Positions 1 to 37,849 of a stretch of 37,849 nucleotides of DNA are shown piece after piece. The notes beneath the pieces were generated by a model. That model was not told where the DNA came from, ran no database searches, and saw only the letters and a program-made list of their open reading frames with translations. The position numbers and the translations under genes are program-made. Every line of letters starts with the position of its first letter. The stretch's first letter is position 1. Source of the stretch: Candidatus Woesearchaeota archaeon. GTDB taxonomy: Archaea > Nanobdellota > Nanobdellia > Pacearchaeales > GW2011-AR1. The stretch spans positions 1-37,849 of the forward strand of contig CAZBOY010000004.1 in the NCBI GenBank assembly GCA_964493655.1, written 5' to 3'.

Positions 1-55
1 ATTTATAGTTTTATCCCTACAGCAAGCTGTAGGGTATTAGGAGAGAATAAAAAAT
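1..55. repeat. Left copy of a perfect 55-bp terminal inverted repeat, with an internal 9-bp-stem hairpin at 15-34
   Basis: Bases 1-55 are the exact reverse complement of 37795-37849; the match breaks at position 56 versus 37794. It contains CCCTACAGC-AA-GCTGTAGGG. Confidence 0.9.
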
Positions 56-71
56 AAAAATAAAATTTTGT

Positions 72-260
72 TTATTTGAAAGCTTTTACTAAAGCATATA
101 TCCCACAAAGTCCCACAACATAATAAACTATTGATGCTATAGTTCCGCTTCCAAGGATTAGGTCTACAACATTGAAGTTGAGTTCAGCAAGACCCCAGTT
201 GATTGCTCCAATTGCCGCAAGGACTAACGCAGTTTTTTTATACCAAGTCATTTTTTTCAC
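72..260 (-). CDS. DUF378-family small membrane protein
   Basis: 62 aa with two TM helices. The INWGLAELNFNVVDLILG motif is typical of DUF378. Confidence 0.8.
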   Translation of the reverse strand: MKKMTWYKKTALVLAAIGAINWGLAELNFNVVDLILGSGTIASIVYYVVGLCGIYALVKAFK

Positions 261-289
261 CTCATTTAATTATTTTCTTAAGCAGAAAG

Positions 290-300
290 TTATTTAAATA
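290..300 (+). promoter_or_regulatory. TATA-like box (TTATTTAAATA) preceded by a purine-rich BRE-like AGCAGAAAG
   Basis: It is centred about 25 nt upstream of the ATG at 320. This suggests a leaderless start at 320 rather than at 305. Confidence 0.4.
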
Positions 301-304
301 GTTT

Positions 305-1513
305 ATGTTTTTCGAGAATATGAAATTTAGTAAAAAGAAATTAAAAAATGGTTTGATTATCTTGCATGAGAAGAGAGACGTGCCTGTTACAACTGTTATG
401 CTTGCGACAAAGTTCGGGAGTGCGTATGAATCTGAAAAAGAAAAGGGTATTGCACATTTTATTGAACATCTGTGTTTTAAGGGAACAGAGAAGAGAACAT
501 TTGAACAGATTGGCGAGGAGATTGAAAGAGTTGGGGGAATTTTAAATGCTTTTACTTCTGAACAGTTGACTGCTTATCATGTTAAACTTCCGTCGCAGCA
601 TTTGAAGATTGCAATGGATGTTATTTTTGATATTTATTTTAATCCTGTTTTTCCAGAAGCAGAAGTAAAAAAAGAAGCAAATGTTATTTGTGAGGAAATT
701 AGAATGTATCATGATAATCCTCATTTACATGTTCTTGAAAAGCTTCGTGAAAATTTGTATAAAAAACCTTTTGGAATGTTTGCTGCTGGAACTCGCGAAA
801 TTATAATGAGCTTGGGTCGAAAGCAGTTGATTGAAAAACATAGAGAGTTTTATTGTCCTGAAAATTCTGTCTTGTGTGTTGTCGGAAATAATAGTTTTGA
901 AGATGTAGTGAAGTTTGCAGAAAATTTTTGTATTGAAAGAAAAGGGAGCAAATCTAAACTTCCGAAAATTTGTGTACATTATCTGCAGGATAAAGAGGTG
1001 AGGGGAGATTTGTATCAGGCAAATGTTGTTTTAGGTTTTCATTTTCCAAAAGCTTCTGATGAGGAAATTTATTCTGCTATGGTTTTTTCTGTAATTTTAG
1101 GTCAGGGATTTTCAAGCAAGTTGTTTAGAGAGGTTCGGGAAAAAAGAGGGTTGGCTTATGGTGTTAAAAGTTTTTTAGAAGCAGGAAATGATTATGGGCA
1201 TTTAGGTATTTGGGTGGGAACTGACAAGGAAAAAGTTCAGGAAGTGATTGATATTTGTTTAGAAGAGTTTGGGAATATGAAAAATATAAGTGAAAAGGAA
1301 TTAGAAGATGGGAAAACCCAGATTATTGGGAATCATGCTGTAGAGGCCGAGGGTTCAAATGAGACTGCTCTTAATTTAATTGGTGAGGAAATTGTCAGGG
1401 GGGCAGAAGATTATTATAATTTTGAAAAGAATATTAAAAAAGTTTCTTTGAAAGAGATTAAAAAACTCGTGAGCAAAACAGAGCATGCAAGTTTTGTTTT
1501 GGGGCCGGGGTAA
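305..1513 (+). CDS. M16 (pitrilysin/insulinase) family zinc peptidase
   Basis: Inverted zinc motif HFIEH (HxxEH) followed by EKR and a downstream E. Length is about 400 aa. The real start is possibly the ATG at 320 (MKFSKKK). Confidence 0.85.
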   Translation: MFFENMKFSKKKLKNGLIILHEKRDVPVTTVMLATKFGSAYESEKEKGIAHFIEHLCFKGTEKRTFEQIGEEIERVGGILNAFTSEQLTAYHVKLPSQHLKIAMDVIFDIYFNPVFPEAEVKKEANVICEEIRMYHDNPHLHVLEKLRENLYKKPFGMFAAGTREIIMSLGRKQLIEKHREFYCPENSVLCVVGNNSFEDVVKFAENFCIERKGSKSKLPKICVHYLQDKEVRGDLYQANVVLGFHFPKASDEEIYSAMVFSVILGQGFSSKLFREVREKRGLAYGVKSFLEAGNDYGHLGIWVGTDKEKVQEVIDICLEEFGNMKNISEKELEDGKTQIIGNHAVEAEGSNETALNLIGEEIVRGAEDYYNFEKNIKKVSLKEIKKLVSKTEHASFVLGPG

Positions 1514-1514
1514 A

Positions 1515-2288
1515 ATGCGAATAATAAAAGTTCCGCGGATAAATGCACTTGGGTTGAAAGGTCCGGAGAGTGCACCTAATTTAATTTTAGCTGAATTAAA
1601 AAAGATTTATCCAGATTATTCTAAACTTGATTTAGAAGAAATTCATGTTGATAATTCCGATGTTAGAGAGAGTGAGAATTTGATTTATAAAAATGCGAAA
1701 GAGGAATTTGAAAATCGGGAGAGTGTTGTTTTTATTGGTGGGGATCACTCAATTAGCTTTCCTATTTTGAGGGGGTTTATGGATGGTGTTGAAGGAGAGA
1801 AATTTTTAATTGTTTTTGATGCACATGCAGATTGTATGAAGCCAATGAAAGAGCCGACGCATGAGGAGTGGCTTCGGGCGGTGATTGAAGGAGGATTTAA
1901 TCCAGAAAACATTATTTTAATTGGGTGTAGAAAAATTGAAAAACAAGAGGCGGATTTTTTAAGGAAAAATCGTGTGAAGATTTTTTCAGGTGAAGGGCAT
2001 ATGGAATCTATTGCAGATTATGTTACTGAAAAAGCACGTGATAAGGAAGTTTATATTTCAATTGACATTGATGCTGTTGACCCTGCTTTTGCACCTGGTG
2101 TGAATTATCCTGAACCTGCTGGTTTGACTTCAAAAGAATTTTTTTATTTGCTCAAGAGAGTTTTTCATTTGCCTAAAATTAGAGGTTTGGATATTGTGGA
2201 GGTTGTTCCTGATAAAGATATTGGTGGGTTGACTATCCGGACTTGTGCGAAGATTTTAGAGGTTTTTTTAAATAGCTTTAATAGATAG
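1515..2288 (+). CDS. Arginase/agmatinase (ureohydrolase) family protein
   Basis: Manganese-ligand motifs are present: GGDHSISFP, DAHAD and SIDIDAVDP. The ATG lies 1 nt after the upstream stop. Substrate specificity cannot be assigned. Confidence 0.8.
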   Translation: MRIIKVPRINALGLKGPESAPNLILAELKKIYPDYSKLDLEEIHVDNSDVRESENLIYKNAKEEFENRESVVFIGGDHSISFPILRGFMDGVEGEKFLIVFDAHADCMKPMKEPTHEEWLRAVIEGGFNPENIILIGCRKIEKQEADFLRKNRVKIFSGEGHMESIADYVTEKARDKEVYISIDIDAVDPAFAPGVNYPEPAGLTSKEFFYLLKRVFHLPKIRGLDIVEVVPDKDIGGLTIRTCAKILEVFLNSFNR

Positions 2289-2441
2289 AATCTGTTGAAA
2301 TATTTTGGGCCTGTTTATTCTGTGATTGAGAAATATAAGTTGAGGAATATAAAATAAAAAGTAAATCTGGTTTTAAATAACTGTTGGTTTGGAATATGTA
2401 TTTTATAGTATCTATTTATTTATATAGTTTTGATTGTGTGT

Positions 2442-2855
2442 ATGTTTTTAATGAGAATTAAGAGTCCTGAGGGATTGAGGTTTTTAGTAAGAAGTTTTGT
2501 TGTTGAGGCTGTTTTTGTATTAGAGGGTTTTTCTGGGGAACTTAAAACAAGTGATTTTGATGAAAGATGGTTTTCAAGAGTTGCAGAAGATACTGGGCTT
2601 TCTGTTGAGGAAGTTAAGGGAATTCATCATCCTTTTTATTGGATGATTTGTGGTGAATCTGATTTTCCAATTGGTTATAAGCAGCCAGAAACAAATGGAG
2701 ATTGCTCTAAGATTTTTTTAAGAAAAATGGAGATTGATGAAGATGCTTTATATTCTATTTCTGAAAAAATGTTAAGGAGATACGGAGATTATTTTAGAGC
2801 TCGGTTAAATGGAAGAGAACTTGATTCTTCGAAAGATGCTAGTGTGCCTTGTTGA
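2442..2855 (+). CDS. Hypothetical protein
   Basis: Long ORF with no recognisable motifs. A TATA-like box at 2413-2426 favours the ATG at 2442. Confidence 0.4.
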   Translation: MFLMRIKSPEGLRFLVRSFVVEAVFVLEGFSGELKTSDFDERWFSRVAEDTGLSVEEVKGIHHPFYWMICGESDFPIGYKQPETNGDCSKIFLRKMEIDEDALYSISEKMLRRYGDYFRARLNGRELDSSKDASVPC

Positions 2856-2975
2856 AAATCTTTTTTGTTTGTGTTATCCATAACTCCTTATTGCGCTACA
2901 AAGATTATGTGAAAACTCTAACAATAACTTCACAAGTTTTTGTTTGTTAATTATTAAATTCTTATTGACTTGTGG

Positions 2976-3152
2976 GCTGACTGATATGTCTTGGCAACTC
3001 TTGCGGAAAATTATCCTTATCTATTTTACTTTTTGGGATAATTTTCACCAGAAGTTTTGCAGAGCAGTAATCATGAATATTTTTAAGAATGTCTTAGTAT
3101 TATTAAATTTAATTTTGATTATTCAAATCTCAAAACGATTTGACTTTTTCAA
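2976..3152 (+). repeat. Repeat family A, copy a (candidate structured RNA or MITE-like element)
   Basis: It has the conserved 5' block GCTGACTGATaTGTCTTGGCAACTCTTG. The hairpin is GAAAATTATCC (3006-3016) / GGATAATTTTC (3036-3046). The conserved 3' block is TTTTGCAGAGCAGTA followed by T-runs. It is homologous to the copies at 16771, 17838(-) and 19105(-). Confidence 0.75.
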
Positions 3153-3162
3153 CAAAGTCAAG

Positions 3163-3834
3163 CTAGTCCTCCAGTAACCCCCTAAACTTTTTAATCTTAT
3201 TATCATCAAATTTCTTTATTTGTTTTAATTCTTCTTCTGACAAATTAAAAATTTTGTTAAGGGTTTTGTGTTGTTCTAAAAGTTGTTTTGCAATTGTTGG
3301 GCCAATTCCTGGAAAGCCCTCGAGGATAAATTGCTTTTGTTCTTGGGGTGTAGGAAGAGACTTTGAGGGTCTTATTGAAAGTTCTGTTTTAGGTTTGTCT
3401 TGTTTTTTTGCAAGGAGGATTAGATAGTCTGCTGTTTCTTCTTGATTTTCTGTAAACAGAACAGGTATTTTATACTGAAGAATTATCGAAAGTATCATGC
3501 CTTTTGTTTGGTTGTCGAAATTGCTGTCTTGTTCTTTTCCTTCGATTATCAAAAGATATTCTGGATATTTTTTTATTTCTGAGAGTTGCATAAAAAGACG
3601 TTTGTTAATCATGCTTGAGATAAAATCTGAAAAAGTTTTTCTTTCTATTGCAGTTGTTCCAATAAGATAGTCTGCTATTTCTAATTTTTCAAATTTAATA
3701 TTTGCTTTTCTTTCTAAAAGGCAAGAGGCAATTAGGGATTGTTTTTCCCGGGTGTCTATTATGATGGGGGTTTTGTTTGGTTGGGGGGGTTTTGGTTCAG
3801 GGGTTTTGTCGAAGATGTTGTGGATGGGTTTCAT
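3163..3834 (-). CDS. xpf: XPF/ERCC4-type structure-specific nuclease with C-terminal HhH2 (stand-alone Hef nuclease-like)
   Basis: ERCC4 signature: IIIDTRE, ADYLIG, AIERKTFSDF. The C-terminus has GFPGIGPTIAKQLL helix-hairpin-helix repeats. Confidence 0.85.
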   Translation of the reverse strand: MKPIHNIFDKTPEPKPPQPNKTPIIIDTREKQSLIASCLLERKANIKFEKLEIADYLIGTTAIERKTFSDFISSMINKRLFMQLSEIKKYPEYLLIIEGKEQDSNFDNQTKGMILSIILQYKIPVLFTENQEETADYLILLAKKQDKPKTELSIRPSKSLPTPQEQKQFILEGFPGIGPTIAKQLLEQHKTLNKIFNLSEEELKQIKKFDDNKIKKFRGLLED

Positions 3835-4238
3835 TTTTGTTTTATCTTTCCAATAAAATCATAGAGAATAATTCCAAGGATAATTAGAACAACTGCAACA
3901 GTATAAATCATATGAGTTACTGTAGAGGGATATTCGCTGTTTCTAAATCCTCCAAGTATGAAGAGAAATTCATCAGCCACTAATCCAAGTCCTACTGCAG
4001 ATAATCCCAGATAAAGTTTTTTATGAAAGTTTCCAAAGAGGACTGCAATAAGGACAATTACTAAAATAGTAATCCCATAATAAAAATGATGTAGTTCATA
4101 GCCAAATAACATTAAATCTAAATCATTGTAATAGGTTAATATTCTTGTTATGGTTATTGTTAATATAAAAATTATCAAGAAGCTTAGAAACTTGTTTTTT
4201 ATCTGAAAAGGGTTTTTATTATCGTCTCTTTCTTTCAT
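3831..4238 (-). CDS. Hypothetical multi-pass membrane protein
   Basis: 135 aa with about four hydrophobic helices. It has a 4-nt overlap with the downstream xpf start, which suggests an operon. Confidence 0.55.
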   Translation of the reverse strand: MKERDDNKNPFQIKNKFLSFLIIFILTITITRILTYYNDLDLMLFGYELHHFYYGITILVIVLIAVLFGNFHKKLYLGLSAVGLGLVADEFLFILGGFRNSEYPSTVTHMIYTVAVVLIILGIILYDFIGKIKQK

Positions 4239-4334
4239 GGTTTTCTTAATTTTCGGTTTTATTTAAACTTAATCTTAAACAAATAGAATATAAATCCTTA
4301 TAAAGATATTTGCAGTGATTTTTTTATTAGGGTT

Positions 4335-5075
4335 TTATTTACAATTATCCCAGATAAAATCAAAGAATTTTTTATAGCCGTCTGCAAGTTTTTGATTTTT
4401 CATTACAAACATAAGGGGATTTTCCTGTAATTTTCCAGGTTCTACTCCCACGAATGTCACAACATACGGACCGAAAATATCAACCGTAGTATTACTTGAA
4501 TATTTTTTTGGAAGAAATTTATAAGGTTTTCCAACAATTTTTAAGATTTCTGGTTTTTGTTGTTTTACCTCATAATCAAAAAGATGTTTGAAGTTTATCC
4601 CTAATTTCTTTCTTTCTCTTTCAAAATTTGGGAGAAAATATTGCAGTCTTTCATCAAGCCAGAAGGCTTTTGCACCTAAGAAATAAACAGTTTGTTTTGT
4701 TTTGAGAATGTCTTGGAGATAGTTTTTGAAACCTTCAATTCCTCGATAAAAATAAGCCTCTTCTTTTTCTCCTTGTGATTCAAATTTTTGTGTCATTTCA
4801 AAAAGGGCTTTATTTAATTTTTCTTCTTTTTCTTTTAAAAGTTCTAAAAGCCGTCGAGGATTTATTGGTTTGAAATTTTTCTCTCCTTTTGTAAATGAAT
4901 CTGAGGTAAGGCCTTTTTCTGATAATTTGTTTAGGGCATCATAAACATTTCTACGATGAACTCCTGATTTATTTGAAATTTCTTGCACAGATGCTTCCCC
5001 TGTTTTTAGAAGAGTTTCATAAATCTTTGATTCATTTTGGCTTAGTCCGAGTTCTTTCAATAATTCTTCGTGCAT
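4335..5075 (-). CDS. TrmB-family transcriptional regulator
   Basis: N-terminal winged HTH (LGLSQNESKIYETLLKTGEASVQEISNKSGVHRRNVYDALNKLSEKGL) followed by a coiled-coil and a C-terminal domain. TATA-like box at 5095-5104 on the minus strand. Confidence 0.8.
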   Translation of the reverse strand: MHEELLKELGLSQNESKIYETLLKTGEASVQEISNKSGVHRRNVYDALNKLSEKGLTSDSFTKGEKNFKPINPRRLLELLKEKEEKLNKALFEMTQKFESQGEKEEAYFYRGIEGFKNYLQDILKTKQTVYFLGAKAFWLDERLQYFLPNFERERKKLGINFKHLFDYEVKQQKPEILKIVGKPYKFLPKKYSSNTTVDIFGPYVVTFVGVEPGKLQENPLMFVMKNQKLADGYKKFFDFIWDNCK

Positions 5076-5111
5076 GTTTTATTTACGTTGTTTTAGTTTA
5101 TATTTGTTTTG

Positions 5112-5128
5112 GTGGTGATTGCCACCAC
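5112..5128. promoter_or_regulatory. Palindrome GTGGTG-N5-CACCAC between divergent promoters (candidate TrmB operator)
   Basis: Perfect 6-N5-6 inverted repeat just upstream of the TATA box of the TrmB-like gene. It is GC-rich in an AT-rich spacer. Confidence 0.4.
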
Positions 5129-5289
5129 AAGTGTTTAAGTATATAGAATATTAGTAACTATTAACAAGTCGTGACAGATGTTACGGCTTAAGGAGAAAAA
5201 TAAAATGGAAACAAATAATGAAAAACAAATGAGAATGAAAAACTTAGTTGTGACTCAAAAAAATAATATGAAAGGAGGTAATAGATAAA

Positions 5290-5691
5290 ATGGAATCAAA
5301 AAAATTATCAGAACTTCATATACAGGCCGTAGGTCGTCCAGGAAATTTTGCTAGTGTATCTAAATTAGCTAAACTTGTTGAAGAATCAGATATTCAAGTT
5401 TTTTGGAATGAAACAACCAGCAGAGAACCAAAAATGGTTTTAGAGGATTTCGGTCCTTATGCGGAATGTAGGCCTGGGCAGACTGAAGATTTTTATGGTA
5501 AGGATAAAGTTACACAACCTAAATCAAGAGTAGGATATAGTTTACCAAGAAGAAATCCCCGAGAAGGGTCTGAAGAATGTGATGAATATGCAACTTTTAG
5601 TTATGCAGATCAATGGACTGGGATAACTTTTAACTTGCATAAATCAACTTCAGGGTATAGAGAGTTAAGATGCAAATTTAGTTCAGATTGA
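5290..5691 (+). CDS. Hypothetical soluble protein
   Basis: 133-aa ORF preceded by GGAGGT 8 nt upstream. No motif recognised. A 27-codon ORF (5205-5288) with its own AAGGAG lies immediately upstream. Confidence 0.45.
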   Translation: MESKKLSELHIQAVGRPGNFASVSKLAKLVEESDIQVFWNETTSREPKMVLEDFGPYAECRPGQTEDFYGKDKVTQPKSRVGYSLPRRNPREGSEECDEYATFSYADQWTGITFNLHKSTSGYRELRCKFSSD

Positions 5692-5705
5692 TTTTTATTT
5701 AATAA

Positions 5706-5737
5706 AAGGGGGGCAAAATAGTTCCCCTTCTTTTTTA
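5706..5737 (+). terminator. Hairpin plus T-run terminator-like element
   Basis: AAGGGG (5706-5711) pairs with CCCCTT (5724-5729) and is followed by CTTTTTTATTTTT, directly after the 5290-5691 ORF. Confidence 0.4.
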
Positions 5738-5796
5738 TTTTTATTTAGAAATCCCCCGCCCATAACATTTAATAACTTTAGAGATGTTTTTTATTT

Positions 5797-6132
5797 ATGG
5801 CATCAGAAATTACTTTAAAATTTATTTTCTTTGGTTTGATTGCTTTAGCAGTTGTTCTTGAAGTTGTTGGAGATGTTTTTTTCAAAAAATGGTCTATTGA
5901 TAATAAAAATACTCTGCTTTATGCTGGGCTTTTAATTTATTTTATTGGAACTATCTTTTGGGCTATTTCATTAAAATATGAATATTTGTCTAAAGCAATT
6001 TCTATATTTACTATTTTGAATCTAATTATTGTAGTGTTTGTTGGTGTTCTTTATTTTAAGGAAAATTTGTCTTTAATAAATAAGATTGGAATTGGGTTAG
6101 GAATTTTGAGTGTTATTTTTATTGAGGTTTGA
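5797..6132 (+). CDS. SMR/DMT-superfamily small 4-TM transporter-like protein
   Basis: 111 aa with four TM helices. An acidic residue sits in TM1 (LEVVGDVFFKKWS), as in SMR/ArnE-like proteins. Confidence 0.55.
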   Translation: MASEITLKFIFFGLIALAVVLEVVGDVFFKKWSIDNKNTLLYAGLLIYFIGTIFWAISLKYEYLSKAISIFTILNLIIVVFVGVLYFKENLSLINKIGIGLGILSVIFIEV

Positions 6133-6151
6133 TAAGGGGGTGAAACTAATT

Positions 6152-7705
6152 TCAAAACAACCTCTCCTGTTTTTCGTCAGAGTTATTTAAATTTCCCATT
6201 TCATTTTTAATCTCATCAATTGCTTTGTGCATGCTTTTTTCTTTTGCCTGTGAAGCGTAATGATAAGATTCATCTCGTGTGTTTTTTGTGATGAGGATTT
6301 TTAGAGAGCCGGGGGCTAATCTAGCTGTTCTTCCTCTTCGCTGAATAGAACGTATTGCACTTGGAACTGGTTCGTAAAAAATAACTTCGCTTACTTCAGG
6401 AATATCAAGTCCTTCTTCACCTATTGAAGTTGCAATCAGAATGTTGAATTTCCCTATTGAAAAGTCTTTTATGACTTCTTGTTGTTCTTTTTGTTTTAGG
6501 CCAGTTGTTTTACCGTCGTAGTGTTTTTTAATTGTCTGTCCTACAAAAATTACTGGTTTTATTCCTGGAATTTTTTCTAAATCTTTTTTTATTTTATTTA
6601 CAGTATCTCTATATTGGGCAAAGACAATTATTTTTGCATTAGGGCTTTCTTTTATCTGGTTTTTTATTATTTCTGTAAGTTTCTTTAGTTTAGGATGTTC
6701 GAAATTAATTGTTAGTGCAAGGGTGTAGGCTTTGTTGAATCTTAAATCTCCTGCTAGTTTTTGAGCTGCCTTGGATTTTTTCTCTTCAGATTCAGTATAT
6801 ATTTTTTTTAGGTAATCAATAAATGAGGAAATTGTTTGTGTTTCAAGAAGTTCCATTGCGTGTTGGATTTTTATTGCTTGAGCGCAAACCGAGGCTGAGA
6901 CAAACATGTTGATGGATTTTGTTCCTGAAGAAAGGGCTCTGAAAATTTTTCTTTGGCAATCAAGAAGAGTTTTTTTAGAAGCATAACCAAAGAGAACTTT
7001 TCTGCTTTTAAGTTCCCCAACTTTTTTATCATAAATTTCTTTTAACAATTGTCTTATTTCTTCAAATTCTGGAGGAAAGTCAACTTCTATTTTTTCAAAT
7101 TCTAATTCTTGAAGATAGGGTTTTATGTCTTCAGAATCTCTTGTTCTTATTTCAACTGATTGAATCCCAAGATTCTCACATACTTTGGAGATTGTTTTTT
7201 TATCTGCTCCTGGACTTGCAGTTAAGCCGAGAACTCGGGAGTTTTGTGTGTGCTGTTTATATTTTTGGGCAATGAAATTATAAGCATAATTTTTGAGACA
7301 TCTGTGGCATTCGTCGAAGATTAACAGCGAGACATTTTCTAAGGTGTAGAGGTTTTTTTTCAAGTCATTGGAAATGCACTGGGGTGTTGAAAAAACCCAT
7401 TCAGCTGTCTGCCAGATTTTTTTTCTTTTTTCAGCAGGGGTTTTGCCTGTGAAAATTTGCATGTCTGCCCAGTCTTCTGGAATATTTTTTTTAAAAGAAT
7501 TAAAATGCTGTTCAACTAGGGGGCGGGTTGGTGCGAGGATGAGAATTTTTTCAAGGGGGAATTGTTTGAATCTGTCAATTGCAAGCATAAGAGAAATTAG
7601 GGTTTTGCCTGTGCCTGTTGGAAGAACAACAAGACAGTTTTCTTTTTTGCAAGTTTCAAAAATATTTTCCTGATATGCTCTTGGGGGGATTTTTAGTTCT
7701 TTCAT
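6152..7705 (-). CDS. hef: Hef/FANCM-type SF2 helicase (helicase part only)
   Basis: Motif I LPTGTGKT, motif II FDECH, motif III TASPG, motif VI QRRGRTAR. An inserted helical domain lies between the RecA lobes. There is no C-terminal nuclease domain. Confidence 0.85.
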   Translation of the reverse strand: MKELKIPPRAYQENIFETCKKENCLVVLPTGTGKTLISLMLAIDRFKQFPLEKILILAPTRPLVEQHFNSFKKNIPEDWADMQIFTGKTPAEKRKKIWQTAEWVFSTPQCISNDLKKNLYTLENVSLLIFDECHRCLKNYAYNFIAQKYKQHTQNSRVLGLTASPGADKKTISKVCENLGIQSVEIRTRDSEDIKPYLQELEFEKIEVDFPPEFEEIRQLLKEIYDKKVGELKSRKVLFGYASKKTLLDCQRKIFRALSSGTKSINMFVSASVCAQAIKIQHAMELLETQTISSFIDYLKKIYTESEEKKSKAAQKLAGDLRFNKAYTLALTINFEHPKLKKLTEIIKNQIKESPNAKIIVFAQYRDTVNKIKKDLEKIPGIKPVIFVGQTIKKHYDGKTTGLKQKEQQEVIKDFSIGKFNILIATSIGEEGLDIPEVSEVIFYEPVPSAIRSIQRRGRTARLAPGSLKILITKNTRDESYHYASQAKEKSMHKAIDEIKNEMGNLNNSDEKQERLF

Positions 7706-7739
7706 ATAAATTTAAAAGTTAGGGGTTTTATATAGGTTT

Positions 7740-8476
7740 ATGAGGGTTGCATTTTATAATCAGATGTTTGGATTTGATGGTCGAAGTTTATACACTTTTT
7801 TAAGAGACCATAAGACAATTCATTTTAATAAAACTCCTGATATGGCTTATGTTAGAAGTGAGATTTCTAGAACAATAGATATAATAAAAAAATCAAAAGC
7901 AGAGATAGTTGGAATTTGTGAAATTTTAGAAGGGCAGGAAGAGAAGCTTAGAAAGTTGTTAAAAGAGATTGGATATAAATATGTATTTTTTGGAACAGGG
8001 CATTTATTGACTTGTGGATTAAAAGTTAAGATTGCTCTCGCGTCTAAGCTAAAATGTGTTCAGAAAAATGTTGAGGGTTTTCCAGTTGAGAGTAGAACGG
8101 GGGGGGCGGAGGGATTGTTTCTTGTTATTTTCCTAAGGAGAAATTTTATTTTATTGTCACTCATTTAAGTTTTCCAAAAAGAGAAATGTTTTCAAAACAG
8201 GAAAAATTTGTGAATAATTGTATTAAATCTTTTGGAAAAAGAATTATTCTTGCTGGAGATTTTAATATTGATTATGAAGGCTTAAAAAAATATTTTCCAG
8301 GTCTAGTGTTTCTCTCTGGAAGGATTAAAACTCTTTTTTCTCAGGGTGTTTTGAAATTATGGTCTAACAAAGATGTAGATCATATTCTTGCAAGGGGGAT
8401 TAAAGCTAAGGCTTGCGGATATTTAATAGGATATTCAGACCATAAACTTGTTTGGGCGGATTTAAAATTTGATTAG
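7740..8476 (+). pseudogene. Endonuclease/exonuclease/phosphatase (EEP) family gene, frameshifted at a G8 homopolymer
   Basis: The N-terminal ORF (7740-8168) and C-terminal ORF (8186-8476; GDFN, SDHKLVW motifs) belong to one EEP fold. The second frame is open from 8096. One extra G in the run at 8099-8106 would fuse the two frames. Confidence 0.7.
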
Positions 8477-8510
8477 TAATCTTTATAAACTTTCGAGATT
8501 TAATTTATCT

Positions 8511-8714
8511 ATGGTTGTTTTATCTCCAGTGCTTTTAGGTTTTATAATAATTATTGCTCTTTGGGAACTTCTTTGGAAAGGTCTTGCTCTTTGGAATTGC
8601 GGGAGAAATAATCAGATTATCTGGTTTGTTTTTATTCTTCTTTTAAATACTGCAGGAATTCTCCCAATTATTTATCTGCTGTTGTTTCAGAAAAAAGGTA
8701 AGAAAAGAAAGTGA
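8511..8714 (+). CDS. DUF5652-like small membrane protein
   Basis: Two TM helices with ALWNCGRNNQIIWFVFILLLNTAGILPIIYLL, which resembles the DUF5652 signature from memory. Confidence 0.55.
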   Translation: MVVLSPVLLGFIIIIALWELLWKGLALWNCGRNNQIIWFVFILLLNTAGILPIIYLLLFQKKGKKRK

Positions 8715-8802
8715 TTTTTTGGAGTATTCATTTAAGGAATTTATTAATTAGATAAATTATTCTTTTATTTAGTGCCTTGTTTAATTTTTTATATTCGGAA
8801 AA

Positions 8803-9444
8803 TTAAGCAATAATTAAACTACCGACGAGTAAAAGGCCGGTGATTATAAGGAGTGTTGTCCAAAGAATTTTGCTTCCTGCTAGAATTTTATAGCCGTCTA
8901 ATCCGGATAAGGGAATTATTGACCAGAAAGCATAATAAATGTTTAATTGTGCGAATGTTTGAAATCCAATTATGTAGGAGATTACTGCTACAATTAAATT
9001 TATTGCGATTCCTGTTGTTGCGATTACTGCTACATGGTATTCAACTAATTGACTGAATCTGTAGAGGCCGTGTCTTTTTGAAACTCTTTCTGTTTTTGGT
9101 TGAATGTCAAATTCTAAAATTGCTAGCCACTGCCATGCTCCTTGAGAAATAAGAGAAACTAAAGGTGGAAGCCAGAGCATTGGCATTGGTTTTTTAAAAT
9201 GTGCATATTCTGTAAACCAGAATTGAGACCATTTCCAGAATCTTATTTTTAAATCTGTTTCATAGTAGTAGGCCATTATTTTTTTTGCAATTGTATTAAG
9301 AGAAATTAAAATAAAAAACGAGGTTATCAGGGGGAAGATTAGGGGTTTGCTTAGATAGGAAAAACTAAGTCCGAGAATAACTGCAGCTACAATAATTATG
9401 AGAATTTCTTTCCATTGTTCTTTGAAAATACTGTCTAAACTCAT
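8803..9444 (-). CDS. M50 (site-2 protease)-like membrane protein lacking the HExxH motif
   Basis: Polytopic membrane protein. The C-terminal IIPLSGLDGYKIL matches the M50 NxxPxxxLDG motif. The expected HExxH position reads LNTIAKK. Confidence 0.4.
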   Translation of the reverse strand: MSLDSIFKEQWKEILIIIVAAVILGLSFSYLSKPLIFPLITSFFILISLNTIAKKIMAYYYETDLKIRFWKWSQFWFTEYAHFKKPMPMLWLPPLVSLISQGAWQWLAILEFDIQPKTERVSKRHGLYRFSQLVEYHVAVIATTGIAINLIVAVISYIIGFQTFAQLNIYYAFWSIIPLSGLDGYKILAGSKILWTTLLIITGLLLVGSLIIA

Positions 9445-9531
9445 GGGCTTTCTATGCTTGGGGTTTTTATAAACTGTTTGTTTTGACTATCCTACTATAG
9501 AAATATATTTAAATGGGGATTTTATTAGTTC

Positions 9532-9822
9532 ATGATGTTAAAGATAAGAAAATTGAGTGAAACTCTTGGAAAACGGGTTTATACTGATGCTGGGGATTTA
9601 TTTGGTGTCTTAGAAGAAGTTAATCTTCTTAATAATAAAATTGATGGATGGAGGATTGTGGTTTCTCGTGAGTCAGGGATGTTGCCCTTGCTTGGCGGGG
9701 CGCGGGGGATTATTGTTCCTCATCGGTTTATTAAGGCAATGGGAGATATTGTTCTGATTAATAAGAATGCGATTCCTTCTCCTCCTGAAGATGAAGAATT
9801 GGATTTGAATGGGGATATGTGA
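9532..9822 (+). CDS. PRC-barrel domain protein
   Basis: The pattern LGKRVYTDAGDLFGVLEEVNLLNNKIDGWRIVV is typical of a PRC barrel. TATA-like box at 9501-9514. Confidence 0.7.
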   Translation: MMLKIRKLSETLGKRVYTDAGDLFGVLEEVNLLNNKIDGWRIVVSRESGMLPLLGGARGIIVPHRFIKAMGDIVLINKNAIPSPPEDEELDLNGDM

Positions 9823-9833
9823 TTGTGTTTTAA

Positions 9834-10064
9834 ATGGAAGAAGATAATAGGGGTTTTATTAGTTATGAAGTGCCTTATAATCCTGAACTTATGTTAAATT
9901 CTATAGTATCTTCTGGGATGACAATTGGGCCTGCAGGGATTATTCGTGATGAGAAGAAAAACCATCAAGGAACTTATAATGATGAAGAATTTACTTTAGA
10001 GGTTCTTAAAAAAGGTTCGCTTCTTGATTGTCTTGCTAAAGAATTGCATCTTATAAGAATATAA
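9834..10064 (+). CDS. Hypothetical protein
   Basis: 76-aa ORF with no motifs recognised. Confidence 0.35.
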   Translation: MEEDNRGFISYEVPYNPELMLNSIVSSGMTIGPAGIIRDEKKNHQGTYNDEEFTLEVLKKGSLLDCLAKELHLIRI

Positions 10065-10169
10065 CTATGAATTTTAATGTAGGATTTTCTAAAAATTAAT
10101 AATAAAAATGTAAGGGGGAAGGTTTGATTTTGATTTTTGAGATGTTTTGGTTTGGAGATATTTTCAGCT

Positions 10170-10186
10170 TCGATGGCGGCGGGGAA
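10170..10186 (+). repeat. 17-nt GC-rich direct repeat TCGATGGCGGCGGGGAA, copy 1
   Basis: Exact copies occur at 12975-12991 and 13666-13682. Confidence 0.9.
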
Positions 10187-10193
10187 CTAAAAC

Positions 10194-10208
10194 CGAAAGA
10201 TTTAATAA
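10194..10208 (+). promoter_or_regulatory. BRE/TATA-like promoter (CGAAAG ATTTAATAA) for the RelE-type TA pair
   Basis: Centred 26 nt upstream of the ATG at 10230. The same ACCGAAAG + TATA arrangement follows repeat copy 2. Confidence 0.5.
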
Positions 10209-10229
10209 TTTCCTTTTTATCTAATTAAT

Positions 10230-10403
10230 ATGGAACAGATGAATGAGTTAAAAAGAAGATTAGATAATTTAACTATAGAGATAACTGTTCTGAAAGATAG
10301 ATTTGAAGATCATTTTTTGACAGAAGAAGAAAAAGGAATGATTGATGAGGCTATTCAGGAGAAAGAAGATGGGCTGTTGATTGATTCTTCGGAAGTTTTC
10401 TAA
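10230..10403 (+). CDS. Putative antitoxin (57 aa, not in the supplied ORF track)
   Basis: Read manually: MEQMNELKRRLDNLTIEITVLKDRFEDHFLTEEEKGMIDEAIQEKEDGLLIDSSEVF. The stop lies 1 nt before the toxin ATG. Confidence 0.6.
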   Translation: MEQMNELKRRLDNLTIEITVLKDRFEDHFLTEEEKGMIDEAIQEKEDGLLIDSSEVF

Positions 10404-10404
10404 A

Positions 10405-10665
10405 ATGTTTTCTTTAAAATTTTCAAACAATGCGGCTAAGTTTATTAAAAAATTGGAGCAAAAATTCAAAGACAGAATTGAAAAGAAAACTAATGAATTG
10501 CAGAAGGTTCCTTTTCCAAGAGATAGTGTTAGGGTTGAAAAATATAAGGATTACAAAGTTTTTAGAGTTCGGGTTGGTCAATTTAGGATTTTGTATAGTG
10601 TTGATTTTAATGAAAAATTAATTATCATAATTGATGTTGGGAAGAGAAGTAATATTTATGATTGA
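10405..10665 (+). CDS. relE: RelE/ParE-superfamily type II toxin
   Basis: 86 aa. The C-terminal FRVRVGQFRILYSVDFNEKLIIIIDVGKRSNIY is typical of RelE-type mRNA interferases. It is tightly coupled to the upstream small ORF. Confidence 0.75.
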   Translation: MFSLKFSNNAAKFIKKLEQKFKDRIEKKTNELQKVPFPRDSVRVEKYKDYKVFRVRVGQFRILYSVDFNEKLIIIIDVGKRSNIYD

Positions 10666-10694
10666 TGCTTGGTGTGGGAAATAAAACAACGAGT

Positions 10695-10822
10695 TGAAAT
10701 AGGCGACTTTGTCGCGCATTATTTATTTTGCCTTCGGCATTTATAATCGCCACAGGGGTTTTGTTTGAGTGGTTTTGGTGTAATTATTTTTGTTTGGGGG
10801 GGCGGTGAAAATTGTGTGAGAG
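10695..10822 (+). repeat. Repeat family B, copy B1 (GC-rich hairpin cluster plus G/T-rich tail)
   Basis: Hairpins GCGAC-TTT-GTCGC (10703-10715) and TGCC-TTCG-GCA (10729-10739), then GGGGTTTTGTTTGAGTGGTTTTGG...GGGGGGGCGGTGAAAATTGTGTGAGAG. Confidence 0.7.
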
Positions 10823-10847
10823 AATATAACCCAAAAAGTGAGTAAAA

Positions 10848-11228
10848 TTATCTATTAAAACGAACTTCATATTCATAAAGATTATCTGTTGTTAATACCC
10901 ATTTAACATTTGTAAGACGTTCTCCACCTAGAGTATATGTTCGGAAACCATTACCCCCTAAATTTACAATAACAAAACCTTGGTAATTTATCCAACCCCT
11001 TTCTCCGTTAGGAAGATTAACTATTTGTAGTTGATTACCTGTTGTGCTTCCTTCGCGATCATAAGGATTAACATTTCTGCTAATTCCTTCTCTCGCAGCA
11101 TGAATTAAAAGTCCGTCTGCAACAGAACGTCCGTAAGGGGTCGGACGACACCCAATTTGTAAGATTGATGCTACGGTAAATAAACTGATGTTTGCTATTT
11201 TCCCGAGCTTGTTTATTAAACTTTTCAT
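10848..11228 (-). CDS. Putative lipoprotein, HAAREG-motif family
   Basis: Signal peptide with lipobox-like LQIGC. It shares the HAAREG motif with the 13868-14341 protein. TATA-like box 26 nt upstream of the ATG at 11228. Confidence 0.55.
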   Translation of the reverse strand: MKSLINKLGKIANISLFTVASILQIGCRPTPYGRSVADGLLIHAAREGISRNVNPYDREGSTTGNQLQIVNLPNGERGWINYQGFVIVNLGGNGFRTYTLGGERLTNVKWVLTTDNLYEYEVRFNR

Positions 11229-11343
11229 TGTATTCAATGAAAACACAGATTTATAAAATTTTCTATTATAAAAACAACAAATCAAAATTATTCCAATCAT
11301 CTCTAAAGAATAGTTTTATAAATTCTATTATATTCTTTACTCC

Positions 11344-11886
11344 ATGTTCAAAAGAGTTGTTAAACGGAGTTTAGTATTTTTGCAGATAAGTATTTTAACC
11401 ATTGGTATACTTGCTTTTTCTTTTATAATTAATTCTACTTTTGTTCAATCAGCAAATGGTAAAGCTCCTTCAACTCTTGATGCAAGTGGGAATCCTTCAT
11501 TGCAGGGAGATATGAGTTCTGGGGATATTCAAAGTGTGGGGGATTTATTTGAAGCTGCTTCAGGATCTTCTGGAACCGATGTTAGTTCAGGGGGTGTATT
11601 ATTGAATATATTAACGGGAGGTTATGGTTTAAGTGGTCTAAGTGGGCTTCCAACTTTAACTAGTGGAGAAAATGCGGGAAATATTTTGGGTAGTAATTCT
11701 GCTAAGGCAGGAATTTCGGAGCTCTCAAAAGATTCTCGTTTTTCAAAATCAGCAACTAACCCTACTGGACCCTTATGGACTCCAAAAGGGGAAAGTGCTT
11801 TGGCAAATAATCTTGTTGTTGGTGCACAATGGGCTATTGCTGCAGGGGCGGGGATTATGGCTGGGAAAATAACCCCTACAAATTGA
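11344..11886 (+). CDS. Short paralog of the N-terminal region of the 783-aa surface protein
   Basis: N-terminal anchor ISILTIGILAFSFIINS versus ISLLIISIFAFGFIFNT. The C-terminal GAQWAIAAGAGIMAGK matches GATWAVA...AAGAGIMAGK in the 14373 protein. The 19-nt string GGGATTATGGCTGGGAAAA is identical in both genes. Confidence 0.55.
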   Translation: MFKRVVKRSLVFLQISILTIGILAFSFIINSTFVQSANGKAPSTLDASGNPSLQGDMSSGDIQSVGDLFEAASGSSGTDVSSGGVLLNILTGGYGLSGLSGLPTLTSGENAGNILGSNSAKAGISELSKDSRFSKSATNPTGPLWTPKGESALANNLVVGAQWAIAAGAGIMAGKITPTN

Positions 11887-11937
11887 TTATTAAAAGTAAG
11901 GGGAAAAGCTTAAAAATACCTTTTTCTTTAATTTTTG

Positions 11938-12948
11938 ATGGTGTACATACATGTAAAAAGAATTGGGGATAAGAACTATTATACCTTAAGAATCTCGGTT
12001 AGAGAGGGTAATAAAGTTATAACAAAAGATTTGTGCAATCTTGGATCAGACATAACAAAAATAAATATAGACAATCTTGAAAATAAATATAAAAAAGAGA
12101 TTAGAAAATCCTATAAAACCATTAAAAAATTTTTAGATTCAAATTATTACCTTGAAAAAATTAAAAAATTAAAACTTAAGAGTGATGTTTATTTCAAAAA
12201 AGAACAACTCGAAAATATCGAGGCTATTCAGTTGCATTTTAATTCAAAATTTAAGAAATTAAATAAACTAACTCAAGAAGAAGCTTTTGAAAACTTTTTA
12301 ATAAATTTTGCAGTTAATAGCACCTCAATTGAAGGGAACACTATTACATTTAAGGAAGCTGAGCGACTTTTAAAAGAAGAGATTATACCTAAAAATAGGA
12401 CCTTAAGAGAGGTTTATGATTTGACAAACACAAAAAAAGTTTGGACATTTCTTCAGAAAGAAAAACCAAAAATTAATTTGAATTTAATTGAAGGAATTCA
12501 CGATAGATTATTAGAAAATATTGATAACAGAAAAGGGTTTAGAAATCATGATATAAAAATATTGGGCCAGCCATTCAAACCATCTCCTGCAAGATATGTT
12601 AGGGATGACTTGAAAATTTTATTAAATTGGTATCAAAAAAATAAGAAAAATTTCCACCCCCTTGCATTGATTGCTTTTTTTCATCATAAGTTTGAAAATA
12701 TCCATCCATTTTCAGATGGTAATGGCCGGACAGGAAGAATATTAATAAATTATATTCTTATCTCACTGAACTATCCCCCTTTGATTATTTCAAGAAGATT
12801 TAGAAAAGAATATTTAGATTCAATGAATCAGGCAGATAAGTCTCTAAATCAAAGTTTATTGAACACTGATTTAAAATCTTATGCAAAACTGTTGAATTTT
12901 ATTTATTCTCAATTTAAGTATTCTTATTGGGACTTATTTCTTTTTTGA
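11938..12948 (+). CDS. fic: Fic/DOC family protein (AMPylase-type) with an intramolecular inhibitory motif
   Basis: Fic core HPFSDGNGRTGR. An upstream STSIEG fits the (S/T)xxxE(G/N) inhibitory helix motif. TATA-like box about 24 nt upstream. Confidence 0.85.
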   Translation: MVYIHVKRIGDKNYYTLRISVREGNKVITKDLCNLGSDITKINIDNLENKYKKEIRKSYKTIKKFLDSNYYLEKIKKLKLKSDVYFKKEQLENIEAIQLHFNSKFKKLNKLTQEEAFENFLINFAVNSTSIEGNTITFKEAERLLKEEIIPKNRTLREVYDLTNTKKVWTFLQKEKPKINLNLIEGIHDRLLENIDNRKGFRNHDIKILGQPFKPSPARYVRDDLKILLNWYQKNKKNFHPLALIAFFHHKFENIHPFSDGNGRTGRILINYILISLNYPPLIISRRFRKEYLDSMNQADKSLNQSLLNTDLKSYAKLLNFIYSQFKYSYWDLFLF

Positions 12949-12974
12949 TTGTCTATTCTGATGCTCTATCTGCG

Positions 12975-12991
12975 TCGATGGCGGCGGGGAA
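12975..12991 (+). repeat. 17-nt GC-rich direct repeat, copy 2 (21-nt identity with copy 3)
   Basis: TGCGTCGATGGCGGCGGGGAA is shared with copy 3. It is followed by ACCGAAAGG and the TATA-like AATAAATAC, 25 nt upstream of the ATG at 13038. Confidence 0.9.
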
Positions 12992-13037
12992 AAGTTAAGA
13001 CCGAAAGGAATAAATACTAAATTTCTTTTTTTATTGT

Positions 13038-13319
13038 ATGGATGAAAACAAACTAAAGTCTAAGATTTTAAAGATACTTGTAAAGAATAATGTAGTTAGG
13101 GCTGGGCTTTTTGGTTCTTATGCTCGTGGCGAAGAGAATAAAAATAGTGATATTGATATTCTTATAGAATTTGAAGGAGATAAAAGTTTGCTTGATTTGG
13201 TTGGATTAAAAATTGCTTTAGAGGAAAGTTTGAAGAAGAAAGTCGATATCCTTACCTATAAGTCTCTGCACCATCTTCTTAAAAAAAGAATCTTAGAAGA
13301 AGAGGTAAAAATATTATGA
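13038..13319 (+). CDS. mntA: MNT-type nucleotidyltransferase antitoxin
   Basis: GLFGSYARGEENKNSDIDILIEF (the GS...DxD motif of the pol-beta NTase fold). It overlaps the downstream gene by 4 nt. Confidence 0.85.
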   Translation: MDENKLKSKILKILVKNNVVRAGLFGSYARGEENKNSDIDILIEFEGDKSLLDLVGLKIALEESLKKKVDILTYKSLHHLLKKRILEEEVKIL

Positions 13320-13654
13320 AAAAGGAAGATGATATCTATCTTAAACATGTTTTAGAATCTATTTCTGATATTGAAAAATCCCTTAAAAATATCTCTAAGG
13401 AAAACTTTTCTAAAAATAAAGATGTTCAAGATGCTATAATCAGGAGAATTGAAATAATTGGAGAAGCAATAAAAAATATTTCTGAGAAAACTAAAAAGAA
13501 GTATCCTGAAACTGAATGGAAGAAAATTGCAGGAACAAGAGATGTTTTAATTCATTCTTATTTTAGTGTTGATATTGATTTGGTTTGGGAAATTGTCCAA
13601 AGAGATTTACCTATACTAAAGAAGCAGATCAAGGATATATTAAACAAGATTTAA
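13316..13654 (+). CDS. hepT: HepT (DUF86) HEPN-type toxin
   Basis: Rx4HxY motif in RDVLIHSY. Size and pairing with the upstream MNT gene fit. Confidence 0.85.
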   Translation: MKKEDDIYLKHVLESISDIEKSLKNISKENFSKNKDVQDAIIRRIEIIGEAIKNISEKTKKKYPETEWKKIAGTRDVLIHSYFSVDIDLVWEIVQRDLPILKKQIKDILNKI

Positions 13655-13665
13655 TTTTGAGTGCG

Positions 13666-13682
13666 TCGATGGCGGCGGGGAA
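13666..13682 (+). repeat. 17-nt GC-rich direct repeat, copy 3
   Basis: Exact TCGATGGCGGCGGGGAA, 12 nt after the hepT stop and immediately upstream of element B2. Confidence 0.9.
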
Positions 13683-13689
13683 TTAAACT

Positions 13690-13800
13690 TAACAACAAAC
13701 TGAAGTCGGCAACTTTGTCGCTTGTTATAGGACGCGCCTGGCGGCGCTAAGTCGCCTTCGGCGATTTGTGAGTGTTGCAGGGTTTTGTTGTTGTGGGGTT
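13690..13800 (+). repeat. Repeat family B, copy B2
   Basis: The outer arms AACAACAAA / TTTGTTGTT enclose three hairpins: GGCAAC-TTT-GTCGC (13708-13721), GCGCC-TGGC-GGCGC (13734-13747) and TCGCC-TTCG-GCGA (13752-13764). A G/T-rich tail follows. Confidence 0.7.
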
Positions 13801-13867
13801 TTTAGTGATTTGTAACTATTTTTAGGTAATCGCAAACTTTAAAAAACATGTTTGTTGTATGTGGGTT

Positions 13868-14341
13868 ATGAGAAAAACACTAACAAAAATAATTGGCGGG
13901 ATTTCCCTTGTAGCTTCGTCTTTTTTGCCTCTTGGTTGCATCCCATCAGAAGACCAGGGTGTGAATGATGCCCGGCTTCTTGGTTTTGGCCTTGCTGGGA
14001 TTGCAGCGACAACAAATAATCCAGACACAGCGAGGGCGGCGGCTTTGGGTGCTGATCTTGCGAATAGGCGAGGTGATGATCTCGCGAGTTATCATGCGGC
14101 TCGGGAGGGGAGGAGTACTGTTACTGTGAATGTTAATAGTCAAAATAATGATTCAAAACCTAATGTTACTGGTCCGATAATTGTAGTAGATGGAGAAAAA
14201 CTTCATTATGTTGATGAAAATGGAAAATGGTATTATGCAGATAGAAATGAGGATAAAGGAACTTTTTTTTATGTTGATCCTTCAAAAGGTTTTATGTCAG
14301 TTCCATCCCCAAATAAAGGCTTTATTTCTATGAATAGATAA
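13868..14341 (+). CDS. Putative lipoprotein, HAAREG-motif family
   Basis: Signal peptide with lipobox-like LPLGC. It has the motif YHAAREG. TATA-like box 25 nt upstream of the ATG at 13868; an alternative ATG is at 13859. Confidence 0.55.
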   Translation: MRKTLTKIIGGISLVASSFLPLGCIPSEDQGVNDARLLGFGLAGIAATTNNPDTARAAALGADLANRRGDDLASYHAAREGRSTVTVNVNSQNNDSKPNVTGPIIVVDGEKLHYVDENGKWYYADRNEDKGTFFYVDPSKGFMSVPSPNKGFISMNR

Positions 14342-14372
14342 TATTTATAAACATCTTTACTCTTAGTTATTT

Positions 14373-16724
14373 ATGTTACAAAAACGAGGGATAATTTCAC
14401 TCTTTGAGATTAGTTTATTAATAATCTCTATTTTTGCATTCGGTTTTATATTTAATACAAACTTAGTTGAAGCTGGTACTGGGAAATGGATTATTGAAAA
14501 AACAGGAGAAGGGGGTTATAATGCACGGGGATTAGGTGTTGGAGAAAACCCCCTTGGCCAAGAAGTATTTAGTAGTAAAGAAGCAGCAGATAATAAAATA
14601 TTTTCTTTTTGGAAAGGAAATAAAGTTTCATCAACAGCGACACCCACTCCAGCAAGTATTGCAGCTGCAACTAAAAGCACAACCAACACTTTTAAAGTTA
14701 TCAAAGATTTGGTAATTACTCCTCAAGGGGGAAATGCTATTTCATTAGCAAAAAATTCTAAGTTTACTTTAGATGGAAACATTTTAACTTATGGTGGAAA
14801 GACATATACAATAGATAATAGTGAAATAAATAAATTAGTCAACACCGGACTTATTGAAAAGCAAGCTGTTGCAGGTTCTCAAGTCTCAACCCTCTTCGGA
14901 AAAATGAATTGGGGATGGGGGCATATTATTCAGGGGGCGACTTGGGCTGTTGCTGTTGTTGGAGCTATTCAGCTTCTTGGTCCGATTATGGGATTAAAGC
15001 AAGAAACAACAAATACTCTTTCTATTGCAGCAGGGGCAGGGATTATGGCTGGGAAAACAGCATGGACTCTTTGGGGAAAACAGGGAGTTTGGCCTGGAAA
15101 AATCGGTGGGGGGTTGGTTGGTGGTAAAGGACAATTTCCAATTGGCGCTACAGGAATCGGCATCGGAACAGCTGTTCTAGTTTTCATCCTCTTGTACAAA
15201 GAAACAGAATATCGTATTGTAACATTTAATTGCAGGCCTTGGCAAGCTCCGGTTTCGGGAGATGATTGTGAAAAATGCAACAGCGAGATACTTCCTTGTT
15301 CTGAATATAGATGTAAGGCACTTGGGCAGAGCTGTGAGCTTGTTAATCCTGGAACAGAAGAGGAAAGATGTATTAATGCTTATCGCGGGGATACTGAACC
15401 ACCTGTGCTGACTCCTGATGAAAATGTGCTGACTGTTGGGCATTCTTATAAAAATGTTAAGAAACTTCCACCAGGTCCTGGATTTACAATTGCTCGTGAT
15501 GATTCTGCTGATGGATGTATTAAAGCATTTACACCTCTTAGTTTTGGATTTACATCGCTAGAGCCTGCCCAGTGTAAAATAGACCGTGAGAGTACAGACC
15601 AGGTTGGAAAAGATGCATTTGATGCAATGTCTTACTGGGTTGGTGGGAGTAATTTGTATAAGTACAATCACACAGAAGTTTTCTCTTTACCTGGACCTGC
15701 GAATCTTGCTGGTGAAAATTTAACAATTACCAATGACGGTCAATGGACATTTTTCGTTCGTTGTCGGGACTTTAATGGAAATGAAAATGAGGCAGAATAT
15801 GCAATTAGGTTTTGTGTTGACCCGTCACCAGATACTACCCCCCCTGTTGTAATGGCAACTTCAATGGAGAATAATGGTTATGTTCCGGCAGATACTGATA
15901 AGGCAAATGTTGATTTTTATATAAATGAACCTTCAACTTGTAAGTGGAGTTTTGAAGACCAGAGTTATGTATCAATGGAAAACACAATGGTTTGTGCAGG
16001 GCAAGTTTATGAAATGAATTCCATGTTGCTTTATACTTGTAAAACCGAGCTCACTGGAATTTCGCGAGATGGAAGTGATTATTTCATAAGATGTAAAGAC
16101 CAGCCAGGCAAACCTGAAAATGACAGAATGGTAATGCAAAATAGTTTTAAATTTTCATTAACAGGAACTACACAATTAATAATTAGAAATCTTCAACCAA
16201 ATGAAACAATCTACGGCTCGACAGACCCTGCAAAAATAGAGTTGAGTGTTGAAACTTTGTTTGGTGCTGAAAATGGAAAGTCGATTTGCTTTTATTCTAC
16301 AACTGATAATGACGGGGATTATATAAAATTCTTTGATACCGGGGATGTTGTGCATAAGCAGAGACAAGACCTGACAACAGGAGATTATGTTTATTATTAC
16401 AAGTGTGTTGATGCAGGCGGGAATGTTGCAAAGGACTCAACTTCATTTAGTGTTGTTGTCGACACTTCTGCACCTGTTGTTGCGCGTGTTTATGAAGAGG
16501 CAGGGAAGTTGAAACTTGTAACTGTGAAAAATTCTGAGTGTGCATATACTTTTGATAATTGTGATTTTACTTTTGAAGAAGGAACTAATATGCCGACAGC
16601 AGGAACAAAGATGCATATTGCTGATTGGAAACAAGACAAAACTTATTATATAAAATGCAGAGATGAATTCAAAAATGAAGAAGCTGATTGTGCTATTGTT
16701 GTGAGGCCTAGTCGGAAGTTGTGA
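14373..16724 (+). CDS. Large membrane-anchored cysteine-rich surface protein with four tandem ~100-aa repeats
   Basis: N-terminal anchor and about three further hydrophobic/Gly-rich helices (aa ~185-275). A Cys-knot-like segment follows (CRPWQ...CEKCNSEILPCSEYRCKALGQSCE). There are four repeats ending FFVRCRDFNGNEN, YFIRCKDQPGKPEN, YYYKCVDAGGNVA and YYIKCRDEFKNEE. Confidence 0.7.
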   Translation: MLQKRGIISLFEISLLIISIFAFGFIFNTNLVEAGTGKWIIEKTGEGGYNARGLGVGENPLGQEVFSSKEAADNKIFSFWKGNKVSSTATPTPASIAAATKSTTNTFKVIKDLVITPQGGNAISLAKNSKFTLDGNILTYGGKTYTIDNSEINKLVNTGLIEKQAVAGSQVSTLFGKMNWGWGHIIQGATWAVAVVGAIQLLGPIMGLKQETTNTLSIAAGAGIMAGKTAWTLWGKQGVWPGKIGGGLVGGKGQFPIGATGIGIGTAVLVFILLYKETEYRIVTFNCRPWQAPVSGDDCEKCNSEILPCSEYRCKALGQSCELVNPGTEEERCINAYRGDTEPPVLTPDENVLTVGHSYKNVKKLPPGPGFTIARDDSADGCIKAFTPLSFGFTSLEPAQCKIDRESTDQVGKDAFDAMSYWVGGSNLYKYNHTEVFSLPGPANLAGENLTITNDGQWTFFVRCRDFNGNENEAEYAIRFCVDPSPDTTPPVVMATSMENNGYVPADTDKANVDFYINEPSTCKWSFEDQSYVSMENTMVCAGQVYEMNSMLLYTCKTELTGISRDGSDYFIRCKDQPGKPENDRMVMQNSFKFSLTGTTQLIIRNLQPNETIYGSTDPAKIELSVETLFGAENGKSICFYSTTDNDGDYIKFFDTGDVVHKQRQDLTTGDYVYYYKCVDAGGNVAKDSTSFSVVVDTSAPVVARVYEEAGKLKLVTVKNSECAYTFDNCDFTFEEGTNMPTAGTKMHIADWKQDKTYYIKCRDEFKNEEADCAIVVRPSRKL

Positions 16725-16770
16725 GAATAAAATTAATTTTTAGTAATCATAAAATTGTTTGTAGAGTTAG

Positions 16771-16930
16771 AGCAGGGGTTTTATCTTGGCAACTCTTGAA
16801 GAAAATCTTTCAGGTTTATTTTATGATTGGGAAGATTTTCCGCAAAGGTTTTGAAGAGCAGTAGATACGAATCTTTTATAAAAATGTTTAGAGATTAACA
16901 AATTTAAAATTCATTTTGACTTTTTCAATA
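16771..16930 (+). repeat. Repeat family A, copy b
   Basis: ATCTTGGCAACTCTTGAA, hairpin GAAAATCTTTC (16801-16811) / GGAAGATTTTC (16830-16840), TTTTGAAGAGCAGTA, and the ATTTTGACTTTTTCAA tail shared with copy a. Confidence 0.75.
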
Positions 16931-16979
16931 GATTTCTAATAACAACAAACTTTAAATATCTTGTTTTCTATTTAAGAAA

Positions 16980-17135
16980 ATGAATAAAAATGCAGGTGTG
17001 TTGTGGTTGAGGATTTTGGGGGCTGGGTGTGGGAGCACGGGATTTGTATTGTTAGCGGTTGGTGGGCAAATAAATAATGTTATTGGTGCAGGGTTGGTAG
17101 GTATTGGAACTGTGCTGATTGCGTCAGGAGCTTAA
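16980..17135 (+). CDS. Small Gly-rich 2-TM membrane protein (51 aa, not in the ORF track)
   Basis: Read manually: MNKNAGVLWLRILGAGCGSTGFVLLAVGGQINNVIGAGLVGIGTVLIASGA. The TATA-like CTTTAAATATC is centred 25 nt upstream. Confidence 0.45.
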   Translation: MNKNAGVLWLRILGAGCGSTGFVLLAVGGQINNVIGAGLVGIGTVLIASGA

Positions 17136-17136
17136 G

Positions 17137-17301
17137 ATGATTAGTGAAAATATAATGCAGGTGATAAATATAATTGTTTTAATAGTTATGTTTGGGAGTT
17201 TGTCTTATGTGGTCTATAAAAGGAAGTTTGATGTATCTATTGGAATTGGATTAATAATTGTGGTTTACATAATATTTAAATATGTGCTGAATATATTTTA
17301 A
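17137..17301 (+). CDS. Small 2-TM membrane protein
   Basis: The ATG is 1 nt after the previous stop. The sequence is hydrophobic (MISENIMQVINIIVLIVMFGSLSYVVYKRKF...). The stop is 1 nt before the next ATG. Confidence 0.45.
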   Translation: MISENIMQVINIIVLIVMFGSLSYVVYKRKFDVSIGIGLIIVVYIIFKYVLNIF

Positions 17302-17302
17302 T

Positions 17303-17794
17303 ATGGTATTGTTTGACTGGCCGATATTTACAGAGGGGATTTTACCTTTCTTACTTGTGTTTGTTTTGATATTTGCGATTTTGCAAAAGAGTAAGATTCT
17401 TGGCGACGGGAAGGCGCAGATTGATGCACTTATTAGTTTGGCGATTTCACTTATTTTATTAACTGTTCCTGTTGCGCGGGATATTGTTGTTGGATTAACT
17501 CCTTGGCTTGCTGTTGGAACTGTTGTGATTTTGGTTTTCTTTATTTTATATGGTTTTGTTGCAGGAGATTTGTCTGCGGGAAATATGCCTAAAGGATTGA
17601 AAATTGCTTTTGGGGTTTTAGCAGCTGTTTTTGTTTTTGGAGTTGTGGTTTATGTTACTGGGTTTTGGTCGACTATTGAAGGATGGTTTTCAGGAGATAG
17701 TGGTTTGTTTGCAAATATTTTTATGTTGTTAATTATTGGCGGGGCTGTTGCTGTTGCTGTTGCAACTGGGAAAAAGGGTGGCGATAAGGGGTAG
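17303..17794 (+). CDS. Paralogous multi-pass membrane protein 1 (FAILQK family)
   Basis: LPFLLVFVLIFAILQKSKILGDGK is shared with the two downstream paralogs. There are about four TM helices. Confidence 0.6.
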   Translation: MVLFDWPIFTEGILPFLLVFVLIFAILQKSKILGDGKAQIDALISLAISLILLTVPVARDIVVGLTPWLAVGTVVILVFFILYGFVAGDLSAGNMPKGLKIAFGVLAAVFVFGVVVYVTGFWSTIEGWFSGDSGLFANIFMLLIIGGAVAVAVATGKKGGDKG

Positions 17795-17837
17795 GTAATT
17801 TTTAAGGGGGATGATGATTAATTAAGGGGGAGAATTA

Positions 17838-17975
17838 ATTTATTAATCTTAAAACATTTTTGTAAGAGATTATACTTAATGTTTTGCAAAGTGTTTATGG
17901 AAATTCAACCAATTATATAAGACAAGGTTGAATTTCTTAAAGTGCTGCTAGGATAATCTCTATACTATAAGTCGA
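17838..17975 (-). repeat. Repeat family A, copy c (most diverged, inverted)
   Basis: Hairpin GAAATTCAACC (17900-17910) / GGTTGAATTTC (17926-17936). The flanks are alignable to copy d. Confidence 0.6.
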
Positions 17976-18072
17976 TGAGTATTCAGTAATTATTATAAAT
18001 ATTAAATTAAGGATATTTTTTCTGTAAAGAGATTTACATAAGTTTTATAAATAACAATTCTTTTAATTAATC

Positions 18073-18597
18073 ATGGCTTGGTATATGAGTATTACAAATA
18101 TATTAAACACTTGGGCTGACATGGGTGTGTTTGCTTATGTGATTCCTTTTCTTTTAATATTCGCTGTTGTTTTTGCGATTTTGCAAAAGACTAAACTTCT
18201 TGGAGATAATAACCCTTCTGTTCAGGCAATTGTTGCTCTTGCAGTTGGTTTGCTTTCCTTGCAGTTTGATTTTGTTTCAACTTTTTATGCAAATATTTTT
18301 CCTAAATTTGGAATTGGACTTGCTGTTTTTTTAGTGTTGATTATTTTACTTGGATTTTTTTATACTGGTTCTGAGGGAGAACCTAAAACAGCAATTAAAT
18401 GGATTGGATGGTTTACAGGTATTGCAGTTGTTGTTTGGGCTCTTTCAAGTTGGGACTTTTGGCAAGATAATTGGTCAATTTCTTGGTGGATACAGGAGTA
18501 TTTTTGGCCGATAATAATTCTTGCAGCAGTTGTTGCGGTAATTGTAGTTGTTGCTAAATCCGGAGATAGTTCAACAAAAACACCTACAGGACCTTAA
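18073..18597 (+). CDS. Paralogous multi-pass membrane protein 2 (FAILQK family)
   Basis: IPFLLIFAVVFAILQKTKLLGDNN. TATA-like box 25 nt upstream. Confidence 0.6.
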   Translation: MAWYMSITNILNTWADMGVFAYVIPFLLIFAVVFAILQKTKLLGDNNPSVQAIVALAVGLLSLQFDFVSTFYANIFPKFGIGLAVFLVLIILLGFFYTGSEGEPKTAIKWIGWFTGIAVVVWALSSWDFWQDNWSISWWIQEYFWPIIILAAVVAVIVVVAKSGDSSTKTPTGP

Positions 18598-19071
18598 ATG
18601 GCAATTGAATTAGCAGGACTTACACTTTTTATGCCTATACTTAGTTTTTTACTTGTGTTTGTTTTGGTTTATGCTGTTCTTGCAAAGACAGAAGTTTTGG
18701 GGGACAATAAATCTGTTCATCTTTTGATATCTTTTATCCTCGCTGTTTTTTTTATTGTTGAGGCATCTCTTGTGGATTTTATTAATTTTACTTCTGCGTG
18801 GTTTGCTGTTTTTTTAGTTTGTGTGTTTTTAATTTTTGTTCTTATTGGTTTTGTTGGTAAAGATGCTTTGGGTGCAATTACTGGAAACAAGGCTGTTGCG
18901 TGGGTTTTGTTAGCTGCGTTAGTAATCTTTTTTATAATTTCTTCTGCATATACATTTAATTGGGCTGTGAATTGGGGGGCTCTTTGGGACGGGGCTTATA
19001 CTGATTGGTTTTCAATGGGAGTCTTGGCTGTTGTTGCTGTTATTGTGAGCTGGGTTTTGGCTAAGAAGTAG
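18598..19071 (+). CDS. Paralogous multi-pass membrane protein 3 (FAILQK family)
   Basis: LSFLLVFVLVYAVLAKTEVLGDNK. The start abuts the previous stop. Confidence 0.6.
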   Translation: MAIELAGLTLFMPILSFLLVFVLVYAVLAKTEVLGDNKSVHLLISFILAVFFIVEASLVDFINFTSAWFAVFLVCVFLIFVLIGFVGKDALGAITGNKAVAWVLLAALVIFFIISSAYTFNWAVNWGALWDGAYTDWFSMGVLAVVAVIVSWVLAKK

Positions 19072-19104
19072 GTGGGGGAATTATTTTGGAGGGGGGAATT
19101 ATTT

Positions 19105-19235
19105 ATTAATTGACAAAAATTTTTGTAGATGATTTATTCCTAATGCTCTGTAAAGTCTTTGCGGAAATTTATCCTAAACATATTAAGATATGGATAAATT
19201 TCTTCAAGAGTTGCCAAGACAAATCAGTCAGCTCA
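19105..19235 (-). repeat. Repeat family A, copy d (inverted)
   Basis: The reverse complement reads GCTGACTGATTTGTCTTGGCAACTCTTGAA. Hairpin GAAATTTATCC (19164-19174) / GGATAAATTTC (19192-19202). It lies downstream of, and on the same strand as, the 19321-20004 gene. Confidence 0.75.
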
Positions 19236-19320
19236 CCAGCCGAAGAATAGTTTTAGAATTCATAAAAATTTTAACTTGTTTAGGATATTATAGATTATAA
19301 TAAATATGTGAATAAAACAA

Positions 19321-20004
19321 TTATTTCCCCCCGCTAATCTTCTTGAGTTCTCTGAAATTGTCAATCAAAGGGTTCATTAGTTTTGAAACTGTGTTGTGCA
19401 AACTATTGAGGTCTTTTTTTATGTACTCCCCTGTTTCTCCAAACTCACTTATTTTTTTAATTACTTCTTGTTGGAGTTGTTCAATTGATTGTTCAATTCT
19501 TTTTAATCTTTCGTCGAGGTCTTTTAGTTCTTCAAGTGTGTGAGTTTTGAAGGACGAGATGTCGCCGGTTTTTTCACTAAATTCCCTAAATTTTTCTAAG
19601 ATAACTTGCTCTGCTATTTCTGCAATTGTTTCTGTATCGATTTGTGGTTGTTGAGGATAATAAGCTTGTTGAGGATATGCTTGCGGAGTTTGATAATAAG
19701 CTTGTTCGTTTCCTTGTTGAGGATATGCTTGTTCTTGGGGTGATTGCATTTGTTGCATTTGTGTTTGTTGTTCTTGTTCTTGTTCTTGAAGTGCCTGCCC
19801 AGGCATTATTGATTGCTCCATACCTTGCATTGAAGACATATCTTGTGTTGGTTGTTCTGGGGAAACAGCTTGTTTTATTTTTGATTGACTCATTGCATCA
19901 CTAATTTCTCTTGGGGAGATACCTTCATCTTCTAATCTTTTTACTATATCTGCGTCTTGCAGTCCTTGATTCTTAAAAGCAGTTACTTTATCTAGGGCCT
20001 CCAT
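19321..20004 (-). CDS. Hypothetical protein: N-terminal helical domain, Q/P-rich low-complexity linker, C-terminal coiled coil
   Basis: 227 aa. It has QEQEQEQQTQMQQMQSPQEQAYPQQ repeats and a heptad-like C-terminus. Confidence 0.5.
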   Translation of the reverse strand: MEALDKVTAFKNQGLQDADIVKRLEDEGISPREISDAMSQSKIKQAVSPEQPTQDMSSMQGMEQSIMPGQALQEQEQEQQTQMQQMQSPQEQAYPQQGNEQAYYQTPQAYPQQAYYPQQPQIDTETIAEIAEQVILEKFREFSEKTGDISSFKTHTLEELKDLDERLKRIEQSIEQLQQEVIKKISEFGETGEYIKKDLNSLHNTVSKLMNPLIDNFRELKKISGGK

Positions 20005-20014
20005 TTTTATCTTA

Positions 20015-20407
20015 TTATTTTTTAGTTTTGATAGTTTTTATTTGTTTTTGTTTTAATTTCTCGCTAATCATATCCTTGACATCTTGTATTCTTGCAAAAT
20101 CCAGTGGCTGGAAATCTTTTAGCATTCTTTCTAGAACAATTACTTCATCTTTTCTTACAAAGTTTCTGGTTTCTGATAAAATGCTTTTTACAAGAGATGT
20201 TAATTTTTCTAAGTCTTTTTGTATTTTATTTGATTGATTTCTTAATTGGTCAATTTCGCTGGTTATTTGCTCTCTTGTTGTTATTAGGTTTTTCCCGAGG
20301 AGAAGAGTTCGGTTCTTGACTAATTTGTTTCTTTCTTCTAGGTCTCTTAGACGGGTGTTGAAATCTGCAAGCAAGAATTGAATTTGGTCTTGGGGTTGCT
20401 GTTCCAT
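20015..20407 (-). CDS. Hypothetical coiled-coil protein
   Basis: 130 aa with heptad-rich sequence. It is co-directional with 19321-20004 and divergent from the ATPase gene. Confidence 0.5.
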   Translation of the reverse strand: MEQQPQDQIQFLLADFNTRLRDLEERNKLVKNRTLLLGKNLITTREQITSEIDQLRNQSNKIQKDLEKLTSLVKSILSETRNFVRKDEVIVLERMLKDFQPLDFARIQDVKDMISEKLKQKQIKTIKTKK

Positions 20408-20484
20408 GTTTATTTATAGTGGGGGTGGTTTATAATCTTTTTTAATACAACAATAATTAAAAACCTAGTCTTCTAAATAATTTT

Positions 20485-22758
20485 ATGTTATTCAAAGAGG
20501 GAACACCGTTGTATTCTTATGAAACTATCCGGGAGAGTGGGGAGAATGTGATGTATATTAATTATCTTGGGGCGAGTTTTGTTCCGTCGCTGAGTGCGTA
20601 TCCAGAGGTGATGGCTCGGACAATTGATGCTCTTAGTGAAAACTTAGATATTTCAAGAATTGTTTTTGTTCAGCAGAGAAATTATAGTTATGATTTTGAA
20701 TTTGTAAAAATGCTTGCGGACATTGCAAATCTGTATAATTTTCTTACAAAACAGGAGAAGATTTTGTCGCAGGAAAAATTGCAGTTTGCTGCTGATAGGT
20801 TTAGTGAGATTTATAATATGATGAATTATTTGATTAGCACTCTTCTTAAACAAGATCCTGTGAAGGCTTACAGGGAGATTAAGAATTTGCTGTTTAAGGA
20901 AAAAGCAGATATTGGGCGCAGAGGTGGAAGTGAAACTTATGTGAGATTTTTGGAAAAATTAATTTCTTATTTTGATAATCTTGTGTTGATTAAAAAAGCG
21001 AAAACTTTGTTTGCGAATTATCCTGTTGGAGATAGAGAAATTTATGAGGGTATTTTTCGGGCAGATGTAATGCCTAATTTTACTTTTACAAGAATGGTGA
21101 GTGAAATACCCTCGGAAGTTGAGATTATTGATCAGTACGAGATTGCGAGTGGTGCTGATAAAAGTGTGGTTACAATTTACAAACAAAAAGATGCTGCGAA
21201 ACTTATTTATCATTTGTCTCCGCCGGAATATTCTCTTTCTGAAGATCATCATATGTTGCTGAATCTTGCACGAAATGTTCTTGTTGAACACCAGCCAAGA
21301 CAGGAGGAGTTTTCAGATTCAGAGAGGACGAGGCAGGTTTTTTTTAATGTTTCGCGTGATTTGGTGCAGGATTTGGCGAATACTAAAAATATTTCTTTGA
21401 CTTACCAGGAGTTGAATAATCTTGCGAATATTTTACTTAGGCATACAATTGGTTTTGGAGTTATTGAAGTTTTGTTACAAGATGAAAATCTTCAGGATAT
21501 TGTGATTAATGCTCCTGTTTCTCTTTCTAGGATTTTTGTAAAGCATCAGGAGTTTGATGAGTGTTCGACAAATCTTGTTGTGAGTCAGGAGGATGCAGAT
21601 TCGTGGGCAGCTAAATTTCGTATGCTTTCTGGAAGAGCGCTTGACGAGGCAAATCCGATTTTAGATACTTCTTTGAATTTAAAAGAAATTGATGCGAGAA
21701 TTGCAATTGTTCAGAGGCCTCTTTCTGCAGGCGGGCTTGCTTATGCTATTAGAAGACATAGAAGTAATCCTTGGACTTTGCCTTTGTTTATTAAAAATAA
21801 AATGCTTGATGGGTTGAGTGCAGGGTTGTTGAGTTTTTTAATTGATGGTGGAAGAACAATGCTTGTTGCTGGGACAAGAAGTTCTGGAAAGACGTCGCTG
21901 TTGGGGAGTTTGCTGTTTGAAATTATGACTAAGTTTAGGGTTATAACTGTTGAAGATACTCTTGAACTTCCTGTTGCTGATTTGAGAAAAGAAGGTTATG
22001 ATATTTTATCTATGAAAGTTAGAAGTGCACTTACTGGAGAATCAACAGAGGTGAGTGCTGAGGAGGGGATTAGGGCGAGTTTAAGATTAGGGGATTCTGC
22101 GTTGATTCTTGGAGAAATTAGAAGTGAAGAAGCAAAAGCTTTGTATGAAGCAATGAGGGTTGGTGCTCTTGCAAATGTTGTTGCAGGTACGATTCACGGT
22201 GCATCTCCTTATGCTGTTTTTGACAGGGTTGTGAATGATTTGAATGTTCCTGTAACTTCGTTTAAAGCAACTGATTGTATTGTTGTGTGTAATCCTATTA
22301 AATCTCCAGATGGTTTGCATTCGTGGAAAAGGGTTTTGCAAATTGCAGAGGTTAGGAAAAAATGGACTAAGGATCCCTTGCAAGAAGAGGGTTTTGTTAA
22401 TCTTATGAACTATGATGTTAATGCAGATAAACTTGTTCCAAGTGATGATTTGATTAATGGGGATTCTGAAATTATTAAGGCAATTGCTGCAAATGTCAAG
22501 GGGTGGGCAGGGGATTGGGATTCTGTTTGGGATAATATTTTGTTGAGACAGAAAATCAAAGAGGAACTTGTTGATTATGCAGAGAAAACAAAAAAACCAG
22601 AAATTTTAGAAGCCCCTTTTAATGTTAAATCAAATAATGTTTTCCACCATATTTCTGATAAAATTTCTGAGGAAGTTGGTTTGCCTATTTCTGAGAGGGT
22701 TTTCCCTGAATGGAAGAACTGGCTGGAGAGAGAAGCGAGAAGGTTATCTTTGGGTTAG
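20485..22758 (+). CDS. Type II/IV secretion-family (T2SSE; FlaI/PilB-like) assembly ATPase with a long N-terminal extension
   Basis: Walker A AGTRSSGKTS and Walker B-like ALILGEIRSEEA. The conserved ITVEDT and His-box-like GTIHG motifs are present. Length is 757 aa. Confidence 0.85.
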   Translation: MLFKEGTPLYSYETIRESGENVMYINYLGASFVPSLSAYPEVMARTIDALSENLDISRIVFVQQRNYSYDFEFVKMLADIANLYNFLTKQEKILSQEKLQFAADRFSEIYNMMNYLISTLLKQDPVKAYREIKNLLFKEKADIGRRGGSETYVRFLEKLISYFDNLVLIKKAKTLFANYPVGDREIYEGIFRADVMPNFTFTRMVSEIPSEVEIIDQYEIASGADKSVVTIYKQKDAAKLIYHLSPPEYSLSEDHHMLLNLARNVLVEHQPRQEEFSDSERTRQVFFNVSRDLVQDLANTKNISLTYQELNNLANILLRHTIGFGVIEVLLQDENLQDIVINAPVSLSRIFVKHQEFDECSTNLVVSQEDADSWAAKFRMLSGRALDEANPILDTSLNLKEIDARIAIVQRPLSAGGLAYAIRRHRSNPWTLPLFIKNKMLDGLSAGLLSFLIDGGRTMLVAGTRSSGKTSLLGSLLFEIMTKFRVITVEDTLELPVADLRKEGYDILSMKVRSALTGESTEVSAEEGIRASLRLGDSALILGEIRSEEAKALYEAMRVGALANVVAGTIHGASPYAVFDRVVNDLNVPVTSFKATDCIVVCNPIKSPDGLHSWKRVLQIAEVRKKWTKDPLQEEGFVNLMNYDVNADKLVPSDDLINGDSEIIKAIAANVKGWAGDWDSVWDNILLRQKIKEELVDYAEKTKKPEILEAPFNVKSNNVFHHISDKISEEVGLPISERVFPEWKNWLEREARRLSLG

Positions 22759-22791
22759 AACTTCGAGGAGTTTTTGAGGGAGTGGTTGTGA

Positions 22792-22947
22792 TTATTTTTT
22801 TGATTTTGCGATTCCTAATCTTAATCTAATTGCTTCAGAAATAAGTTCAGCTCTTGAGCGATAACCCTCTTTTGCTTTCTCTATAAATTCATCTATTTTC
22901 TTGGCAAGTTCTTCTGTTATTGAAATGTTGACATATTTTACTCTCAT
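22792..22947 (-). CDS. Ribbon-helix-helix (CopG-like) DNA-binding protein (51 aa, not in the ORF track)
   Basis: Read manually on the minus strand: MRVKYVNISITEELAKKIDEFIEKAKEGYRSRAELISEAIRLRLGIAKSKK. It follows the RHH pattern of a beta strand followed by two helices. Confidence 0.6.
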   Translation of the reverse strand: MRVKYVNISITEELAKKIDEFIEKAKEGYRSRAELISEAIRLRLGIAKSKK

Positions 22948-23004
22948 TTGCTTTCATTTACAGGTGAGCGAAAGACTTATATATCATTTTTCACGCATAG
23001 GTGA

Positions 23005-23232
23005 ATGATAAAAAATAAGAAAGCTGGAGCCGGGGCAGTAATTGTCATAATCCTTTTAATTTTATTAGCTATCGCTGCTTATTTTATTATTAAAGGTGGA
23101 GCTGTAGAACAAGCTATAGATCCCTGTGAAAGAGAGTTTCAAAATTGTAATCATGGTTGTGGTGAAGGAATACTAAGTAGTGTTTGTAAAGAAAAATGCT
23201 CATATGATTATAGGAAGTGTCAGAATGGGTAA
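23005..23232 (+). CDS. Small Cys-rich protein with a class III-like signal/anchor
   Basis: MIKNKKAGAGAVIVIILLILLAIAAYFII is followed by an 8-Cys ectodomain. TATA-like box 25 nt upstream. Confidence 0.5.
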   Translation: MIKNKKAGAGAVIVIILLILLAIAAYFIIKGGAVEQAIDPCEREFQNCNHGCGEGILSSVCKEKCSYDYRKCQNG

Positions 23233-23464
23233 AAAGAAAAACCCATTAGAGATTATTGGTATAATCTTAATTATTTTAGGGGTATTAATAATTTTGTCTG
23301 CATTTCCTTTATTTCAACAAACATTTTTTCCGGGAATTGAAACTCTTGCTGAAAAAGTTCCTTCAATAAGTGCTACTAGAATAATCATAGGTTTTGTAAT
23401 ATCTATTTTAGGATTAGTTACTTATTTAGGAGAAAAAGGATTAAAAATTTTGATAGGAAAATAA
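23225..23464 (+). CDS. Small 2-TM membrane protein
   Basis: MGKKKNPLEIIGIILIILGVLIILSAF... It overlaps the upstream gene by 8 nt. Confidence 0.45.
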   Translation: MGKKKNPLEIIGIILIILGVLIILSAFPLFQQTFFPGIETLAEKVPSISATRIIIGFVISILGLVTYLGEKGLKILIGK

Positions 23465-23466
23465 AA

Positions 23467-24033
23467 ATGAAAAATAAACACTTTTGGTATATCCTCGGGG
23501 GGATTGTGATTGCAACTTTAATTTTATTAATTATTTTTGCTAATGTAAACAAACAACCCAATTGTAAAATTATTCAAACTCCTTATGAAGAACAAGAATC
23601 ATATATTGATTATGAAACTTATAACGAACAAAATTGTGAAGAATCTCCTTTAACTTATACGACTCGTCCAGGAGATATTAGGTTACAGGGAGGAAGATGG
23701 GGGGACGATTCCTGTTCAAAAAATGGACTTAACCAATGTCTTATTGTTTGGGATGTTATCATTAAAAATACTGATACACGGGGTGGGGAATTCTATATGT
23801 ATTGTATCTATTCAGATGGCTCAACTTATAAGGCAACGAGACCTTCTTGGATTGATCCTGGAGAAGAAGAATCTATGCAATGTTTTAATACTTTTTCTTC
23901 AGGAGAACTTTACATACAAGATACAAAAGTATTTCCCCCAAATAAGGAAGAATGTTTAACTACCTCTCAACAAAGACCTATTACAAAATACAGAACAATT
24001 ACTAAGTATAAAGAAGAAACCGTTTGTGATTAA
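23467..24033 (+). CDS. N-terminally anchored extracellular protein
   Basis: 188 aa with a single N-terminal TM (WYILGGIVIATLILLIIFA) and a Cys-containing ectodomain. Confidence 0.5.
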   Translation: MKNKHFWYILGGIVIATLILLIIFANVNKQPNCKIIQTPYEEQESYIDYETYNEQNCEESPLTYTTRPGDIRLQGGRWGDDSCSKNGLNQCLIVWDVIIKNTDTRGGEFYMYCIYSDGSTYKATRPSWIDPGEEESMQCFNTFSSGELYIQDTKVFPPNKEECLTTSQQRPITKYRTITKYKEETVCD

Positions 24034-24034
24034 A

Positions 24035-24301
24035 ATGACTTTTAAGAAAGGATTTTGGCATAGATATTATAAAGCAAAAAGATTATCTGGAGAAAAATTT
24101 TTCAAAAATAGATTTAAAAATATTGAGATGGTTATTTTTGCTTTCTTAGTAGCAATTGTTCTCTCTTTTGCAGATGATTTATTTATCTTTAATAGAGGAC
24201 TAAATCCCTCAACTAAAACAAAATTTTTGGTTGTAATTTTTATAATATCTGTTCAATTATATAGACATTTTTTATATAAGAAATATTATCCTAAGGTTTA
24301 A
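24035..24301 (+). CDS. Small basic membrane protein
   Basis: Basic N-terminus followed by two hydrophobic helices. Confidence 0.4.
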   Translation: MTFKKGFWHRYYKAKRLSGEKFFKNRFKNIEMVIFAFLVAIVLSFADDLFIFNRGLNPSTKTKFLVVIFIISVQLYRHFLYKKYYPKV

Positions 24302-24304
24302 ATT

Positions 24305-24410
24305 TGTCCCAAAAACAAGACTTAAGTCCAAAAAATGAGACAAGATTAAGAGAAAGGTTTAAATAATCTTTTTGTCTCAAAAAAGGGACTTAAGTCTATA
24401 AAATGGGACA
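24305..24410. promoter_or_regulatory. Two copies of a 38-bp composite palindrome TGTCyC-N8-GACTTAAGTC-N8-GrGACA (candidate operator)
   Basis: The perfect 10-bp palindrome GACTTAAGTC occurs at 24319-24328 and 24387-24396. The second unit overlaps the ATG (24403) of the HTH-NTase gene. The TATA-like GGTTTAAATAAT lies between the two units. Confidence 0.55.
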
Positions 24411-24900
24411 GAATGTTGATAAGATTTTAGAGGTTTTTTACGAAAATCCTGGAAAGAGTTTTACTGTTCGAGAGTTGACTAAACTGACTAAAGTTCCTCG
24501 GGCAACTCTTCATAAAAAACTTTTGGATTTGAAAAAACAGAGATTGATTACAAAGGAGAACAAAGCAGAGAGTAATTTGTTGTTTGAAGCAAAGAAAATT
24601 AATTATTTTATCGAAAAAGTTATTGATTCTGGTTTGATGGATGAACTAATTAAAAATCTTAATCCTTCTGCGATTGTTTTGTTTGGGGGGATTAGGAAAG
24701 GAGAATCTGACAAAGAAAGTGATATTGATTTATTTGTTGAGAGTTCGATTGAAAAGGAATTAGATTTGAGTAATTTTGAGAAAAAACTGAAACATAAGAT
24801 TGATTTGTTTGTTAAACCAAGTATTAAGAATTTTCATGAGGGTTTATTTAATAATATTCTTAATGGGATTAAATTATATGGGAGTATTAAGATAAAATGA
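24403..24900 (+). CDS. wHTH-fused nucleotidyltransferase (MNT-like antitoxin)
   Basis: N-terminal wHTH (FTVRELTKLTKVPRATLHKKLLDLKKQRLI). NTase motif in VLFGGIRKGESDKESDIDLFVE. Confidence 0.7.
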   Translation: MGQNVDKILEVFYENPGKSFTVRELTKLTKVPRATLHKKLLDLKKQRLITKENKAESNLLFEAKKINYFIEKVIDSGLMDELIKNLNPSAIVLFGGIRKGESDKESDIDLFVESSIEKELDLSNFEKKLKHKIDLFVKPSIKNFHEGLFNNILNGIKLYGSIKIK

Positions 24901-25322
24901 ATTTGATGCCTTGGGAATTATGTGAAAGAGATTTTATTAAAATTGTAAAGAGGGATGATGAACGAATTAAGACAATAATCAAGATGGCTTTGAAGAGGTT
25001 AGATAAAATTAAGAGATATAAAATGGAAGATGAGATTTCTTTTATTGTAGAAGATTATTATGAGATTATAAAAGAACTTTTAGTGGCTTATTTACTTAAA
25101 AATGGATTGAGATCAAAAAACCATCAGTGTTTGATTAGTTATTTTTATAAGAAAAATCCTCAATATGAAAGAGAGGTCCAGATTATTTCTCAGATGAGTT
25201 ATTTTAGGAACCGATTGAATTATTATGGGGATGCTATTCCAAAAAAGTTTTATGAAACTCATGAGAAAGAGTTTAAGAAGATAATTAAATTGTTATTTGG
25301 GGTTTTAGAGGTGAAGGGATGA
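24897..25322 (+). CDS. HEPN-domain protein (toxin partner)
   Basis: It overlaps the NTase gene by 4 nt. The protein is all-helical and has the YFRNRLNYYG motif typical of HEPN partners of NTases. Confidence 0.6.
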   Translation: MNLMPWELCERDFIKIVKRDDERIKTIIKMALKRLDKIKRYKMEDEISFIVEDYYEIIKELLVAYLLKNGLRSKNHQCLISYFYKKNPQYEREVQIISQMSYFRNRLNYYGDAIPKKFYETHEKEFKKIIKLLFGVLEVKG

Positions 25323-25345
25323 ATATAGAAAAAAAGAGTATATAC

Positions 25346-25432
25346 AAAACCAAAAGAAGTCCCGCCCAAAAGCTCCTTTTAGTCGCTCCCACCCTATTTG
25401 TCGAAGCAAAGCTTCGATGTTCTTTTGGTTTT
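25346..25432. repeat. Structured inverted repeat: 13-bp outer stem enclosing an inner hairpin
   Basis: AAAACCAAAAGAA (25346-25358) pairs with TTCTTTTGGTTTT (25420-25432). The inner hairpin is TCGAAGC-AAA-GCTTCGA (25401-25417). The CCCGCCC block is also seen at 32780. Confidence 0.6.
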
Positions 25433-25460
25433 AAGGTAATTAAATTTTCTTTTTTACAAA

Positions 25461-27641
25461 ATGGTTAGTACAGAAGACATAATGAAAAAATATGGGGCAA
25501 GGATTGAGTCGCAGATGAACTCTTATTCTCCGAGCCAGAAGTTTAGTCAGAGTTATGAAAAATTTAGGGCAAGTATGATTCCAGAATTTACTCGTTATGA
25601 AAAATGGTGCAAGGCACTGGGGAATCTTTTTCACATGAAAGTTGCTGAGAAAGATAGGCTTGTTGTTCAGAGGCAGATTGAAATTGCTCATCTTAATTTA
25701 ATACCTTCAGAGGTTTTGGTTTTTGGAGTTGTTGTTTTATTTTTGAGTTTATTTGGCGGGCTTTTAGCAGTTGTTGCTGGGTGGTTGCTTTTTCTTGAAA
25801 CTCCCACTTGGGCTAATTTTCCTATTGGACTTAGTTTTTTGATTATTATTATTTCTATGTTTTTGTTTTACTATGCTTACAAAGCTCCACAGAGACTTGC
25901 ACAGCAGTGGAGATTGAAAGCGTCGTCGCAGATGGTTCCTGCAATTTTGTACATTGTAATTTATATGAAGCATACCTCAAATTTTGAAAAAGCTGTTTCA
26001 TTTGCCTCAGAACATTTGCCAGATCCACTTGGTTTGGATTTTAGGAAAATTTTCTGGGATGTTGAAGTTGGTAGATTTTCTTCAATTAAAGATAGTGTTG
26101 ATAATTATTTAGAAACTTGGAGAGATTATAGTATTGAATTTATTGAGGCGTTTCATTTGATTGAGAGTAGTTTATATGAGCCGTCTGAGGAGAGAAGGGT
26201 TGTTGTGTTGGAGAAATCTCTTCAGGTTATTCTCGACGGGGTTTATGATAAAATGCTTAAGTATACTCACAATGTTAAGTCGCCTCTTACAAATCTTTAT
26301 ATGCTTGGAATTGTTTTGCCGACGCTGTCTCTTGCGATTCTTCCTCTTGCTTCAACAATGTTACAAGGTATGATAAAATGGTATCATGTTTTGCTTTTGT
26401 TTAATATTCTTGTTCCTTTTTTAGTTCTTTATTTGACGACTAATGTTATGATGGAACGACCGGGTGGTTATGGTGAGACAAGTTTGCTTGAGAAAAATCC
26501 TCTTTATCCAAAATATAAAAGCCGGAAGCCTTATATGATTGGAATCTTGATTGCGATTCCTTTTTTGATTCTTGGATTTCTCCCTTTGCTTTGGGCTTAT
26601 ACTGATTTGCCTTTGTGGATGGGGATGCAGAGAGATTATTCCTGGTCTTCAATAGGATTTGGATTTTTAGGAGAGTCTGGAATTTTTGGGATTATGGAAA
26701 CTACTGATGGAATTAAAGGGCCTTTTGGAATGCTTTCTCTTTTGTTGAGTTTGCTTGTTCCTCTTTCTATTGCTATGATTTTTATTATTGCTTATCATGT
26801 CAAAACAAAAGATTTGATTAAGTCGAGGGAGATGTATAAAGAAGTTGAGAATGAGTTTACAAGTTCTCTTTTCCAGTTGGGGAATAGGCTTGGCGACGGC
26901 ACTCCTGCTGAAATTGCTTTTGCTAAAGTTGCAGGTTCATCAAAGGGGACTGCGACTGAAGGATTTTTTAGATTAGTTAATCAAAATATTCAGCAACTTG
27001 GGATGTCTCTGAATGATGCGTTGTTTAATCCTAAACGAGGAGCTGTTATTTTTTACCCTTCTGAATTAATTGCAACTTCAATGAAGATTTTAGTTGAGAG
27101 TGTTAAAAAAGGTTTGAAGGTTGCTGCGAGAAGTTTGATGTCAATTTCAGAATATGTTAAGAATATAAAAAAGATTAATGCGCGGTTGAATGATTTGCTT
27201 GCAGATATTATTTCTGATATGAAATCGAACATGGTTTTTTTAGCTCCGATGCTGTCGGGAATTATTATTGGACTTGCGGGGATGATTACTGCGATTCTTT
27301 CTAGTTTGTCTGCGATGTTTGCATCTGGTGGTTTATCTGCCGAGGGTGTTGATGCAATTGCTGGAAGTGGCGGGATTGAATCTCTTTTAGGAATTTTTGA
27401 TATAACTCAGATGATTCCTCCTTACTGGCTTCAGATTGTTGTTGGTTTTTATTTAATTGAAATTGTGTTTATTCTTACTTCAACTCTTGTTACAATTCGT
27501 TCTGGAAGAGATAAACTTGCGACAACTTATGAGATTGGGAGAAATCTAAAAACCTCGATTATACTTTATGTGATTATTGCTCTTGGTTCGATTATTGGAC
27601 TTGGTTTGATTGGTGCTGTGGCTTTGCAGGGGTTGGTCTGA
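25461..27641 (+). CDS. Polytopic membrane platform protein (FlaJ/TadC/PilC-like), putative
   Basis: 726 aa with two clusters of TM helices separated by soluble helical domains. It lies in a locus with a T2SSE ATPase, an A24 peptidase and pilins. The assignment rests on architecture and context, not on a recognised motif. Confidence 0.6.
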   Translation: MVSTEDIMKKYGARIESQMNSYSPSQKFSQSYEKFRASMIPEFTRYEKWCKALGNLFHMKVAEKDRLVVQRQIEIAHLNLIPSEVLVFGVVVLFLSLFGGLLAVVAGWLLFLETPTWANFPIGLSFLIIIISMFLFYYAYKAPQRLAQQWRLKASSQMVPAILYIVIYMKHTSNFEKAVSFASEHLPDPLGLDFRKIFWDVEVGRFSSIKDSVDNYLETWRDYSIEFIEAFHLIESSLYEPSEERRVVVLEKSLQVILDGVYDKMLKYTHNVKSPLTNLYMLGIVLPTLSLAILPLASTMLQGMIKWYHVLLLFNILVPFLVLYLTTNVMMERPGGYGETSLLEKNPLYPKYKSRKPYMIGILIAIPFLILGFLPLLWAYTDLPLWMGMQRDYSWSSIGFGFLGESGIFGIMETTDGIKGPFGMLSLLLSLLVPLSIAMIFIIAYHVKTKDLIKSREMYKEVENEFTSSLFQLGNRLGDGTPAEIAFAKVAGSSKGTATEGFFRLVNQNIQQLGMSLNDALFNPKRGAVIFYPSELIATSMKILVESVKKGLKVAARSLMSISEYVKNIKKINARLNDLLADIISDMKSNMVFLAPMLSGIIIGLAGMITAILSSLSAMFASGGLSAEGVDAIAGSGGIESLLGIFDITQMIPPYWLQIVVGFYLIEIVFILTSTLVTIRSGRDKLATTYEIGRNLKTSIILYVIIALGSIIGLGLIGAVALQGLV

Positions 27642-27729
27642 TGATTTATTTTTGATTGAGGGAGAGTCTGAAAGAAAATTTTTTATTTTAGATAGATAAC
27701 TTTTAAGAAAAATTGATTTAGGATTATTA

Positions 27730-27895
27730 AAGCACAAAGTGCATTTTGGCTTGCTGCTAAGCAAGCATATTATAATGTGCCTTGGCAGGCACACTAATTC
27801 ACCTTCGGTGATTTATTATCTCTGTATGGTTTTTTGGTTTTGTTGTTTTTCTTTTGGTTGGCGGGGGCGGGGTGGTGGGGTGGTGGGGTTGTGTG
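27730..27895 (+). repeat. Repeat family B, copy B3 (four hairpins plus a G-rich tail)
   Basis: The four hairpins are GCAC-AAA-GTGC (27732-27742), GCTTGC-TGCTAA-GCAAGC (27749-27766), GTGCCT-TGGC-AGGCAC (27777-27792) and TCACC-TTCG-GTGA (27799-27811). The tail is GGTTTTTTGGTTTTGTTG...GGCGGGGGCGGGGTGGTGGGGTGGTGGGG. Confidence 0.7.
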
Positions 27896-28013
27896 AAAAT
27901 AATTTTTTTTGAAAACTATCTTAGTTTTTCTTTTGAAACACAAATTTTCTTTTTTCTAAAAAGAAAAGAGGGAAAAGATTTATAAATAACAAAAAACAAA
28001 TAATTAAAAGAAG

Positions 28014-28502
28014 ATGGTGAATAAAAAAGCTCAGAGTATGTCTTTGACAACAATTCTTTTAATGGTTCTTGGAATTGTAGTTGTTGTGCTTTTGATTTGG
28101 GGATTTTCAACAGGGTGGAGTGGGTTCTGGGATAGGATTTCTCCTTTTGGTTCAAAGGCAAATGTAGATTCAATAAGAAGCGGTTGTAAGTTAGCCTGTG
28201 CTTCTAGCGATCAATATAATTTTTGTGAAAAGTCTCAGACAGTTAAATTTGATGATGGAACTTCTTGGAAAGGGAGTTGTTATAATTTTATGGCTAATTC
28301 TAAGGTAGGTGTTGAAGGTTGTTCGATTGAGTGTTCTGTTGATAAATTGCCTAAAAAATGTGAAGGAACTTCAGAAAATTCTTTAGAAGGTAAATGGCAA
28401 GAAAAAGCTTGTGATACTACTTTAGACGAAGAAGATGTAACTTCTAAGGTTGGAAACACAGACGGAAAAAATGATAATAAGTATTGTTGTATTCAAAAAT
28501 AA
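28014..28502 (+). CDS. Type IV pilin-like protein (class III signal peptide), Cys-rich
   Basis: MVNKKAQSMSLTTILLMVLGIVVVVLLIWG has a basic N-terminus, a small residue, then a hydrophobic helix. The ectodomain has 12 Cys. Confidence 0.65.
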   Translation: MVNKKAQSMSLTTILLMVLGIVVVVLLIWGFSTGWSGFWDRISPFGSKANVDSIRSGCKLACASSDQYNFCEKSQTVKFDDGTSWKGSCYNFMANSKVGVEGCSIECSVDKLPKKCEGTSENSLEGKWQEKACDTTLDEEDVTSKVGNTDGKNDNKYCCIQK

Positions 28503-28541
28503 ACCCATTAACTTTATTAATATAGATTTTCTTTATTAATT

Positions 28542-28709
28542 ATGAAATTTAAACGCGGTGATTTTTCAATTGGGGAACTTGTTACAATTATTATTGTGAT
28601 TGTTGTTTTTGCTTTGTGTGTTGTTTTTATTTGGCTGTTGAAAGACAAGGGTTTTGAAGGTGCTCTTGCTACAATTAAAAATCTGCTTCATTTTGGAAGG
28701 GCGAAATGA
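28542..28709 (+). CDS. Mini pilin-like protein (55 aa, not in the ORF track)
   Basis: Read manually: MKFKRGDFSIGELVTIIIVIVVFALCVVFIWLL... It has a KRG motif followed by a hydrophobic helix. TATA-like box 25 nt upstream. Confidence 0.5.
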   Translation: MKFKRGDFSIGELVTIIIVIVVFALCVVFIWLLKDKGFEGALATIKNLLHFGRAK

Positions 28710-28713
28710 CAAG

Positions 28714-30276
28714 ATGAGAAAACTTATTTTAAATAAAAAAAATAAAAGAGGTACTGAATGGACTGTTGGGAAACTTCTTACTCTGATTCTTGCTGTTGTT
28801 TTTATTGTGTTGATTGTTTGGGGTGTTTCGAGTAAAGCATTTTTGCCGTTGAAGGAAAGATTATCTGGGATGTGGGATAATGCTAAGGGTTTGTATTCTG
28901 GTATTTTTGGTGGGGGGGATGATGGTGGGGATGGTGGGGGGGACTCAAGTGCGGTTGAGAATTATGCGGCGCAGGGGGGTACTGTAAGGATTCTTACAAT
29001 TTCAATAGTCCCTTCTGGAGAAAATGCTTATGATTTTTATAATACTAAAATACAAACTAGACCATCTTATCTGGATCCTTCAGAAAATAGGTCTTTAGTA
29101 ATCTTAGATAAAATAATTAATCAAGAAATTCTTACAGATAGTTATAAGACTATAACAATTAGTTGTGAAGACTTATCTAAGAAAGAAGGGGTGCAAAAAT
29201 ATTCCTTAGAATTAATTCCTAAAGATCTAACTTCTGTTGAACAAAAACAAGAGATTAAAAATTTGGTGATTAATAAGATGTCAGAAAACTGTAATGATGT
29301 TCCGAAAGAAGAATTATTTAGGATGAGAGAGATTTATTTTCTTGCAGATTCTAATAAGGAAGGAGAGCCTAAAAAGATTACAGAGGCTTTGGTAGGAGAT
29401 TCTATTTCAGTTGTAATTAATAATCATAATTGTGCTTCAATTAAGGTTTACGGGGCTGCTGGAAGAGATGTCTCTTTAGGCCAATCAACAAAAGAGGAGT
29501 ATGCGGTAATCTCTCTAGGAGAATTAGTAAAGGTTGAGGAATCTACACTTATAGAAGGTTCTAAGGATTTTTCTTTTGAAATTGTTTGTTTTTCTGTTGA
29601 AGGAAAAGAAGTTTTAAGCTTTACAAAAACAATTAAAATAATCAATGAAAATTTTGTTGAGCCGCTTGTAGAAACTCCTGAAGAAGACACACTTGTTAAT
29701 AAACTCTGGACATTTGATAGTACAATAGCTCAGGTTGAATCTATGAGTGGAAAATATTCTGCAAAACCTGAAAACAAGAAATTTGTGGATTCTCTTTTTG
29801 ATTATGGTTTAATTACCTCAAAACAATATAATGAAATAAATGGTGGTAGCACTTGGGATTTTAATTGGGAGGAAAATATGGATTATGTTAAACAAGTTTT
29901 AAAGAATAATAAAATGCAAAAAATAATTTCTGGAAAAGAAGTTATTCCGGAACCGGATTATAAAGTTGTTCTTAATAATAACATCAAAAGTTCTGAGACA
30001 CTTAAGTTAAAACAAGGATATAAAATAATTTTAAATTACTTTAATGTAAATCGTGATATTGAGATTGTTAGTTTAGAAAAAAACAAAGTTTCTGTTAAAA
30101 TTCAAATATCCTCGATAACTTCTAATACTTTTTATCTGGCCCCAAGTAGTTATAAAAATCTTGAGGTAGATAGTTCTCATGAGGGCGATGATGTTAAAAT
30201 TTTAGTGGGGGCCATATCTGGGTTTGATTATGATAATTCATTAATGATTGAAATTAAATTGGAAAGTTTGCAGTAA
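28714..30276 (+). CDS. Large pilin-like / pilus-associated protein with a class III signal peptide
   Basis: MRKLILNKKNKRGTEWTVGKLLTLILAVVFIVLIVWG, then a GGGDDGGDGGGD linker and a ~430-aa ectodomain. Confidence 0.6.
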   Translation: MRKLILNKKNKRGTEWTVGKLLTLILAVVFIVLIVWGVSSKAFLPLKERLSGMWDNAKGLYSGIFGGGDDGGDGGGDSSAVENYAAQGGTVRILTISIVPSGENAYDFYNTKIQTRPSYLDPSENRSLVILDKIINQEILTDSYKTITISCEDLSKKEGVQKYSLELIPKDLTSVEQKQEIKNLVINKMSENCNDVPKEELFRMREIYFLADSNKEGEPKKITEALVGDSISVVINNHNCASIKVYGAAGRDVSLGQSTKEEYAVISLGELVKVEESTLIEGSKDFSFEIVCFSVEGKEVLSFTKTIKIINENFVEPLVETPEEDTLVNKLWTFDSTIAQVESMSGKYSAKPENKKFVDSLFDYGLITSKQYNEINGGSTWDFNWEENMDYVKQVLKNNKMQKIISGKEVIPEPDYKVVLNNNIKSSETLKLKQGYKIILNYFNVNRDIEIVSLEKNKVSVKIQISSITSNTFYLAPSSYKNLEVDSSHEGDDVKILVGAISGFDYDNSLMIEIKLESLQ

Positions 30277-30280
30277 TAAA

Positions 30281-30850
30281 ATGAAAAACAAACGTGGTTT
30301 CCTGGTATCAAAAGAAACAGTTGAATTGATTATTGCAGTGGCGATTATTGCTCTGGTTATTTTTGTTCTTTATAATGTTCTTATTGGGTCGTGGAACAAG
30401 GAGGATGAAACAGCTAAATCTTATCTTGAAACTTTGAAAAAAGAGATTGCTAAGGCAGATGCTGGGGGGGTTGGGGAGTTTGAGATGTGGCAGAAGACTG
30501 ATGAGACTTATTTAGTTGCTTATTTTGGAGATAAAGTAGGTATGAAAATTGGCAAATTTGATTTAATTCCAGATAAGGCCCAGAAAAATAATCTTTGTAT
30601 TTGTTATTCCTCTGGCAGCAAAGTTTTATGCAAGCCGTGTGTTTCTTTGAAATATCCTGTTAGATTTGATGGTTTTCCTGAGGAGACCTTTATTCAATTT
30701 GGACAAAAAGTAAAAATAACAAAATCAAAAGATAAAGGGGAGTATGTTTTTATACTGCAAAAAGATTCTACTAAAAAAGTAGAAGAACCAATAACCCCCC
30801 CATCTGAAGGATCAGATATTAGTGGAGGGGGAGGTGGTGAGGGGTGGTAA
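30281..30850 (+). CDS. Pilin-like protein with a class III signal peptide
   Basis: MKNKRGFLVSKETVELIIAVAIIALVIFVLY. The C-terminus has a Gly-rich tail. Confidence 0.6.
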   Translation: MKNKRGFLVSKETVELIIAVAIIALVIFVLYNVLIGSWNKEDETAKSYLETLKKEIAKADAGGVGEFEMWQKTDETYLVAYFGDKVGMKIGKFDLIPDKAQKNNLCICYSSGSKVLCKPCVSLKYPVRFDGFPEETFIQFGQKVKITKSKDKGEYVFILQKDSTKKVEEPITPPSEGSDISGGGGGEGW

Positions 30851-30867
30851 TTAATAAAACAAAATCT

Positions 30868-30981
30868 ATGAATAAGGCGGCACACGGAATGGTGGATAAG
30901 ATTATCACATTAGTTTTATACATTGCGCTTATTATTGCTGCAGGGGCGGCGGTCTTTTTGCTTGTGACTAAGATTACATGA
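30868..30981 (+). CDS. Mini hydrophobic protein (37 aa, not in the ORF track)
   Basis: MNKAAHGMVDKIITLVLYIALIIAAGAAVFLLVTKIT has a pilin-like N-terminal helix only. Confidence 0.35.
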   Translation: MNKAAHGMVDKIITLVLYIALIIAAGAAVFLLVTKIT

Positions 30982-31022
30982 GATGCCGAAAAGTTTAATA
31001 ATCAAATTAATATTTTTGCATT

Positions 31023-31148
31023 ATGGACGAAGATTTTAGTGAAAAGGAAATAGATTTAATAGATTCTTTAATTGAAAAATCTTTAAAGGAAGGTTTTATT
31101 CCAATAGAAGATGCTATAAAAGAAGCAGATGAAAAATATCCAAATTAA
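31023..31148 (+). CDS. Small acidic hypothetical protein (41 aa)
   Basis: MDEDFSEKEIDLIDSLIEKSLKEGFIPIEDAIKEADEKYPN. This is an ORF prediction only. Confidence 0.25.
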   Translation: MDEDFSEKEIDLIDSLIEKSLKEGFIPIEDAIKEADEKYPN

Positions 31149-31216
31149 TTTAATGGGGTTAAGAAAATCACTTTTACGATGGTGGAACCTTCACAAATTA
31201 AGAATAAACAAAATAT

Positions 31217-31248
31217 GTGCCGAAGGCACCAATAGGTCGCTTTGCGAC
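31217..31248 (-). repeat. Repeat family B, copy B4 (inverted)
   Basis: GTGCC-GAAG-GCAC (31217-31229) and GTCGC-TTT-GCGAC (31236-31248). The reverse complement reproduces the B1 order: TTT/AAA-loop hairpin, then UUCG-loop hairpin. Confidence 0.6.
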
Positions 31249-31367
31249 TTAGTATAATAATTAAAATTTAGTAATGCCCTATTCTCTATAAATTTTTTAT
31301 TAGTTCTTGATTTTTTTTGTGATTCTTTTTTAGTTAAGTTTATTAATATCTCTTGGATTAATTATTT

Positions 31368-32285
31368 ATGGACAAAAAAGTAAATTTCTCTTATGAGAAA
31401 TTTTCATGTTTTCCAAAACCTCTGCGGTTTTGTAAAAGAGGAAGTGAGAAGTATTATATTCTTATTTCAATTATCCTAGGGATTATGATTTTAGCTTTGT
31501 CTTTGTTTTATATTTTTCACGAGTTTTTTACAAGTGAAGAGTTGGATTGGGAGAGTTGTCGGCAGAGTATTGTTCTGAGGAATACAATGCCTACTGCAAG
31601 CAGACTTGCGACAGTTAAAATTGAACAGCTAAAAAACCAATTTCCATTAAAATGTAAGACTCAGGTTATAAACCTTGATTGGGACGATAAGAAAGGTTCT
31701 GATGGGGATGATAATTATAAACAAAATATAGATTTTTTCATAAAGACTATTGCAGATAATATGGCTCAGTGTTGGTCTCTTGTTGGGGAAGGAAAATATA
31801 ATATTTTTCCCTCGAACATTATTACACAAAAAAAGAATTGCATAATTTGTGCAAGAATACATTTTAGTGAAGAAGCTATAAAAAAAATCTCCCCTGATTC
31901 AACCTCTAAATATACTCCCCTATTTATTAGGGAATATTTAGCTACTCATGATATTAATGGAAATTTGCTTTCAACTAATGAAATTAATGAGTTTATGAAT
32001 TTTGAAAAGATAAGTAAGAATAGTCTTGCAAATTTTTTACGTTATAGTACGTCGGATTTTTTTATATTTTTAGATGATAATAATTGGGAATCTGGTAAAT
32101 ATGGTATGAGATTTGCAATTAGCCCTTTAGATGGAGATATTTTTATTGGAAGCTATTTTTATACTAATAATAATGTTGAATTGGCATGGCCCCCTGTTGT
32201 TAAATACTCTTATGCCTATCCTTTTTTTGCACAAGTTGGAAAAGATGATATTAGTTCGTGTAGTATAGAATCAATCCCAGCCTAA
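31368..32285 (+). CDS. Pilin-like protein with the extended conserved leader SCFPKPLRFCKRG
   Basis: MDKKVNFSYEKFSCFPKPLRFCKRG is followed by SEKYYILISIILGIMILALSLFYIF. TATA-like box 24 nt upstream. Confidence 0.65.
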   Translation: MDKKVNFSYEKFSCFPKPLRFCKRGSEKYYILISIILGIMILALSLFYIFHEFFTSEELDWESCRQSIVLRNTMPTASRLATVKIEQLKNQFPLKCKTQVINLDWDDKKGSDGDDNYKQNIDFFIKTIADNMAQCWSLVGEGKYNIFPSNIITQKKNCIICARIHFSEEAIKKISPDSTSKYTPLFIREYLATHDINGNLLSTNEINEFMNFEKISKNSLANFLRYSTSDFFIFLDDNNWESGKYGMRFAISPLDGDIFIGSYFYTNNNVELAWPPVVKYSYAYPFFAQVGKDDISSCSIESIPA

Positions 32286-32288
32286 AAA

Positions 32289-32705
32289 ATGAAAAACAAA
32301 AACCACTTAGATGCCTCAAAAAGATACTCCTGCTTCCCAAAACCTCTGCGGTTTTGCAAAAGAGGCGACATAGTATATCAGACAATTACTCATCTTATTT
32401 TGATAACTCTTATTTTTGCTATTTTCTTTCTTGCTGCAACAAGCAAGGTTACATCTAAGGTTGTGAAGCAACAGGTTCTGGAAAAGCAGACTGCCTTGTT
32501 GATTGATGCTGCTGATAAGGGGATGACTTTTATTATTGATAAGACTTATCTTGAGGGTGGAACAATTGGGAATATTGAATTAAAACAAGGCAGGGTTTTT
32601 GTTTATATTGCTGGACAGGGGTTTAGTAAAGGATATCCTTATTTTTCTCGTTATGATGTGAGTTTGGTAAAAGAGGAGGACAGATATCTGATAAAAATAG
32701 GATGA
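32289..32705 (+). CDS. Pilin-like protein with the extended conserved leader SCFPKPLRFCKRG
   Basis: MKNKNHLDASKRYSCFPKPLRFCKRG is followed by DIVYQTITHLILITLIFAIFFLAA. Confidence 0.65.
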   Translation: MKNKNHLDASKRYSCFPKPLRFCKRGDIVYQTITHLILITLIFAIFFLAATSKVTSKVVKQQVLEKQTALLIDAADKGMTFIIDKTYLEGGTIGNIELKQGRVFVYIAGQGFSKGYPYFSRYDVSLVKEEDRYLIKIG

Positions 32706-32845
32706 GAAAAAATAGTTGTTTTAAGAATTGGAAATTTTTTGATTTTTGCAGATACCCACTAAATTCGACTTTGTCGAGACCCGCCCTTCTTCCACACCAC
32801 TGCCACCCCAGAAGTTTGTCAAAAATAAAAATTTCCAATAAGTTT

Positions 32846-33436
32846 ATGAAAATAAAAGGGAAAAAAGCAGTTGCAGGGGAAATGATTTTAACACTTTACA
32901 GAATAGTTTTAGTTTCTATTATTGCTGTTTTTGTTCTTGGTTTTGCTTCTTTTGCATATGATTTTTATATTGAAGCACGAGATATTGAAGCTGGAATTTT
33001 AGCAAAACAAATTGTGGATTGTCTCGCTCCTGAGGGTTCTGTTAATTTGCTTTCTTTAGTTGGAAACGAAAATAAAATTTTAGATTATTGTGGATTTAAA
33101 AATATGGATAGGATTTATGCAAAGGTTTTGATTTTAGATGGTGCTGAAAATGAAATAGAAAAATTAGAACAAGGAGATTCAGGGGCTTTGTGGATGCTTG
33201 AGATTTATAAAGAAGAGAGTGAGGCACAGGCAAAAAATACCCCTGAATATGGTCCAAAGTATCTTCCGGATAAATATGGGGTTCCTAAAGAACAAACAGA
33301 GAATATCAAAAAATATGTTCCAGGACATTTTGTTTCTGAAAAATATGGGGTTTATGAGGTAGCGATTATTGATGGAAAGAATCCTGCATATGGTGGGGAA
33401 TTAAAAGTGGAGGTTTTTGTTGGACATGAATTTTAA
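32846..33436 (+). CDS. Pilin-like protein with a class III-like signal
   Basis: MKIKGKKAVAGEMILTLYRIVLVSIIAVFVLGF. The ORF is open from 32702, so a longer form is possible (see findings). Confidence 0.55.
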   Translation: MKIKGKKAVAGEMILTLYRIVLVSIIAVFVLGFASFAYDFYIEARDIEAGILAKQIVDCLAPEGSVNLLSLVGNENKILDYCGFKNMDRIYAKVLILDGAENEIEKLEQGDSGALWMLEIYKEESEAQAKNTPEYGPKYLPDKYGVPKEQTENIKKYVPGHFVSEKYGVYEVAIIDGKNPAYGGELKVEVFVGHEF

Positions 33437-33731
33437 ATCATTTTCGAAGAAGGCAGTTGTAGGAGCTTCTATAGCTACGATAATTGTAACAATTGCAATT
33501 GTTTTATTATTAGTTGTTTATGCAATTCTTGGGGTAATTGTTAAGAACACTCGTGGGGCTCCTAAAGAATTTAATTCTCAATTAAAAGAAAGCGAGAAGC
33601 TTGAGATAGAATTTAATAATTATTTTTCTAATTTTAAGAAATTGACAAAAGCGAGAAAAATGATTTGGCTTGAAAATACTAATGTTGATGCAGCTTTACA
33701 AATCACTGGATGGGGGAAAAATGAAAAATAA
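33426..33731 (+). CDS. Small pilin-like protein
   Basis: MNFKSFSKKAVVGASIATIIVTIAIVLLLVVYAILG. It overlaps both neighbouring genes by about 11 nt. Confidence 0.5.
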   Translation: MNFKSFSKKAVVGASIATIIVTIAIVLLLVVYAILGVIVKNTRGAPKEFNSQLKESEKLEIEFNNYFSNFKKLTKARKMIWLENTNVDAALQITGWGKNEK

Positions 33732-34299
33732 AAAAGCAAATTTCTCTTATGAGAAATTTTCATGTTTTCCAAAACCTTTGCGGTTTTGTAAACGCGGACA
33801 GTTTTTTGCACTTTATTTGTTTGTCTTAACTTTGTTTATGTGTGGTTTGTCTTTTGTTATTTATTCTATTCAACAAGAAGATATGGAGAATACAATTGTG
33901 TCTCCTATGCCTGTGCTTCAACTTCAAGATGAACAAGAGCTTTTTGAAATTTCCGAGGGTGTTTTAATTAAAAATTCTGTTTGTGAGTTTAAATATAGAG
34001 ATTATAATCAAGATTTATCTGAGGAGATTAAACAACAAATATTGTATAGGTATTATGGAGAATTATTTGCTTTTTTATTTGCAGATACTTATAAGACTTC
34101 CACAGATGGAGGCGATTTAGAATTATTAGCAAGTTTCTATAGTGTTAGTCAATCTGGAAAAAATGTTGTTGTTAAAAGAAGAGCAAAGATTAACAGAAAT
34201 TTAATTCCCTTAGAAATAAAAGGAAAGAATAATTTTCCTGTAAAACTTGAATGGGTTTTTGAAAAAACTTATAATATAAATTTGAAGGATTGTTCTTAA
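33721..34299 (+). CDS. Pilin-like protein with the extended conserved leader SCFPKPLRFCKRG
   Basis: MKNKKANFSYEKFSCFPKPLRFCKRG is followed by QFFALYLFVLTLFMCGLSFVIYSI. Confidence 0.65.
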   Translation: MKNKKANFSYEKFSCFPKPLRFCKRGQFFALYLFVLTLFMCGLSFVIYSIQQEDMENTIVSPMPVLQLQDEQELFEISEGVLIKNSVCEFKYRDYNQDLSEEIKQQILYRYYGELFAFLFADTYKTSTDGGDLELLASFYSVSQSGKNVVVKRRAKINRNLIPLEIKGKNNFPVKLEWVFEKTYNINLKDCS

Positions 34300-34300
34300 G

Positions 34301-34435
34301 ATGTCTGATTATGTAGAAGTTGGAAGGAGAAAAACCAAAGGCGATAAAAAAGCTAAGGTGCGGTATAAGATTTACAAGAAAGGCGGGAAGTATCGGAGCA
34401 AAAATGTTGACGAGGGGAAGGGTAAAAAGAAATAA
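34301..34435 (+). CDS. Small Lys-rich basic protein (44 aa, not in the ORF track)
   Basis: MSDYVEVGRRKTKGDKKAKVRYKIYKKGGKYRSKNVDEGKGKKK. The ATG is 2 nt after the upstream stop. Confidence 0.3.
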   Translation: MSDYVEVGRRKTKGDKKAKVRYKIYKKGGKYRSKNVDEGKGKKK

Positions 34436-34466
34436 TTAAAAACAGGGGTTGGTTGTTGTAGATAGG

Positions 34467-34574
34467 ATGAAAATAAGTAAAAAAACATTGGAGATATTGA
34501 ATTATATTGCTCTTATAATAGGTTTTGTAGCCATGGGAATCCTTATTTATGCAATAATAAAAAGTCTTGTTTAA
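34467..34574 (+). CDS. Mini membrane protein (35 aa)
   Basis: MKISKKTLEILNYIALIIGFVAMGILIYAIIKSLV has a single TM helix. This is an ORF prediction only. Confidence 0.3.
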   Translation: MKISKKTLEILNYIALIIGFVAMGILIYAIIKSLV

Positions 34575-34575
34575 A

Positions 34576-34761
34576 ATGCAAGAAGAATTTTTTGATTGGA
34601 GTATTATTGTTTTGAATTATTTAATATTTGTATTGATTTTTATTAGAACCTTGAGGACTGATTGTTTTAATACTTTTGATTTAAGCGTTACATTTATAGG
34701 GCTTGGTGCATCTATTTTATTATTAATAATTAAACTAATCAACAAAAAAAGAGAAAAATGA
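34576..34761 (+). CDS. Small 2-TM membrane protein
   Basis: MQEEFFDWSIIVLNYLIFVLIFIRT...ILLLIIKLINKKREK. It overlaps the peptidase gene by 4 nt. Confidence 0.4.
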   Translation: MQEEFFDWSIIVLNYLIFVLIFIRTLRTDCFNTFDLSVTFIGLGASILLLIIKLINKKREK

Positions 34762-35597
34762 ATTTTTTATTTTGGATGTTTTTAGCTGGAATTGTTGTTG
34801 CGAGTTTGCAGGATTTGAAAAGGAGAGAGGTAGATAATTGGTTGAATTATCTTTTGCTTATTGGTGGGGCTGGTTTTTTAATTTTTGATTCTATTTTTAA
34901 TATGGATTTTAATATTGTCTTAATTGGATTATTTTGCTTTGGGATTATGTTTGTTCTTGGAAATTTGTTTTATTATGGGCGGGTGTTTGCAGGGGGGGAT
35001 GCAAAATTGTTGATTGCAATGTTTGCTCTTTTTGTAGGTTCTTCTTTGATTGCGAGTTTGCAGAACATTGGGATTTTTATAATATTTCTTTTGTTTGGGG
35101 GAGCGGTGTGGGGTGGGGTTTATGGGGGTGGGCTTGTTTTTCTTAATTTTAAGAAATTTACTAATCAATTAAAAATAGAATTTAGAAAATATAAGAGATA
35201 TTATTCTATTTTTTTATTTATCTTTGTTCTGCTTGTGGTTCTTATTTTTCTTGATAATCTTTTTTTGGTATTAGTTTTGTTTTATATTTTGTTTATTTTG
35301 CTTTTTATTTTTGCAAAAGCACTTGAAAATTCTGCAATGCTCCGGCGGGTTAATTCTCGGGATTTACGCGAGGGAGATTGGATTGTTGAAGATGTGCGAA
35401 TTGGAAAGAGAATTGTTAAGTCAAATTGGGAAGGGTTGACTAAAAAAGATTTGGAATTATTAAGGGGGGGGCACAAAAATGTTTTAGTTAAGGAAGGGAT
35501 TCCTTTTGTTCCTGGATTTTTAATTGCTCTTATTTGTTATGGGTTTTTAGCAGAGAGTTTGTTAGAGATTGTTAAGGAATTCTTGGCTTTAATTTAG
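34758..35597 (+). CDS. A24-family prepilin/preflagellin aspartic peptidase (PibD/FlaK/EppA-like)
   Basis: The first catalytic Asp context is VASLQDLKRREVDNW and the second is FAGGDAKLLIAMF (GxGDxK). It is polytopic, with a soluble insert before the last TM. Confidence 0.8.
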   Translation: MNFLFWMFLAGIVVASLQDLKRREVDNWLNYLLLIGGAGFLIFDSIFNMDFNIVLIGLFCFGIMFVLGNLFYYGRVFAGGDAKLLIAMFALFVGSSLIASLQNIGIFIIFLLFGGAVWGGVYGGGLVFLNFKKFTNQLKIEFRKYKRYYSIFLFIFVLLVVLIFLDNLFLVLVLFYILFILLFIFAKALENSAMLRRVNSRDLREGDWIVEDVRIGKRIVKSNWEGLTKKDLELLRGGHKNVLVKEGIPFVPGFLIALICYGFLAESLLEIVKEFLALI

Positions 35598-36165
35598 GCA
35601 AAGATTTTGGTTTTTTAATTTTGGATTTTGCTGGTTTTCTTGGCTTAACTTTTAATTGCTCTTGAAGTTTCTTTAGCTCTTCTTCTGTTGCTTTTTTCCT
35701 TTCTTTTTCATTCCCATAAAGTGGGAGAATTTCTACAATTTTATGCCCGAATATTTCTGTTGAGGAGATTTTTACTTGTTTTGGTTTGAATTTTGATTTT
35801 ATTTTTTTTGCAATTTTGTTTGCAAGTGTAAAAGCTGGTGAAGGAAGTTTATCATGTTCTTTTGAAATAACCAGGGCGTGCCCTTTGCTTAGGGGGTTTA
35901 TTTCTAAAATAGCAAGAGATTTTTTATTTTCATCTATTTTGTAAGAAGGTGTTTTTCCTTCGATAATTGAACAGAAAATGCAATCTTGAGGCAATTTCTG
36001 ATTTTGAGTAGCTTGTTGATTTTTTATAAGTAACTGTTCTAATTGCTTGTTTGAAAAAGCTATTATTTGCTGTTTTGCTTGTTCTTGCTGTTCTGGAGGG
36101 AGATTGGAAATTTGTTTTAGAAGTTGTTCTTTGATTTGTTTTGCTTGTTCGAGGGTTAGTGGCAT
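35572..36165 (-). CDS. HIT-like protein with a degenerate histidine triad, a Q-rich N-terminal extension and a K-rich C-terminal tail
   Basis: HIT-fold start CIFCSIIEGKTPSYKIDENKKSLAILEINPLSKGHALVISKEH. The expected HxHxHxx position reads GHKIVEI. Confidence 0.6.
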   Translation of the reverse strand: MPLTLEQAKQIKEQLLKQISNLPPEQQEQAKQQIIAFSNKQLEQLLIKNQQATQNQKLPQDCIFCSIIEGKTPSYKIDENKKSLAILEINPLSKGHALVISKEHDKLPSPAFTLANKIAKKIKSKFKPKQVKISSTEIFGHKIVEILPLYGNEKERKKATEEELKKLQEQLKVKPRKPAKSKIKKPKSLPKLKPRIP

Positions 36166-36202
36166 ATTTTTATTTAGAGAATAATGTTTATAGGTTTTTG
36201 GG

Positions 36203-36472
36203 TTAAATCAACCTTCGATAATCAATAACATCAACAGAAGAAACTCCTGGCTGTTTCTTGAAAATCTCTACTAAGAATTCCTGGTCTTTTGTTTCTGGCA
36301 TTGAGACAGTTGCAATTAGTGCTTTTAGTCCAAATGCAATAGGCTCTTCTTCATAAGCATTAACTTTGCCTTCTTGAGATTCAATTTCTTTTTGAGCATT
36401 TTGCTTAATTGATTCTAAATCTGTGCTAGGGCTTTCCAGCATTATTTTTATTTTTATTCCTATTGTTCCCAT
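36203..36472 (-). CDS. Archaeal translation elongation factor 1-beta
   Basis: 89 aa, with EPIAFGLKALIATVSMPE and a C-terminal SSVDVIDYRRL typical of aEF-1beta. Confidence 0.85.
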   Translation of the reverse strand: MGTIGIKIKIMLESPSTDLESIKQNAQKEIESQEGKVNAYEEEPIAFGLKALIATVSMPETKDQEFLVEIFKKQPGVSSVDVIDYRRLI

Positions 36473-36559
36473 ATTTGTTTATTTGAATTTTGGTTTATAA
36501 AGTTTTAGATTGAATTTCATCTCAATAATACTTAAAAACTCCGGAAATTCAGTGTAGAT

Positions 36560-37504
36560 ATGCAAAATTATGAGGCGCTTGTTGAGCGAATAGCTGAATC
36601 TGCGAAAATAGAAAAAGAGGAGGTTGAGAGACAGATTGAGGCGAAGAAGGCAAAACTTTCTGGTTTGATTTCTAAAGAAGGAGCTGCTCAAATTGTGGCG
36701 GCGGAGTTGGGGGTTAGTTTTGATAATGTTCAGTTGAAGATTAAAGAACTTATGCCTGGAATGAAAAAAGTTAATTTAATTGGAAAAGTAATTAATTTGT
36801 TTCCGGTTAGAGAGTATAATAAAAATAATCGACAAGGGAAAATTGGAAGTCTTATTATTGCCGATGATACAAGTAATGTTCGGGTTGTTTTGTGGGATAC
36901 AAATCATATTGAGTTAATTGAAAAGAAAAATATCAAGGAAAATGATTTTGTTGAAATAAGCAATGCTATGATGAAAGAGAATGAACTTCATTTAGGGGGA
37001 TTTTCTGAAATTAAAAAAAGCGATAAAATTGTCGAGAATATAAAAACAGAGAGGGTGATGCAGAAAAAAGAAATTAAGGATTTGCAACAGGGAGAGGAGG
37101 TGAGAGTAAAAGGGATTGTTGTGCAGATGTTTAATCCGAGATTTTTTAGTGTTTGTTCTGAGTGTGGAAAAAAAGTTCAAGAAGAGACAGAGGGTTTTGT
37201 TTGTGCAGAGCATGGGAAGGTTCAGTGTAAGGAACGCTCGTTGATGAATTTTGTTTTAGACGATGGGACAGAGACAATTCGTGTTGTGCTTTTTTCAGAT
37301 GAAATTAATAAAATTATCCCTGAAGAAGATTTAAAGGATTTTGAAAAACTTGCGGTTTTTAGGGAGGATTTTTTAGGTTCCGAGTTTTATATAAGTGGGC
37401 TTGTGAAAAGAAATAATTTGTTTAATAATTTAGAACTAACTGGAAGAAGTGTTGAAAAAATTAATGTTGATGAATTGATTGGGGAGTTGGAAGGAAATAA
37501 TTAA
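36560..37504 (+). CDS. RPA-like single-stranded DNA-binding protein (two OB folds with a zinc ribbon)
   Basis: OB-fold pattern VNLIGKVINLFPVREYNKNNRQGKIGSLIIADDTSNVRVVLWD. The second OB fold is interrupted by CSECGKKV...CAEHG. Confidence 0.75.
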   Translation: MQNYEALVERIAESAKIEKEEVERQIEAKKAKLSGLISKEGAAQIVAAELGVSFDNVQLKIKELMPGMKKVNLIGKVINLFPVREYNKNNRQGKIGSLIIADDTSNVRVVLWDTNHIELIEKKNIKENDFVEISNAMMKENELHLGGFSEIKKSDKIVENIKTERVMQKKEIKDLQQGEEVRVKGIVVQMFNPRFFSVCSECGKKVQEETEGFVCAEHGKVQCKERSLMNFVLDDGTETIRVVLFSDEINKIIPEEDLKDFEKLAVFREDFLGSEFYISGLVKRNNLFNNLELTGRSVEKINVDELIGELEGNN

Positions 37505-37528
37505 AAATAGCTTTTGTTTTTTTATTTT

Positions 37529-37813
37529 ATGTTACTTAGAACTCATCTTGTTTTTTCAATTTTGATTGGGGTTTTAATTTTTGATTATCTTGATTCTCCT
37601 TTTTTGTTTCTTGCTTTTCTTTTGTTTGCTACAATAATTATTGATATTGATTCTAGAAAGTCATTTATTGGGAAGAGATGGTATTTTCGCCCTTTGCAGT
37701 GGTTTTTTAATCACCGAGGGATATTTCATACATTTATCTTTGGTTTTGTTCTTTCTGCTATTTTATTTTTTATTAGTGCTAATGCTGGTTTTGGATTTTT
37801 TATTCTCTCCTAA
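37529..37813 (+). CDS. DUF457 (YdjM-like membrane-bound metal-dependent hydrolase), apparently truncated at its 3' end
   Basis: MLLRTHLVFS...IIIDIDSRKS...NHRGIFHT motifs are present. The ORF ends at a TAA inside the right terminal inverted repeat and seems shorter than I recall for this family. Confidence 0.55.
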   Translation: MLLRTHLVFSILIGVLIFDYLDSPFLFLAFLLFATIIIDIDSRKSFIGKRWYFRPLQWFFNHRGIFHTFIFGFVLSAILFFISANAGFGFFILS

Positions 37814-37849
37814 TACCCTACAGCTTGCTGTAGGGATAAAACTATAAAT
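37795..37849. repeat. Right copy of the perfect 55-bp terminal inverted repeat
   Basis: Exact reverse complement of 1-55. It supplies the last codons and the stop codon of the DUF457 ORF. Confidence 0.9.

Follow-up and report, generated by a model that had tools for sequence, protein, structure and literature searches.

The window, a 37,849-nt stretch of DNA that was analysed as a whole, carries four genuine copies of a previously undescribed intergenic repeat of about 170 bp, family A, whose host is a tiny uncultivated DPANN archaeon, Pacearchaeota-like. We put about even confidence in family A being a set of old, lineage-restricted, non-coding, dispersed intergenic repeats with MITE-like anatomy and a hairpin that is template-switched yet constrained. 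Loop flips and hairpin types assorting independently of the flanks are hallmarks of replication template switching, and the compensatory stem changes may owe as much to errors in DNA copying as to RNA selection. Transcription of the family, possibly from its TATA-like end, is plausible.

Copies in the window and their anatomy

A covariance model built from the four copies matches the window at 2984-3110 (+), 16779-16905 (+), 17836-17958 (-), and 19099-19224 (-) only, with E-values of 2e-18 to 2e-22. A model built from 14 copies finds the same four places and none besides, and the 21-mer TCTTGGCAACTCTTGAAGAAA, with up to three mismatches allowed, has three matches versus zero expected. The model and 21-mer searches bear out the original prediction of four real copies with shared blocks. 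The units and their parts are as follows.

2943..3112, + strand: copy c1, full unit (14-copy and four-copy model matches, ends located); between convergent genes 2442-2855 (+) and 3163-3834 (-, ERCC4 nuclease)
2943..2959, + strand: c1 5' inverted end/TATA-like box (TTTGTTAATTATTAAAT)
2989..3003, + strand: c1 conserved 5' block TCTTGGCAACTCTTG
3006..3046, + strand: c1 hairpin, arms GAAAATTATCC/GGATAATTTTC, 19-nt loop, forward orientation
3056..3069, + strand: c1 conserved 3' block TTTGCAGAGCAGTA
3099..3112, + strand: c1 3' inverted end ATTATTAAATTTAA
16733..16907, + strand: copy c2, full unit (model matches, ends located); between 14373-16724 (+) and a 51-aa gene at 16980-17135 (+)
16784..16798, + strand: c2 conserved 5' block TCTTGGCAACTCTTG
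16801..16840, + strand: c2 hairpin, arms GAAAATCTTTC/GGAAGATTTTC (one U-G pair), 18-nt loop, forward orientation
16850..16863, + strand: c2 conserved 3' block TTTGAAGAGCAGTA
17834..18010, - strand: copy c3, full unit (model matches, ends located); between paralogous small membrane-protein genes 17303-17794 (+) and 18073-18597 (+), anti-oriented to both
17939..17953, - strand: c3 5' block TCCTAGCAGCACTTT, the most diverged version
17900..17936, - strand: c3 hairpin, arms GAAATTCAACC/GGTTGAATTTC, 15-nt loop, forward orientation
17877..17890, - strand: c3 3' block TTTGCAAAACATTA
19097..19274, - strand: copy c4, full unit (model matches, ends located); between convergent genes 18598-19071 (+) and 19321-20004 (-)
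19205..19219, - strand: c4 5' block TCTTGGCAACTCTTG
19164..19202, - strand: c4 hairpin, arms GAAATTTATCC/GGATAAATTTC, 17-nt loop, forward orientation
19141..19154, - strand: c4 3' block TTTACAGAGCATTA

The unit measures about 166-178 nt, above the size first given. The copies had been recognized correctly, but their 5' start had been set about 30-40 nt too far downstream, and the missed stretch contains the TATA-like end and the motif TCATCGACTTGT. The 3' limit of the unit is ATTAATAAATTTAA; the 3' extensions formerly assigned to c1 and c2 do not belong, and cover a 13-nt motif (TTGACTTTTTCAA) identical in these two copies only. Gene positions were stated correctly for c1, c2, and c4, and c3 has no same-strand gene upstream. 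The spacers around c1-c4 are 307, 255, 278, and 249 nt long, and the window median is 77 nt.

The unit is bounded by inverted AT-rich ends of about 13-15 nt, arranged as TTAA-WW-TTTATTAAT ... ATTAATAAA-W-TTAA. In nearly all copies TTTATTAAT follows TTAA(W)(W) at both ends, mirrored and at fixed distances, and the TTAA could belong to the inverted repeat itself. The direct repeats of 9-12 nt that flank c1, c4, and two further copies (L123a and L173b) fall within the range of shuffled AT-rich sequence. Of the clear inverted-repeat and target-site boundaries originally envisaged for a plain MITE, the inverted ends are present, but no target-site duplication was demonstrated among the flanks examined. 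The interior is asymmetric, with three conserved blocks (TCATCGACTTGT; TCTTGGCAACTCTTGAAGAAA; TTTCCGCAAA..CTTTnCAGAGCATTA) and a central perfect 11-bp hairpin with a loop of 15-19 nt. Pairwise identity averages 84% over the 5' block, 100% over the outer stem (GAAA/TTTC), and 38% over the 5' variable segment. No conserved ORF was found in family A. Loop lengths of 15, 17, 18, and 19 nt disrupt any reading frame across the conserved blocks and the 5' block of some copies contains stop codons; family A is therefore non-coding.

Stem covariation, loop flips, and hairpin exchange

All four 11-bp stems are exactly as originally written, and the observation that the stem changes in sequence while staying complementary holds for the four copies and for the 14-copy set as a whole. 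Two-sided changes occur at 4 of the 11 stem pairs among the window copies and at six pairs among the 14, so that further copies do carry structure-preserving substitutions. Across the 14 copies, the tested helix (the stem with a 3-bp extension) has 96.9% of its cells paired. None of 500 shuffles matches the observed covariation of the whole tested structure, and slid controls are only 28-59% paired. The hairpin is the only helix with support: 8 of the 14 copies have a broken outer helix, and the 5'/3' pairing has p = 0.23. The wobble census counts seven G-U and five A-C, favouring neither strand, and the bottom strand folds slightly better.

Six variants of the hairpin stem occur, along with three main types of loop. 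Among 15 copies the loop is forward in nine and reversed in six, and each main type occurs both ways round. Within the orientation groups all loop pairs align forward (51/51), and between the groups 52 of 54 align as reverse complements; reverse-complementing the L123a loop gives the L150 loop at 15/15 positions. Hairpin and flank identities show no correlation (rho -0.13), and hairpins are 92-97% identical between copies whose flanks match at 45-72%. Loop inversions and multi-base compensatory changes in perfect hairpins are among the products of template switching (PMC8794818). The original prediction read the compensatory changes as the classic signature of a selected structure, which is unsafe because 6 of the 15 loops are flipped, hairpin types are exchanged between diverged copies, and the wobbles are strand-neutral.

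The hairpin core thus evolves as a module that is shuffled relative to its flanks. We attribute this to template switching within and between copies, which would flip loops and copy one arm onto the other, generating the 'compensatory' changes. Some constraint must also preserve the hairpin and adjoining blocks, which stay near intact despite an overall identity of 53-83%. RNA hairpins shaped by template switching (Monttinen & Loytynoja 2022, PMC8794818) share with family A the perfect stem, the multi-base compensatory changes, and full loop inversions. The loop inversions reported there, in rRNA and microRNA genes, were rare and typically affected loops of 4 nt (PMC8794818), whereas family A inverts a 15-19-nt loop in 6/15 copies and seems to pass its hairpins between paralogous copies as modules.

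At its outer edges (GAAA/TTTC and the adjoining bases) the palindrome is invariant and roughly symmetric, as would suit a dsDNA operator at which a dimeric DNA-binding protein recognises the half-sites TTGAAGAAA / TTTCCGCAA, separated by about three helical turns. Such an operator is highly improbable, for protein binding does not call for complementarity, copy by copy, of the inner 7 bp of both arms, which vary between copies of one genome.

Dispersal, age, and transcription

Ten extra copies, making 14 with the window, lie on metagenome contigs that stem from the same or sister populations; c1 is also found in contigs L183 and L184. The copies are intergenic, lie in both orientations beside unrelated housekeeping genes (e.g. 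aRF1, HisRS, L10e, pilus ATPase), and occupy five convergent, seven tandem, and two divergent spacers. At a syntenic locus with the same gene order (L071), the spacers at the c1, c3, and c4 sites are 0-41 nt and have no model match; the comparison covers these three sites, in a relative too distant for spacer alignment. Two copies are decayed, L139b lacking the 5' half and L088b the hairpin, and the orthologous c4 site in the sister-lineage contig L190 retains just the 3' half. Family A is old, because the c4 site is common to L190, distinct copies are at most 83% identical, and the window copies are not most closely related to one another. A search of Rfam, as originally suggested, assigned family A to no known family. 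Neither the window nor any copy-bearing contig contains a transposase, and an autonomous element with family A ends was not found.

Ten of the 14 copies follow a same-strand gene and five lie between convergent genes. The segment ACAAAAATGTTT yields a T-run on both strands, and a palindromic hairpin usable from either strand fits the strand-neutral wobbles. We nevertheless regard it as very unlikely that family A is a non-mobile module encoded by the host, a 3' UTR, terminator, or insulator placed after genes and between convergent genes. Two copies sit in divergent spacers and two in tandem spacers are anti-oriented to both neighbours, the same genes in relatives have spacers of just 0-41 nt, and the inverted ends and asymmetric conserved blocks would be unexplained. 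Moreover, archaeal transcription termination in general requires T-tracts only.

Among the three options first offered (small RNA, 3' UTR/terminator, MITE-like element), the anatomy favours the last, because of the inverted ends, the dispersed copies of both orientations in housekeeping contexts, the empty sites, and the decayed copies. The units would have spread through their inverted ends by transposition in an ancestor of the lineage, and are probably immobile today, as no partner transposase is in view. Against the MITE-like reading, the empty sites in the distant relative could be losses there, the ends are short, AT-rich, and TATA-like, so that their inverted symmetry could reflect promoter/terminator signals, and the divergence is far above that of typical active MITE families. 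The strong block conservation in old copies is also unexpected of junk, and a functional RNA gene fits it at least as well.

Window genes are leaderless, and in 10 of the 12 promoters examined the TATA box (TTTATAAA or TTTAAATA) starts 28-30 nt before the ATG. The gene at 31368 uses TTTATTAAT, the box of family A itself. The copies could be independently transcribed small ncRNA genes, in which transcription from the TTTATTAAT TATA box would start about 28 nt downstream, between CGACTT and RTRG, and give an RNA of about 130-160 nt with the hairpin and conserved single-stranded blocks as functional core. We consider this possible, though rather doubtful. The box-to-core distance is fixed in 12/14 copies, the stem covaries, blocks of 84-100% identity beside a 38% variable segment are typical of a functional RNA scaffold, and these features are kept at 53-83% overall identity; c1 is not a 5' leader, because it lies between convergent genes. 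However, an RNA gene has no need of a mirrored promoter box and TTAA at its 3' end, and the PWM scores of the element box are moderate, nearly orientation-neutral, and below those of most true promoters. Top-strand T-runs past the core are short and poorly conserved, wobbles show no strand preference, no second helix is supported, and a loop complemented in 6/15 copies is contrary to a sequence-specific loop function. The missing Rfam match and the empty c1, c3, and c4 sites in the syntenic relative also speak against it. Under the MITE-like reading, the element would most likely be transcribed, whether its own TATA-like 5' end serves as promoter or transcription of the upstream gene runs on into it. 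If so, the hairpin would work as an RNA structure irrespective of its sequence, for instance as a 3'-end/stability module usable on either strand.

Comparison with known mobile and palindromic elements

A published census has reported DPANN genomes with high MITE densities, of about 100 per Mb (PMC11602168), and prokaryotic MITEs have been reviewed (PMC3184786). Among prokaryotic MITEs, the Neisseria Correia, enterobacterial ERIC/RU, and Sulfolobus SM1-SM4 elements share with family A the small size (~170 nt here), non-coding, intergenic, and multi-copy nature, both orientations, inverted ends, presence/absence between relatives, and, putatively, co-transcription and RNA folding. In contrast to these MITEs, family A has no proven target-site duplication or identified parent IS, and its old copies reach at most 83% identity, far from near-identity. 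Its fold-back is a separate central perfect hairpin not made by the ends, with a loop that flips and a type that is exchanged.

REP/BIME (RAYT) elements and IS200/IS605-derived PATEs have an extragenic palindrome core and compensatory stem variation, and they often occupy the 3' ends of genes or the spacers of convergent gene pairs. Family A shares all three features, and a Y1 transposase is present in its wider lineage (L190). Mobilisation as ssDNA by a Y1 (HUH, IS200/IS605- or RAYT-type) transposase recognising the hairpin would fit the invariant hairpin core and the lack of an evident target-site duplication. The sister-lineage Y1 transposase (PF01797, E 6e-24) sits precisely on the loop side of the hairpin at the orthologous c4 site, and contigs of that lineage break inside the Y1 IS, suggesting that it is multi-copy. 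We still give this mobilisation little credence. The Y1 IS has its own GC-rich hairpins (CTCCAYCC-TAAA-GGRTGGAG) at both ends, unrelated to that of family A, which is single and central rather than subterminal at left and right ends. Unlike this transposon class, family A has inverted ends; it carries no GTAG-type tetranucleotide at the hairpin foot, and no RAYT or other Y1 gene occurs in the window or on copy-bearing contigs. Its unit also exceeds a REP four- to fivefold in length, with extensive conserved non-palindromic flanks.

Integrons, including the archaeal ones reported in 2022, have attC sites with the core sites R''/R' (RYYYAAC/GTTRRRY). Family A resembles attC in conserving structure over sequence in an imperfect palindrome and in a spacing of about 0.6-1.3 kb with short ORFs between copies (c2-c3-c4, L173, L123). 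It differs in its mixed orientations and in having no R''/R' core sites and no integrase, and the genes between its copies are conserved syntenic pilus-cluster genes, not cassettes.

Copies and anatomy of the family A repeat

The ~170-bp intergenic repeat named family A is present in the window exactly as originally predicted, with four copies, shared blocks and four stems.

Family A copies in the window
2943-3112, + strand: copy c1
16733-16907, + strand: copy c2
17834-18010, - strand: copy c3
19097-19274, - strand: copy c4

The covariance model suggested by the original prediction, built from these copies (R1), matches only the four of them in the window (E 2e-18 to 2e-22), and a model built from 14 sequences (R2) adds no further window match. 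A conserved 21-mer occurs three times in the window versus zero expected. RNAalifold recovers the 11-bp stem from the four copies with four pairs altered on both sides, and single-sequence folds modestly beat shuffles (z -1.4 to -1.9). We then looked beyond the window with a degenerate pattern covering the 5' block and both stem ends. Its sole match in GTDB genomes is a Bacteroides/Phocaeicola coding-region coincidence, and viral contigs gave only chance matches; a 15-mer scan of viral contigs gave 56 matches, all unrelated. In metagenome contigs, most matches are the same Bacteroides/Phocaeicola false positives, and true family A relatives were also recovered. R1 finds 11 more sites, on contigs L088, L112, L123 (two), L139 (two), L150, L173 (two) and L179. 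Separate assemblies hold the same locus in four cases (L088 = L117; L139 = L180 = L181; L150 = L172; window = L067). The tally is 14 full or partial copies and one hairpin-less copy, in unrelated genomic contexts. The copy-bearing contigs are AT-rich and archaeal, with housekeeping neighbours (aRF1, ScpB, HisRS, L10e, NAC, a second T2SSE ATPase), and several come from the same samples as the window organism. Hence, the 15 sites stem from a single population or a handful of sister populations rather than a broad clade. R1 and R2 searches found no copy in relatives with 75-92% ATPase identity. A divergent relative on L180 (3870-4010) has a hairpin of GAAATTCTTCC, a 17-nt loop and GGAAGAATTTC, with an upstream AATTTTTAGTAAT box. 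Its flanking blocks differ from those of family A (R2 E about 1e-3), and it may point to a broader superfamily centred on the hairpin.

Layout of the family A unit, 5' to 3', from 14-15 copies
5' end: TTAA-WW-TTTATTAAT, then a spacer of ~12 nt
Block after the spacer: TCATCGACTTGT(A/G)G
5' variable segment: 12-17 nt, two or three signatures, e.g. GAGCTGACTGAT or AGATTATC; 38% identity overall
5' block: TCTTGGCAACTCTTGAA; mean pairwise identity 84%
Stem: GAAA + 7 variable bp, loop of 15-19 nt, 7 variable bp + TTTC; outer four pairs invariant
3' of stem: CCGCAAA, later CTTTnCAGAGCATTA
Tail: looser; contains ACAAAAATGTTT
3' end: ATTAATAAA-W-TTAA

The window units measure 166-178 nt. In the consensus of the copies, the unit ends mirror each other as terminal inverted repeats (5' end ..TTAAttTTTATTAAT; 3' end, reverse-complemented, ..TTAAaTTTATTAAT), and the interior halves do not. 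These ends are short and AT-rich, and the longest match in single copies is not above shuffles; their support is therefore positional conservation across copies. Because the loop is 15, 17, 18 or 19 nt long, the frame breaks between the conserved blocks, and some 5' blocks contain stop codons. As no frame is kept across the loop, family A is non-coding. A small ORF on either strand was rejected accordingly, its ATG at the reverse complement of CAGAGCAT being present in just 8 of 14 copies. Three further foldings were also rejected. A 5'/3' closing helix has a 9-bp match in c3, yet cognate duplexes are not better than non-cognate ones (14 copies, p = 0.23); the outer GCAA:UUGC helix proposed by RNAalifold is disrupted in 8 of 14 copies; and for a whole-element fold-back, the halves without ends and stem are not significantly reverse-complementary (z about 0).

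Two features adjoin some units. An identical 13-nt TTGACTTTTTCAA lies 10-30 nt past the 3' end of c1 and c2 (3141-3153 and 16917-16929), L173a carries the similar TTGAGTTTTCAA, and the motif beyond c1 and c2 may serve as a T-run terminator or represent a subfamily extension. Runs of 5-10 G, read as C on the element strand, adjoin the 3' end of c3, c4 and L123b, on the convergent gene's strand just past its stop codon (window 17800-17835 and 19072-19098; L123 about 2262-2280). The L190 orthologue does not keep the G run; such runs could have arisen by chance, reflect a target preference or belong to a 3' UTR.

Pairing, loop orientation and exchange of the hairpin

The stem was tested on a MAFFT alignment of 14 copies, with the helix taken as the stem and a 3-bp extension. 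In this helix, 96.9% of cells are paired and six pairs are changed on both sides. None of 500 shuffles equals the covariation of the whole tested structure, and slid controls are 28-59% paired; no other helix is supported among the 14 copies. All 14 hairpin-bearing copies retain at least 10 of the 11 stem pairs, and all except L123a retain 11 when G-U is counted. Since the pairs are kept while the copies are 17-47% diverged outside the stem, some force is needed to maintain the hairpin, which could be selection or frequent arm-to-arm correction.

The loop has two orientations relative to the asymmetric flanks, F in nine copies (including c1-c4) and R in six. Forward alignment of loops is better in 51/51 within-group pairs, and alignment to the reverse complement is better in 52/54 between-group pairs. 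Specifically, reverse-complementing the L123a loop gives the L150 loop at 15 of 15 positions, and doing so with the c1 loop gives 17 of 19 positions of the L179 loop. Both orientations are represented in all three main loop types, hence at least three independent flips. The loop does not fit an inverton, a switch flipped by a recombinase, which requires inverted repeats around a segment long enough for synapsis, an invertase close by and both orientations at a single locus; the loop segment is 15-19 nt, no recombinase gene lies nearby, and the same locus has the same orientation in independent assemblies (window and L067; L088 and L117; L150 and L172; L139, L180 and L181).

The hairpin also varies independently of its flanks. 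Hairpin and flank identity are uncorrelated in rank (Spearman rho -0.13), and hairpins 92-97% identical occur in copies with 45-72% identical flanks. The 5' signature GAGCTGACTGAT is common to c1, c4 and L123a, with a near-identical GAGCTGACGAT in L088a, and these four copies together carry three different hairpin types. The non-Watson-Crick cells comprise seven G-U on the top strand and five A-C, equal to G-U on the bottom strand, favouring neither. A top-strand RNA, which a 3:1 G-U asymmetry in the stem had indicated at first, was rejected on this full census and because 11 of 14 copies fold slightly better as the bottom strand.

Loop inversions and multi-base compensatory changes in hairpins are known as products of replication template switching (PMC8794818). 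The flips, the exchange and the strand neutrality fit such switching, so covariation alone is no proof of RNA selection. The original prediction had taken compensatory change as the mark of a selected structure; the covariation is real, but loop flips, type exchange and strand-neutral wobbles undercut that conclusion. Family A is a natural case of perfect 'covariation' alongside loop inversions and module exchange, and a caution that compensatory change in multi-copy palindromes does not prove a selected RNA structure. We consider it improbable that the hairpin core, instead of being passive, acts as an exchangeable cassette that switches orientation, within a structured RNA family specific to DPANN and borne on a domesticated MITE. 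If it did, a few discrete hairpin 'specificity types' would pass among ~100 copies in the genome, either through template switching from copy to copy or through a hairpin-recognising enzyme, e.g. a Y1/HUH protein, and flipping a loop to its complement would alter the interaction partners of the RNA or DNA.

Insertion history and possible function

Copies of both orientations occupy five convergent, seven tandem (two anti-oriented) and two divergent spacers. The c1, c3 and c4 sites are empty in the syntenic contig L071, where the spacers are 0-41 nt without R1 or R2 match; L071 is distant (~75% ATPase identity). Decayed copies exist, L139b without the 5' half and L088b without the hairpin. The inverted ends, mixed orientations and spacers, unrelated neighbours, decayed copies and empty L071 sites argue for a transposon-like origin. 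TTAA lies at or beside both ends in most copies and, being palindromic, is possibly part of the inverted repeat. Longer flanking direct repeats (11 nt in c1, 12 nt in L173b, 10 nt in L123a) are within the shuffled range and inconsistent in position. No transposase is encoded in the window or on copy-bearing contigs. Copies are at most 83% identical, the window copies being no nearer to one another than to copies elsewhere, and L190, a sister-lineage contig with a neighbouring-gene ortholog 60% identical, already carries an element at the c4 site. An active MITE is thus disfavoured by the lack of a proven target-site duplication and of a nearby transposase, by the low identity and by the shared c4 site. 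We conclude with moderate confidence that family A is an old MITE-like repeat with hairpin and blocks still constrained. The nearest relatives found (ATPase 92% and 83% identical; 62% or less for the 227-aa neighbour) could not serve to identify empty sites, their contigs being either too short or too diverged. A composite transposon or invertible pilin cassette bounded by c2 and c3/c4 was rejected, since L071 keeps the gene order without the elements and the ORF enclosed by the two inverted L123 copies has no homology to window genes.

The c4 orthologue in L190 retains the loop, 3' arm and 3' tail and lacks the 5' half. Adjoining its loop side is an IS200-like element (L190 1369-1990, JGI Ga0268279_1019655) with a Y1 transposase gene (PF01797, E 6e-24, 1377-1823, - strand) flanked by the hairpins CTCCACCC-taaa-GGGTGGAG and CTCCATCC-taaa-GGATGGAG (= CTCCACCCtaaaGGGTGGAG, CTCCATCCtaaaGGATGGAG). 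Contigs L191-L194 end within this IS, suggesting that it is multi-copy. Hairpin-recognising HUH transposases are thus present in the lineage, and the family A hairpin can serve as an insertion site. As the IS hairpins are unrelated to the family A hairpin, they are no evidence that this enzyme moves family A.

Among named elements, MITEs share with family A the small non-coding size (<~500 bp), terminal inverted repeats and dispersed copies with insertion polymorphism. REP/RAYT elements have a 20-40-nt palindrome, a conserved GT(A/G)G foot and an associated RAYT gene. Family A does not fit them; its stem is flanked by TTGAA and CGCAA without a GTAG foot, the unit of ~170 nt has conserved asymmetric flanks, and the window has no Y1 gene. 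IS200/IS605-derived PATEs carry subterminal LE/RE hairpins as in the resident IS and no inverted ends, whereas family A has a single central hairpin and inverted ends, and the IS200-like hairpins of the lineage (CTCCAYCC-TAAA-GGRTGGAG) are unrelated to it. Integron attC sites have R''/R' core sites, uniform array orientation and an adjacent integrase; family A differs in these respects, with mixed orientations, syntenically conserved intervening genes and no integrase in the window. Family A joins the known class of small dispersed palindrome-bearing repeats, and published work already gives MITE densities of ~100 per Mb for DPANN genomes (PMC11602168).

The window genes are leaderless, with a TATA box beginning 28-30 nt before the ATG at 10 of the 12 promoters examined, and one gene uses exactly TTTATTAAT, the family A 5' box. 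The 5' end accordingly resembles a local promoter in its sequence, with a predicted start site at CGACTT|RTRG, and conservation of the blocks next to a weakly conserved variable segment is hard to square with neutral decay; both count toward function. However, most true promoters outscore the box, which does almost equally well when read in reverse, and its 3' mirror image is better explained by an inverted repeat than by a promoter. The main rival to the MITE-like reading is that the copies are independent sRNA genes, which we regard as unlikely. Guide sRNAs of the C/D-box or H/ACA type have RUGAUGA/CUGA or ACA boxes, a K-turn and variable guides, unlike family A, in which the internal loop beside the stem (AA/CG) is conserved. 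CUGACUGAU is present in three copies only, L088a having CUGACGAU, and no C box or ACA box is conserved among the copies. As for Rfam, which the original prediction named as a check, no Rfam 15 family reaches the gathering threshold in the whole window. At E<=10, region 16700-19300 gives two chance-level matches, off the conserved core and hairpin of every copy, and no snoRNA match falls on the family A core.

DPANN archaea have tiny, streamlined genomes, and we know of almost no non-coding elements characterised experimentally in them. Family A offers a handle on DPANN genome dynamics, and possibly on RNA-level regulation, because it sits in very long spacers, outlasts lineage splits and keeps a perfect hairpin. 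The loop flips, the cassette exchange and the DPANN setting merit most attention. Such repeats may also add to assembly fragmentation; several copy-bearing contigs are 1-7 kb, with some copies near contig ends.

Host and other features of the window

The window has a G+C content of 32%, no tRNA gene and archaeal proteins, including an ERCC4 nuclease, a Hef-like helicase, a TrmB regulator, a FlaI/PilB-type ATPase, an A24 prepilin peptidase and three small membrane proteins that are paralogues. The best ATPase homologues are MAG proteins annotated as Nanoarchaeota or Pacearchaeota. Together with the gene order common to the window and L071, they identify the window, by sequence similarity, as part of the chromosome of a Pacearchaeota-like DPANN archaeon. 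The organism is found again in ENA ERZ27248922, ERZ27248897 and ERZ27248965 and in JGI 3300005645 and 3300028193. A Fic/DOC protein (11935-12948) and a nucleotidyltransferase + HEPN pair (24403-25322) are also encoded. The block at ~10-17 kb, including a 783-aa Big_13 surface protein, is missing from the syntenic region of L071 and hence is a variable island beside the pilus-like cluster. GC skew on the + strand is positive (+0.08 to +0.51) in all 1-kb bins except 4001-5000 (-0.02), independent of gene orientation. The window begins and ends (1-60 and 37790-37849) with 60-nt inverted repeats that are 97% complementary and contain the palindrome CCCTACAGCAAGCTGTAGGG. We rejected a linear replicon bounded by such repeats, as L186, another assembly of this locus, departs from the window past ~37804 and carries on in different sequence with a continuing ORF; given this read-through, an assembly artefact is the probable origin of the terminal repeat.

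Five spacers of 372-558 nt exceed those holding family A and contain no copy of it (window median 77 nt).

Long spacers without family A
9823-10380
22759-23179
27642-28013
30851-31367
34300-34757

A second, GC-rich intergenic repeat, GCGTCGATGGCGGCGGGGAA(n)TTAA(A/G)ACCGAAAG, unrelated to family A, lies directly past gene ends on the + strand at 10167-10191, 12972-12996 and 13663-13687. A tandem pair of 59-nt units (24303-24361 and 24371-24429) is located upstream of the nucleotidyltransferase/HEPN gene pair. A 69-nt repeat with CCAAAACCTCTGCGGTTTTG starts three + strand ORFs (31374-31442, 32298-32366 and 33730-33798), which are probably paralogous genes.

Follow-up and report, generated by a model that had tools for sequence, protein, structure and literature searches.

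In archaea, att sites usually show up as perfect direct repeats of 15–55 nt on either side of an integrated element (PMC4158269). Integron gene cassettes and CALINs, which include archaeal ones (PMC9668308), and reused or "mobile" promoters (PMC3575422) offer further systems for comparison. Here we describe a 17-base GC-rich repeat, referred to as A, that is a discrete junction sequence at the seams of a mosaic toxin-antitoxin (TA) island in a DPANN-type archaeon (Pacearchaeota/Nanoarchaeia-like), an AT-rich host with leaderless genes. The whole stretch of DNA analysed, 37,849 nt in length, is referred to as the window.

Like the core repeats of SSV-, pNOB8- and pTN3-type integrases and of archaeal genomic islands, A forms perfect short direct repeats that bracket acquired DNA, this DNA lies within a lineage-specific island, and the junctions look hybrid, with differing flanks around a common core. 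However, the bracketed units are only 0.5–0.7 kb long with no integrase in or beside them, no tRNA gene serves as target, and three identical cores plus a decayed one form an array-like series instead of one pair. As in integrons and CALINs, small cassettes stand in series and in one orientation, the cargo consists of TA genes with their own promoters, a repeated element follows each cassette, and the recombinase may act in trans. In contrast to integrons, attC architecture (R''/R' boxes, folded bottom strand), IntI and attI are absent here, and the recurring element is a non-palindromic GC-rich core of 17–27 nt. Like mobile or MITE-borne promoters, A is a short conserved sequence upstream of non-homologous operons, but the BRE/TATA here belongs to the cassette (a homologous cassette, L142, has it without the 17-mer) and the upstream regions of the two operons have just 17 + 8 nt in common. 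Upstream activating sites of archaeal transcription factors (Ptr2, Lrp and TrmB type) are located just upstream of BRE/TATA. A occupies the same position, although it has no dyad symmetry, its spacing is variable, and two of its four copies have no promoter after them.

The repeat and the two toxin-antitoxin operons

The sequence TCGATGGCGGCGGGGAA occurs exactly three times in the window, always intergenic and always on the plus strand (Table 1). The chance expectation is 0.02, and three matches were reached in none of 100 shuffles. No other match at up to three mismatches was found on either strand, and near-copies at one to four mismatches are missing from the window, the next best matches (five to six mismatches) being at the background level. 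Copies 2 and 3 are 100% identical over 21 nt (12971-12991 and 13662-13682), while copies 1 and 3 have 25 nt in common at 92% identity. Successive copies are separated by 2805 nt and then by 691 nt (copies 2 to 3, start to start). The 17-mer has a GC content of 71% as compared with 27–41% per kb in the window. These results bear out a preliminary description of the locus, which had reported the three exact copies, the 21 nt shared by the last two and a GC richness striking in AT-rich DNA; a fourth, decayed copy (A') had been missed.

Table 1. Features of the locus, with positions counted from the first letter of the window
Feature	Position	Strand	Remarks
Lineage-specific island	9823..17302	.	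between PRC-barrel gene and pilin-like gene cluster; missing from two syntenic relatives
Copy A1	10167..10191	+	exact 17-mer 10170-10186; extended 25 nt 92% identical to A3
ParE operon promoter (predicted)	10192..10208	+	BRE-like ACCGAAAG 10192-10199; TATA-like TTTAATAA 10201-10208; conserved in L142
ParE/RelE type II TA operon	10230..10665	+	57-aa antitoxin 10230-10403; ParE/RelE toxin 10405-10665, Pfam PF05016 E = 6.9e-10
A', decayed 17-mer copy TTGATGCTTGGTGTGGGAA	10662..10680	+	overlaps ParE stop codon; followed by ATAAAAC, then B1
Block of ~3.1 kb	10664..13802	.	A'-B1, two secreted-protein genes, Fic, A2-MNT-HepT-A3-B2
B1	10681..10790	+	~110-nt repeat unit; small hairpins GCGACTTTGTCGC, GCCTTCGGC; T/G-rich tail; terminator-like
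Copy A2	12971..12991	+	exact 17-mer 12975-12991; 21 nt identical to A3
mntA-hepT operon promoter (predicted)	13000..13017	+	ACCGAAAG 13000-13007; AATAAATA 13010-13017
MNT-HepT TA pair	13038..13654	+	MNT 13038-13319, PF01909 1.6e-18; HepT 13316-13654, PF01934 5.8e-29
Copy A3	13662..13687	+	exact 17-mer 13666-13682, begins 12 nt past HepT stop; fused to B2
B2	13688..13802	+	B1 homologue with 18-nt insertion; outer inverted repeat AACAACAAAC / GTTTTGTTGTT; ends in T run

The 40-nt flanks of the three copies are, on both sides, no more similar to one another than shuffled sequence. Three perfect copies on one strand, with no intermediates and with flanks at the shuffled level, show that A has sharp boundaries and is not what is left of a larger duplication that decayed, and this argues for a crossover core. 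So does the pattern of flank sharing, as expected of hybrid attL/attR-type junctions: four extra bases are common to A2 and A3 and missing in A1, and a 3' flank, NTAAA(A)C, is common to A3, A1 and A' and missing in A2. The absence of dyad symmetry from A argues against such a core, as the core sites of tyrosine and serine recombinases usually have one. By the usual features of CRISPR loci (a regular array, spacers of 25–50 nt, cas genes and a match to a known repeat family), A was rejected as a CRISPR repeat, given the spacings of 2805 and 691 nt, no cas domain and no CRISPR-DR match in Rfam. Its identification as a tRNA fragment (no tRNA by ARAGORN, no match in Rfam) or as coding sequence was unsupported.

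The RelE pair and the mntA/hepT pair named in the preliminary description were both confirmed by Pfam, with PF05016, PF01909 and PF01934 all exceeding their gathering cut-offs, and by gene content they are predicted to be type II TA systems. A recognisable DNA-binding domain is absent from the 57-aa antitoxin, and none was seen in the minimal MNT. The nearest homologues of HepT do not exceed 72% identity, and downstream of one of these (L140) both A and B are missing. A third MNT/HEPN pair lacks A; its MNT is fused to an HTH, and the pair has a duplicated operator of its own.

The BRE-like sequence ACCGAAAG occurs only twice in the window, beginning 5 nt past copy 1 (10192) and 8 nt past copy 2 (13000). 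In both cases, the distance from its end to the ATG of the operon (10230 and 13038) is exactly 30 nt, and the operons are therefore predicted to be leaderless. The shared motif and TATA-like box previously noted close after copies 1 and 2 are thus probably archaeal BRE/TATA promoters of leaderless operons, with a purine-rich BRE beside an A/T box approximately 25–30 nt 5' of the start codon. Boxes of the TTTATAAA type stand 20–30 nt 5' of the ATG in most genes of the window, in some cases with GAAAG before them.

Both operons are bracketed by the repeat, relBE by A1 and A' and mntA-hepT by the perfect 21-nt direct-repeat pair A2 and A3, as in an integrated element; this favors a crossover core, and copies 2 and 3 do delimit the mntA-hepT unit as had been claimed. 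As A' precedes B1, both operons share the layout A-promoter-TA-A-B. The hairpin element reported after copy 3 (B2) is homologous to B1 downstream of ParE, and the A'-B1 and A3-B2 junctions align with a local score of 34, as compared with 17.9 ± 2.6 for shuffles (0 of 500 reached it). When folded, B2 gave −49.8 kcal/mol (z = −1.4) and B1 a z of +0.6, neither being significant relative to shuffles. The consensus structure of this two-sequence alignment (−7.45 kcal/mol) has no covariation. The inverted repeat of B2 is terminal and pairs over 10 of 11 nt, and its counterpart in B1 is weak. Target-site duplications are not present at the A-B units, of which only two are known, with none in relatives or viral contigs. 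A different family of dispersed repeats, each about 125 nt long, has four copies in the window and none in the relatives.

Cassette homologues and the surrounding island

Homologous ParE cassettes were found in three other contexts (L142, L147 and L148), with nucleotide identities of 79–80% and ParE protein identities of 78–83%. Occurrence in at least four different gene contexts indicates that the module moves, in favor of the att-like reading of A. In L142 (80% nucleotide identity), homology starts at the BRE (10192), 5 nt past copy 1, and stops at the ParE stop (10663), where A' begins; the same promoter is present, but neither the 17-mer nor B. These results indicate that: the promoter is part of the cassette and not of the repeat; A belongs to the seams and not to the cassettes, in keeping with the cassette-boundary positions given to the repeats in the preliminary description; and the L142 cassette moved by no A-dependent route, which counts against an att-like core.

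The block of about 3.1 kb splits sequences that are contiguous in L142, namely the ParE stop on one side and the promoter and start of the downstream lipoprotein gene on the other, which suggests that the ParE-lipoprotein junction is uninterrupted in L142. Positions 5453-5526 of L142 match positions 13802-13876 with 73% identity (blastn E = 3.5e-5), with a higher score (46) than anywhere else in the window (next 39); support for this homology is moderate, a point against the att-like reading. The split itself is a point for it, as is the absence of the island from syntenic relatives. Within the island are a 76-aa ORF, the ParE cassette, genes for lipoproteins, Fic, MNT-HepT and a gene for a surface protein of 783 aa. 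In both L135 and L136, whose Hef helicase is 72% identical, the homologue of w17303 comes immediately next to the PRC gene, and no island gene has a match in either. As judged from these gene orders, the region is a hot spot of lineage-specific insertion. The outer borders of the island are without A.

Several searches count against an att-like core. No empty A-B site or excised form, and no presence/absence polymorphism of mntA-hepT or relBE, was found among 23 same-species contigs, which are named under 11 sample or run accessions and are essentially clonal. No further copy of the 17-mer was found outside the locus in GTDB genomes, JGI metagenome contigs or IMG/VR, although these collections are incomplete. 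Recombinase, transposase and Cas1 genes are missing from the 38-kb contig (Pfam scans gave a recombinase domain in 0 of the 50 main ORFs, in agreement with the preliminary description), the cassettes themselves hold only TA genes, and neither ARAGORN (no tRNA) nor Rfam detected an RNA gene as target.

Possible origins and roles of the repeat

Most likely, A marks where cassettes have been recombined in, as read from one genome. We lean, at somewhat less than even confidence, towards A being an att-like crossover core used by a recombinase that would be encoded elsewhere, or at least a GC-rich short-homology patch. Small modules with their own promoters would be joined at the core into an "A-B landing unit", composed of A and, after it, the terminator-like ~110-nt repeat. 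Recombination between a chromosomal A and a donor, circular or linear, that carries one A would yield A-promoter-TA-A-B, the layout present twice in the window. The most recent event may have produced the perfect 21-nt pair around mntA-hepT; the pair around relBE, A1 and A', would be older, A' having decayed since, and the enzyme would act in trans from outside of the window. As A1 is perfect while its partner is decayed, A1 would require constraint or later conversion, which counts against this scheme. Of the att-like cassette gain suggested in the preliminary description, the boundary positions and the insertion hot spot hold up, whereas polymorphism and further copies were not found.

The genomes of DPANN archaea are tiny, and the routes by which these archaea gain and reshuffle defence and TA genes are poorly understood. 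If true, a 17–27-nt core mediating serial insertion of own-promoter cassettes without integron machinery would be a new compact route of gene capture, and the core would serve as a sequence tag for finding such islands. With an evidence base of one clonal population and three copies, this is for now a well-documented lead and not a discovery. It is quite improbable that DPANN archaea possess a hitherto undescribed, non-integron system of cassette capture with A as its core site, in which a trans-acting recombinase would serially insert promoter-bearing modules (TA pairs, Fic, surface-protein genes) at a 17–27-nt GC-rich core heading the A-B unit, giving an array A/cassette/A/cassette/A-B.

A could instead be a cis-regulatory activating or operator site through which a host transcription factor co-regulates both TA operons, the copy after hepT being a by-product or driving a B2 transcript. 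In two non-homologous operons it lies 5–8 nt upstream of the BRE, a position typical of archaeal activator sites, and perfect copies beside random-level flanks would fit purifying selection. No DNA-binding domain is seen in the 57-aa antitoxin or in the minimal MNT, and the third MNT/HEPN pair, with its HTH-MNT fusion and own operator, does without A. If so, there would be host-level co-regulation of TA modules whose antitoxins are unable to bind DNA. However, the homologous L142 promoter lacks A, the A-BRE spacing differs by 3 nt between the operons, A is not a dyad, and there is no BRE/TATA after A3 or A', the next gene having its TATA-like box about 145 nt and its ATG 177 nt downstream of A3. 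Moreover, point mutation cannot give rise to three identical 17-mers, and even a regulatory site would still need some mechanism of copying. The shared operator allowed for in the preliminary description is weakened accordingly and appears rather doubtful, though still worth considering.

Another reading, which we consider unlikely, takes A as the 5' end of a small non-autonomous MITE-like A-B repeat of about 130–140 nt with a terminator-like hairpin, the solo copies being truncated copies or short gene-conversion patches without a role. Homology across the A/B junction in both A'-B1 and A3-B2 and the terminal inverted repeat of B2 are consistent with this, and the 125-nt family indicates that small repeats proliferate in this genome. 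However, the scarcity of A-B units, the lack of target-site duplications and the weak inverted repeat of B1 speak against it, and it leaves unexplained both why solo A is perfect while A' with B1 is decayed and why the positions of solo A coincide exactly with the promoter edges of two TA cassettes. The previously suggested MITE-borne promoter is not supported, since L142 carries the same promoter without the 17-mer, making the promoter the cassette's own.

It is very improbable that A-B is a small structured RNA gene serving as an integration target, as tRNA genes do, with one copy displaced and decayed (A'-B1) and another reconstituted and functional (A3-B2) at the island end: whole-unit direct repeats at both ends of the 3.1-kb block, the higher GC content and stability of B2 relative to B1 and one compensatory change in the GCCTTCGGC hairpin (by sequence inspection) are outweighed by no Rfam match even at E ≤ 10, fold z-scores that are not significant, no covariation in the two-sequence alignment, no consistent upstream BRE/TATA and no such unit at the corresponding position in L142. 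Equally hard to credit is an archaeal integron fragment (CALIN) with B1/B2 as attC and the TA pairs as cassettes: integrons and CALINs do exist in Archaea, including Nanoarchaeota (DPANN), and a hairpin-containing repeat of about 110 nt follows each TA pair, but IntI is absent from the window ORFs scanned, B1/B2 fold no better than shuffles, with a weak consensus structure, and the conserved element is a non-palindromic 17-mer on the 5' side, which is no attC feature. The integron-like origin mentioned in the preliminary description is not sustained by the attC boxes either, as a regex scan of both strands for RYYYAAC (R'') and GTTRRRY (R') 50–150 nt apart gave no pair at B1/B2, the only one in the window being located at 9039-9105.

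The 17-mer and the layout of the two operons

The 17-mer TCGATGGCGGCGGGGAA (A, with exact copies A1 to A3) occurs three times in the window, always on the same strand, where 0.02 occurrences would be expected by chance and three were reached in none of 100 shuffles. No further match was found on either strand with up to three mismatches, and a Hamming scan of the window gave none at one to four mismatches, the next matches (five to six mismatches) being background. A2 and A3 share 21 identical nt, and A1 and A3 share 25 nt at 92%. The window has a GC content of about 33%, and its GC skew is positive in nearly all 1-kb bins (about zero in bin 4001-5000), so that the cumulative skew rises almost steadily regardless of gene orientation. 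As the plus strand is G-rich throughout, weak G-rich matches on this strand are inflated. When the 17-mer itself was excluded, the 40-nt flanks of the three copies were no more similar than shuffled sequence, apart from a few adjoining bases (among them TGCG, common to A2 and A3), the BRE (an archaeal promoter element), and NTAAA(A)C, which follows A1, A3 and a decayed fourth copy, A'. This argues that A is a discrete unit rather than the best-kept part of an old segmental duplication.

Coordinates of the repeats, operons and neighbouring features in the window
Feature	Position	Strand	Remark
A1	10170 (start)	+	
A2	12975 (start)	+	
A3	13666 (start)	+	
A'	10662-10680		decayed 17-mer TTGATGCTTGGTGTGGGAA, upstream of the aligned stretch, overlapping the ParE stop codon
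relBE operon	10230-10665		
ParE/RelE toxin gene	10405-10665		
mntA-hepT pair	13038-13654		
Lipoprotein gene after B1	10848-11300	-	
Lipoprotein gene after B2	13859-14341	+	
C repeat	2989-3112	+	about 125 nt
C repeat	16784-16907	+	
C repeat	17956-17837	-	
C repeat	19223-19101	-	
Third MNT/HEPN pair	24293-25322		
HTH-fused MNT gene	24403-24900		
HEPN gene	24897-25322		
Tandem promoter/operator block	24303-24361, 24371-24429		
36-nt repeat	11834-11869, 15022-15057		
69-nt repeat	31374-31442, 32298-32366, 33730-33798		
Split Exo_endo_phos gene	7740-8476		
Island	9823-17302		

That the source contig is archaeal shows in its genes: a Hef-type helicase with named homologues in Pacearchaeota, Nanoarchaeia or "archaeon" records, an ERCC4 nuclease, TrmB, aEF-1beta, RPA-like OB folds, an archaeal prepilin peptidase and a pilus ATPase. 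A TTTATAAA-type box, in several cases preceded by GAAAG, lies 20-30 nt 5' of the ATG at nearly every gene in the window, a spacing that, as read from the sequence, indicates leaderless transcripts. The element ACCGAAAG occurs only twice in the window, both times ending exactly 30 nt before an operon ATG and followed by an A/T box; its position and the box after it mark it as the predicted BRE-like element of two ordinary archaeal promoters. A1 ends 5 nt and A2 8 nt upstream of it, which bears out the promoter link made in the preliminary description (copies 1 and 2 within about 8 nt of this element, then a TATA-like box). The coordinates in that description all hold in our exact-match and Pfam scans.

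Pfam confirms the ParE/RelE toxin, which stands behind a 57-aa antitoxin, and the MNT-HepT pair of the second operon. The repeat units of about 110 nt after the ParE gene (B1) and after A3 (B2) are homologous, and their best local alignment spans the end of the 17-mer (GGGAAATAA--AACAACGAG...GGCGACTTTGTCGC versus GGGAATTAAACTTAACAACAAAC...GGCAACTTTGTCGC), with a score of 34 against 17.9 ± 2.6 in shuffles (reached in 0 of 500). Together, A' and the homology of B1 and B2 give both operons one layout: A, BRE/TATA, toxin-antitoxin genes, A or A', and B. Between the two A-B units the divergence is about 24-28%, yet A itself is the same in all three copies, which points to either recent copying or strong constraint on A. 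Each B contains small hairpins followed by T-rich sequence and was picked up by a terminator scan; as a whole it has no significant structure (B2, z = -1.4; B1, z = +0.6, against shuffles), no covariation was seen in the B1/B2 alignment, and no Rfam family was matched at gathering thresholds or at E <= 10.

Related loci, same-species contigs and database scans

A search with ParE revealed cassettes in three other gene contexts, with ParE proteins 78-83% identical. In one of them (L142), the stretch homologous to the window (80% at the nucleotide level) opens with the first base of ACCGAAAG at 10192 and closes with the ParE stop at 10663. The promoter is the same (ACCGAAAAGCTTAATAAT...ATGGAACAGAT), the sequence upstream of the BRE is GAATGCTGGGTGGTCGAGTGTGTG, without the 17-mer, and neither A' nor B follows the ParE stop. 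The presence of this promoter without A and B means that the promoter is part of the cassette, whereas A and B are part of its surroundings. Upstream of the BRE the two loci align with a marginal score of 24 (17 ± 2.7 in shuffles, reached in 12 of 500). The 74 nt after the ParE stop of L142 match positions 13802-13876 of the window at 73% (blastn E = 3.5e-5; local score 37 versus 14.5 ± 2.6 in shuffles), which is also their best match within the window (46 versus 39 for the runner-up). This stretch begins directly after B2 and continues into the beginning of the next gene. We infer, with moderate confidence and from these alignments, that the 3.1 kb between A' and the end of B2 represent an insertion into a once-contiguous ParE-lipoprotein junction.

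On a larger scale, the window shares synteny on both sides of the island with two relatives whose Hef is 72% identical (L135 and L136). The island is wholly absent from them; their PRC-barrel gene directly adjoins the homologue of the pilin-like gene at the island's right edge (w17303). Neither A nor B is present in the Hef-syntenic relatives L135-L139. No HepT relative exceeds 72% identity, and the locus of the closest homologue (L140), the one examined, contains no A and no B.

Within the species, 23 contigs were compared, which carry the names of 11 sample or run accessions; all are colinear with the window, with identities of 99.5% or higher. The strain comparison proposed for the mntA-hepT unit revealed no presence/absence variant of a cassette among these contigs, but the population is clonal. 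In one sample, the overlap of contig ends near A2 is just 10 nt, which resembles a break in coverage rather than a branch of the assembly graph. The search for further copies of the 17-mer likewise yielded nothing beyond chance, the same organism aside: each of the 86 hits among GTDB genomes was a single chance match, almost always in a bacterium (one was in a Bathyarchaeota contig, none in a DPANN genome); the JGI metagenomes contained, besides chance hits, copies 1 and 3 from the same organism; and four IMG/VR scans (with A, B and A-B) gave chance hits or none. However, the JGI scan missed Ga0265594_1024745, a contig with copies 2 and 3 that fits the search pattern. This shows that the JGI collection has gaps, and we regard the negatives from the JGI and IMG/VR scans as weak evidence.

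Possible nature of the 17-mer

Both direct repeats at the edges of acquired DNA and the mobility of toxin-antitoxin modules as cassettes are well known (PMC4158269, PMC9668308). The present case is unusual in that units of 0.5-0.7 kb carry their own promoter, that a non-palindromic, GC-rich core of 17-27 nt recurs in series, that there is a terminator-like partner unit, that integron features are absent, and that the host is a DPANN archaeon. The whole case comprises three A copies in one clonal population. To be explained are three perfect, sharply bounded A copies on one strand and a decayed one, at both ends of two unrelated toxin-antitoxin operons; a cassette that occurs elsewhere with its promoter and without A; the island context; and the lack of an enzyme in view.

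The best fit among the readings, which we favour only tentatively, is that A is a crossover core. Conservative recombination at A would regenerate identical cores with unrelated flanks and would bracket inserted DNA between A copies, and the distribution of TGCG and NTAAA(A)C among the flanks fits hybrid junctions. However, no recombinase, transposase or Cas1 was detected by Pfam in the window's 50 main ORFs, as the preliminary description had already stated for recombinases; moreover, A lacks dyad symmetry, A1 is perfect beside a decayed A', and an empty or excised form was never observed.

Doubtful, by comparison, is a transcription-factor site. A lies in a fitting position upstream of the BRE, and neither antitoxin has a DNA-binding domain, while the third MNT/HEPN pair, which has no 17-mer, combines an HTH with its own duplicated operator (two halves 73% identical, AAGGTTTAAAT exact in both). 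On the other hand, L142 has the same promoter without A, the spacing between A and the BRE differs by 3 nt, and two of the copies have no promoter after them.

Less likely still, A-B could be a MITE-like repeat, with solo A copies as its fragments. The genome does have another dispersed repeat, C, of about 125 nt. Its four copies in the window are 69-78% identical and each terminate in a TATA-like TTTTATAAAAATG; they occupy intergenic spacers that L135-L139 lack or have only in short form, and none is found in the relatives. The C family looks MITE-like and may carry a promoter. The perfect solo copies of A at promoter edges, however, would be left without explanation.

An integron attC site and an RNA gene serving as integration target are both very improbable, being disfavoured by direct tests: the R''/R' box pair of a canonical attC is absent at B1 and B2, contrary to the earlier suggestion of an integron-like element, and Rfam, folds and covariation speak against an RNA gene.

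Several other candidates were rejected. There is no tRNA gene in the window from which a fragment or att site could derive, and the reverse complement of A resembles an acceptor end only superficially and has no T-arm. Of the frames that run through A, none is consistently open or conserved, and all that they offer is a trivial ATG-GCG-GCG-GGG mini-ORF 5-6 codons long; spacing and box patterns do not fit a CRISPR repeat or C/D-box sRNA.

Other insertions and repeats

The extra genes that include the third MNT/HEPN pair lie between the pilus ATPase gene (ending at 22758) and a 726-aa gene (starting at 25461); the corresponding region of L136 holds only a 71-aa gene. The arginase and M16 peptidase genes, which adjoin or overlap in the window, L135 and L136, are separated in another relative, L137, by a PIN-MazE cassette that has its own promoter (L137 13700-14400). 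An imperfect direct repeat (GAGTGGTTTGTAGG / GAGTGGTGTGAATAGG) on either side of this cassette makes it a further toxin-antitoxin insertion with a short repeat around it, though the repeat may be due to chance.

The Exo_endo_phos gene of the window is split into ORFs of 142 and 96 aa, its L137 homologue being intact (296 aa). Upstream of 8259, inside this split gene, a same-species contig (ERZ27248965; its positions 1-237) diverges fully from the window, as either a structural variant or an assembly chimera.

The genes after B1 and B2 encode paralogous lipoproteins with a common HAAREG motif. In L142, the promoter and start of the gene that follows ParE are homologous; the rest of the protein is unrelated. 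The two copies of the 36-nt repeat (94% identical) code for AIAAGAGIMAGK, which stands near the C-terminal end of a 180-aa protein and inside a 783-aa protein, and a motif resembling it closes a 164-aa protein of L142; it may be a common membrane-anchor or sorting signal of the island's surface proteins. The 69-nt repeats, 65-94% identical, occur where three consecutive genes of unknown function begin, at the 5' end or close to it, and probably encode paralogous N-terminal segments (signal or pilin-like).

Follow-up and report, generated by a model that had tools for sequence, protein, structure and literature searches.

A probable type IV pilus-like filament machine conserved across Pacearchaeota/Woesearchaeota-type archaea

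The DNA analysed here, a 37.8-kb stretch referred to throughout as the window, encodes a motor ATPase, a predicted membrane platform, an A24 leader-cutting peptidase and about ten pilin-like proteins. The genes reported by the first-pass annotation are all present at the positions it gave. They are listed here with the neighbouring features, a slash marking the putative cleavage site of a class III-type leader.

19321..20004, minus strand: 227-aa cytoplasmic protein with an N-terminal small helical domain, a Q/P-rich linker and a C-terminal coiled coil
20015..20407, minus strand: 130-aa coiled-coil protein, divergent from the ATPase gene
20485..22758, plus strand: 757-aa secretion/assembly ATPase, FlaI/TadA/GspE superfamily (Pfam T2SSE, 5.5e-14)
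22792..25322: variable insert of ~2.5 kb outside the conserved system, comprising the next three features
22792-22947, minus strand: RHH/CopG gene (Pfam RHH_1)
23005-24301: four small membrane ORFs, including a class III-like 75-aa ORF at 23005
24403-25322: NTase/HEPN pair (Pfam NTP_transf_2 and a weak HEPN match)
25461..27641, plus strand: 726-aa polytopic protein, predicted divergent T2SSF platform (PilC/TadC/FlaJ-type) with two cytoplasmic helical-bundle domains
28014..28502, plus strand: 162-aa pilin-like protein, leader MVNKKA/Q
28542..28709, plus strand: 55-aa Flp-sized pilin-like peptide, leader MKFKRG/DFSIGE
28714..30276, plus strand: 520-aa pilin-like protein, leader ...KNKRG/TEW
30281..30850, plus strand: 189-aa pilin-like protein, leader MKNKRG/F; orthologues in 22 of 83 related loci
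30868..30981, plus strand: 37-aa mini pilin-like or single-pass membrane peptide, MNKA/A, the weakest motif of the set
31368..32285, plus strand: 305-aa pilin-like protein, unusual 25-aa leader ending ...SCFPKPLRFCKRG/SEKYY
32289..32705, plus strand: 138-aa pilin-like protein, extended leader ...SCFPKPLRFCKRG/D; orthologues in 21 of 83 loci
32846..33436, plus strand: 196-aa pilin-like protein, leader MKIKGKKA/V; orthologues in 25 of 83 loci
33426..33731, plus strand: 101-aa pilin-like protein, leader ...SKKA/V; positional orthologues in loci L001 and L002
33721..34299, plus strand: 192-aa pilin-like protein, extended leader ...FSYEKFSCFPKPLRFCKRG/QFF; 20 of 83 loci
34301-34435, plus strand: 44-aa highly basic protein (tblastn, 17 of 83 loci)
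34449-34574, plus strand: 41-aa small membrane protein (tblastn, 5 of 83 loci)
34567-34761, plus strand: 64-aa small membrane protein (tblastn, 6 of 83 loci)
34758..35597, plus strand: 279-aa predicted class III signal (prepilin) peptidase, A24 (Pfam Peptidase_A24, 3.1e-8)

Pilin-like genes were sought with a FlaFind-like, six-frame scan of the whole window, in which a [KR][GA] site within 36 residues is followed by a hydrophobic 15-mer. Fourteen matches were returned. Eleven of these start at 23005, 28014, 28542, 28714, 30281, 30868, 31368, 32289, 32846, 33426 and 33721, and thereby recover exactly the starts that the first-pass annotation had grouped as a pilin-like run; the remainder are two internal-start artefacts and a polytopic 783-aa protein at 14373, the sole other real match. 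Ten of the eleven ORFs form one tightly packed, same-strand block of 7.1 kb that leads from the platform gene to the peptidase gene. The eleventh, at 23005, bears the motif but sits in the non-conserved insert, where tblastn found relatives in none of the 83 related loci for any of the four small ORFs, and relatives have different genes between those for the ATPase and the platform. As judged from sequence, the block proteins have class III-type N-termini (basic leader, [KR][GA] site, hydrophobic helix), with putative cleavage sites whose context is kept in orthologues, two instances being K[AG]Q-SLTTILL and K[KR]G-[SDA]EKYY.

The synteny comparison proposed alongside the original gene list covered 83 related loci, 39 of them full-length, and found collinear loci in Pacearchaeota/Woesearchaeota. 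The names carried by the relatives (Pacearchaeota, Woesearchaeota and Nanoarchaeota) indicate that the source is a DPANN archaeon. The pilin block was counted in the 24 species-level related loci in which the A24 peptidase is encoded downstream of the platform. Across these 24 loci, including five with none, the platform-to-peptidase interval holds a median of nine class III-like ORFs, against a median of one in the rest of each locus, taken on both strands and approximately twofold larger; the clustering is thus far beyond chance. The block is kept in 19 of the 24 loci, with 6-13 class III-like genes in each, and in five related genomes the block is absent from this place and the peptidase gene comes straight after the platform gene. 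Because the collinear Pacearchaeota/Woesearchaeota intervals span 4.2-8.3 kb, the description of the window's ten genes in 7.1 kb as oversized does not hold; the locus is typical of the whole clade. The ATPase and the platform are among the most conserved proteins of the neighbourhood, with median identities of 66% and 60% across relatives that equal those of the replication and repair genes nearby; EF-1beta and HIT, from the same neighbourhood, reach 44-45%. Some class III proteins of related loci carry ConA-like lectin (Laminin_G_3) domains; none in this window does, and these domains are the sole direct pointer to host contact.

Among the pilin-like proteins, the 162-aa protein is the one whose head was modelled. 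Fourteen homologues preserve the K[AG]Q site and an almost invariant mature N-terminal helix; the gene, with a TATA-like box of its own at -35, has relatives in 41 of the 83 loci. The AF2 model (pLDDT 77) predicts a long N-terminal helix of 32 residues (11-42) and a small, compact, Cys-rich alpha/beta head, as a pilin would have, but a Foldseek search with the head found neither a solved pilin nor any other significant match. The pilin status of the set consequently rests on N-termini and synteny. Neither the 11 class III proteins of the window nor 135 from 18 related loci match a Pfam family of pilins or archaellins. No pilin of the window matches Class_IIIsignal, Pilin_N or another family, and Pfam, NCBIfam and solved-structure searches detected no adhesin-type domain in the window's own proteins.

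The 305-aa protein is the most widely conserved of the set (50 of 83 loci) and has no Pfam or solved-structure match; the leaders of its homologues are 6-10 aa long and end in K[KR]G, after which [SDA]EKYYIIISLILG is conserved. The 520-aa protein, also devoid of Pfam, NCBIfam and solved-structure matches, combines a linker rich in Gly and Asp with a large extracellular region, and is a candidate tip or adhesin subunit; its positional orthologues measure 380-607 aa and have the N-terminus TEWTVGKL in common. The 189-aa protein has the conserved motif ETAKSYLxTLKKEIAKADAG. At the other extreme of size, the 55-aa peptide, whose gene has a TATA-like box at -29, possesses positional orthologues in L001 and L002 that have the C-terminal motif NLLHFGR in common, and the 37-aa peptide has positional counterparts of 38-43 aa in the same two loci. 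Both of these "mini-pilins" could instead be plain single-pass membrane peptides.

The 726-aa protein itself has no sequence match in Pfam, NCBIfam or solved structures, and its assignment proceeds through its relatives and its fold. Homologues are numerous (>4000 clusters at ~70% identity, some named TadB by JGI), and Pfam T2SSF matches 29 of 56 diverse ones at 25-55% identity to it, with a best E-value of 3.2e-10. Among solved structures, the family profile matched the EpsF cytoplasmic domain best (E 0.24, residues ~459-510). In Foldseek searches the confident AF2 model (pLDDT 87.5) matched EpsF, OutF and the PilC N-domain locally, with probabilities of 0.97-1.0 and target-normalised TM-scores of 0.64-0.74, and a weak internal repeat aligns the N-terminal half with the C-terminal half (hhalign E 1e-3). 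Homologue profiles and predicted structure both indicate T2SSF-like cytoplasmic domains, a fold on which the platform assignment had been made to depend beforehand, and transitive homology together with this fold identifies the protein as a divergent T2SSF/TadC-type platform.

On sequence grounds, the product of 20485-22758 belongs to the PilB/FlaI/TadA (T2SSE) family of ATPases. Its nucleotide-binding motifs are intact: GTRSSGKT463 (Walker A), EDTLE490 (Asp box), LILGEIR540 (Walker B) and TIH569 (His box). Its solved-structure matches (afGspE 2oap, 1.7e-25; CpaF, 1.8e-20; FlaI, 2.3e-15) cover only residues ~208-601, and the first ~207 residues, without a match, form a lineage-specific N-terminal extension of ~200 aa. 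NCBIfam models score it at 127.5 bits for FlaI (cutoff 550), 116 bits for TadA and 61 bits for BasE (cutoff 1000).

At the other end of the locus, the 34758-35597 product is assigned by its motifs as an A24 class III signal peptidase with both catalytic aspartates (D19 and the GGD81 motif). Its C-terminus gives a weak Arc_PepC match, and its gene is present in 34 of the 39 full related loci. It is not FlaK, given an equivalog score of 30.2 bits against a 330-bit cutoff. The three small ORFs that precede it (34301..34761) have start and stop codons overlapping those of neighbouring genes, and positional counterparts in L001 and L002.

The coiled-coil pair beside the ATPase gene, also brought up in the first-pass annotation, is real and conserved, and its one tie to the system is tight divergent linkage to that gene. 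An orthologue of the 227-aa protein is found in 29 of the 39 full loci and adjoins the ATPase gene even in the rearranged loci L042 and L050, and the 130-aa protein is conserved in 28. The former has only non-specific coiled-coil matches in Pfam and solved structures, and may act as a partner of the ATPase in an accessory or regulatory capacity. The latter matches DUF7295 (1e-3, below threshold) and, weakly, a ZapA-like entry (3e-3), in each case non-specifically.

The core named in the first-pass annotation (T2SSE ATPase, platform and A24 peptidase, with the class III run) is thus supported by profile, motif and structure evidence, and the locus probably specifies a full type IV filament (type IV pilus-like) machine of the archaeal kind, in a form conserved across Pacearchaeota/Woesearchaeota-type DPANN archaea. 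In such a machine, the approximately ten prepilin-like proteins would enter the membrane by their N-terminal hydrophobic helices, and the A24 aspartic peptidase, through D19 and GGD81, would cut off the basic leader after [KR]-[GA]. A hexameric FlaI/TadA-type ATPase would dock on the 726-aa platform at its two T2SSF-like helical bundles in the cytoplasm, and ATP hydrolysis would raise mature subunits from the membrane and polymerise them, by way of their N-terminal helices, into a surface filament. From this set of parts we infer both leader cleavage and filament formation by the window proteins. The main subunit would likely be the 162-aa or the Flp-sized 55-aa protein, with the others as minor or priming subunits. 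Surface-exposed domains of the 520-aa and 305-aa proteins would probably serve attachment to host cells or surfaces, and an adhesion or host-contact role is plausible.

The same genes could instead build a short pseudopilus or piston, used for DNA uptake (bacterial Com-like) or protein export (type II secretion-like), rather than a long pilus. The order of ATPase, platform, many small pilin-like genes and peptidase does resemble comG/comC and T2SS operons; there is a single ATPase only, the "minor" subunits are many with none obviously dominant, and the operon includes the conserved 44-aa highly basic protein. If true, this would mean nucleotide supply or effector delivery for a metabolically dependent DPANN cell. 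Neither the window nor the examined syntenic blocks contain a ComEC/ComEA-like channel, a DNA receptor or a secreted-substrate gene, however, and the large class III proteins of 305-520 aa, like the lectin-domain ones of relatives, fit surface display or adhesion better, which leaves the pseudopilus an improbable reading.

More doubtful again is a bindosome-like assembly, in which the machine would anchor and organise class III surface proteins in the envelope, such as binding proteins and adhesins without forming a pilus. The Sulfolobus Bas system is a proposed bindosome, in which binding proteins with class III signal peptides are organised in the envelope. Several substrates of the present locus are likewise large globular proteins rather than small pilins, and a recent survey found class III signal peptides to be widespread on archaeal binding proteins (10.64898/2026.04.22.720090), which counts for this alternative. 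The Bas system itself was rejected: the BasE equivalog score of the ATPase is far below its cutoff (61 against 1000 bits), no substrate-binding-protein family occurs among the 11 window or 135 related class III proteins, and there are no adjacent ABC transporter genes. A highly diverged archaellum for motility is effectively refuted even though FlaI and FlaK are the best NCBIfam models of the ATPase and peptidase, since both scores fall far under the equivalog cutoffs (127.5 against 550 and 30.2 against 330 bits), FlaI is a poorer solved-structure match for the ATPase than afGspE or CpaF, the window ORFs searched show no archaellin (PF01917), FlaH, FlaF/G or FlaC/D/E/X save for a FlaC_arch match, below threshold, with 2 among the 39 orthologues of the 227-aa protein, and none of the 135 related class III proteins (18 loci) matches an archaellin family; the earlier statement that archaellum genes are missing is upheld on both counts.

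As a type IV filament machine, the locus has the same four-part core as archaeal type IV pili (Methanococcus Epd, Haloferax PilA/PilB/PilC, and systems 1/2/4), that is, a secretion ATPase, a TadC/FlaJ-type platform, an A24 class III peptidase and pilins bearing [KR][GA] sites for leader removal (system 1/2/4 loci: Makarova et al. 2016, PMC4858521; Sivabalasarma and Albers 2026, 10.64898/2026.04.22.720090). Several pilin paralogues in one locus are found in both, the 162-aa and 192-aa proteins have Gln at +1 as in EppA substrates, and a lineage-specific N-terminal extension of the ATPase, as seen here, is a general archaeal theme (10.64898/2026.04.22.720090). In contrast to these pili, the core here is directly adjoined by the ten pilin-like genes and the gene for the peptidase, the ATPase gene has a conserved, divergent coiled-coil pair beside it, three pilins carry leaders of 25-26 aa and no pilin matches any family; furthermore, a single 726-aa platform below Pfam T2SSF detection takes the place of the two platform genes of system 1. 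The best ATPase match, Archaeoglobus fulgidus GspE (2oap), includes the N2 and catalytic domains (query residues 208-601), and the window ATPase is ~250 aa longer. The archaellum has homologous ATPase, platform and peptidase superfamilies (FlaI/ArlI, FlaJ/ArlJ and FlaK/ArlK), but differs in its archaellins, FlaH and FlaF/G. The bacterial Tad/Flp pilus is approached by CpaF as the second-best solved-structure match of the ATPase (1.8e-20), by the JGI "TadB" homologues of the platform, by the Flp-sized 55-aa gene and by an A24 peptidase without a methyltransferase domain. It was rejected as the identity of the system: the platform is one fused protein with a weak internal duplication rather than TadB and TadC, family searches of the window found no secretin, TadZ or TadD, no leader context contains the G/xxxxEY motif, and many of the pilin-like proteins are large.

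Both Pacearchaeota and Woesearchaeota are ultra-small archaea, abundant and uncultured, that presumably live attached to other cells. These lineages would carry a complete, strongly conserved type IV filament machine, most parts of which are missed by standard annotation, the platform and all of the pilins being invisible to routine family searches. This probably explains why type IV pilus components have been called "missing in DPANN genomes" (10.1101/2020.05.14.094862). For system 1, Aap-like and 4A, published surveys of archaeal type IV filaments mention no more than "a few DPANN". Pili on ultra-small groundwater cells were assigned in one study to CPR bacteria rather than DPANN. Since the machine type and mechanism are well known, the locus is not conceptually new; its follow-up value lies in a defined gene set and cleavage-site motifs for metatranscriptomes, proteomes and cryo-ET of DPANN-host pairs.

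A stronger reading, tentative and on balance doubtful, would make the locus a distinct, clade-defining and unclassified DPANN type IV filament subtype, the main host-contact organelle of Pacearchaeota/Woesearchaeota, with, in this particular genome, an acquired 19-aa leader insert in three subunits under peptide-level selection. Cited for it are the platform that evades the T2SSF model, the private ~200-aa N-terminal domain of the ATPase, the coiled-coil pair adjacent to the ATPase gene and the approximately ten pilin families without relatives among known pilins. The insert (SCFPKPLRFC...) is common to the three pilins with 25-26-aa leaders and, if so selected, would imply an extra leader-dependent sorting or regulation step; the L002 orthologue of the 192-aa protein has the short leader MRNKRG/QFF.

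The window is AT-rich (~32% GC) and archaeal, and close homologues of its proteins come from MAGs labelled Pacearchaeota, Woesearchaeota or Nanoarchaeota, all of which are DPANN archaea. All the genes named in the first-pass annotation, which had proposed an oversized type IV pilus-like locus, were found in their expected places, the principal ones being as follows.

19321-20407 (- strand), two coiled-coil proteins
20485-22758 (+ strand), T2SSE-type ATPase, 757 aa
25461-27641 (+ strand), platform candidate, 726 aa
28014-28502, 28542-28709, 28714-30276, 31368-32285 and 33721-34299 (+ strand), pilin-like proteins of 162, 55, 520, 305 and 192 aa
34758-35597 (+ strand), A24 prepilin peptidase

The pilus locus is flanked by genes for XPF/ERCC4, a Hef-type helicase, TrmB, EF-1beta, an RPA-like OB-fold protein and a HIT protein. 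The comparison set comprised 80 species-representative loci, whose platforms are 50-72% identical, plus three loci from metagenomes, and conservation was counted by tblastn of the window proteins against the 39 full-length related loci. By this measure the ATPase is present in 33 of 39 loci and the peptidase in 34, while the pilin-like families occur in 13-30, with the exception of the 520-aa, 55-aa, 37-aa and 101-aa families (0-4 of 39).

The sequence of the 726-aa protein itself returned nothing from Pfam, NCBIfam or a sequence search of solved structures, which made the platform the weakest of the original calls, and it took a diverse set of homologues and a structure prediction to identify it. 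The family is very widespread and conserved, comprising >4000 clusters at ~70% identity, and some of its members are labelled ‘TadB’ by JGI. An exhaustive search yielded 1040 representatives. Pfam T2SSF was matched by 29 of 56 full-length homologues (22-53% identity; best 3.2e-10), and the top solved structure for a profile of these 56 was the EpsF cytoplasmic domain (E 0.24, residues ~459-510). The AF2 model built from the same alignment is confident (pLDDT 87.5, pTM 0.85), and in Foldseek ~115-120 of its residues align with EpsF, OutF and the PilC N-domain at probabilities of 0.97-1.0, with target-normalised TM scores of 0.64-0.74 and an rmsd of ~3 Å. The poor whole-chain E-values are expected where a 726-residue query meets 110-residue targets. 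The T2SSF architecture usually consists of two repeats, and the weak in-register similarity between the N- and C-terminal halves of the protein (hhalign E 1e-3) fits this arrangement. Together, the T2SSF homologues, the EpsF profile match, the modelled fold and the breadth of the family bear out the platform assignment; we conclude that the 726-aa protein is a divergent platform of the PilC/TadC/FlaJ type.

The ATPase matches Pfam T2SSE (5.5e-14), and its best solved relatives are Archaeoglobus fulgidus GspE (2oap; 1.7e-25), CpaF (1.8e-20) and FlaI (2.3e-15). These alignments are confined to residues ~208-601, the N-terminal ~200 residues having no match among the solved structures searched. 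A Walker A motif (GTRSSGKT), an Asp box, a Walker B motif (LILGEIR) and a His box are all present. Against the NCBIfam FlaI equivalog the protein scores 127 bits, where the cutoff is 550, and by that criterion it is a member of the FlaI/TadA superfamily and not an archaellum motor. The peptidase matches Peptidase_A24 (3.1e-8) and contains D19 and a GGD81 motif, the contexts of the two catalytic aspartates.

Candidate subunits were sought by scanning all six frames of the window in the manner of FlaFind; a match needed [KR][GA] among its first 36 residues with no hydrophobic stretch before it, and then a strongly hydrophobic 15-mer. There were 14 matches, of which 11 coincide exactly with the pilin-like starts proposed at first pass, two are artefacts of internal starts and the remaining one belongs to a polytopic 783-aa protein (14373). 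Ten of the 11 genes form a tightly packed, same-strand block running from the platform gene to the peptidase gene, with gaps of -11 to +41 nt except at two wider intergenic regions. TATA-like boxes, located heuristically ~29-35 nt upstream of 28014, 28542 and 31368, suggest at least three transcription units, with 28014 having its own promoter. Within the pilin/peptidase operon, 34301-34435 encodes an extremely basic (K/R-rich) 44-aa protein that is found in 17 of 83 related loci and could be a nucleic acid binder.

None of the 11 pilin-like proteins matched a Pfam or NCBIfam family. Orthologues of the 162-aa protein retain a K[AG]Q site followed by an almost invariant SLTTILLMVLG...GFSTGW helix, and those of the 305-aa protein a K[KR]G site followed by [SDA]EKYYIIISLILG. 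The AF2 model of the 162-aa protein (pLDDT 77) has the general shape of a pilin, in which a helix spans residues 11-42 and the alpha/beta head is small and Cys-rich; Foldseek returned no significant neighbour for it among solved structures, and sequence searches of solved structures with the 520-aa and 305-aa proteins gave nothing. Pilin status thus derives from N-termini, genomic context and conservation rather than from membership of a fold.

An intergenic region of 372 nt (27642-28013), upstream of the first pilin gene, contains four short hairpins and a G-rich tract (GGCGGGGGCGGGGTGGTGGGGTGGTGGGG). It was considered as a candidate structured non-coding RNA. Its minus strand folds well (z -5.45); it matched no Rfam family and its sequence is not kept in relatives, two of which (L001 and L002) have an extra pilin paralogue of 112-117 aa at this position. 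A 140-nt intergenic element (32706-32845) separates two other pilin genes. Its C-rich core is bounded by terminal inverted repeats of ~22 nt (32727-32748 and 32820-32839), and it looks like a small MITE-like insertion. There is no gap at the corresponding position in L002.

Of the 24 loci in which the platform gene is followed downstream by the peptidase gene, 19 retain the pilin block there, spanning 4.2-8.3 kb with 6-13 class III-type ORFs each. Across all 24, the median number of such ORFs is nine in the platform-peptidase interval versus one in the rest of the locus. With 10 class III-type ORFs in 7.1 kb, the window is therefore typical, and its description as oversized does not hold. In five loci (L027, L033, L035, L037 and L040) the peptidase gene immediately follows the platform gene and no pilin block is found there. 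In approximately nine more distant relatives (L044, L053, L056, L060, L063, L064, L069, L076 and L077), the platform gene alone is inverted within an otherwise collinear Hef-to-RPA block.

The two coiled-coil proteins occur in 28-29 of the 39 full-length loci and divergently adjoin the ATPase gene even in the rearranged loci L042 and L050, an adjacency that is modest evidence for a functional tie. When profiles of 38-39 orthologues were compared with Pfam and with solved structures, the matches were all of a generic coiled-coil kind, namely ZapA (3e-3), DUF7295 and, for two of 39 orthologues, FlaC_arch.

The locus is best read as encoding a standard type IV filament machine of archaea. In this machine, prepilins would anchor in the membrane, the A24 peptidase would cut off their basic leaders, and an ATPase hexamer would work through the cytoplasmic bundles of the platform to drive subunit extraction and polymerisation. 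We infer that the 162-aa protein, which is first in the block and has its own promoter and an invariant helix, is the major subunit, with the Flp-sized 55-aa protein as the alternative. The large 520-aa and 305-aa subunits would display domains at the surface, probably for attachment. That the same components instead build a short pseudopilus for DNA uptake or secretion seems improbable, and a bindosome-like surface assembly is less probable still. An archaellum is the remotest of these readings: the sole trace is a sub-threshold FlaC_arch match in two of 39 orthologues of the 227-aa coiled-coil protein, and the window contains no archaellin, FlaH or FlaF/G and no significant match to FlaC/D/E/X. 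The absence of archaellum genes claimed at first pass extends to the class III proteins of relatives, 135 of which, from 18 homologous loci, gave no match to an archaellin or archaeal pilin family.

Among the class III proteins of related loci, one (L028:12319-13449) carries a ConA-like lectin domain (Laminin_G_3, 3e-22), and in L002 a gene just after the peptidase gene (19554-20696) combines a Laminin_G_3 lectin domain with a pilin-type N-terminus, which suggests glycan-binding pilus subunits. The 520-aa protein of the window is unrelated to the L028 protein. Adhesion or host contact is a candidate role that fits both the DPANN lifestyle and these lectin-domain relatives. A single MACPF_D2 match (1.4e-5) among the 135 proteins was not traced to any protein in two further scans.

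A 2016 census of archaeal type IV pili, which predates these lineages, reports nanoarchaeal ATPases without identifiable pilins (PMC4858521). In a MacSyFinder survey of 2026, ‘a few DPANN’ are assigned to system 1, to Aap-like and to subsystem 4A, and N-terminal ATPase domains specific to subsystems are described (10.64898/2026.04.22.720090). In a groundwater study, type IV pilus components were called missing in DPANN genomes, and the observed pili were hence assigned to CPR bacteria (10.1101/2020.05.14.094862). The locus described here, and its presence in many species-level relatives, show that a full type IV filament system, one that goes undetected by routine annotation, exists in the Pacearchaeota/Woesearchaeota group at least. 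That it merits recognition as a distinct DPANN-specific subtype we consider rather doubtful.

Three of the pilin-like genes (31368, 32289 and 33721) carry an in-frame leader extension encoded by a 69-nt repeat.

31374-31442, copy 1
32298-32366, copy 2
33730-33798, copy 3

Copies 1 and 3 are 94% identical, in host genes that are otherwise unrelated. The encoded extension (...FSYEKFSCFPKPLRFCKRG) gives leaders of 25-26 aa, versus 6-10 aa in orthologues. Across the 13-codon core every difference between copies is synonymous; over SCFPKPLRFCKRG, five synonymous and zero non-synonymous changes separate copy 1 from copy 2. This argues for selection on the leader peptide and makes a purely RNA or DNA hairpin unlikely, although the repeat DNA contains two perfect short hairpins. 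A widespread DNA element was rejected, since the repeat is absent from the 80 related genome loci and its 20-nt core matched unrelated, GC-richer metagenome contigs only 16 times, by chance and never within a pilin leader. Other extended leaders with FSCF-like motifs occur in L001 and L011. The extension may serve in sorting or in regulated processing, or it may be an insertion that is simply tolerated, in a segment that would be cut away in any case.

Two non-conserved islands and a set of paralogues also lie in the window.

22792-25322, insert of variable content separating the ATPase gene from the platform gene, with an RHH/CopG gene, four small membrane ORFs (23005 among them) and an NTase/HEPN pair
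9834-17300, second non-conserved island, which also includes a 180-aa ORF (11344-11886)
11935-12948, Fic protein, in the second island
13038-13654, second NTase/HEPN pair, in the second island
14373-16724, 783-aa polytopic surface protein bearing a Big_13 Ig-like domain, its N-terminus class III-like, in the second island
17303-19071, three tandem paralogues of ~160-175 aa

The genes of 22792-25322 have essentially no counterparts in related loci, and its four small membrane ORFs are without relatives. In other genomes the same spot is occupied by different small genes, by an acetyltransferase or by RHH-like genes, and it thus behaves as an insertion hot spot. The first-pass annotation had included 23005 in the pilin run; its class III N-terminus stands, but its location in this non-conserved insert sets it apart. 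The NTase/HEPN pair is toxin-antitoxin-like, and a 68-nt tandem duplication (24303-24361 and 24371-24429) overlaps the NTase start. In the second island, the 180-aa ORF resembles the N-terminal part of the 783-aa protein, and neither has a relative in the 83 related loci. Despite its class III-like N-terminus, the 783-aa protein was rejected as an extra pilin, being polytopic and situated in a non-conserved island.

The three paralogues each have four TM segments and share the motif PFLLxFxxxFAILQKxKxLG. They matched no family. In 27-28 of 39 related loci they keep their syntenic place upstream of the two coiled-coil genes; as the whole neighbourhood is syntenic, linkage alone cannot place them in the pilus system. 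Across the whole window, each 2-kb bin has a strongly positive GC skew on the + strand (0.10-0.43), and the skew climbs monotonically when cumulated, consistent with one replichore arm and a strong coding-strand bias.

What the first reader, a model, noticed from the sequence alone, without database searches (positions are those of the whole stretch)
31368..33798. Three pilin-like proteins share an invariant 13-aa leader, SCFPKPLRFCKRG, directly before the hydrophobic helix
- **Sequence:** the proteins starting at 31368, 32289 and 33721 are otherwise dissimilar. All three carry (F/Y)SCFPKPLRFCKRG (nt 31404-31442, 32328-32366, 33760-33798), followed at once by a pilin-type hydrophobic helix.
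- **Selection:** every nucleotide difference inside the motif is synonymous (tca/tcc, tgt/tgc, ttt/ttc, ctg/ttg, aga/cgc). This argues for selection on the peptide.
- **Nucleotide identity:** copies 1 and 3 are almost identical for about 55 nt, although the rest of the genes has diverged.
- **RNA structure:** the same segment can fold as two hairpins. One is AAATTTCTC-ttat-GAGAAATTT (31382-31403, in copies 1 and 3). The other is CAAAACC-tctgc-GGTTTTG (31414-31432, in all copies), and its one substitution falls in the loop.
- **Context:** known archaeal class III signal peptides are short and basic, ending in K/R-G/A. A ~25-aa leader with a fixed Cys-x7-Cys box ending in KRG is not a described prepilin signal to my knowledge.
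- **Inference:** it could be a dedicated recognition or sorting tag for the adjacent A24 peptidase. Alternatively it could be a metal- or disulfide-dependent checkpoint, or a combined peptide/RNA regulatory element.
Basis: partly seen in the sequence, partly recalled or inferred. Interest (0 to 1): 0.85.

Follow-up and report, generated by a model that had tools for sequence, protein, structure and literature searches.

The report
Hairpin-bearing insert in archaeal prepilin leaders
Three pilus-subunit genes of an uncultured Woesearchaeota-like archaeon carry the same 60-base in-frame insert in the part of the protein that is cut off before pilus assembly; the insert both codes for a conserved peptide and folds into two conserved hairpins, and it comes and goes between related genes in a few related archaea.

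Summary
Three + strand ORFs (31368, 32289, 33721) carry SCFPKPLRFCKRG. All 8 variable nucleotides in the motif are synonymous (P about 3e-6).

- **Position.** Orthologues in four syntenic Woesearchaeota loci and 25 homologues of protein 1 have short class III (prepilin) leaders ending K-[KR]-[GA]. These align exactly with the window's KRG. The motif is therefore a roughly 20-residue insertion in the cleavable leader.
- **Not unique, not invariant.** A profile search of 1.84 billion proteins found five more N-terminal copies. A sixth lay beside one of them. They sit on unrelated pilin-like proteins from other metagenomes.
- **Presence/absence.** Two close orthologues differ by a clean 60-nt indel.
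- **Cysteines.** One copy has the first Cys replaced by Tyr and another has the second replaced by Ser. This weakens the metal or disulfide idea.
- **Hairpins.** Across nine DNA copies both hairpins are kept by compensatory changes, some of them non-synonymous. RNAalifold predicts the same structure independently.

I read it as a transferable, dual-coded leader cassette: a structured nucleic-acid element placed in disposable coding space. Its function is not shown. My best guess is cis control of pilin mRNA translation or stability. The rivals are a peptide tag and a tolerated mini mobile element.

The parts
31374..31442 (+). Leader cassette copy 1 (KKVNFSYEKFSCFPKPLRFCKRG) in the pilin-like gene 31368-32285. 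Hairpin 1 is 31382-31390/31395-31403 and hairpin 2 is 31414-31420/31426-31432.
   Evidence: Covariance model R1 scores it 98.6 bits.
32298..32366 (+). Leader cassette copy 2 in gene 32289-32705. The first half has diverged (NHLDASKRY) and has no hairpin 1. Hairpin 2 is 32338-32344/32350-32356.
   Evidence: R1 scores it 58.3 bits. The close orthologue L022 keeps a full cassette.
33730..33798 (+). Leader cassette copy 3 in gene 33721-34299. Hairpin 1 is 33738-33746/33751-33759 and hairpin 2 is 33770-33776/33782-33788.
   Evidence: R1 scores it 93.9 bits.
31368..32285 (+). Pilin-like protein 1 (305 aa). The predicted cleavage is after G25, and the mature N-terminus is SEKYYILISIILG.
   Evidence: All 25 homologues have short leaders M..K[KR]G|[SDA]EKYY. 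The AF2 model has a disordered leader (residues 1-25) and a helix at 26-54.
32289..32705 (+). Pilin-like protein 2 (138 aa). The predicted cleavage is after G26.
   Evidence: Orthologues read MGKKG|ELMYDV, MKRGKRA|KLLYQ, MIKMNKKA|DLVHQ and MKSKKHKRG|ELMHE.
33721..34299 (+). Pilin-like protein 3 (192 aa). The predicted cleavage is after G26.
   Evidence: Orthologues read MIMNITGKRG|QIFSAY, MRNKKA|QIFAAY, MKNKRA|TFFMLY and MIGRKFNDRA|QFFSMY.
34758..35597 (+). A24 prepilin (class III signal) peptidase. This is the enzyme presumed to remove the leaders.
   Evidence: Pfam Peptidase_A24, E = 3.1e-8, above the curated cut-off. There is a weak FlaK_Arch match. It holds the same position in the syntenic loci L015, L019 and L020.
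20485..27641 (+). Core of the pilus machinery upstream: a T2SSE-type ATPase (20485-22758) and a large polytopic membrane protein (25461-27641) in the position of the platform protein.
   Evidence: Pfam T2SSE, E = 5.5e-14. Synteny with L019, L020 and L021.
32702..32845 (+). Possible degenerate fourth leader extension. It is an in-frame ORF upstream of pilin gene 32846-33436, reading MRKNSCFKNWKFFDFCR.... It starts at an ATGA overlap with the stop of gene 2.
   Evidence: The pattern SCF.{3,12}FC[KR] occurs only 5 times in 255 kb x 6 frames: the 3 cassette copies, this site, and one hit interrupted by a stop codon. The covariance model does not match it (3-8 bits), so it is unconfirmed.

Best explanation
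**What it is (shown).** It is a roughly 60-nt, in-frame 'leader cassette'. It sits in the positively charged n-region of class III (prepilin) signal peptides, immediately upstream of the K/R-G/A cleavage site. It always lies on the sense strand and always in the same frame.
- It is translated. Its product is a basic, aromatic peptide: ..K[AV]NFSxEKFxCFPK[PS]LRFCK[KR][GA].
- It also forms two hairpins, of 9 bp and 7 bp, that are maintained by compensatory substitutions.
- It is a discrete module. It is present on some pilin genes and absent from their orthologues, and it occurs on unrelated pilin families in a handful of related Woesearchaeota-type genomes.

**How it most likely works (inferred).**
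- These genes appear to be leaderless or tightly coupled in operons, so they have no 5' UTR.
- The leader is removed by the A24 peptidase. It is therefore the one stretch of coding sequence where about 20 extra codons cost nothing in the mature pilin.
- I propose that the cassette is a cis-acting nucleic-acid element housed there. Its hairpins lie +15 to +65 nt from the start codon and would tune translation initiation and/or mRNA stability of selected pilin genes.
- The encoded peptide would then be constrained mainly to stay a competent, cleavable n-region. An extra peptide-level role is possible.

**Confidence.** I put the descriptive part at about 0.9 and the specific cis-regulatory mechanism at about 0.4.
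For: **Position in the leader**
- Short-leader orthologues and homologues align their K[KR][GA] with the window's KRG.
- The AF2 helix starts at residue 26.
- An A24 peptidase and a T2SSE ATPase lie in the locus.

**Modularity**
- L023 reads MLGLNK[KANFSNEKFVCFPKPLRFCK]RG|VSIIVAY. L024 reads MLGLNKRG|VSIIVAY. The difference is a clean 60-nt indel.
- L027 carries the cassette on the orthologue of window gene 28542, which lacks it.
- Five further copies came from the HMMER search of 1.84 billion proteins, and a sixth (L024b) lay beside one of them. All are N-terminal and are followed by a hydrophobic helix.

**Hairpins**
- 93.7% of pair cells are paired, against at most 62.7% when the partners are slid.
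- 5 pairs (8 cells) have changes on both sides, reached by 0-1 of 500 shuffles.
- RNAalifold predicts the identical structure on its own.
- Some compensatory changes are non-synonymous. In L027, S>F pairs with E>K. In L024a and L027, P>S pairs with CGG>AGA. L028 keeps both hairpins although its peptide is FPETLSLSKRG.

**Translation**
- 8 of 8 substitutions in the window are synonymous.
- Leu19 is kept through the codons CTG, TTG and TTA.
- pN/pS is mostly about 0.2-0.6, with a few higher pairs.

**Context specificity**
- Model R1 found only the known leader copies in 293 kb (58-99 bits). The next best hit scored 27.6 bits.

**5' structure**
- The cassette genes rank 1st, 2nd and 8th of 45 window genes for the folding energy of the first 80 nt.

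**Leaderless inference**
- A TTTATTAAT box is centred about 25 nt upstream of ATG 31368, and likewise at the heads of other pilin operons.
Against: - No expression data exist, so the RNA versus ssDNA nature of the hairpins is not resolved. There is one U-G wobble and one C-A mismatch, which do not discriminate between strands.
- There are only nine copies from about five or six organisms, and some compensatory states are shared by descent.
- Copy 2 has lost hairpin 1.
- Specific residues (Phe15, Pro16, Leu19, Lys23) are invariant. The window shows pure synonymous change. Both are more than a 'passenger' peptide needs.
- Transfer of a precise 60-nt block between unrelated genes with almost no flanking homology is easier to explain by a transposition-like mechanism than by gene conversion.
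- Hairpins inside coding sequence would be melted by translating ribosomes.
Confidence: 0.42

Rival explanations
1. The peptide is the functional part. It would be an extended cytoplasmic n-region that acts as a recognition, sorting or timing tag for a partner such as the A24 peptidase, the ATPase, the platform protein, a chaperone or the membrane surface. It would mark a subset of pilins. The hairpins would be incidental or would serve only in copying the cassette.
For: - 8 of 8 substitutions in the window motif are synonymous.
- Between the orthologues win2 and L022, the second half of the leader has 3 synonymous and 0 non-synonymous changes. Its pS (0.45) equals that of the mature part (0.48).
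- F15, P16, L19 and K23 are invariant in nine copies, and Leu19 is kept through three codons.
- The cassette always ends in a valid K-[KR]-[GA] site.
Against: - Across genomes the peptide drifts, with pN/pS mostly 0.2-0.6. L024a and L027 differ by 6 non-synonymous and 0 synonymous changes.
- The two copies in one contig (L024) differ at six residues.
- Non-synonymous changes are accepted when they restore base pairing.
- Orthologues and 8 neighbouring pilins work without the tag, with a homologous peptidase.
- A tag does not explain five compensated stem pairs.
Confidence: 0.25
2. It is a miniature selfish palindromic element that inserts in frame, comparable to Rickettsia palindromic elements. 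It would survive only where the extra residues are harmless, that is, in the leader that is cut off. The hairpins would be needed for its mobilisation as single-stranded DNA.
For: - Clean 60-nt presence/absence between close orthologues.
- It occurs on unrelated genes in different organisms, with almost no flanking homology for gene conversion.
- Cassettes in non-orthologous genes are about 85% identical, while the host genes of the same two organisms are 70-76% identical.
- In L027 the old KRG site is retained upstream and a new KKG follows the cassette, which looks like a 9-nt target duplication.
- The insertion point always lies in an A-run before AGAGG-like codons.
- In-frame palindromic elements are known (review PMC10969869; PMC1779305).
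Against: - All 9 copies have the same orientation, frame and position. The reverse orientation also has one open frame (my reading of the sequence).
- No copy was found in intergenic DNA or in other genes in 293 kb.
- There are only 3 copies in 37.8 kb.
- No terminal inverted repeats are present, and the two hairpins are unlike each other.
- No transposase lies in the window.
- There is a peptide-level purifying signal.
- The win2-L022 comparison indicates vertical inheritance of the second half.
Confidence: 0.2
3. It is a Cys-x7-Cys metal-binding or disulfide checkpoint in the leader. This was one of the first reader's options.
For: Two cysteines with fixed spacing occur in all three window copies and in 7 of 9 copies overall.
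Against: - P0030 has Tyr at Cys 1 and P0037 has Ser at Cys 2.
- Two cysteines are only half of a usual metal site.
- By the topology of class III signals, the leader faces the reducing cytoplasm.
Confidence: 0.05
4. The direct repeats are recombination sites for shuffling or deleting pilin genes.
For: There are three same-orientation repeats of 69 nt within 2.4 kb, and copies 1 and 3 are 94% identical.
Against: - Gene order is the same in four syntenic loci with or without cassettes.
- Seven contigs from different samples are 100% identical to the window, with no rearranged variant.
- No recombinase lies in the window.
Confidence: 0.04

Closest known systems
Archaeal class III (type IV prepilin-like) signal peptides, processed by PibD/FlaK/EppA-type A24 peptidases
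   Same: - A charged n-region with K/R at -2 and G/A at -1.
- A cleavage site that precedes a hydrophobic helix of about 20 residues (criteria as reviewed in PMC4371748).
- The genes lie in a locus with a T2SSE ATPase and an A24 peptidase.
   Different: - The leaders are 25-31 residues long, against 5-13 in the orthologues.
- The extra roughly 20 residues form a conserved block shared by unrelated pilins.
- The block is encoded by DNA that keeps two hairpins through covariation.
- Nothing like this turned up in three literature searches. Only one recent preprint on archaeal TFF systems (10.64898/2026.04.22.720090) was text-searched.
Long leaders of bacterial type IVb pilins (about 15-30 residues, e.g. 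TcpA, BfpA). This comparison rests on my own knowledge.
   Same: A long, basic leader that a prepilin peptidase removes before a hydrophobic helix.
   Different: - It is a family-wide trait of a pilin class, not an insertion present or absent between orthologues.
- No shared cassette spans unrelated pilins.
- No conserved RNA or DNA hairpins are known.
Rickettsia palindromic elements and other in-frame palindromic or MITE-like repeats (PMC1779305, PMC10969869, PMC2996958)
   Same: - Short palindromic DNA inserted in frame and translated.
- Present or absent between orthologues.
- A hairpin-forming structure is retained.
   Different: - Those elements are about 100-150 bp or longer, are scattered over many gene families and intergenic DNA, and occur in many copies.
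- This one is 60 nt and has been seen only in prepilin leaders, in one frame and one orientation.
- It also shows selection at the peptide level.
Stem-loops at the 5' end or in the early coding region that set mRNA stability or translation initiation (e.g. the E. coli ompA 5' hairpin). This comparison rests on my own knowledge.
   Same: Stable hairpins within the first roughly 70 nt of the transcript. The cassette genes have the most structured 5' ends in the window.
   Different: - It lies inside translated sequence, in a peptide that is later cut off.
- It is modular and transferable between genes.
- There is no experimental link to expression, and no Rfam family matches.

Membership tests
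Class III (prepilin-type) signal peptide | K/R at -2 and G/A/S at -1, directly followed by a hydrophobic H-domain | tested here: met
   All three window proteins, and all six copies elsewhere, read K-[KR]-[GA] and then about 20 hydrophobic residues. The site aligns with the site in short-leader orthologues. The AF2 helix starts at residue 26.
Class III (prepilin-type) signal peptide | Short, positively charged n-region | tested here: inconclusive
   The region is positively charged: the copy 1 leader has 7 K/R against 2 D/E. It is, however, 25-26 residues long, against 5-13 in the orthologues. Length is not a strict criterion.
Class III (prepilin-type) signal peptide | A cognate A24 peptidase and type IV filament machinery encoded in the genome | tested here: met
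   Peptidase_A24 at 34758-35597 and T2SSE at 20485-22758. The loci are syntenic with L015 and L019-L021.
Class III (prepilin-type) signal peptide | Actual cleavage after G/A by the peptidase | not testable with these tools
   This needs N-terminal proteomics or an in vitro cleavage assay.
Recognised archaeal pilin domain families (TIGR02537 arch_flag_Nterm, UpsA) | Profile match above the curated cut-off | tested here: not met
   - The window proteins have no match.
- P0028 and L024b give only sub-threshold matches (15-16 bits against a cut-off of 20; UpsA 26 bits against 130). These start at the K-R-G, not in the cassette.
- The protein 1 model has no PDB fold match.
Structured cis-acting RNA element | Conserved secondary structure supported by covariation | tested here: met
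   5 pairs with double changes, 93.7% of cells paired, and slid controls at 62.7% or less. RNAalifold gives the same structure.
Structured cis-acting RNA element | Constant position and strand relative to the regulated gene | tested here: met
   All 9 copies are on the sense strand and start 2-8 codons after the start codon.
Structured cis-acting RNA element | Membership of a described RNA family | tested here: not met
   Rfam 15 gives no hit at the gathering threshold in the window, and only chance-level hits at E <= 5 in 31200-34400.
Structured cis-acting RNA element | Effect on expression | not testable with these tools
   No transcriptome or reporter data are available.
Mobile palindromic element (RPE/MITE/REP-like) | Presence/absence polymorphism at orthologous sites | tested here: met
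   L023 against L024:1728, and L027 against window 28542.
Mobile palindromic element (RPE/MITE/REP-like) | Many copies in diverse genomic contexts | tested here: not met
   Model R1 found only prepilin-leader copies in 293 kb. Pattern scans of the GTDB representatives and of IMG/VR found only chance bacterial hits or none. No complete genome of a carrier was available.
Mobile palindromic element (RPE/MITE/REP-like) | Terminal inverted repeats, target-site duplication, or an associated transposase | tested here: inconclusive
   - No terminal inverted repeats are present.
- A duplication-like AAAAGAGGT / AAAAAAGGG is seen only in L027.
- No transposase lies in the window.

The most novel reading that the evidence does not exclude
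The cassette is a new kind of element: a tiny (60-nt) structured nucleic-acid module that propagates between genes specifically into the cleavable leader of prepilins. It would exploit the one piece of coding sequence that is thrown away. Either it gives archaea with leaderless mRNAs a portable riboregulator for pilin genes, or it is a mobile element specialised on signal peptides. Its released basic peptide might also interact with its own hairpins.
Probability: 0.3. Interest if true: 0.8.

Novelty: new variant of a known kind. Interest (0 to 1): 0.62.

Why it matters
- **Disposable coding space.** If the hairpins act on expression, this shows how organisms with leaderless, overlapping genes can add cis-regulation. 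They would place it in a peptide that is later cut off.
- **Overlapping codes.** It is a compact natural case of dual coding, with a peptide and base pairing selected in the same 60 nt. Amino-acid changes are accepted when they restore a stem.
- **Alternative outcome.** If it is instead a mobile element, it would be an unusually small one with a striking niche.
- **Practical use.** It marks a subset of pilins in uncultured DPANN archaea, whose pili are thought to mediate host contact. It also supplies a covariance model that can be run over metagenomes.

Tried and rejected
- **Leader-profile searches of the 5.8-billion-protein index.** They returned 'none scored', even for the window's own proteins. 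This is a limitation of the tool for short profiles, not evidence of absence. The word-index-free HMMER search did find relatives.
- **Degenerate DNA patterns.**
  - GTDB representatives gave 0 hits or bacterial chance hits scoring at most 27 bits with the model.
  - JGI metagenome contigs gave 3 chance hits outside ORFs. That scan also missed a JGI contig known to carry the motif (L018), so it is not exhaustive.
  - IMG/VR gave 0 hits.
- **Rfam and tRNA scans.** Nothing.
- **Downstream start at the Leu19 codon (CTG/TTG).** Rejected. Two copies have TTA there, and three synonymous changes lie upstream of it.
- **+1-frame mini-ORF (MFSKTSAVL*).** It is not conserved in win2, L024a or L028 (my reading).
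- **Frameshift signal (A AAA AAG plus hairpin).** The A-run is not conserved, the spacer is too short, and both shifted frames stop at once.
- **Intrinsic terminator.** The sequence has only T4 runs.
- **Palindromes as an operator for a dimeric regulator.** Covariation argues for base pairing rather than repeated half-sites.
- **Gene 4 upstream region (32702-32845) as a fourth cassette.** It resembles the cassette only at the peptide level. The model gives no match, the fold z-score is -1.0, and it does not look like a C/D-box RNA.
- **Population variation.** Seven contigs from other samples are 100% identical to the window, so no within-species dN/dS can be computed.
- **Fold of protein 1.** The AF2 model (pLDDT 71) has no PDB match with E < 1.


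Full report
**1. The observation**

The region holds three + strand ORFs: 31368-32285 (305 aa), 32289-32705 (138 aa) and 33721-34299 (192 aa). Each reads (F/Y)SCFPKPLRFCKRG and then a hydrophobic stretch.

- A back-translated pattern for CFPKPLRFCKRG matches exactly three times, with 0 expected in shuffles.
- The 39-nt motif has 8 variable nucleotide sites among the copies, and all are synonymous. A simulation of 8 random substitutions gives all-synonymous outcomes with P about 3e-6. For the 5 that separate copy 2 from copy 1, P is 7e-4.
- Copies 1 and 3 are 94% identical over 69 nt.
- Both hairpins fold as described: H1 at -8.4 kcal/mol and H2 at about -7 kcal/mol, with local z-scores from -2.4 to -4.3.

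**2. Context**

The window is AT-rich (33% GC). It carries a type IV filament locus.

- A T2SSE ATPase lies at 20485-22758, a large membrane protein at 25461-27641, and an A24 peptidase at 34758-35597.
- At least eight further ORFs have short class III-type N-termini, for example MKFKRG|DFSIGELV at 28542 and MKNKRG|FLVSKE at 30281.
- The nearest peptidase relatives in the GTDB representatives are mostly labelled Candidatus Woesearchaeota, at 30-35% identity.
- The whole gene order recurs in L015, L019, L020 and L021. That order is ATPase, membrane protein, pilins, protein 1, protein 2, two pilins, protein 3, a small basic ORF, peptidase, HIT, EF-1beta and an RPA-like gene.

**3. The motif is an insertion in the cleavable leader**

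- All 25 homologues of protein 1 (34-52% identity) start M..K[KR]G|[SDA]EKYYIIISLILG, that is, with leaders of roughly 5-13 residues where the N-terminus is complete.
- In the four syntenic loci the orthologues of all three proteins have short leaders. Their K/R-G/A aligns exactly with the window's KRG.
- An AlphaFold model of protein 1 has a disordered segment at 1-25 and a helix at 26-54.
- These features meet the criteria for class III signal peptides: a charged residue at -2, G/A/S at -1, and a cleavage site before the H-domain (PMC4371748).
- Cleavage itself is inferred, not shown.

**4. It is neither unique nor invariant**

A profile of the three leaders was searched with HMMER against 1.84 billion representative proteins. 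It found five further N-terminal matches on pilin-like proteins:

| Protein | N-terminus |
|---|---|
| P0028 | MLGLNKKANFSNEKFVCFPKPLRFCKRG\|VSIIVAY |
| P0030 | MLNKKVNFSDKKFSYFPKSLRFCKRA\|QFYILAV |
| P0034 | MLGIFKRGKKVNFFKKKFSCFPKSLRFCKKG\|DLSIGELV |
| P0035 | MKIKKNKANFQRNFLCFPKPLRFCKKA\|DIVYQTL |
| P0037 | MNNKKVNFSKEKFSCFPETLSLSKRG\|ASRHLEM |

- A sixth copy sits in L024 at 2917.
- The remaining hits are translated repeat arrays and are artefacts of summed repeat scores.
- Cys 1 is Tyr in P0030 and Cys 2 is Ser in P0037. The Cys-x7-Cys idea therefore loses its basis.
- The carriers are different pilin families in two kinds of pilus locus. They come from organisms whose shared genes are 64-85% identical in DNA.

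**5. It behaves as a discrete module**

- L023 and L024 encode close orthologues (VSIIVAYVLLIVIAI...). They differ by a clean 60-nt indel: MLGLNK[KANFS...RFCK]RG against MLGLNKRG.
- L027 carries the cassette on the orthologue of window gene 28542, which lacks it. There the old KRG is kept upstream and a new KKG follows the cassette.
- Window protein 2 and its orthologue in L022 are 82% identical in the first 80 mature-part codons (84.5% over 271 nt by BLAST). They share the second half of the cassette, with 3 synonymous and 0 non-synonymous differences. Its pS (0.45) matches that of the mature part (0.48). The first halves are unrelated.

**6. Both hairpins are selected as base-paired structures**

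Nine DNA copies were aligned (A5).

- 93.7% of pair cells are standard pairs, against at most 62.7% when the partners are slid by 1-3 columns.
- Five pairs (8 cells) have changes on both sides. Only 0-1 of 500 shuffles reach these values.
- RNAalifold predicts exactly the same two helices without being told.
- Several compensations cost an amino-acid change:
  - L027 has TCT>TTT (S>F) with GAG>AAG (E>K).
  - L024a and L027 have CCT>TCT (P>S) with CGG>AGA.
  - L028 keeps both helices, with three compensated pairs, although its peptide is FPETLSLSKRG.
- Paired half-site changes of this kind are the signature of base pairing, not of a protein-bound palindrome. This is an inference.
- Whether the paired strand is mRNA or single-stranded DNA cannot be told from one U-G and one C-A cell.

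**7. The peptide is also constrained, but less uniformly**

- Pairwise pN/pS over the cassette is mostly 0.2-0.6.
- F15, P16, L19 and K23 are invariant. Leu19 is kept through the codons CTG, TTG and TTA.
- In contrast, L024a and L027 differ by 6 non-synonymous and 0 synonymous changes. The two copies in L024 differ at six residues.
- The codon in the H1 loop is free (Y, N, D, S or K).

**8. Specificity of context**

- A covariance model (R1) was searched over the window and 24 loci (293 kb, both strands). It found only the known copies (58-99 bits). All are on the sense strand and in prepilin leaders. The next best hit scored 27.6 bits.
- Pattern scans of the GTDB species representatives, JGI metagenome contigs and IMG/VR gave only chance hits or none.
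- The JGI scan missed a contig known to carry the motif (L018). Absence there is therefore weak evidence.
- Seven contigs from other samples are 100% identical to the window.

**9. Mechanism**

- *Shown:* a translated, in-frame, hairpin-bearing cassette sits in the leader. It is present or absent between orthologues.
- *Inferred:* the heads of the pilin operons have a TTTATTAAT box centred about 25 nt upstream of the ATG. Given the usual archaeal spacing between TATA box and transcription start, this suggests leaderless mRNAs. Internal genes overlap or abut their neighbours. There is thus no UTR in which to place a cis element.
- The cleaved leader is the one tolerant site. The cassette genes have the most stable 5' 80-nt folds of 45 window genes, ranking 1st, 2nd and 8th.
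- I therefore favour a cis-acting role of the hairpins in translation initiation or mRNA stability (about 0.4).
- The rivals are a peptide tag (about 0.25), a tolerated mini mobile element (about 0.2), and minor options: a Cys-based checkpoint and recombination sites.
- The precise transfer of 60 nt between genes with almost no flanking homology keeps the mobile-element reading alive.

**10. Comparison and novelty**

- It meets the testable criteria of a class III signal peptide. It differs by a shared, structured insertion of about 20 residues.
- It resembles Rickettsia-type in-frame palindromic elements in being short, palindromic, translated and variably present. It fails their hallmark of many copies in diverse contexts, as far as the available 293 kb show.
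- No Rfam family matches. Three literature searches turned up nothing similar.
- I rate it a new variant of a known kind. It is of moderate to high interest because of the dual coding and the unusual niche.

Noticed in passing
window 32705-32845: A spacer of about 140 nt separates pilin gene 2 from the next pilin gene. In relatives these genes overlap by ATGA. The spacer has a GC-rich core (CGAGACCCGCCCTTCTTCCACACCACTGCCACCCCAGAAG) in a 33% GC genome. It is flanked by the inverted repeat TTGGAAATTTTT / AAAAATTTCCAA. It is open in frame from ATG 32702 and reads MRKNSCFKNWKFFDFCR..., which echoes the SCF...FC of the cassette. It has no Rfam hit, a fold z-score of -1.0, and no match to the cassette model.
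   Followed up: partly
window 31368-32285 and homologues P0002-P0026: Almost every member of the protein 1 family ends in C-x-x-[EW]-[GST]-[IV]-P-A at the C-terminus. The family has several conserved cysteines. The AlphaFold model (pLDDT 71) has no PDB fold match with E < 1.
   Followed up: partly
window 34301-34435; L015 2964-3107; L019 8434-8565: A very basic ORF of 43-47 aa (..RRKTKGDKK..YKKGGKYRS..) lies between the last pilin gene and the A24 peptidase in L015 and L019 as well as in the window. It is present whether or not the cassette is. It has no Pfam family.
   Followed up: partly
window 13038-13654 and 24403-25322; 11935-12948: There are two pairs that look like nucleotidyltransferase/HEPN toxin-antitoxin systems. 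The second pair sits inside the pilus locus, between the ATPase and membrane-protein genes. A Fic-motif ORF (HPFSDGNGRTGR) is also present. These are read from the translations only.
   Followed up: no
window 31339-31348, upstream of 28542; L024 about 1046-1055; L027 about 4975-4984: The heads of the pilin operons share a TTTAT(T/A)AA box centred about 25 nt before the ATG, followed by a similar spacer. This suggests a common promoter type and leaderless transcripts.
   Followed up: partly
L024/L025/L026 (P0030 locus): A second pilin cluster with two cassette copies occurs in the same JGI sample (3300005645) as a contig identical to the window. It also occurs in NCBI on a 20.7-kb contig. It may belong to the same genome, which would raise the copy number per genome to at least five.
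   Followed up: partly
tools:: Two tool behaviours limit the claims of absence. The word-indexed protein search returns nothing for short leader profiles, not even the query's own proteins. The metagenome-contig scan did not return JGI contig Ga0077109_1015640, which does carry the motif.
   Followed up: yes
proteins P0029, P0031, P0033, P0036, P0042, P0032: The HMM hits to 'RFCKRG' in these proteins are translated repeat arrays (SMGPRFCKRGN...LQWGHAFVSVET, which look like CRISPR arrays). P0032 is a 62-aa tandem repeat containing EKFSCFPKHLAF. Their scores are inflated by summing over repeats, and they are not related to the cassette.
   Followed up: partly
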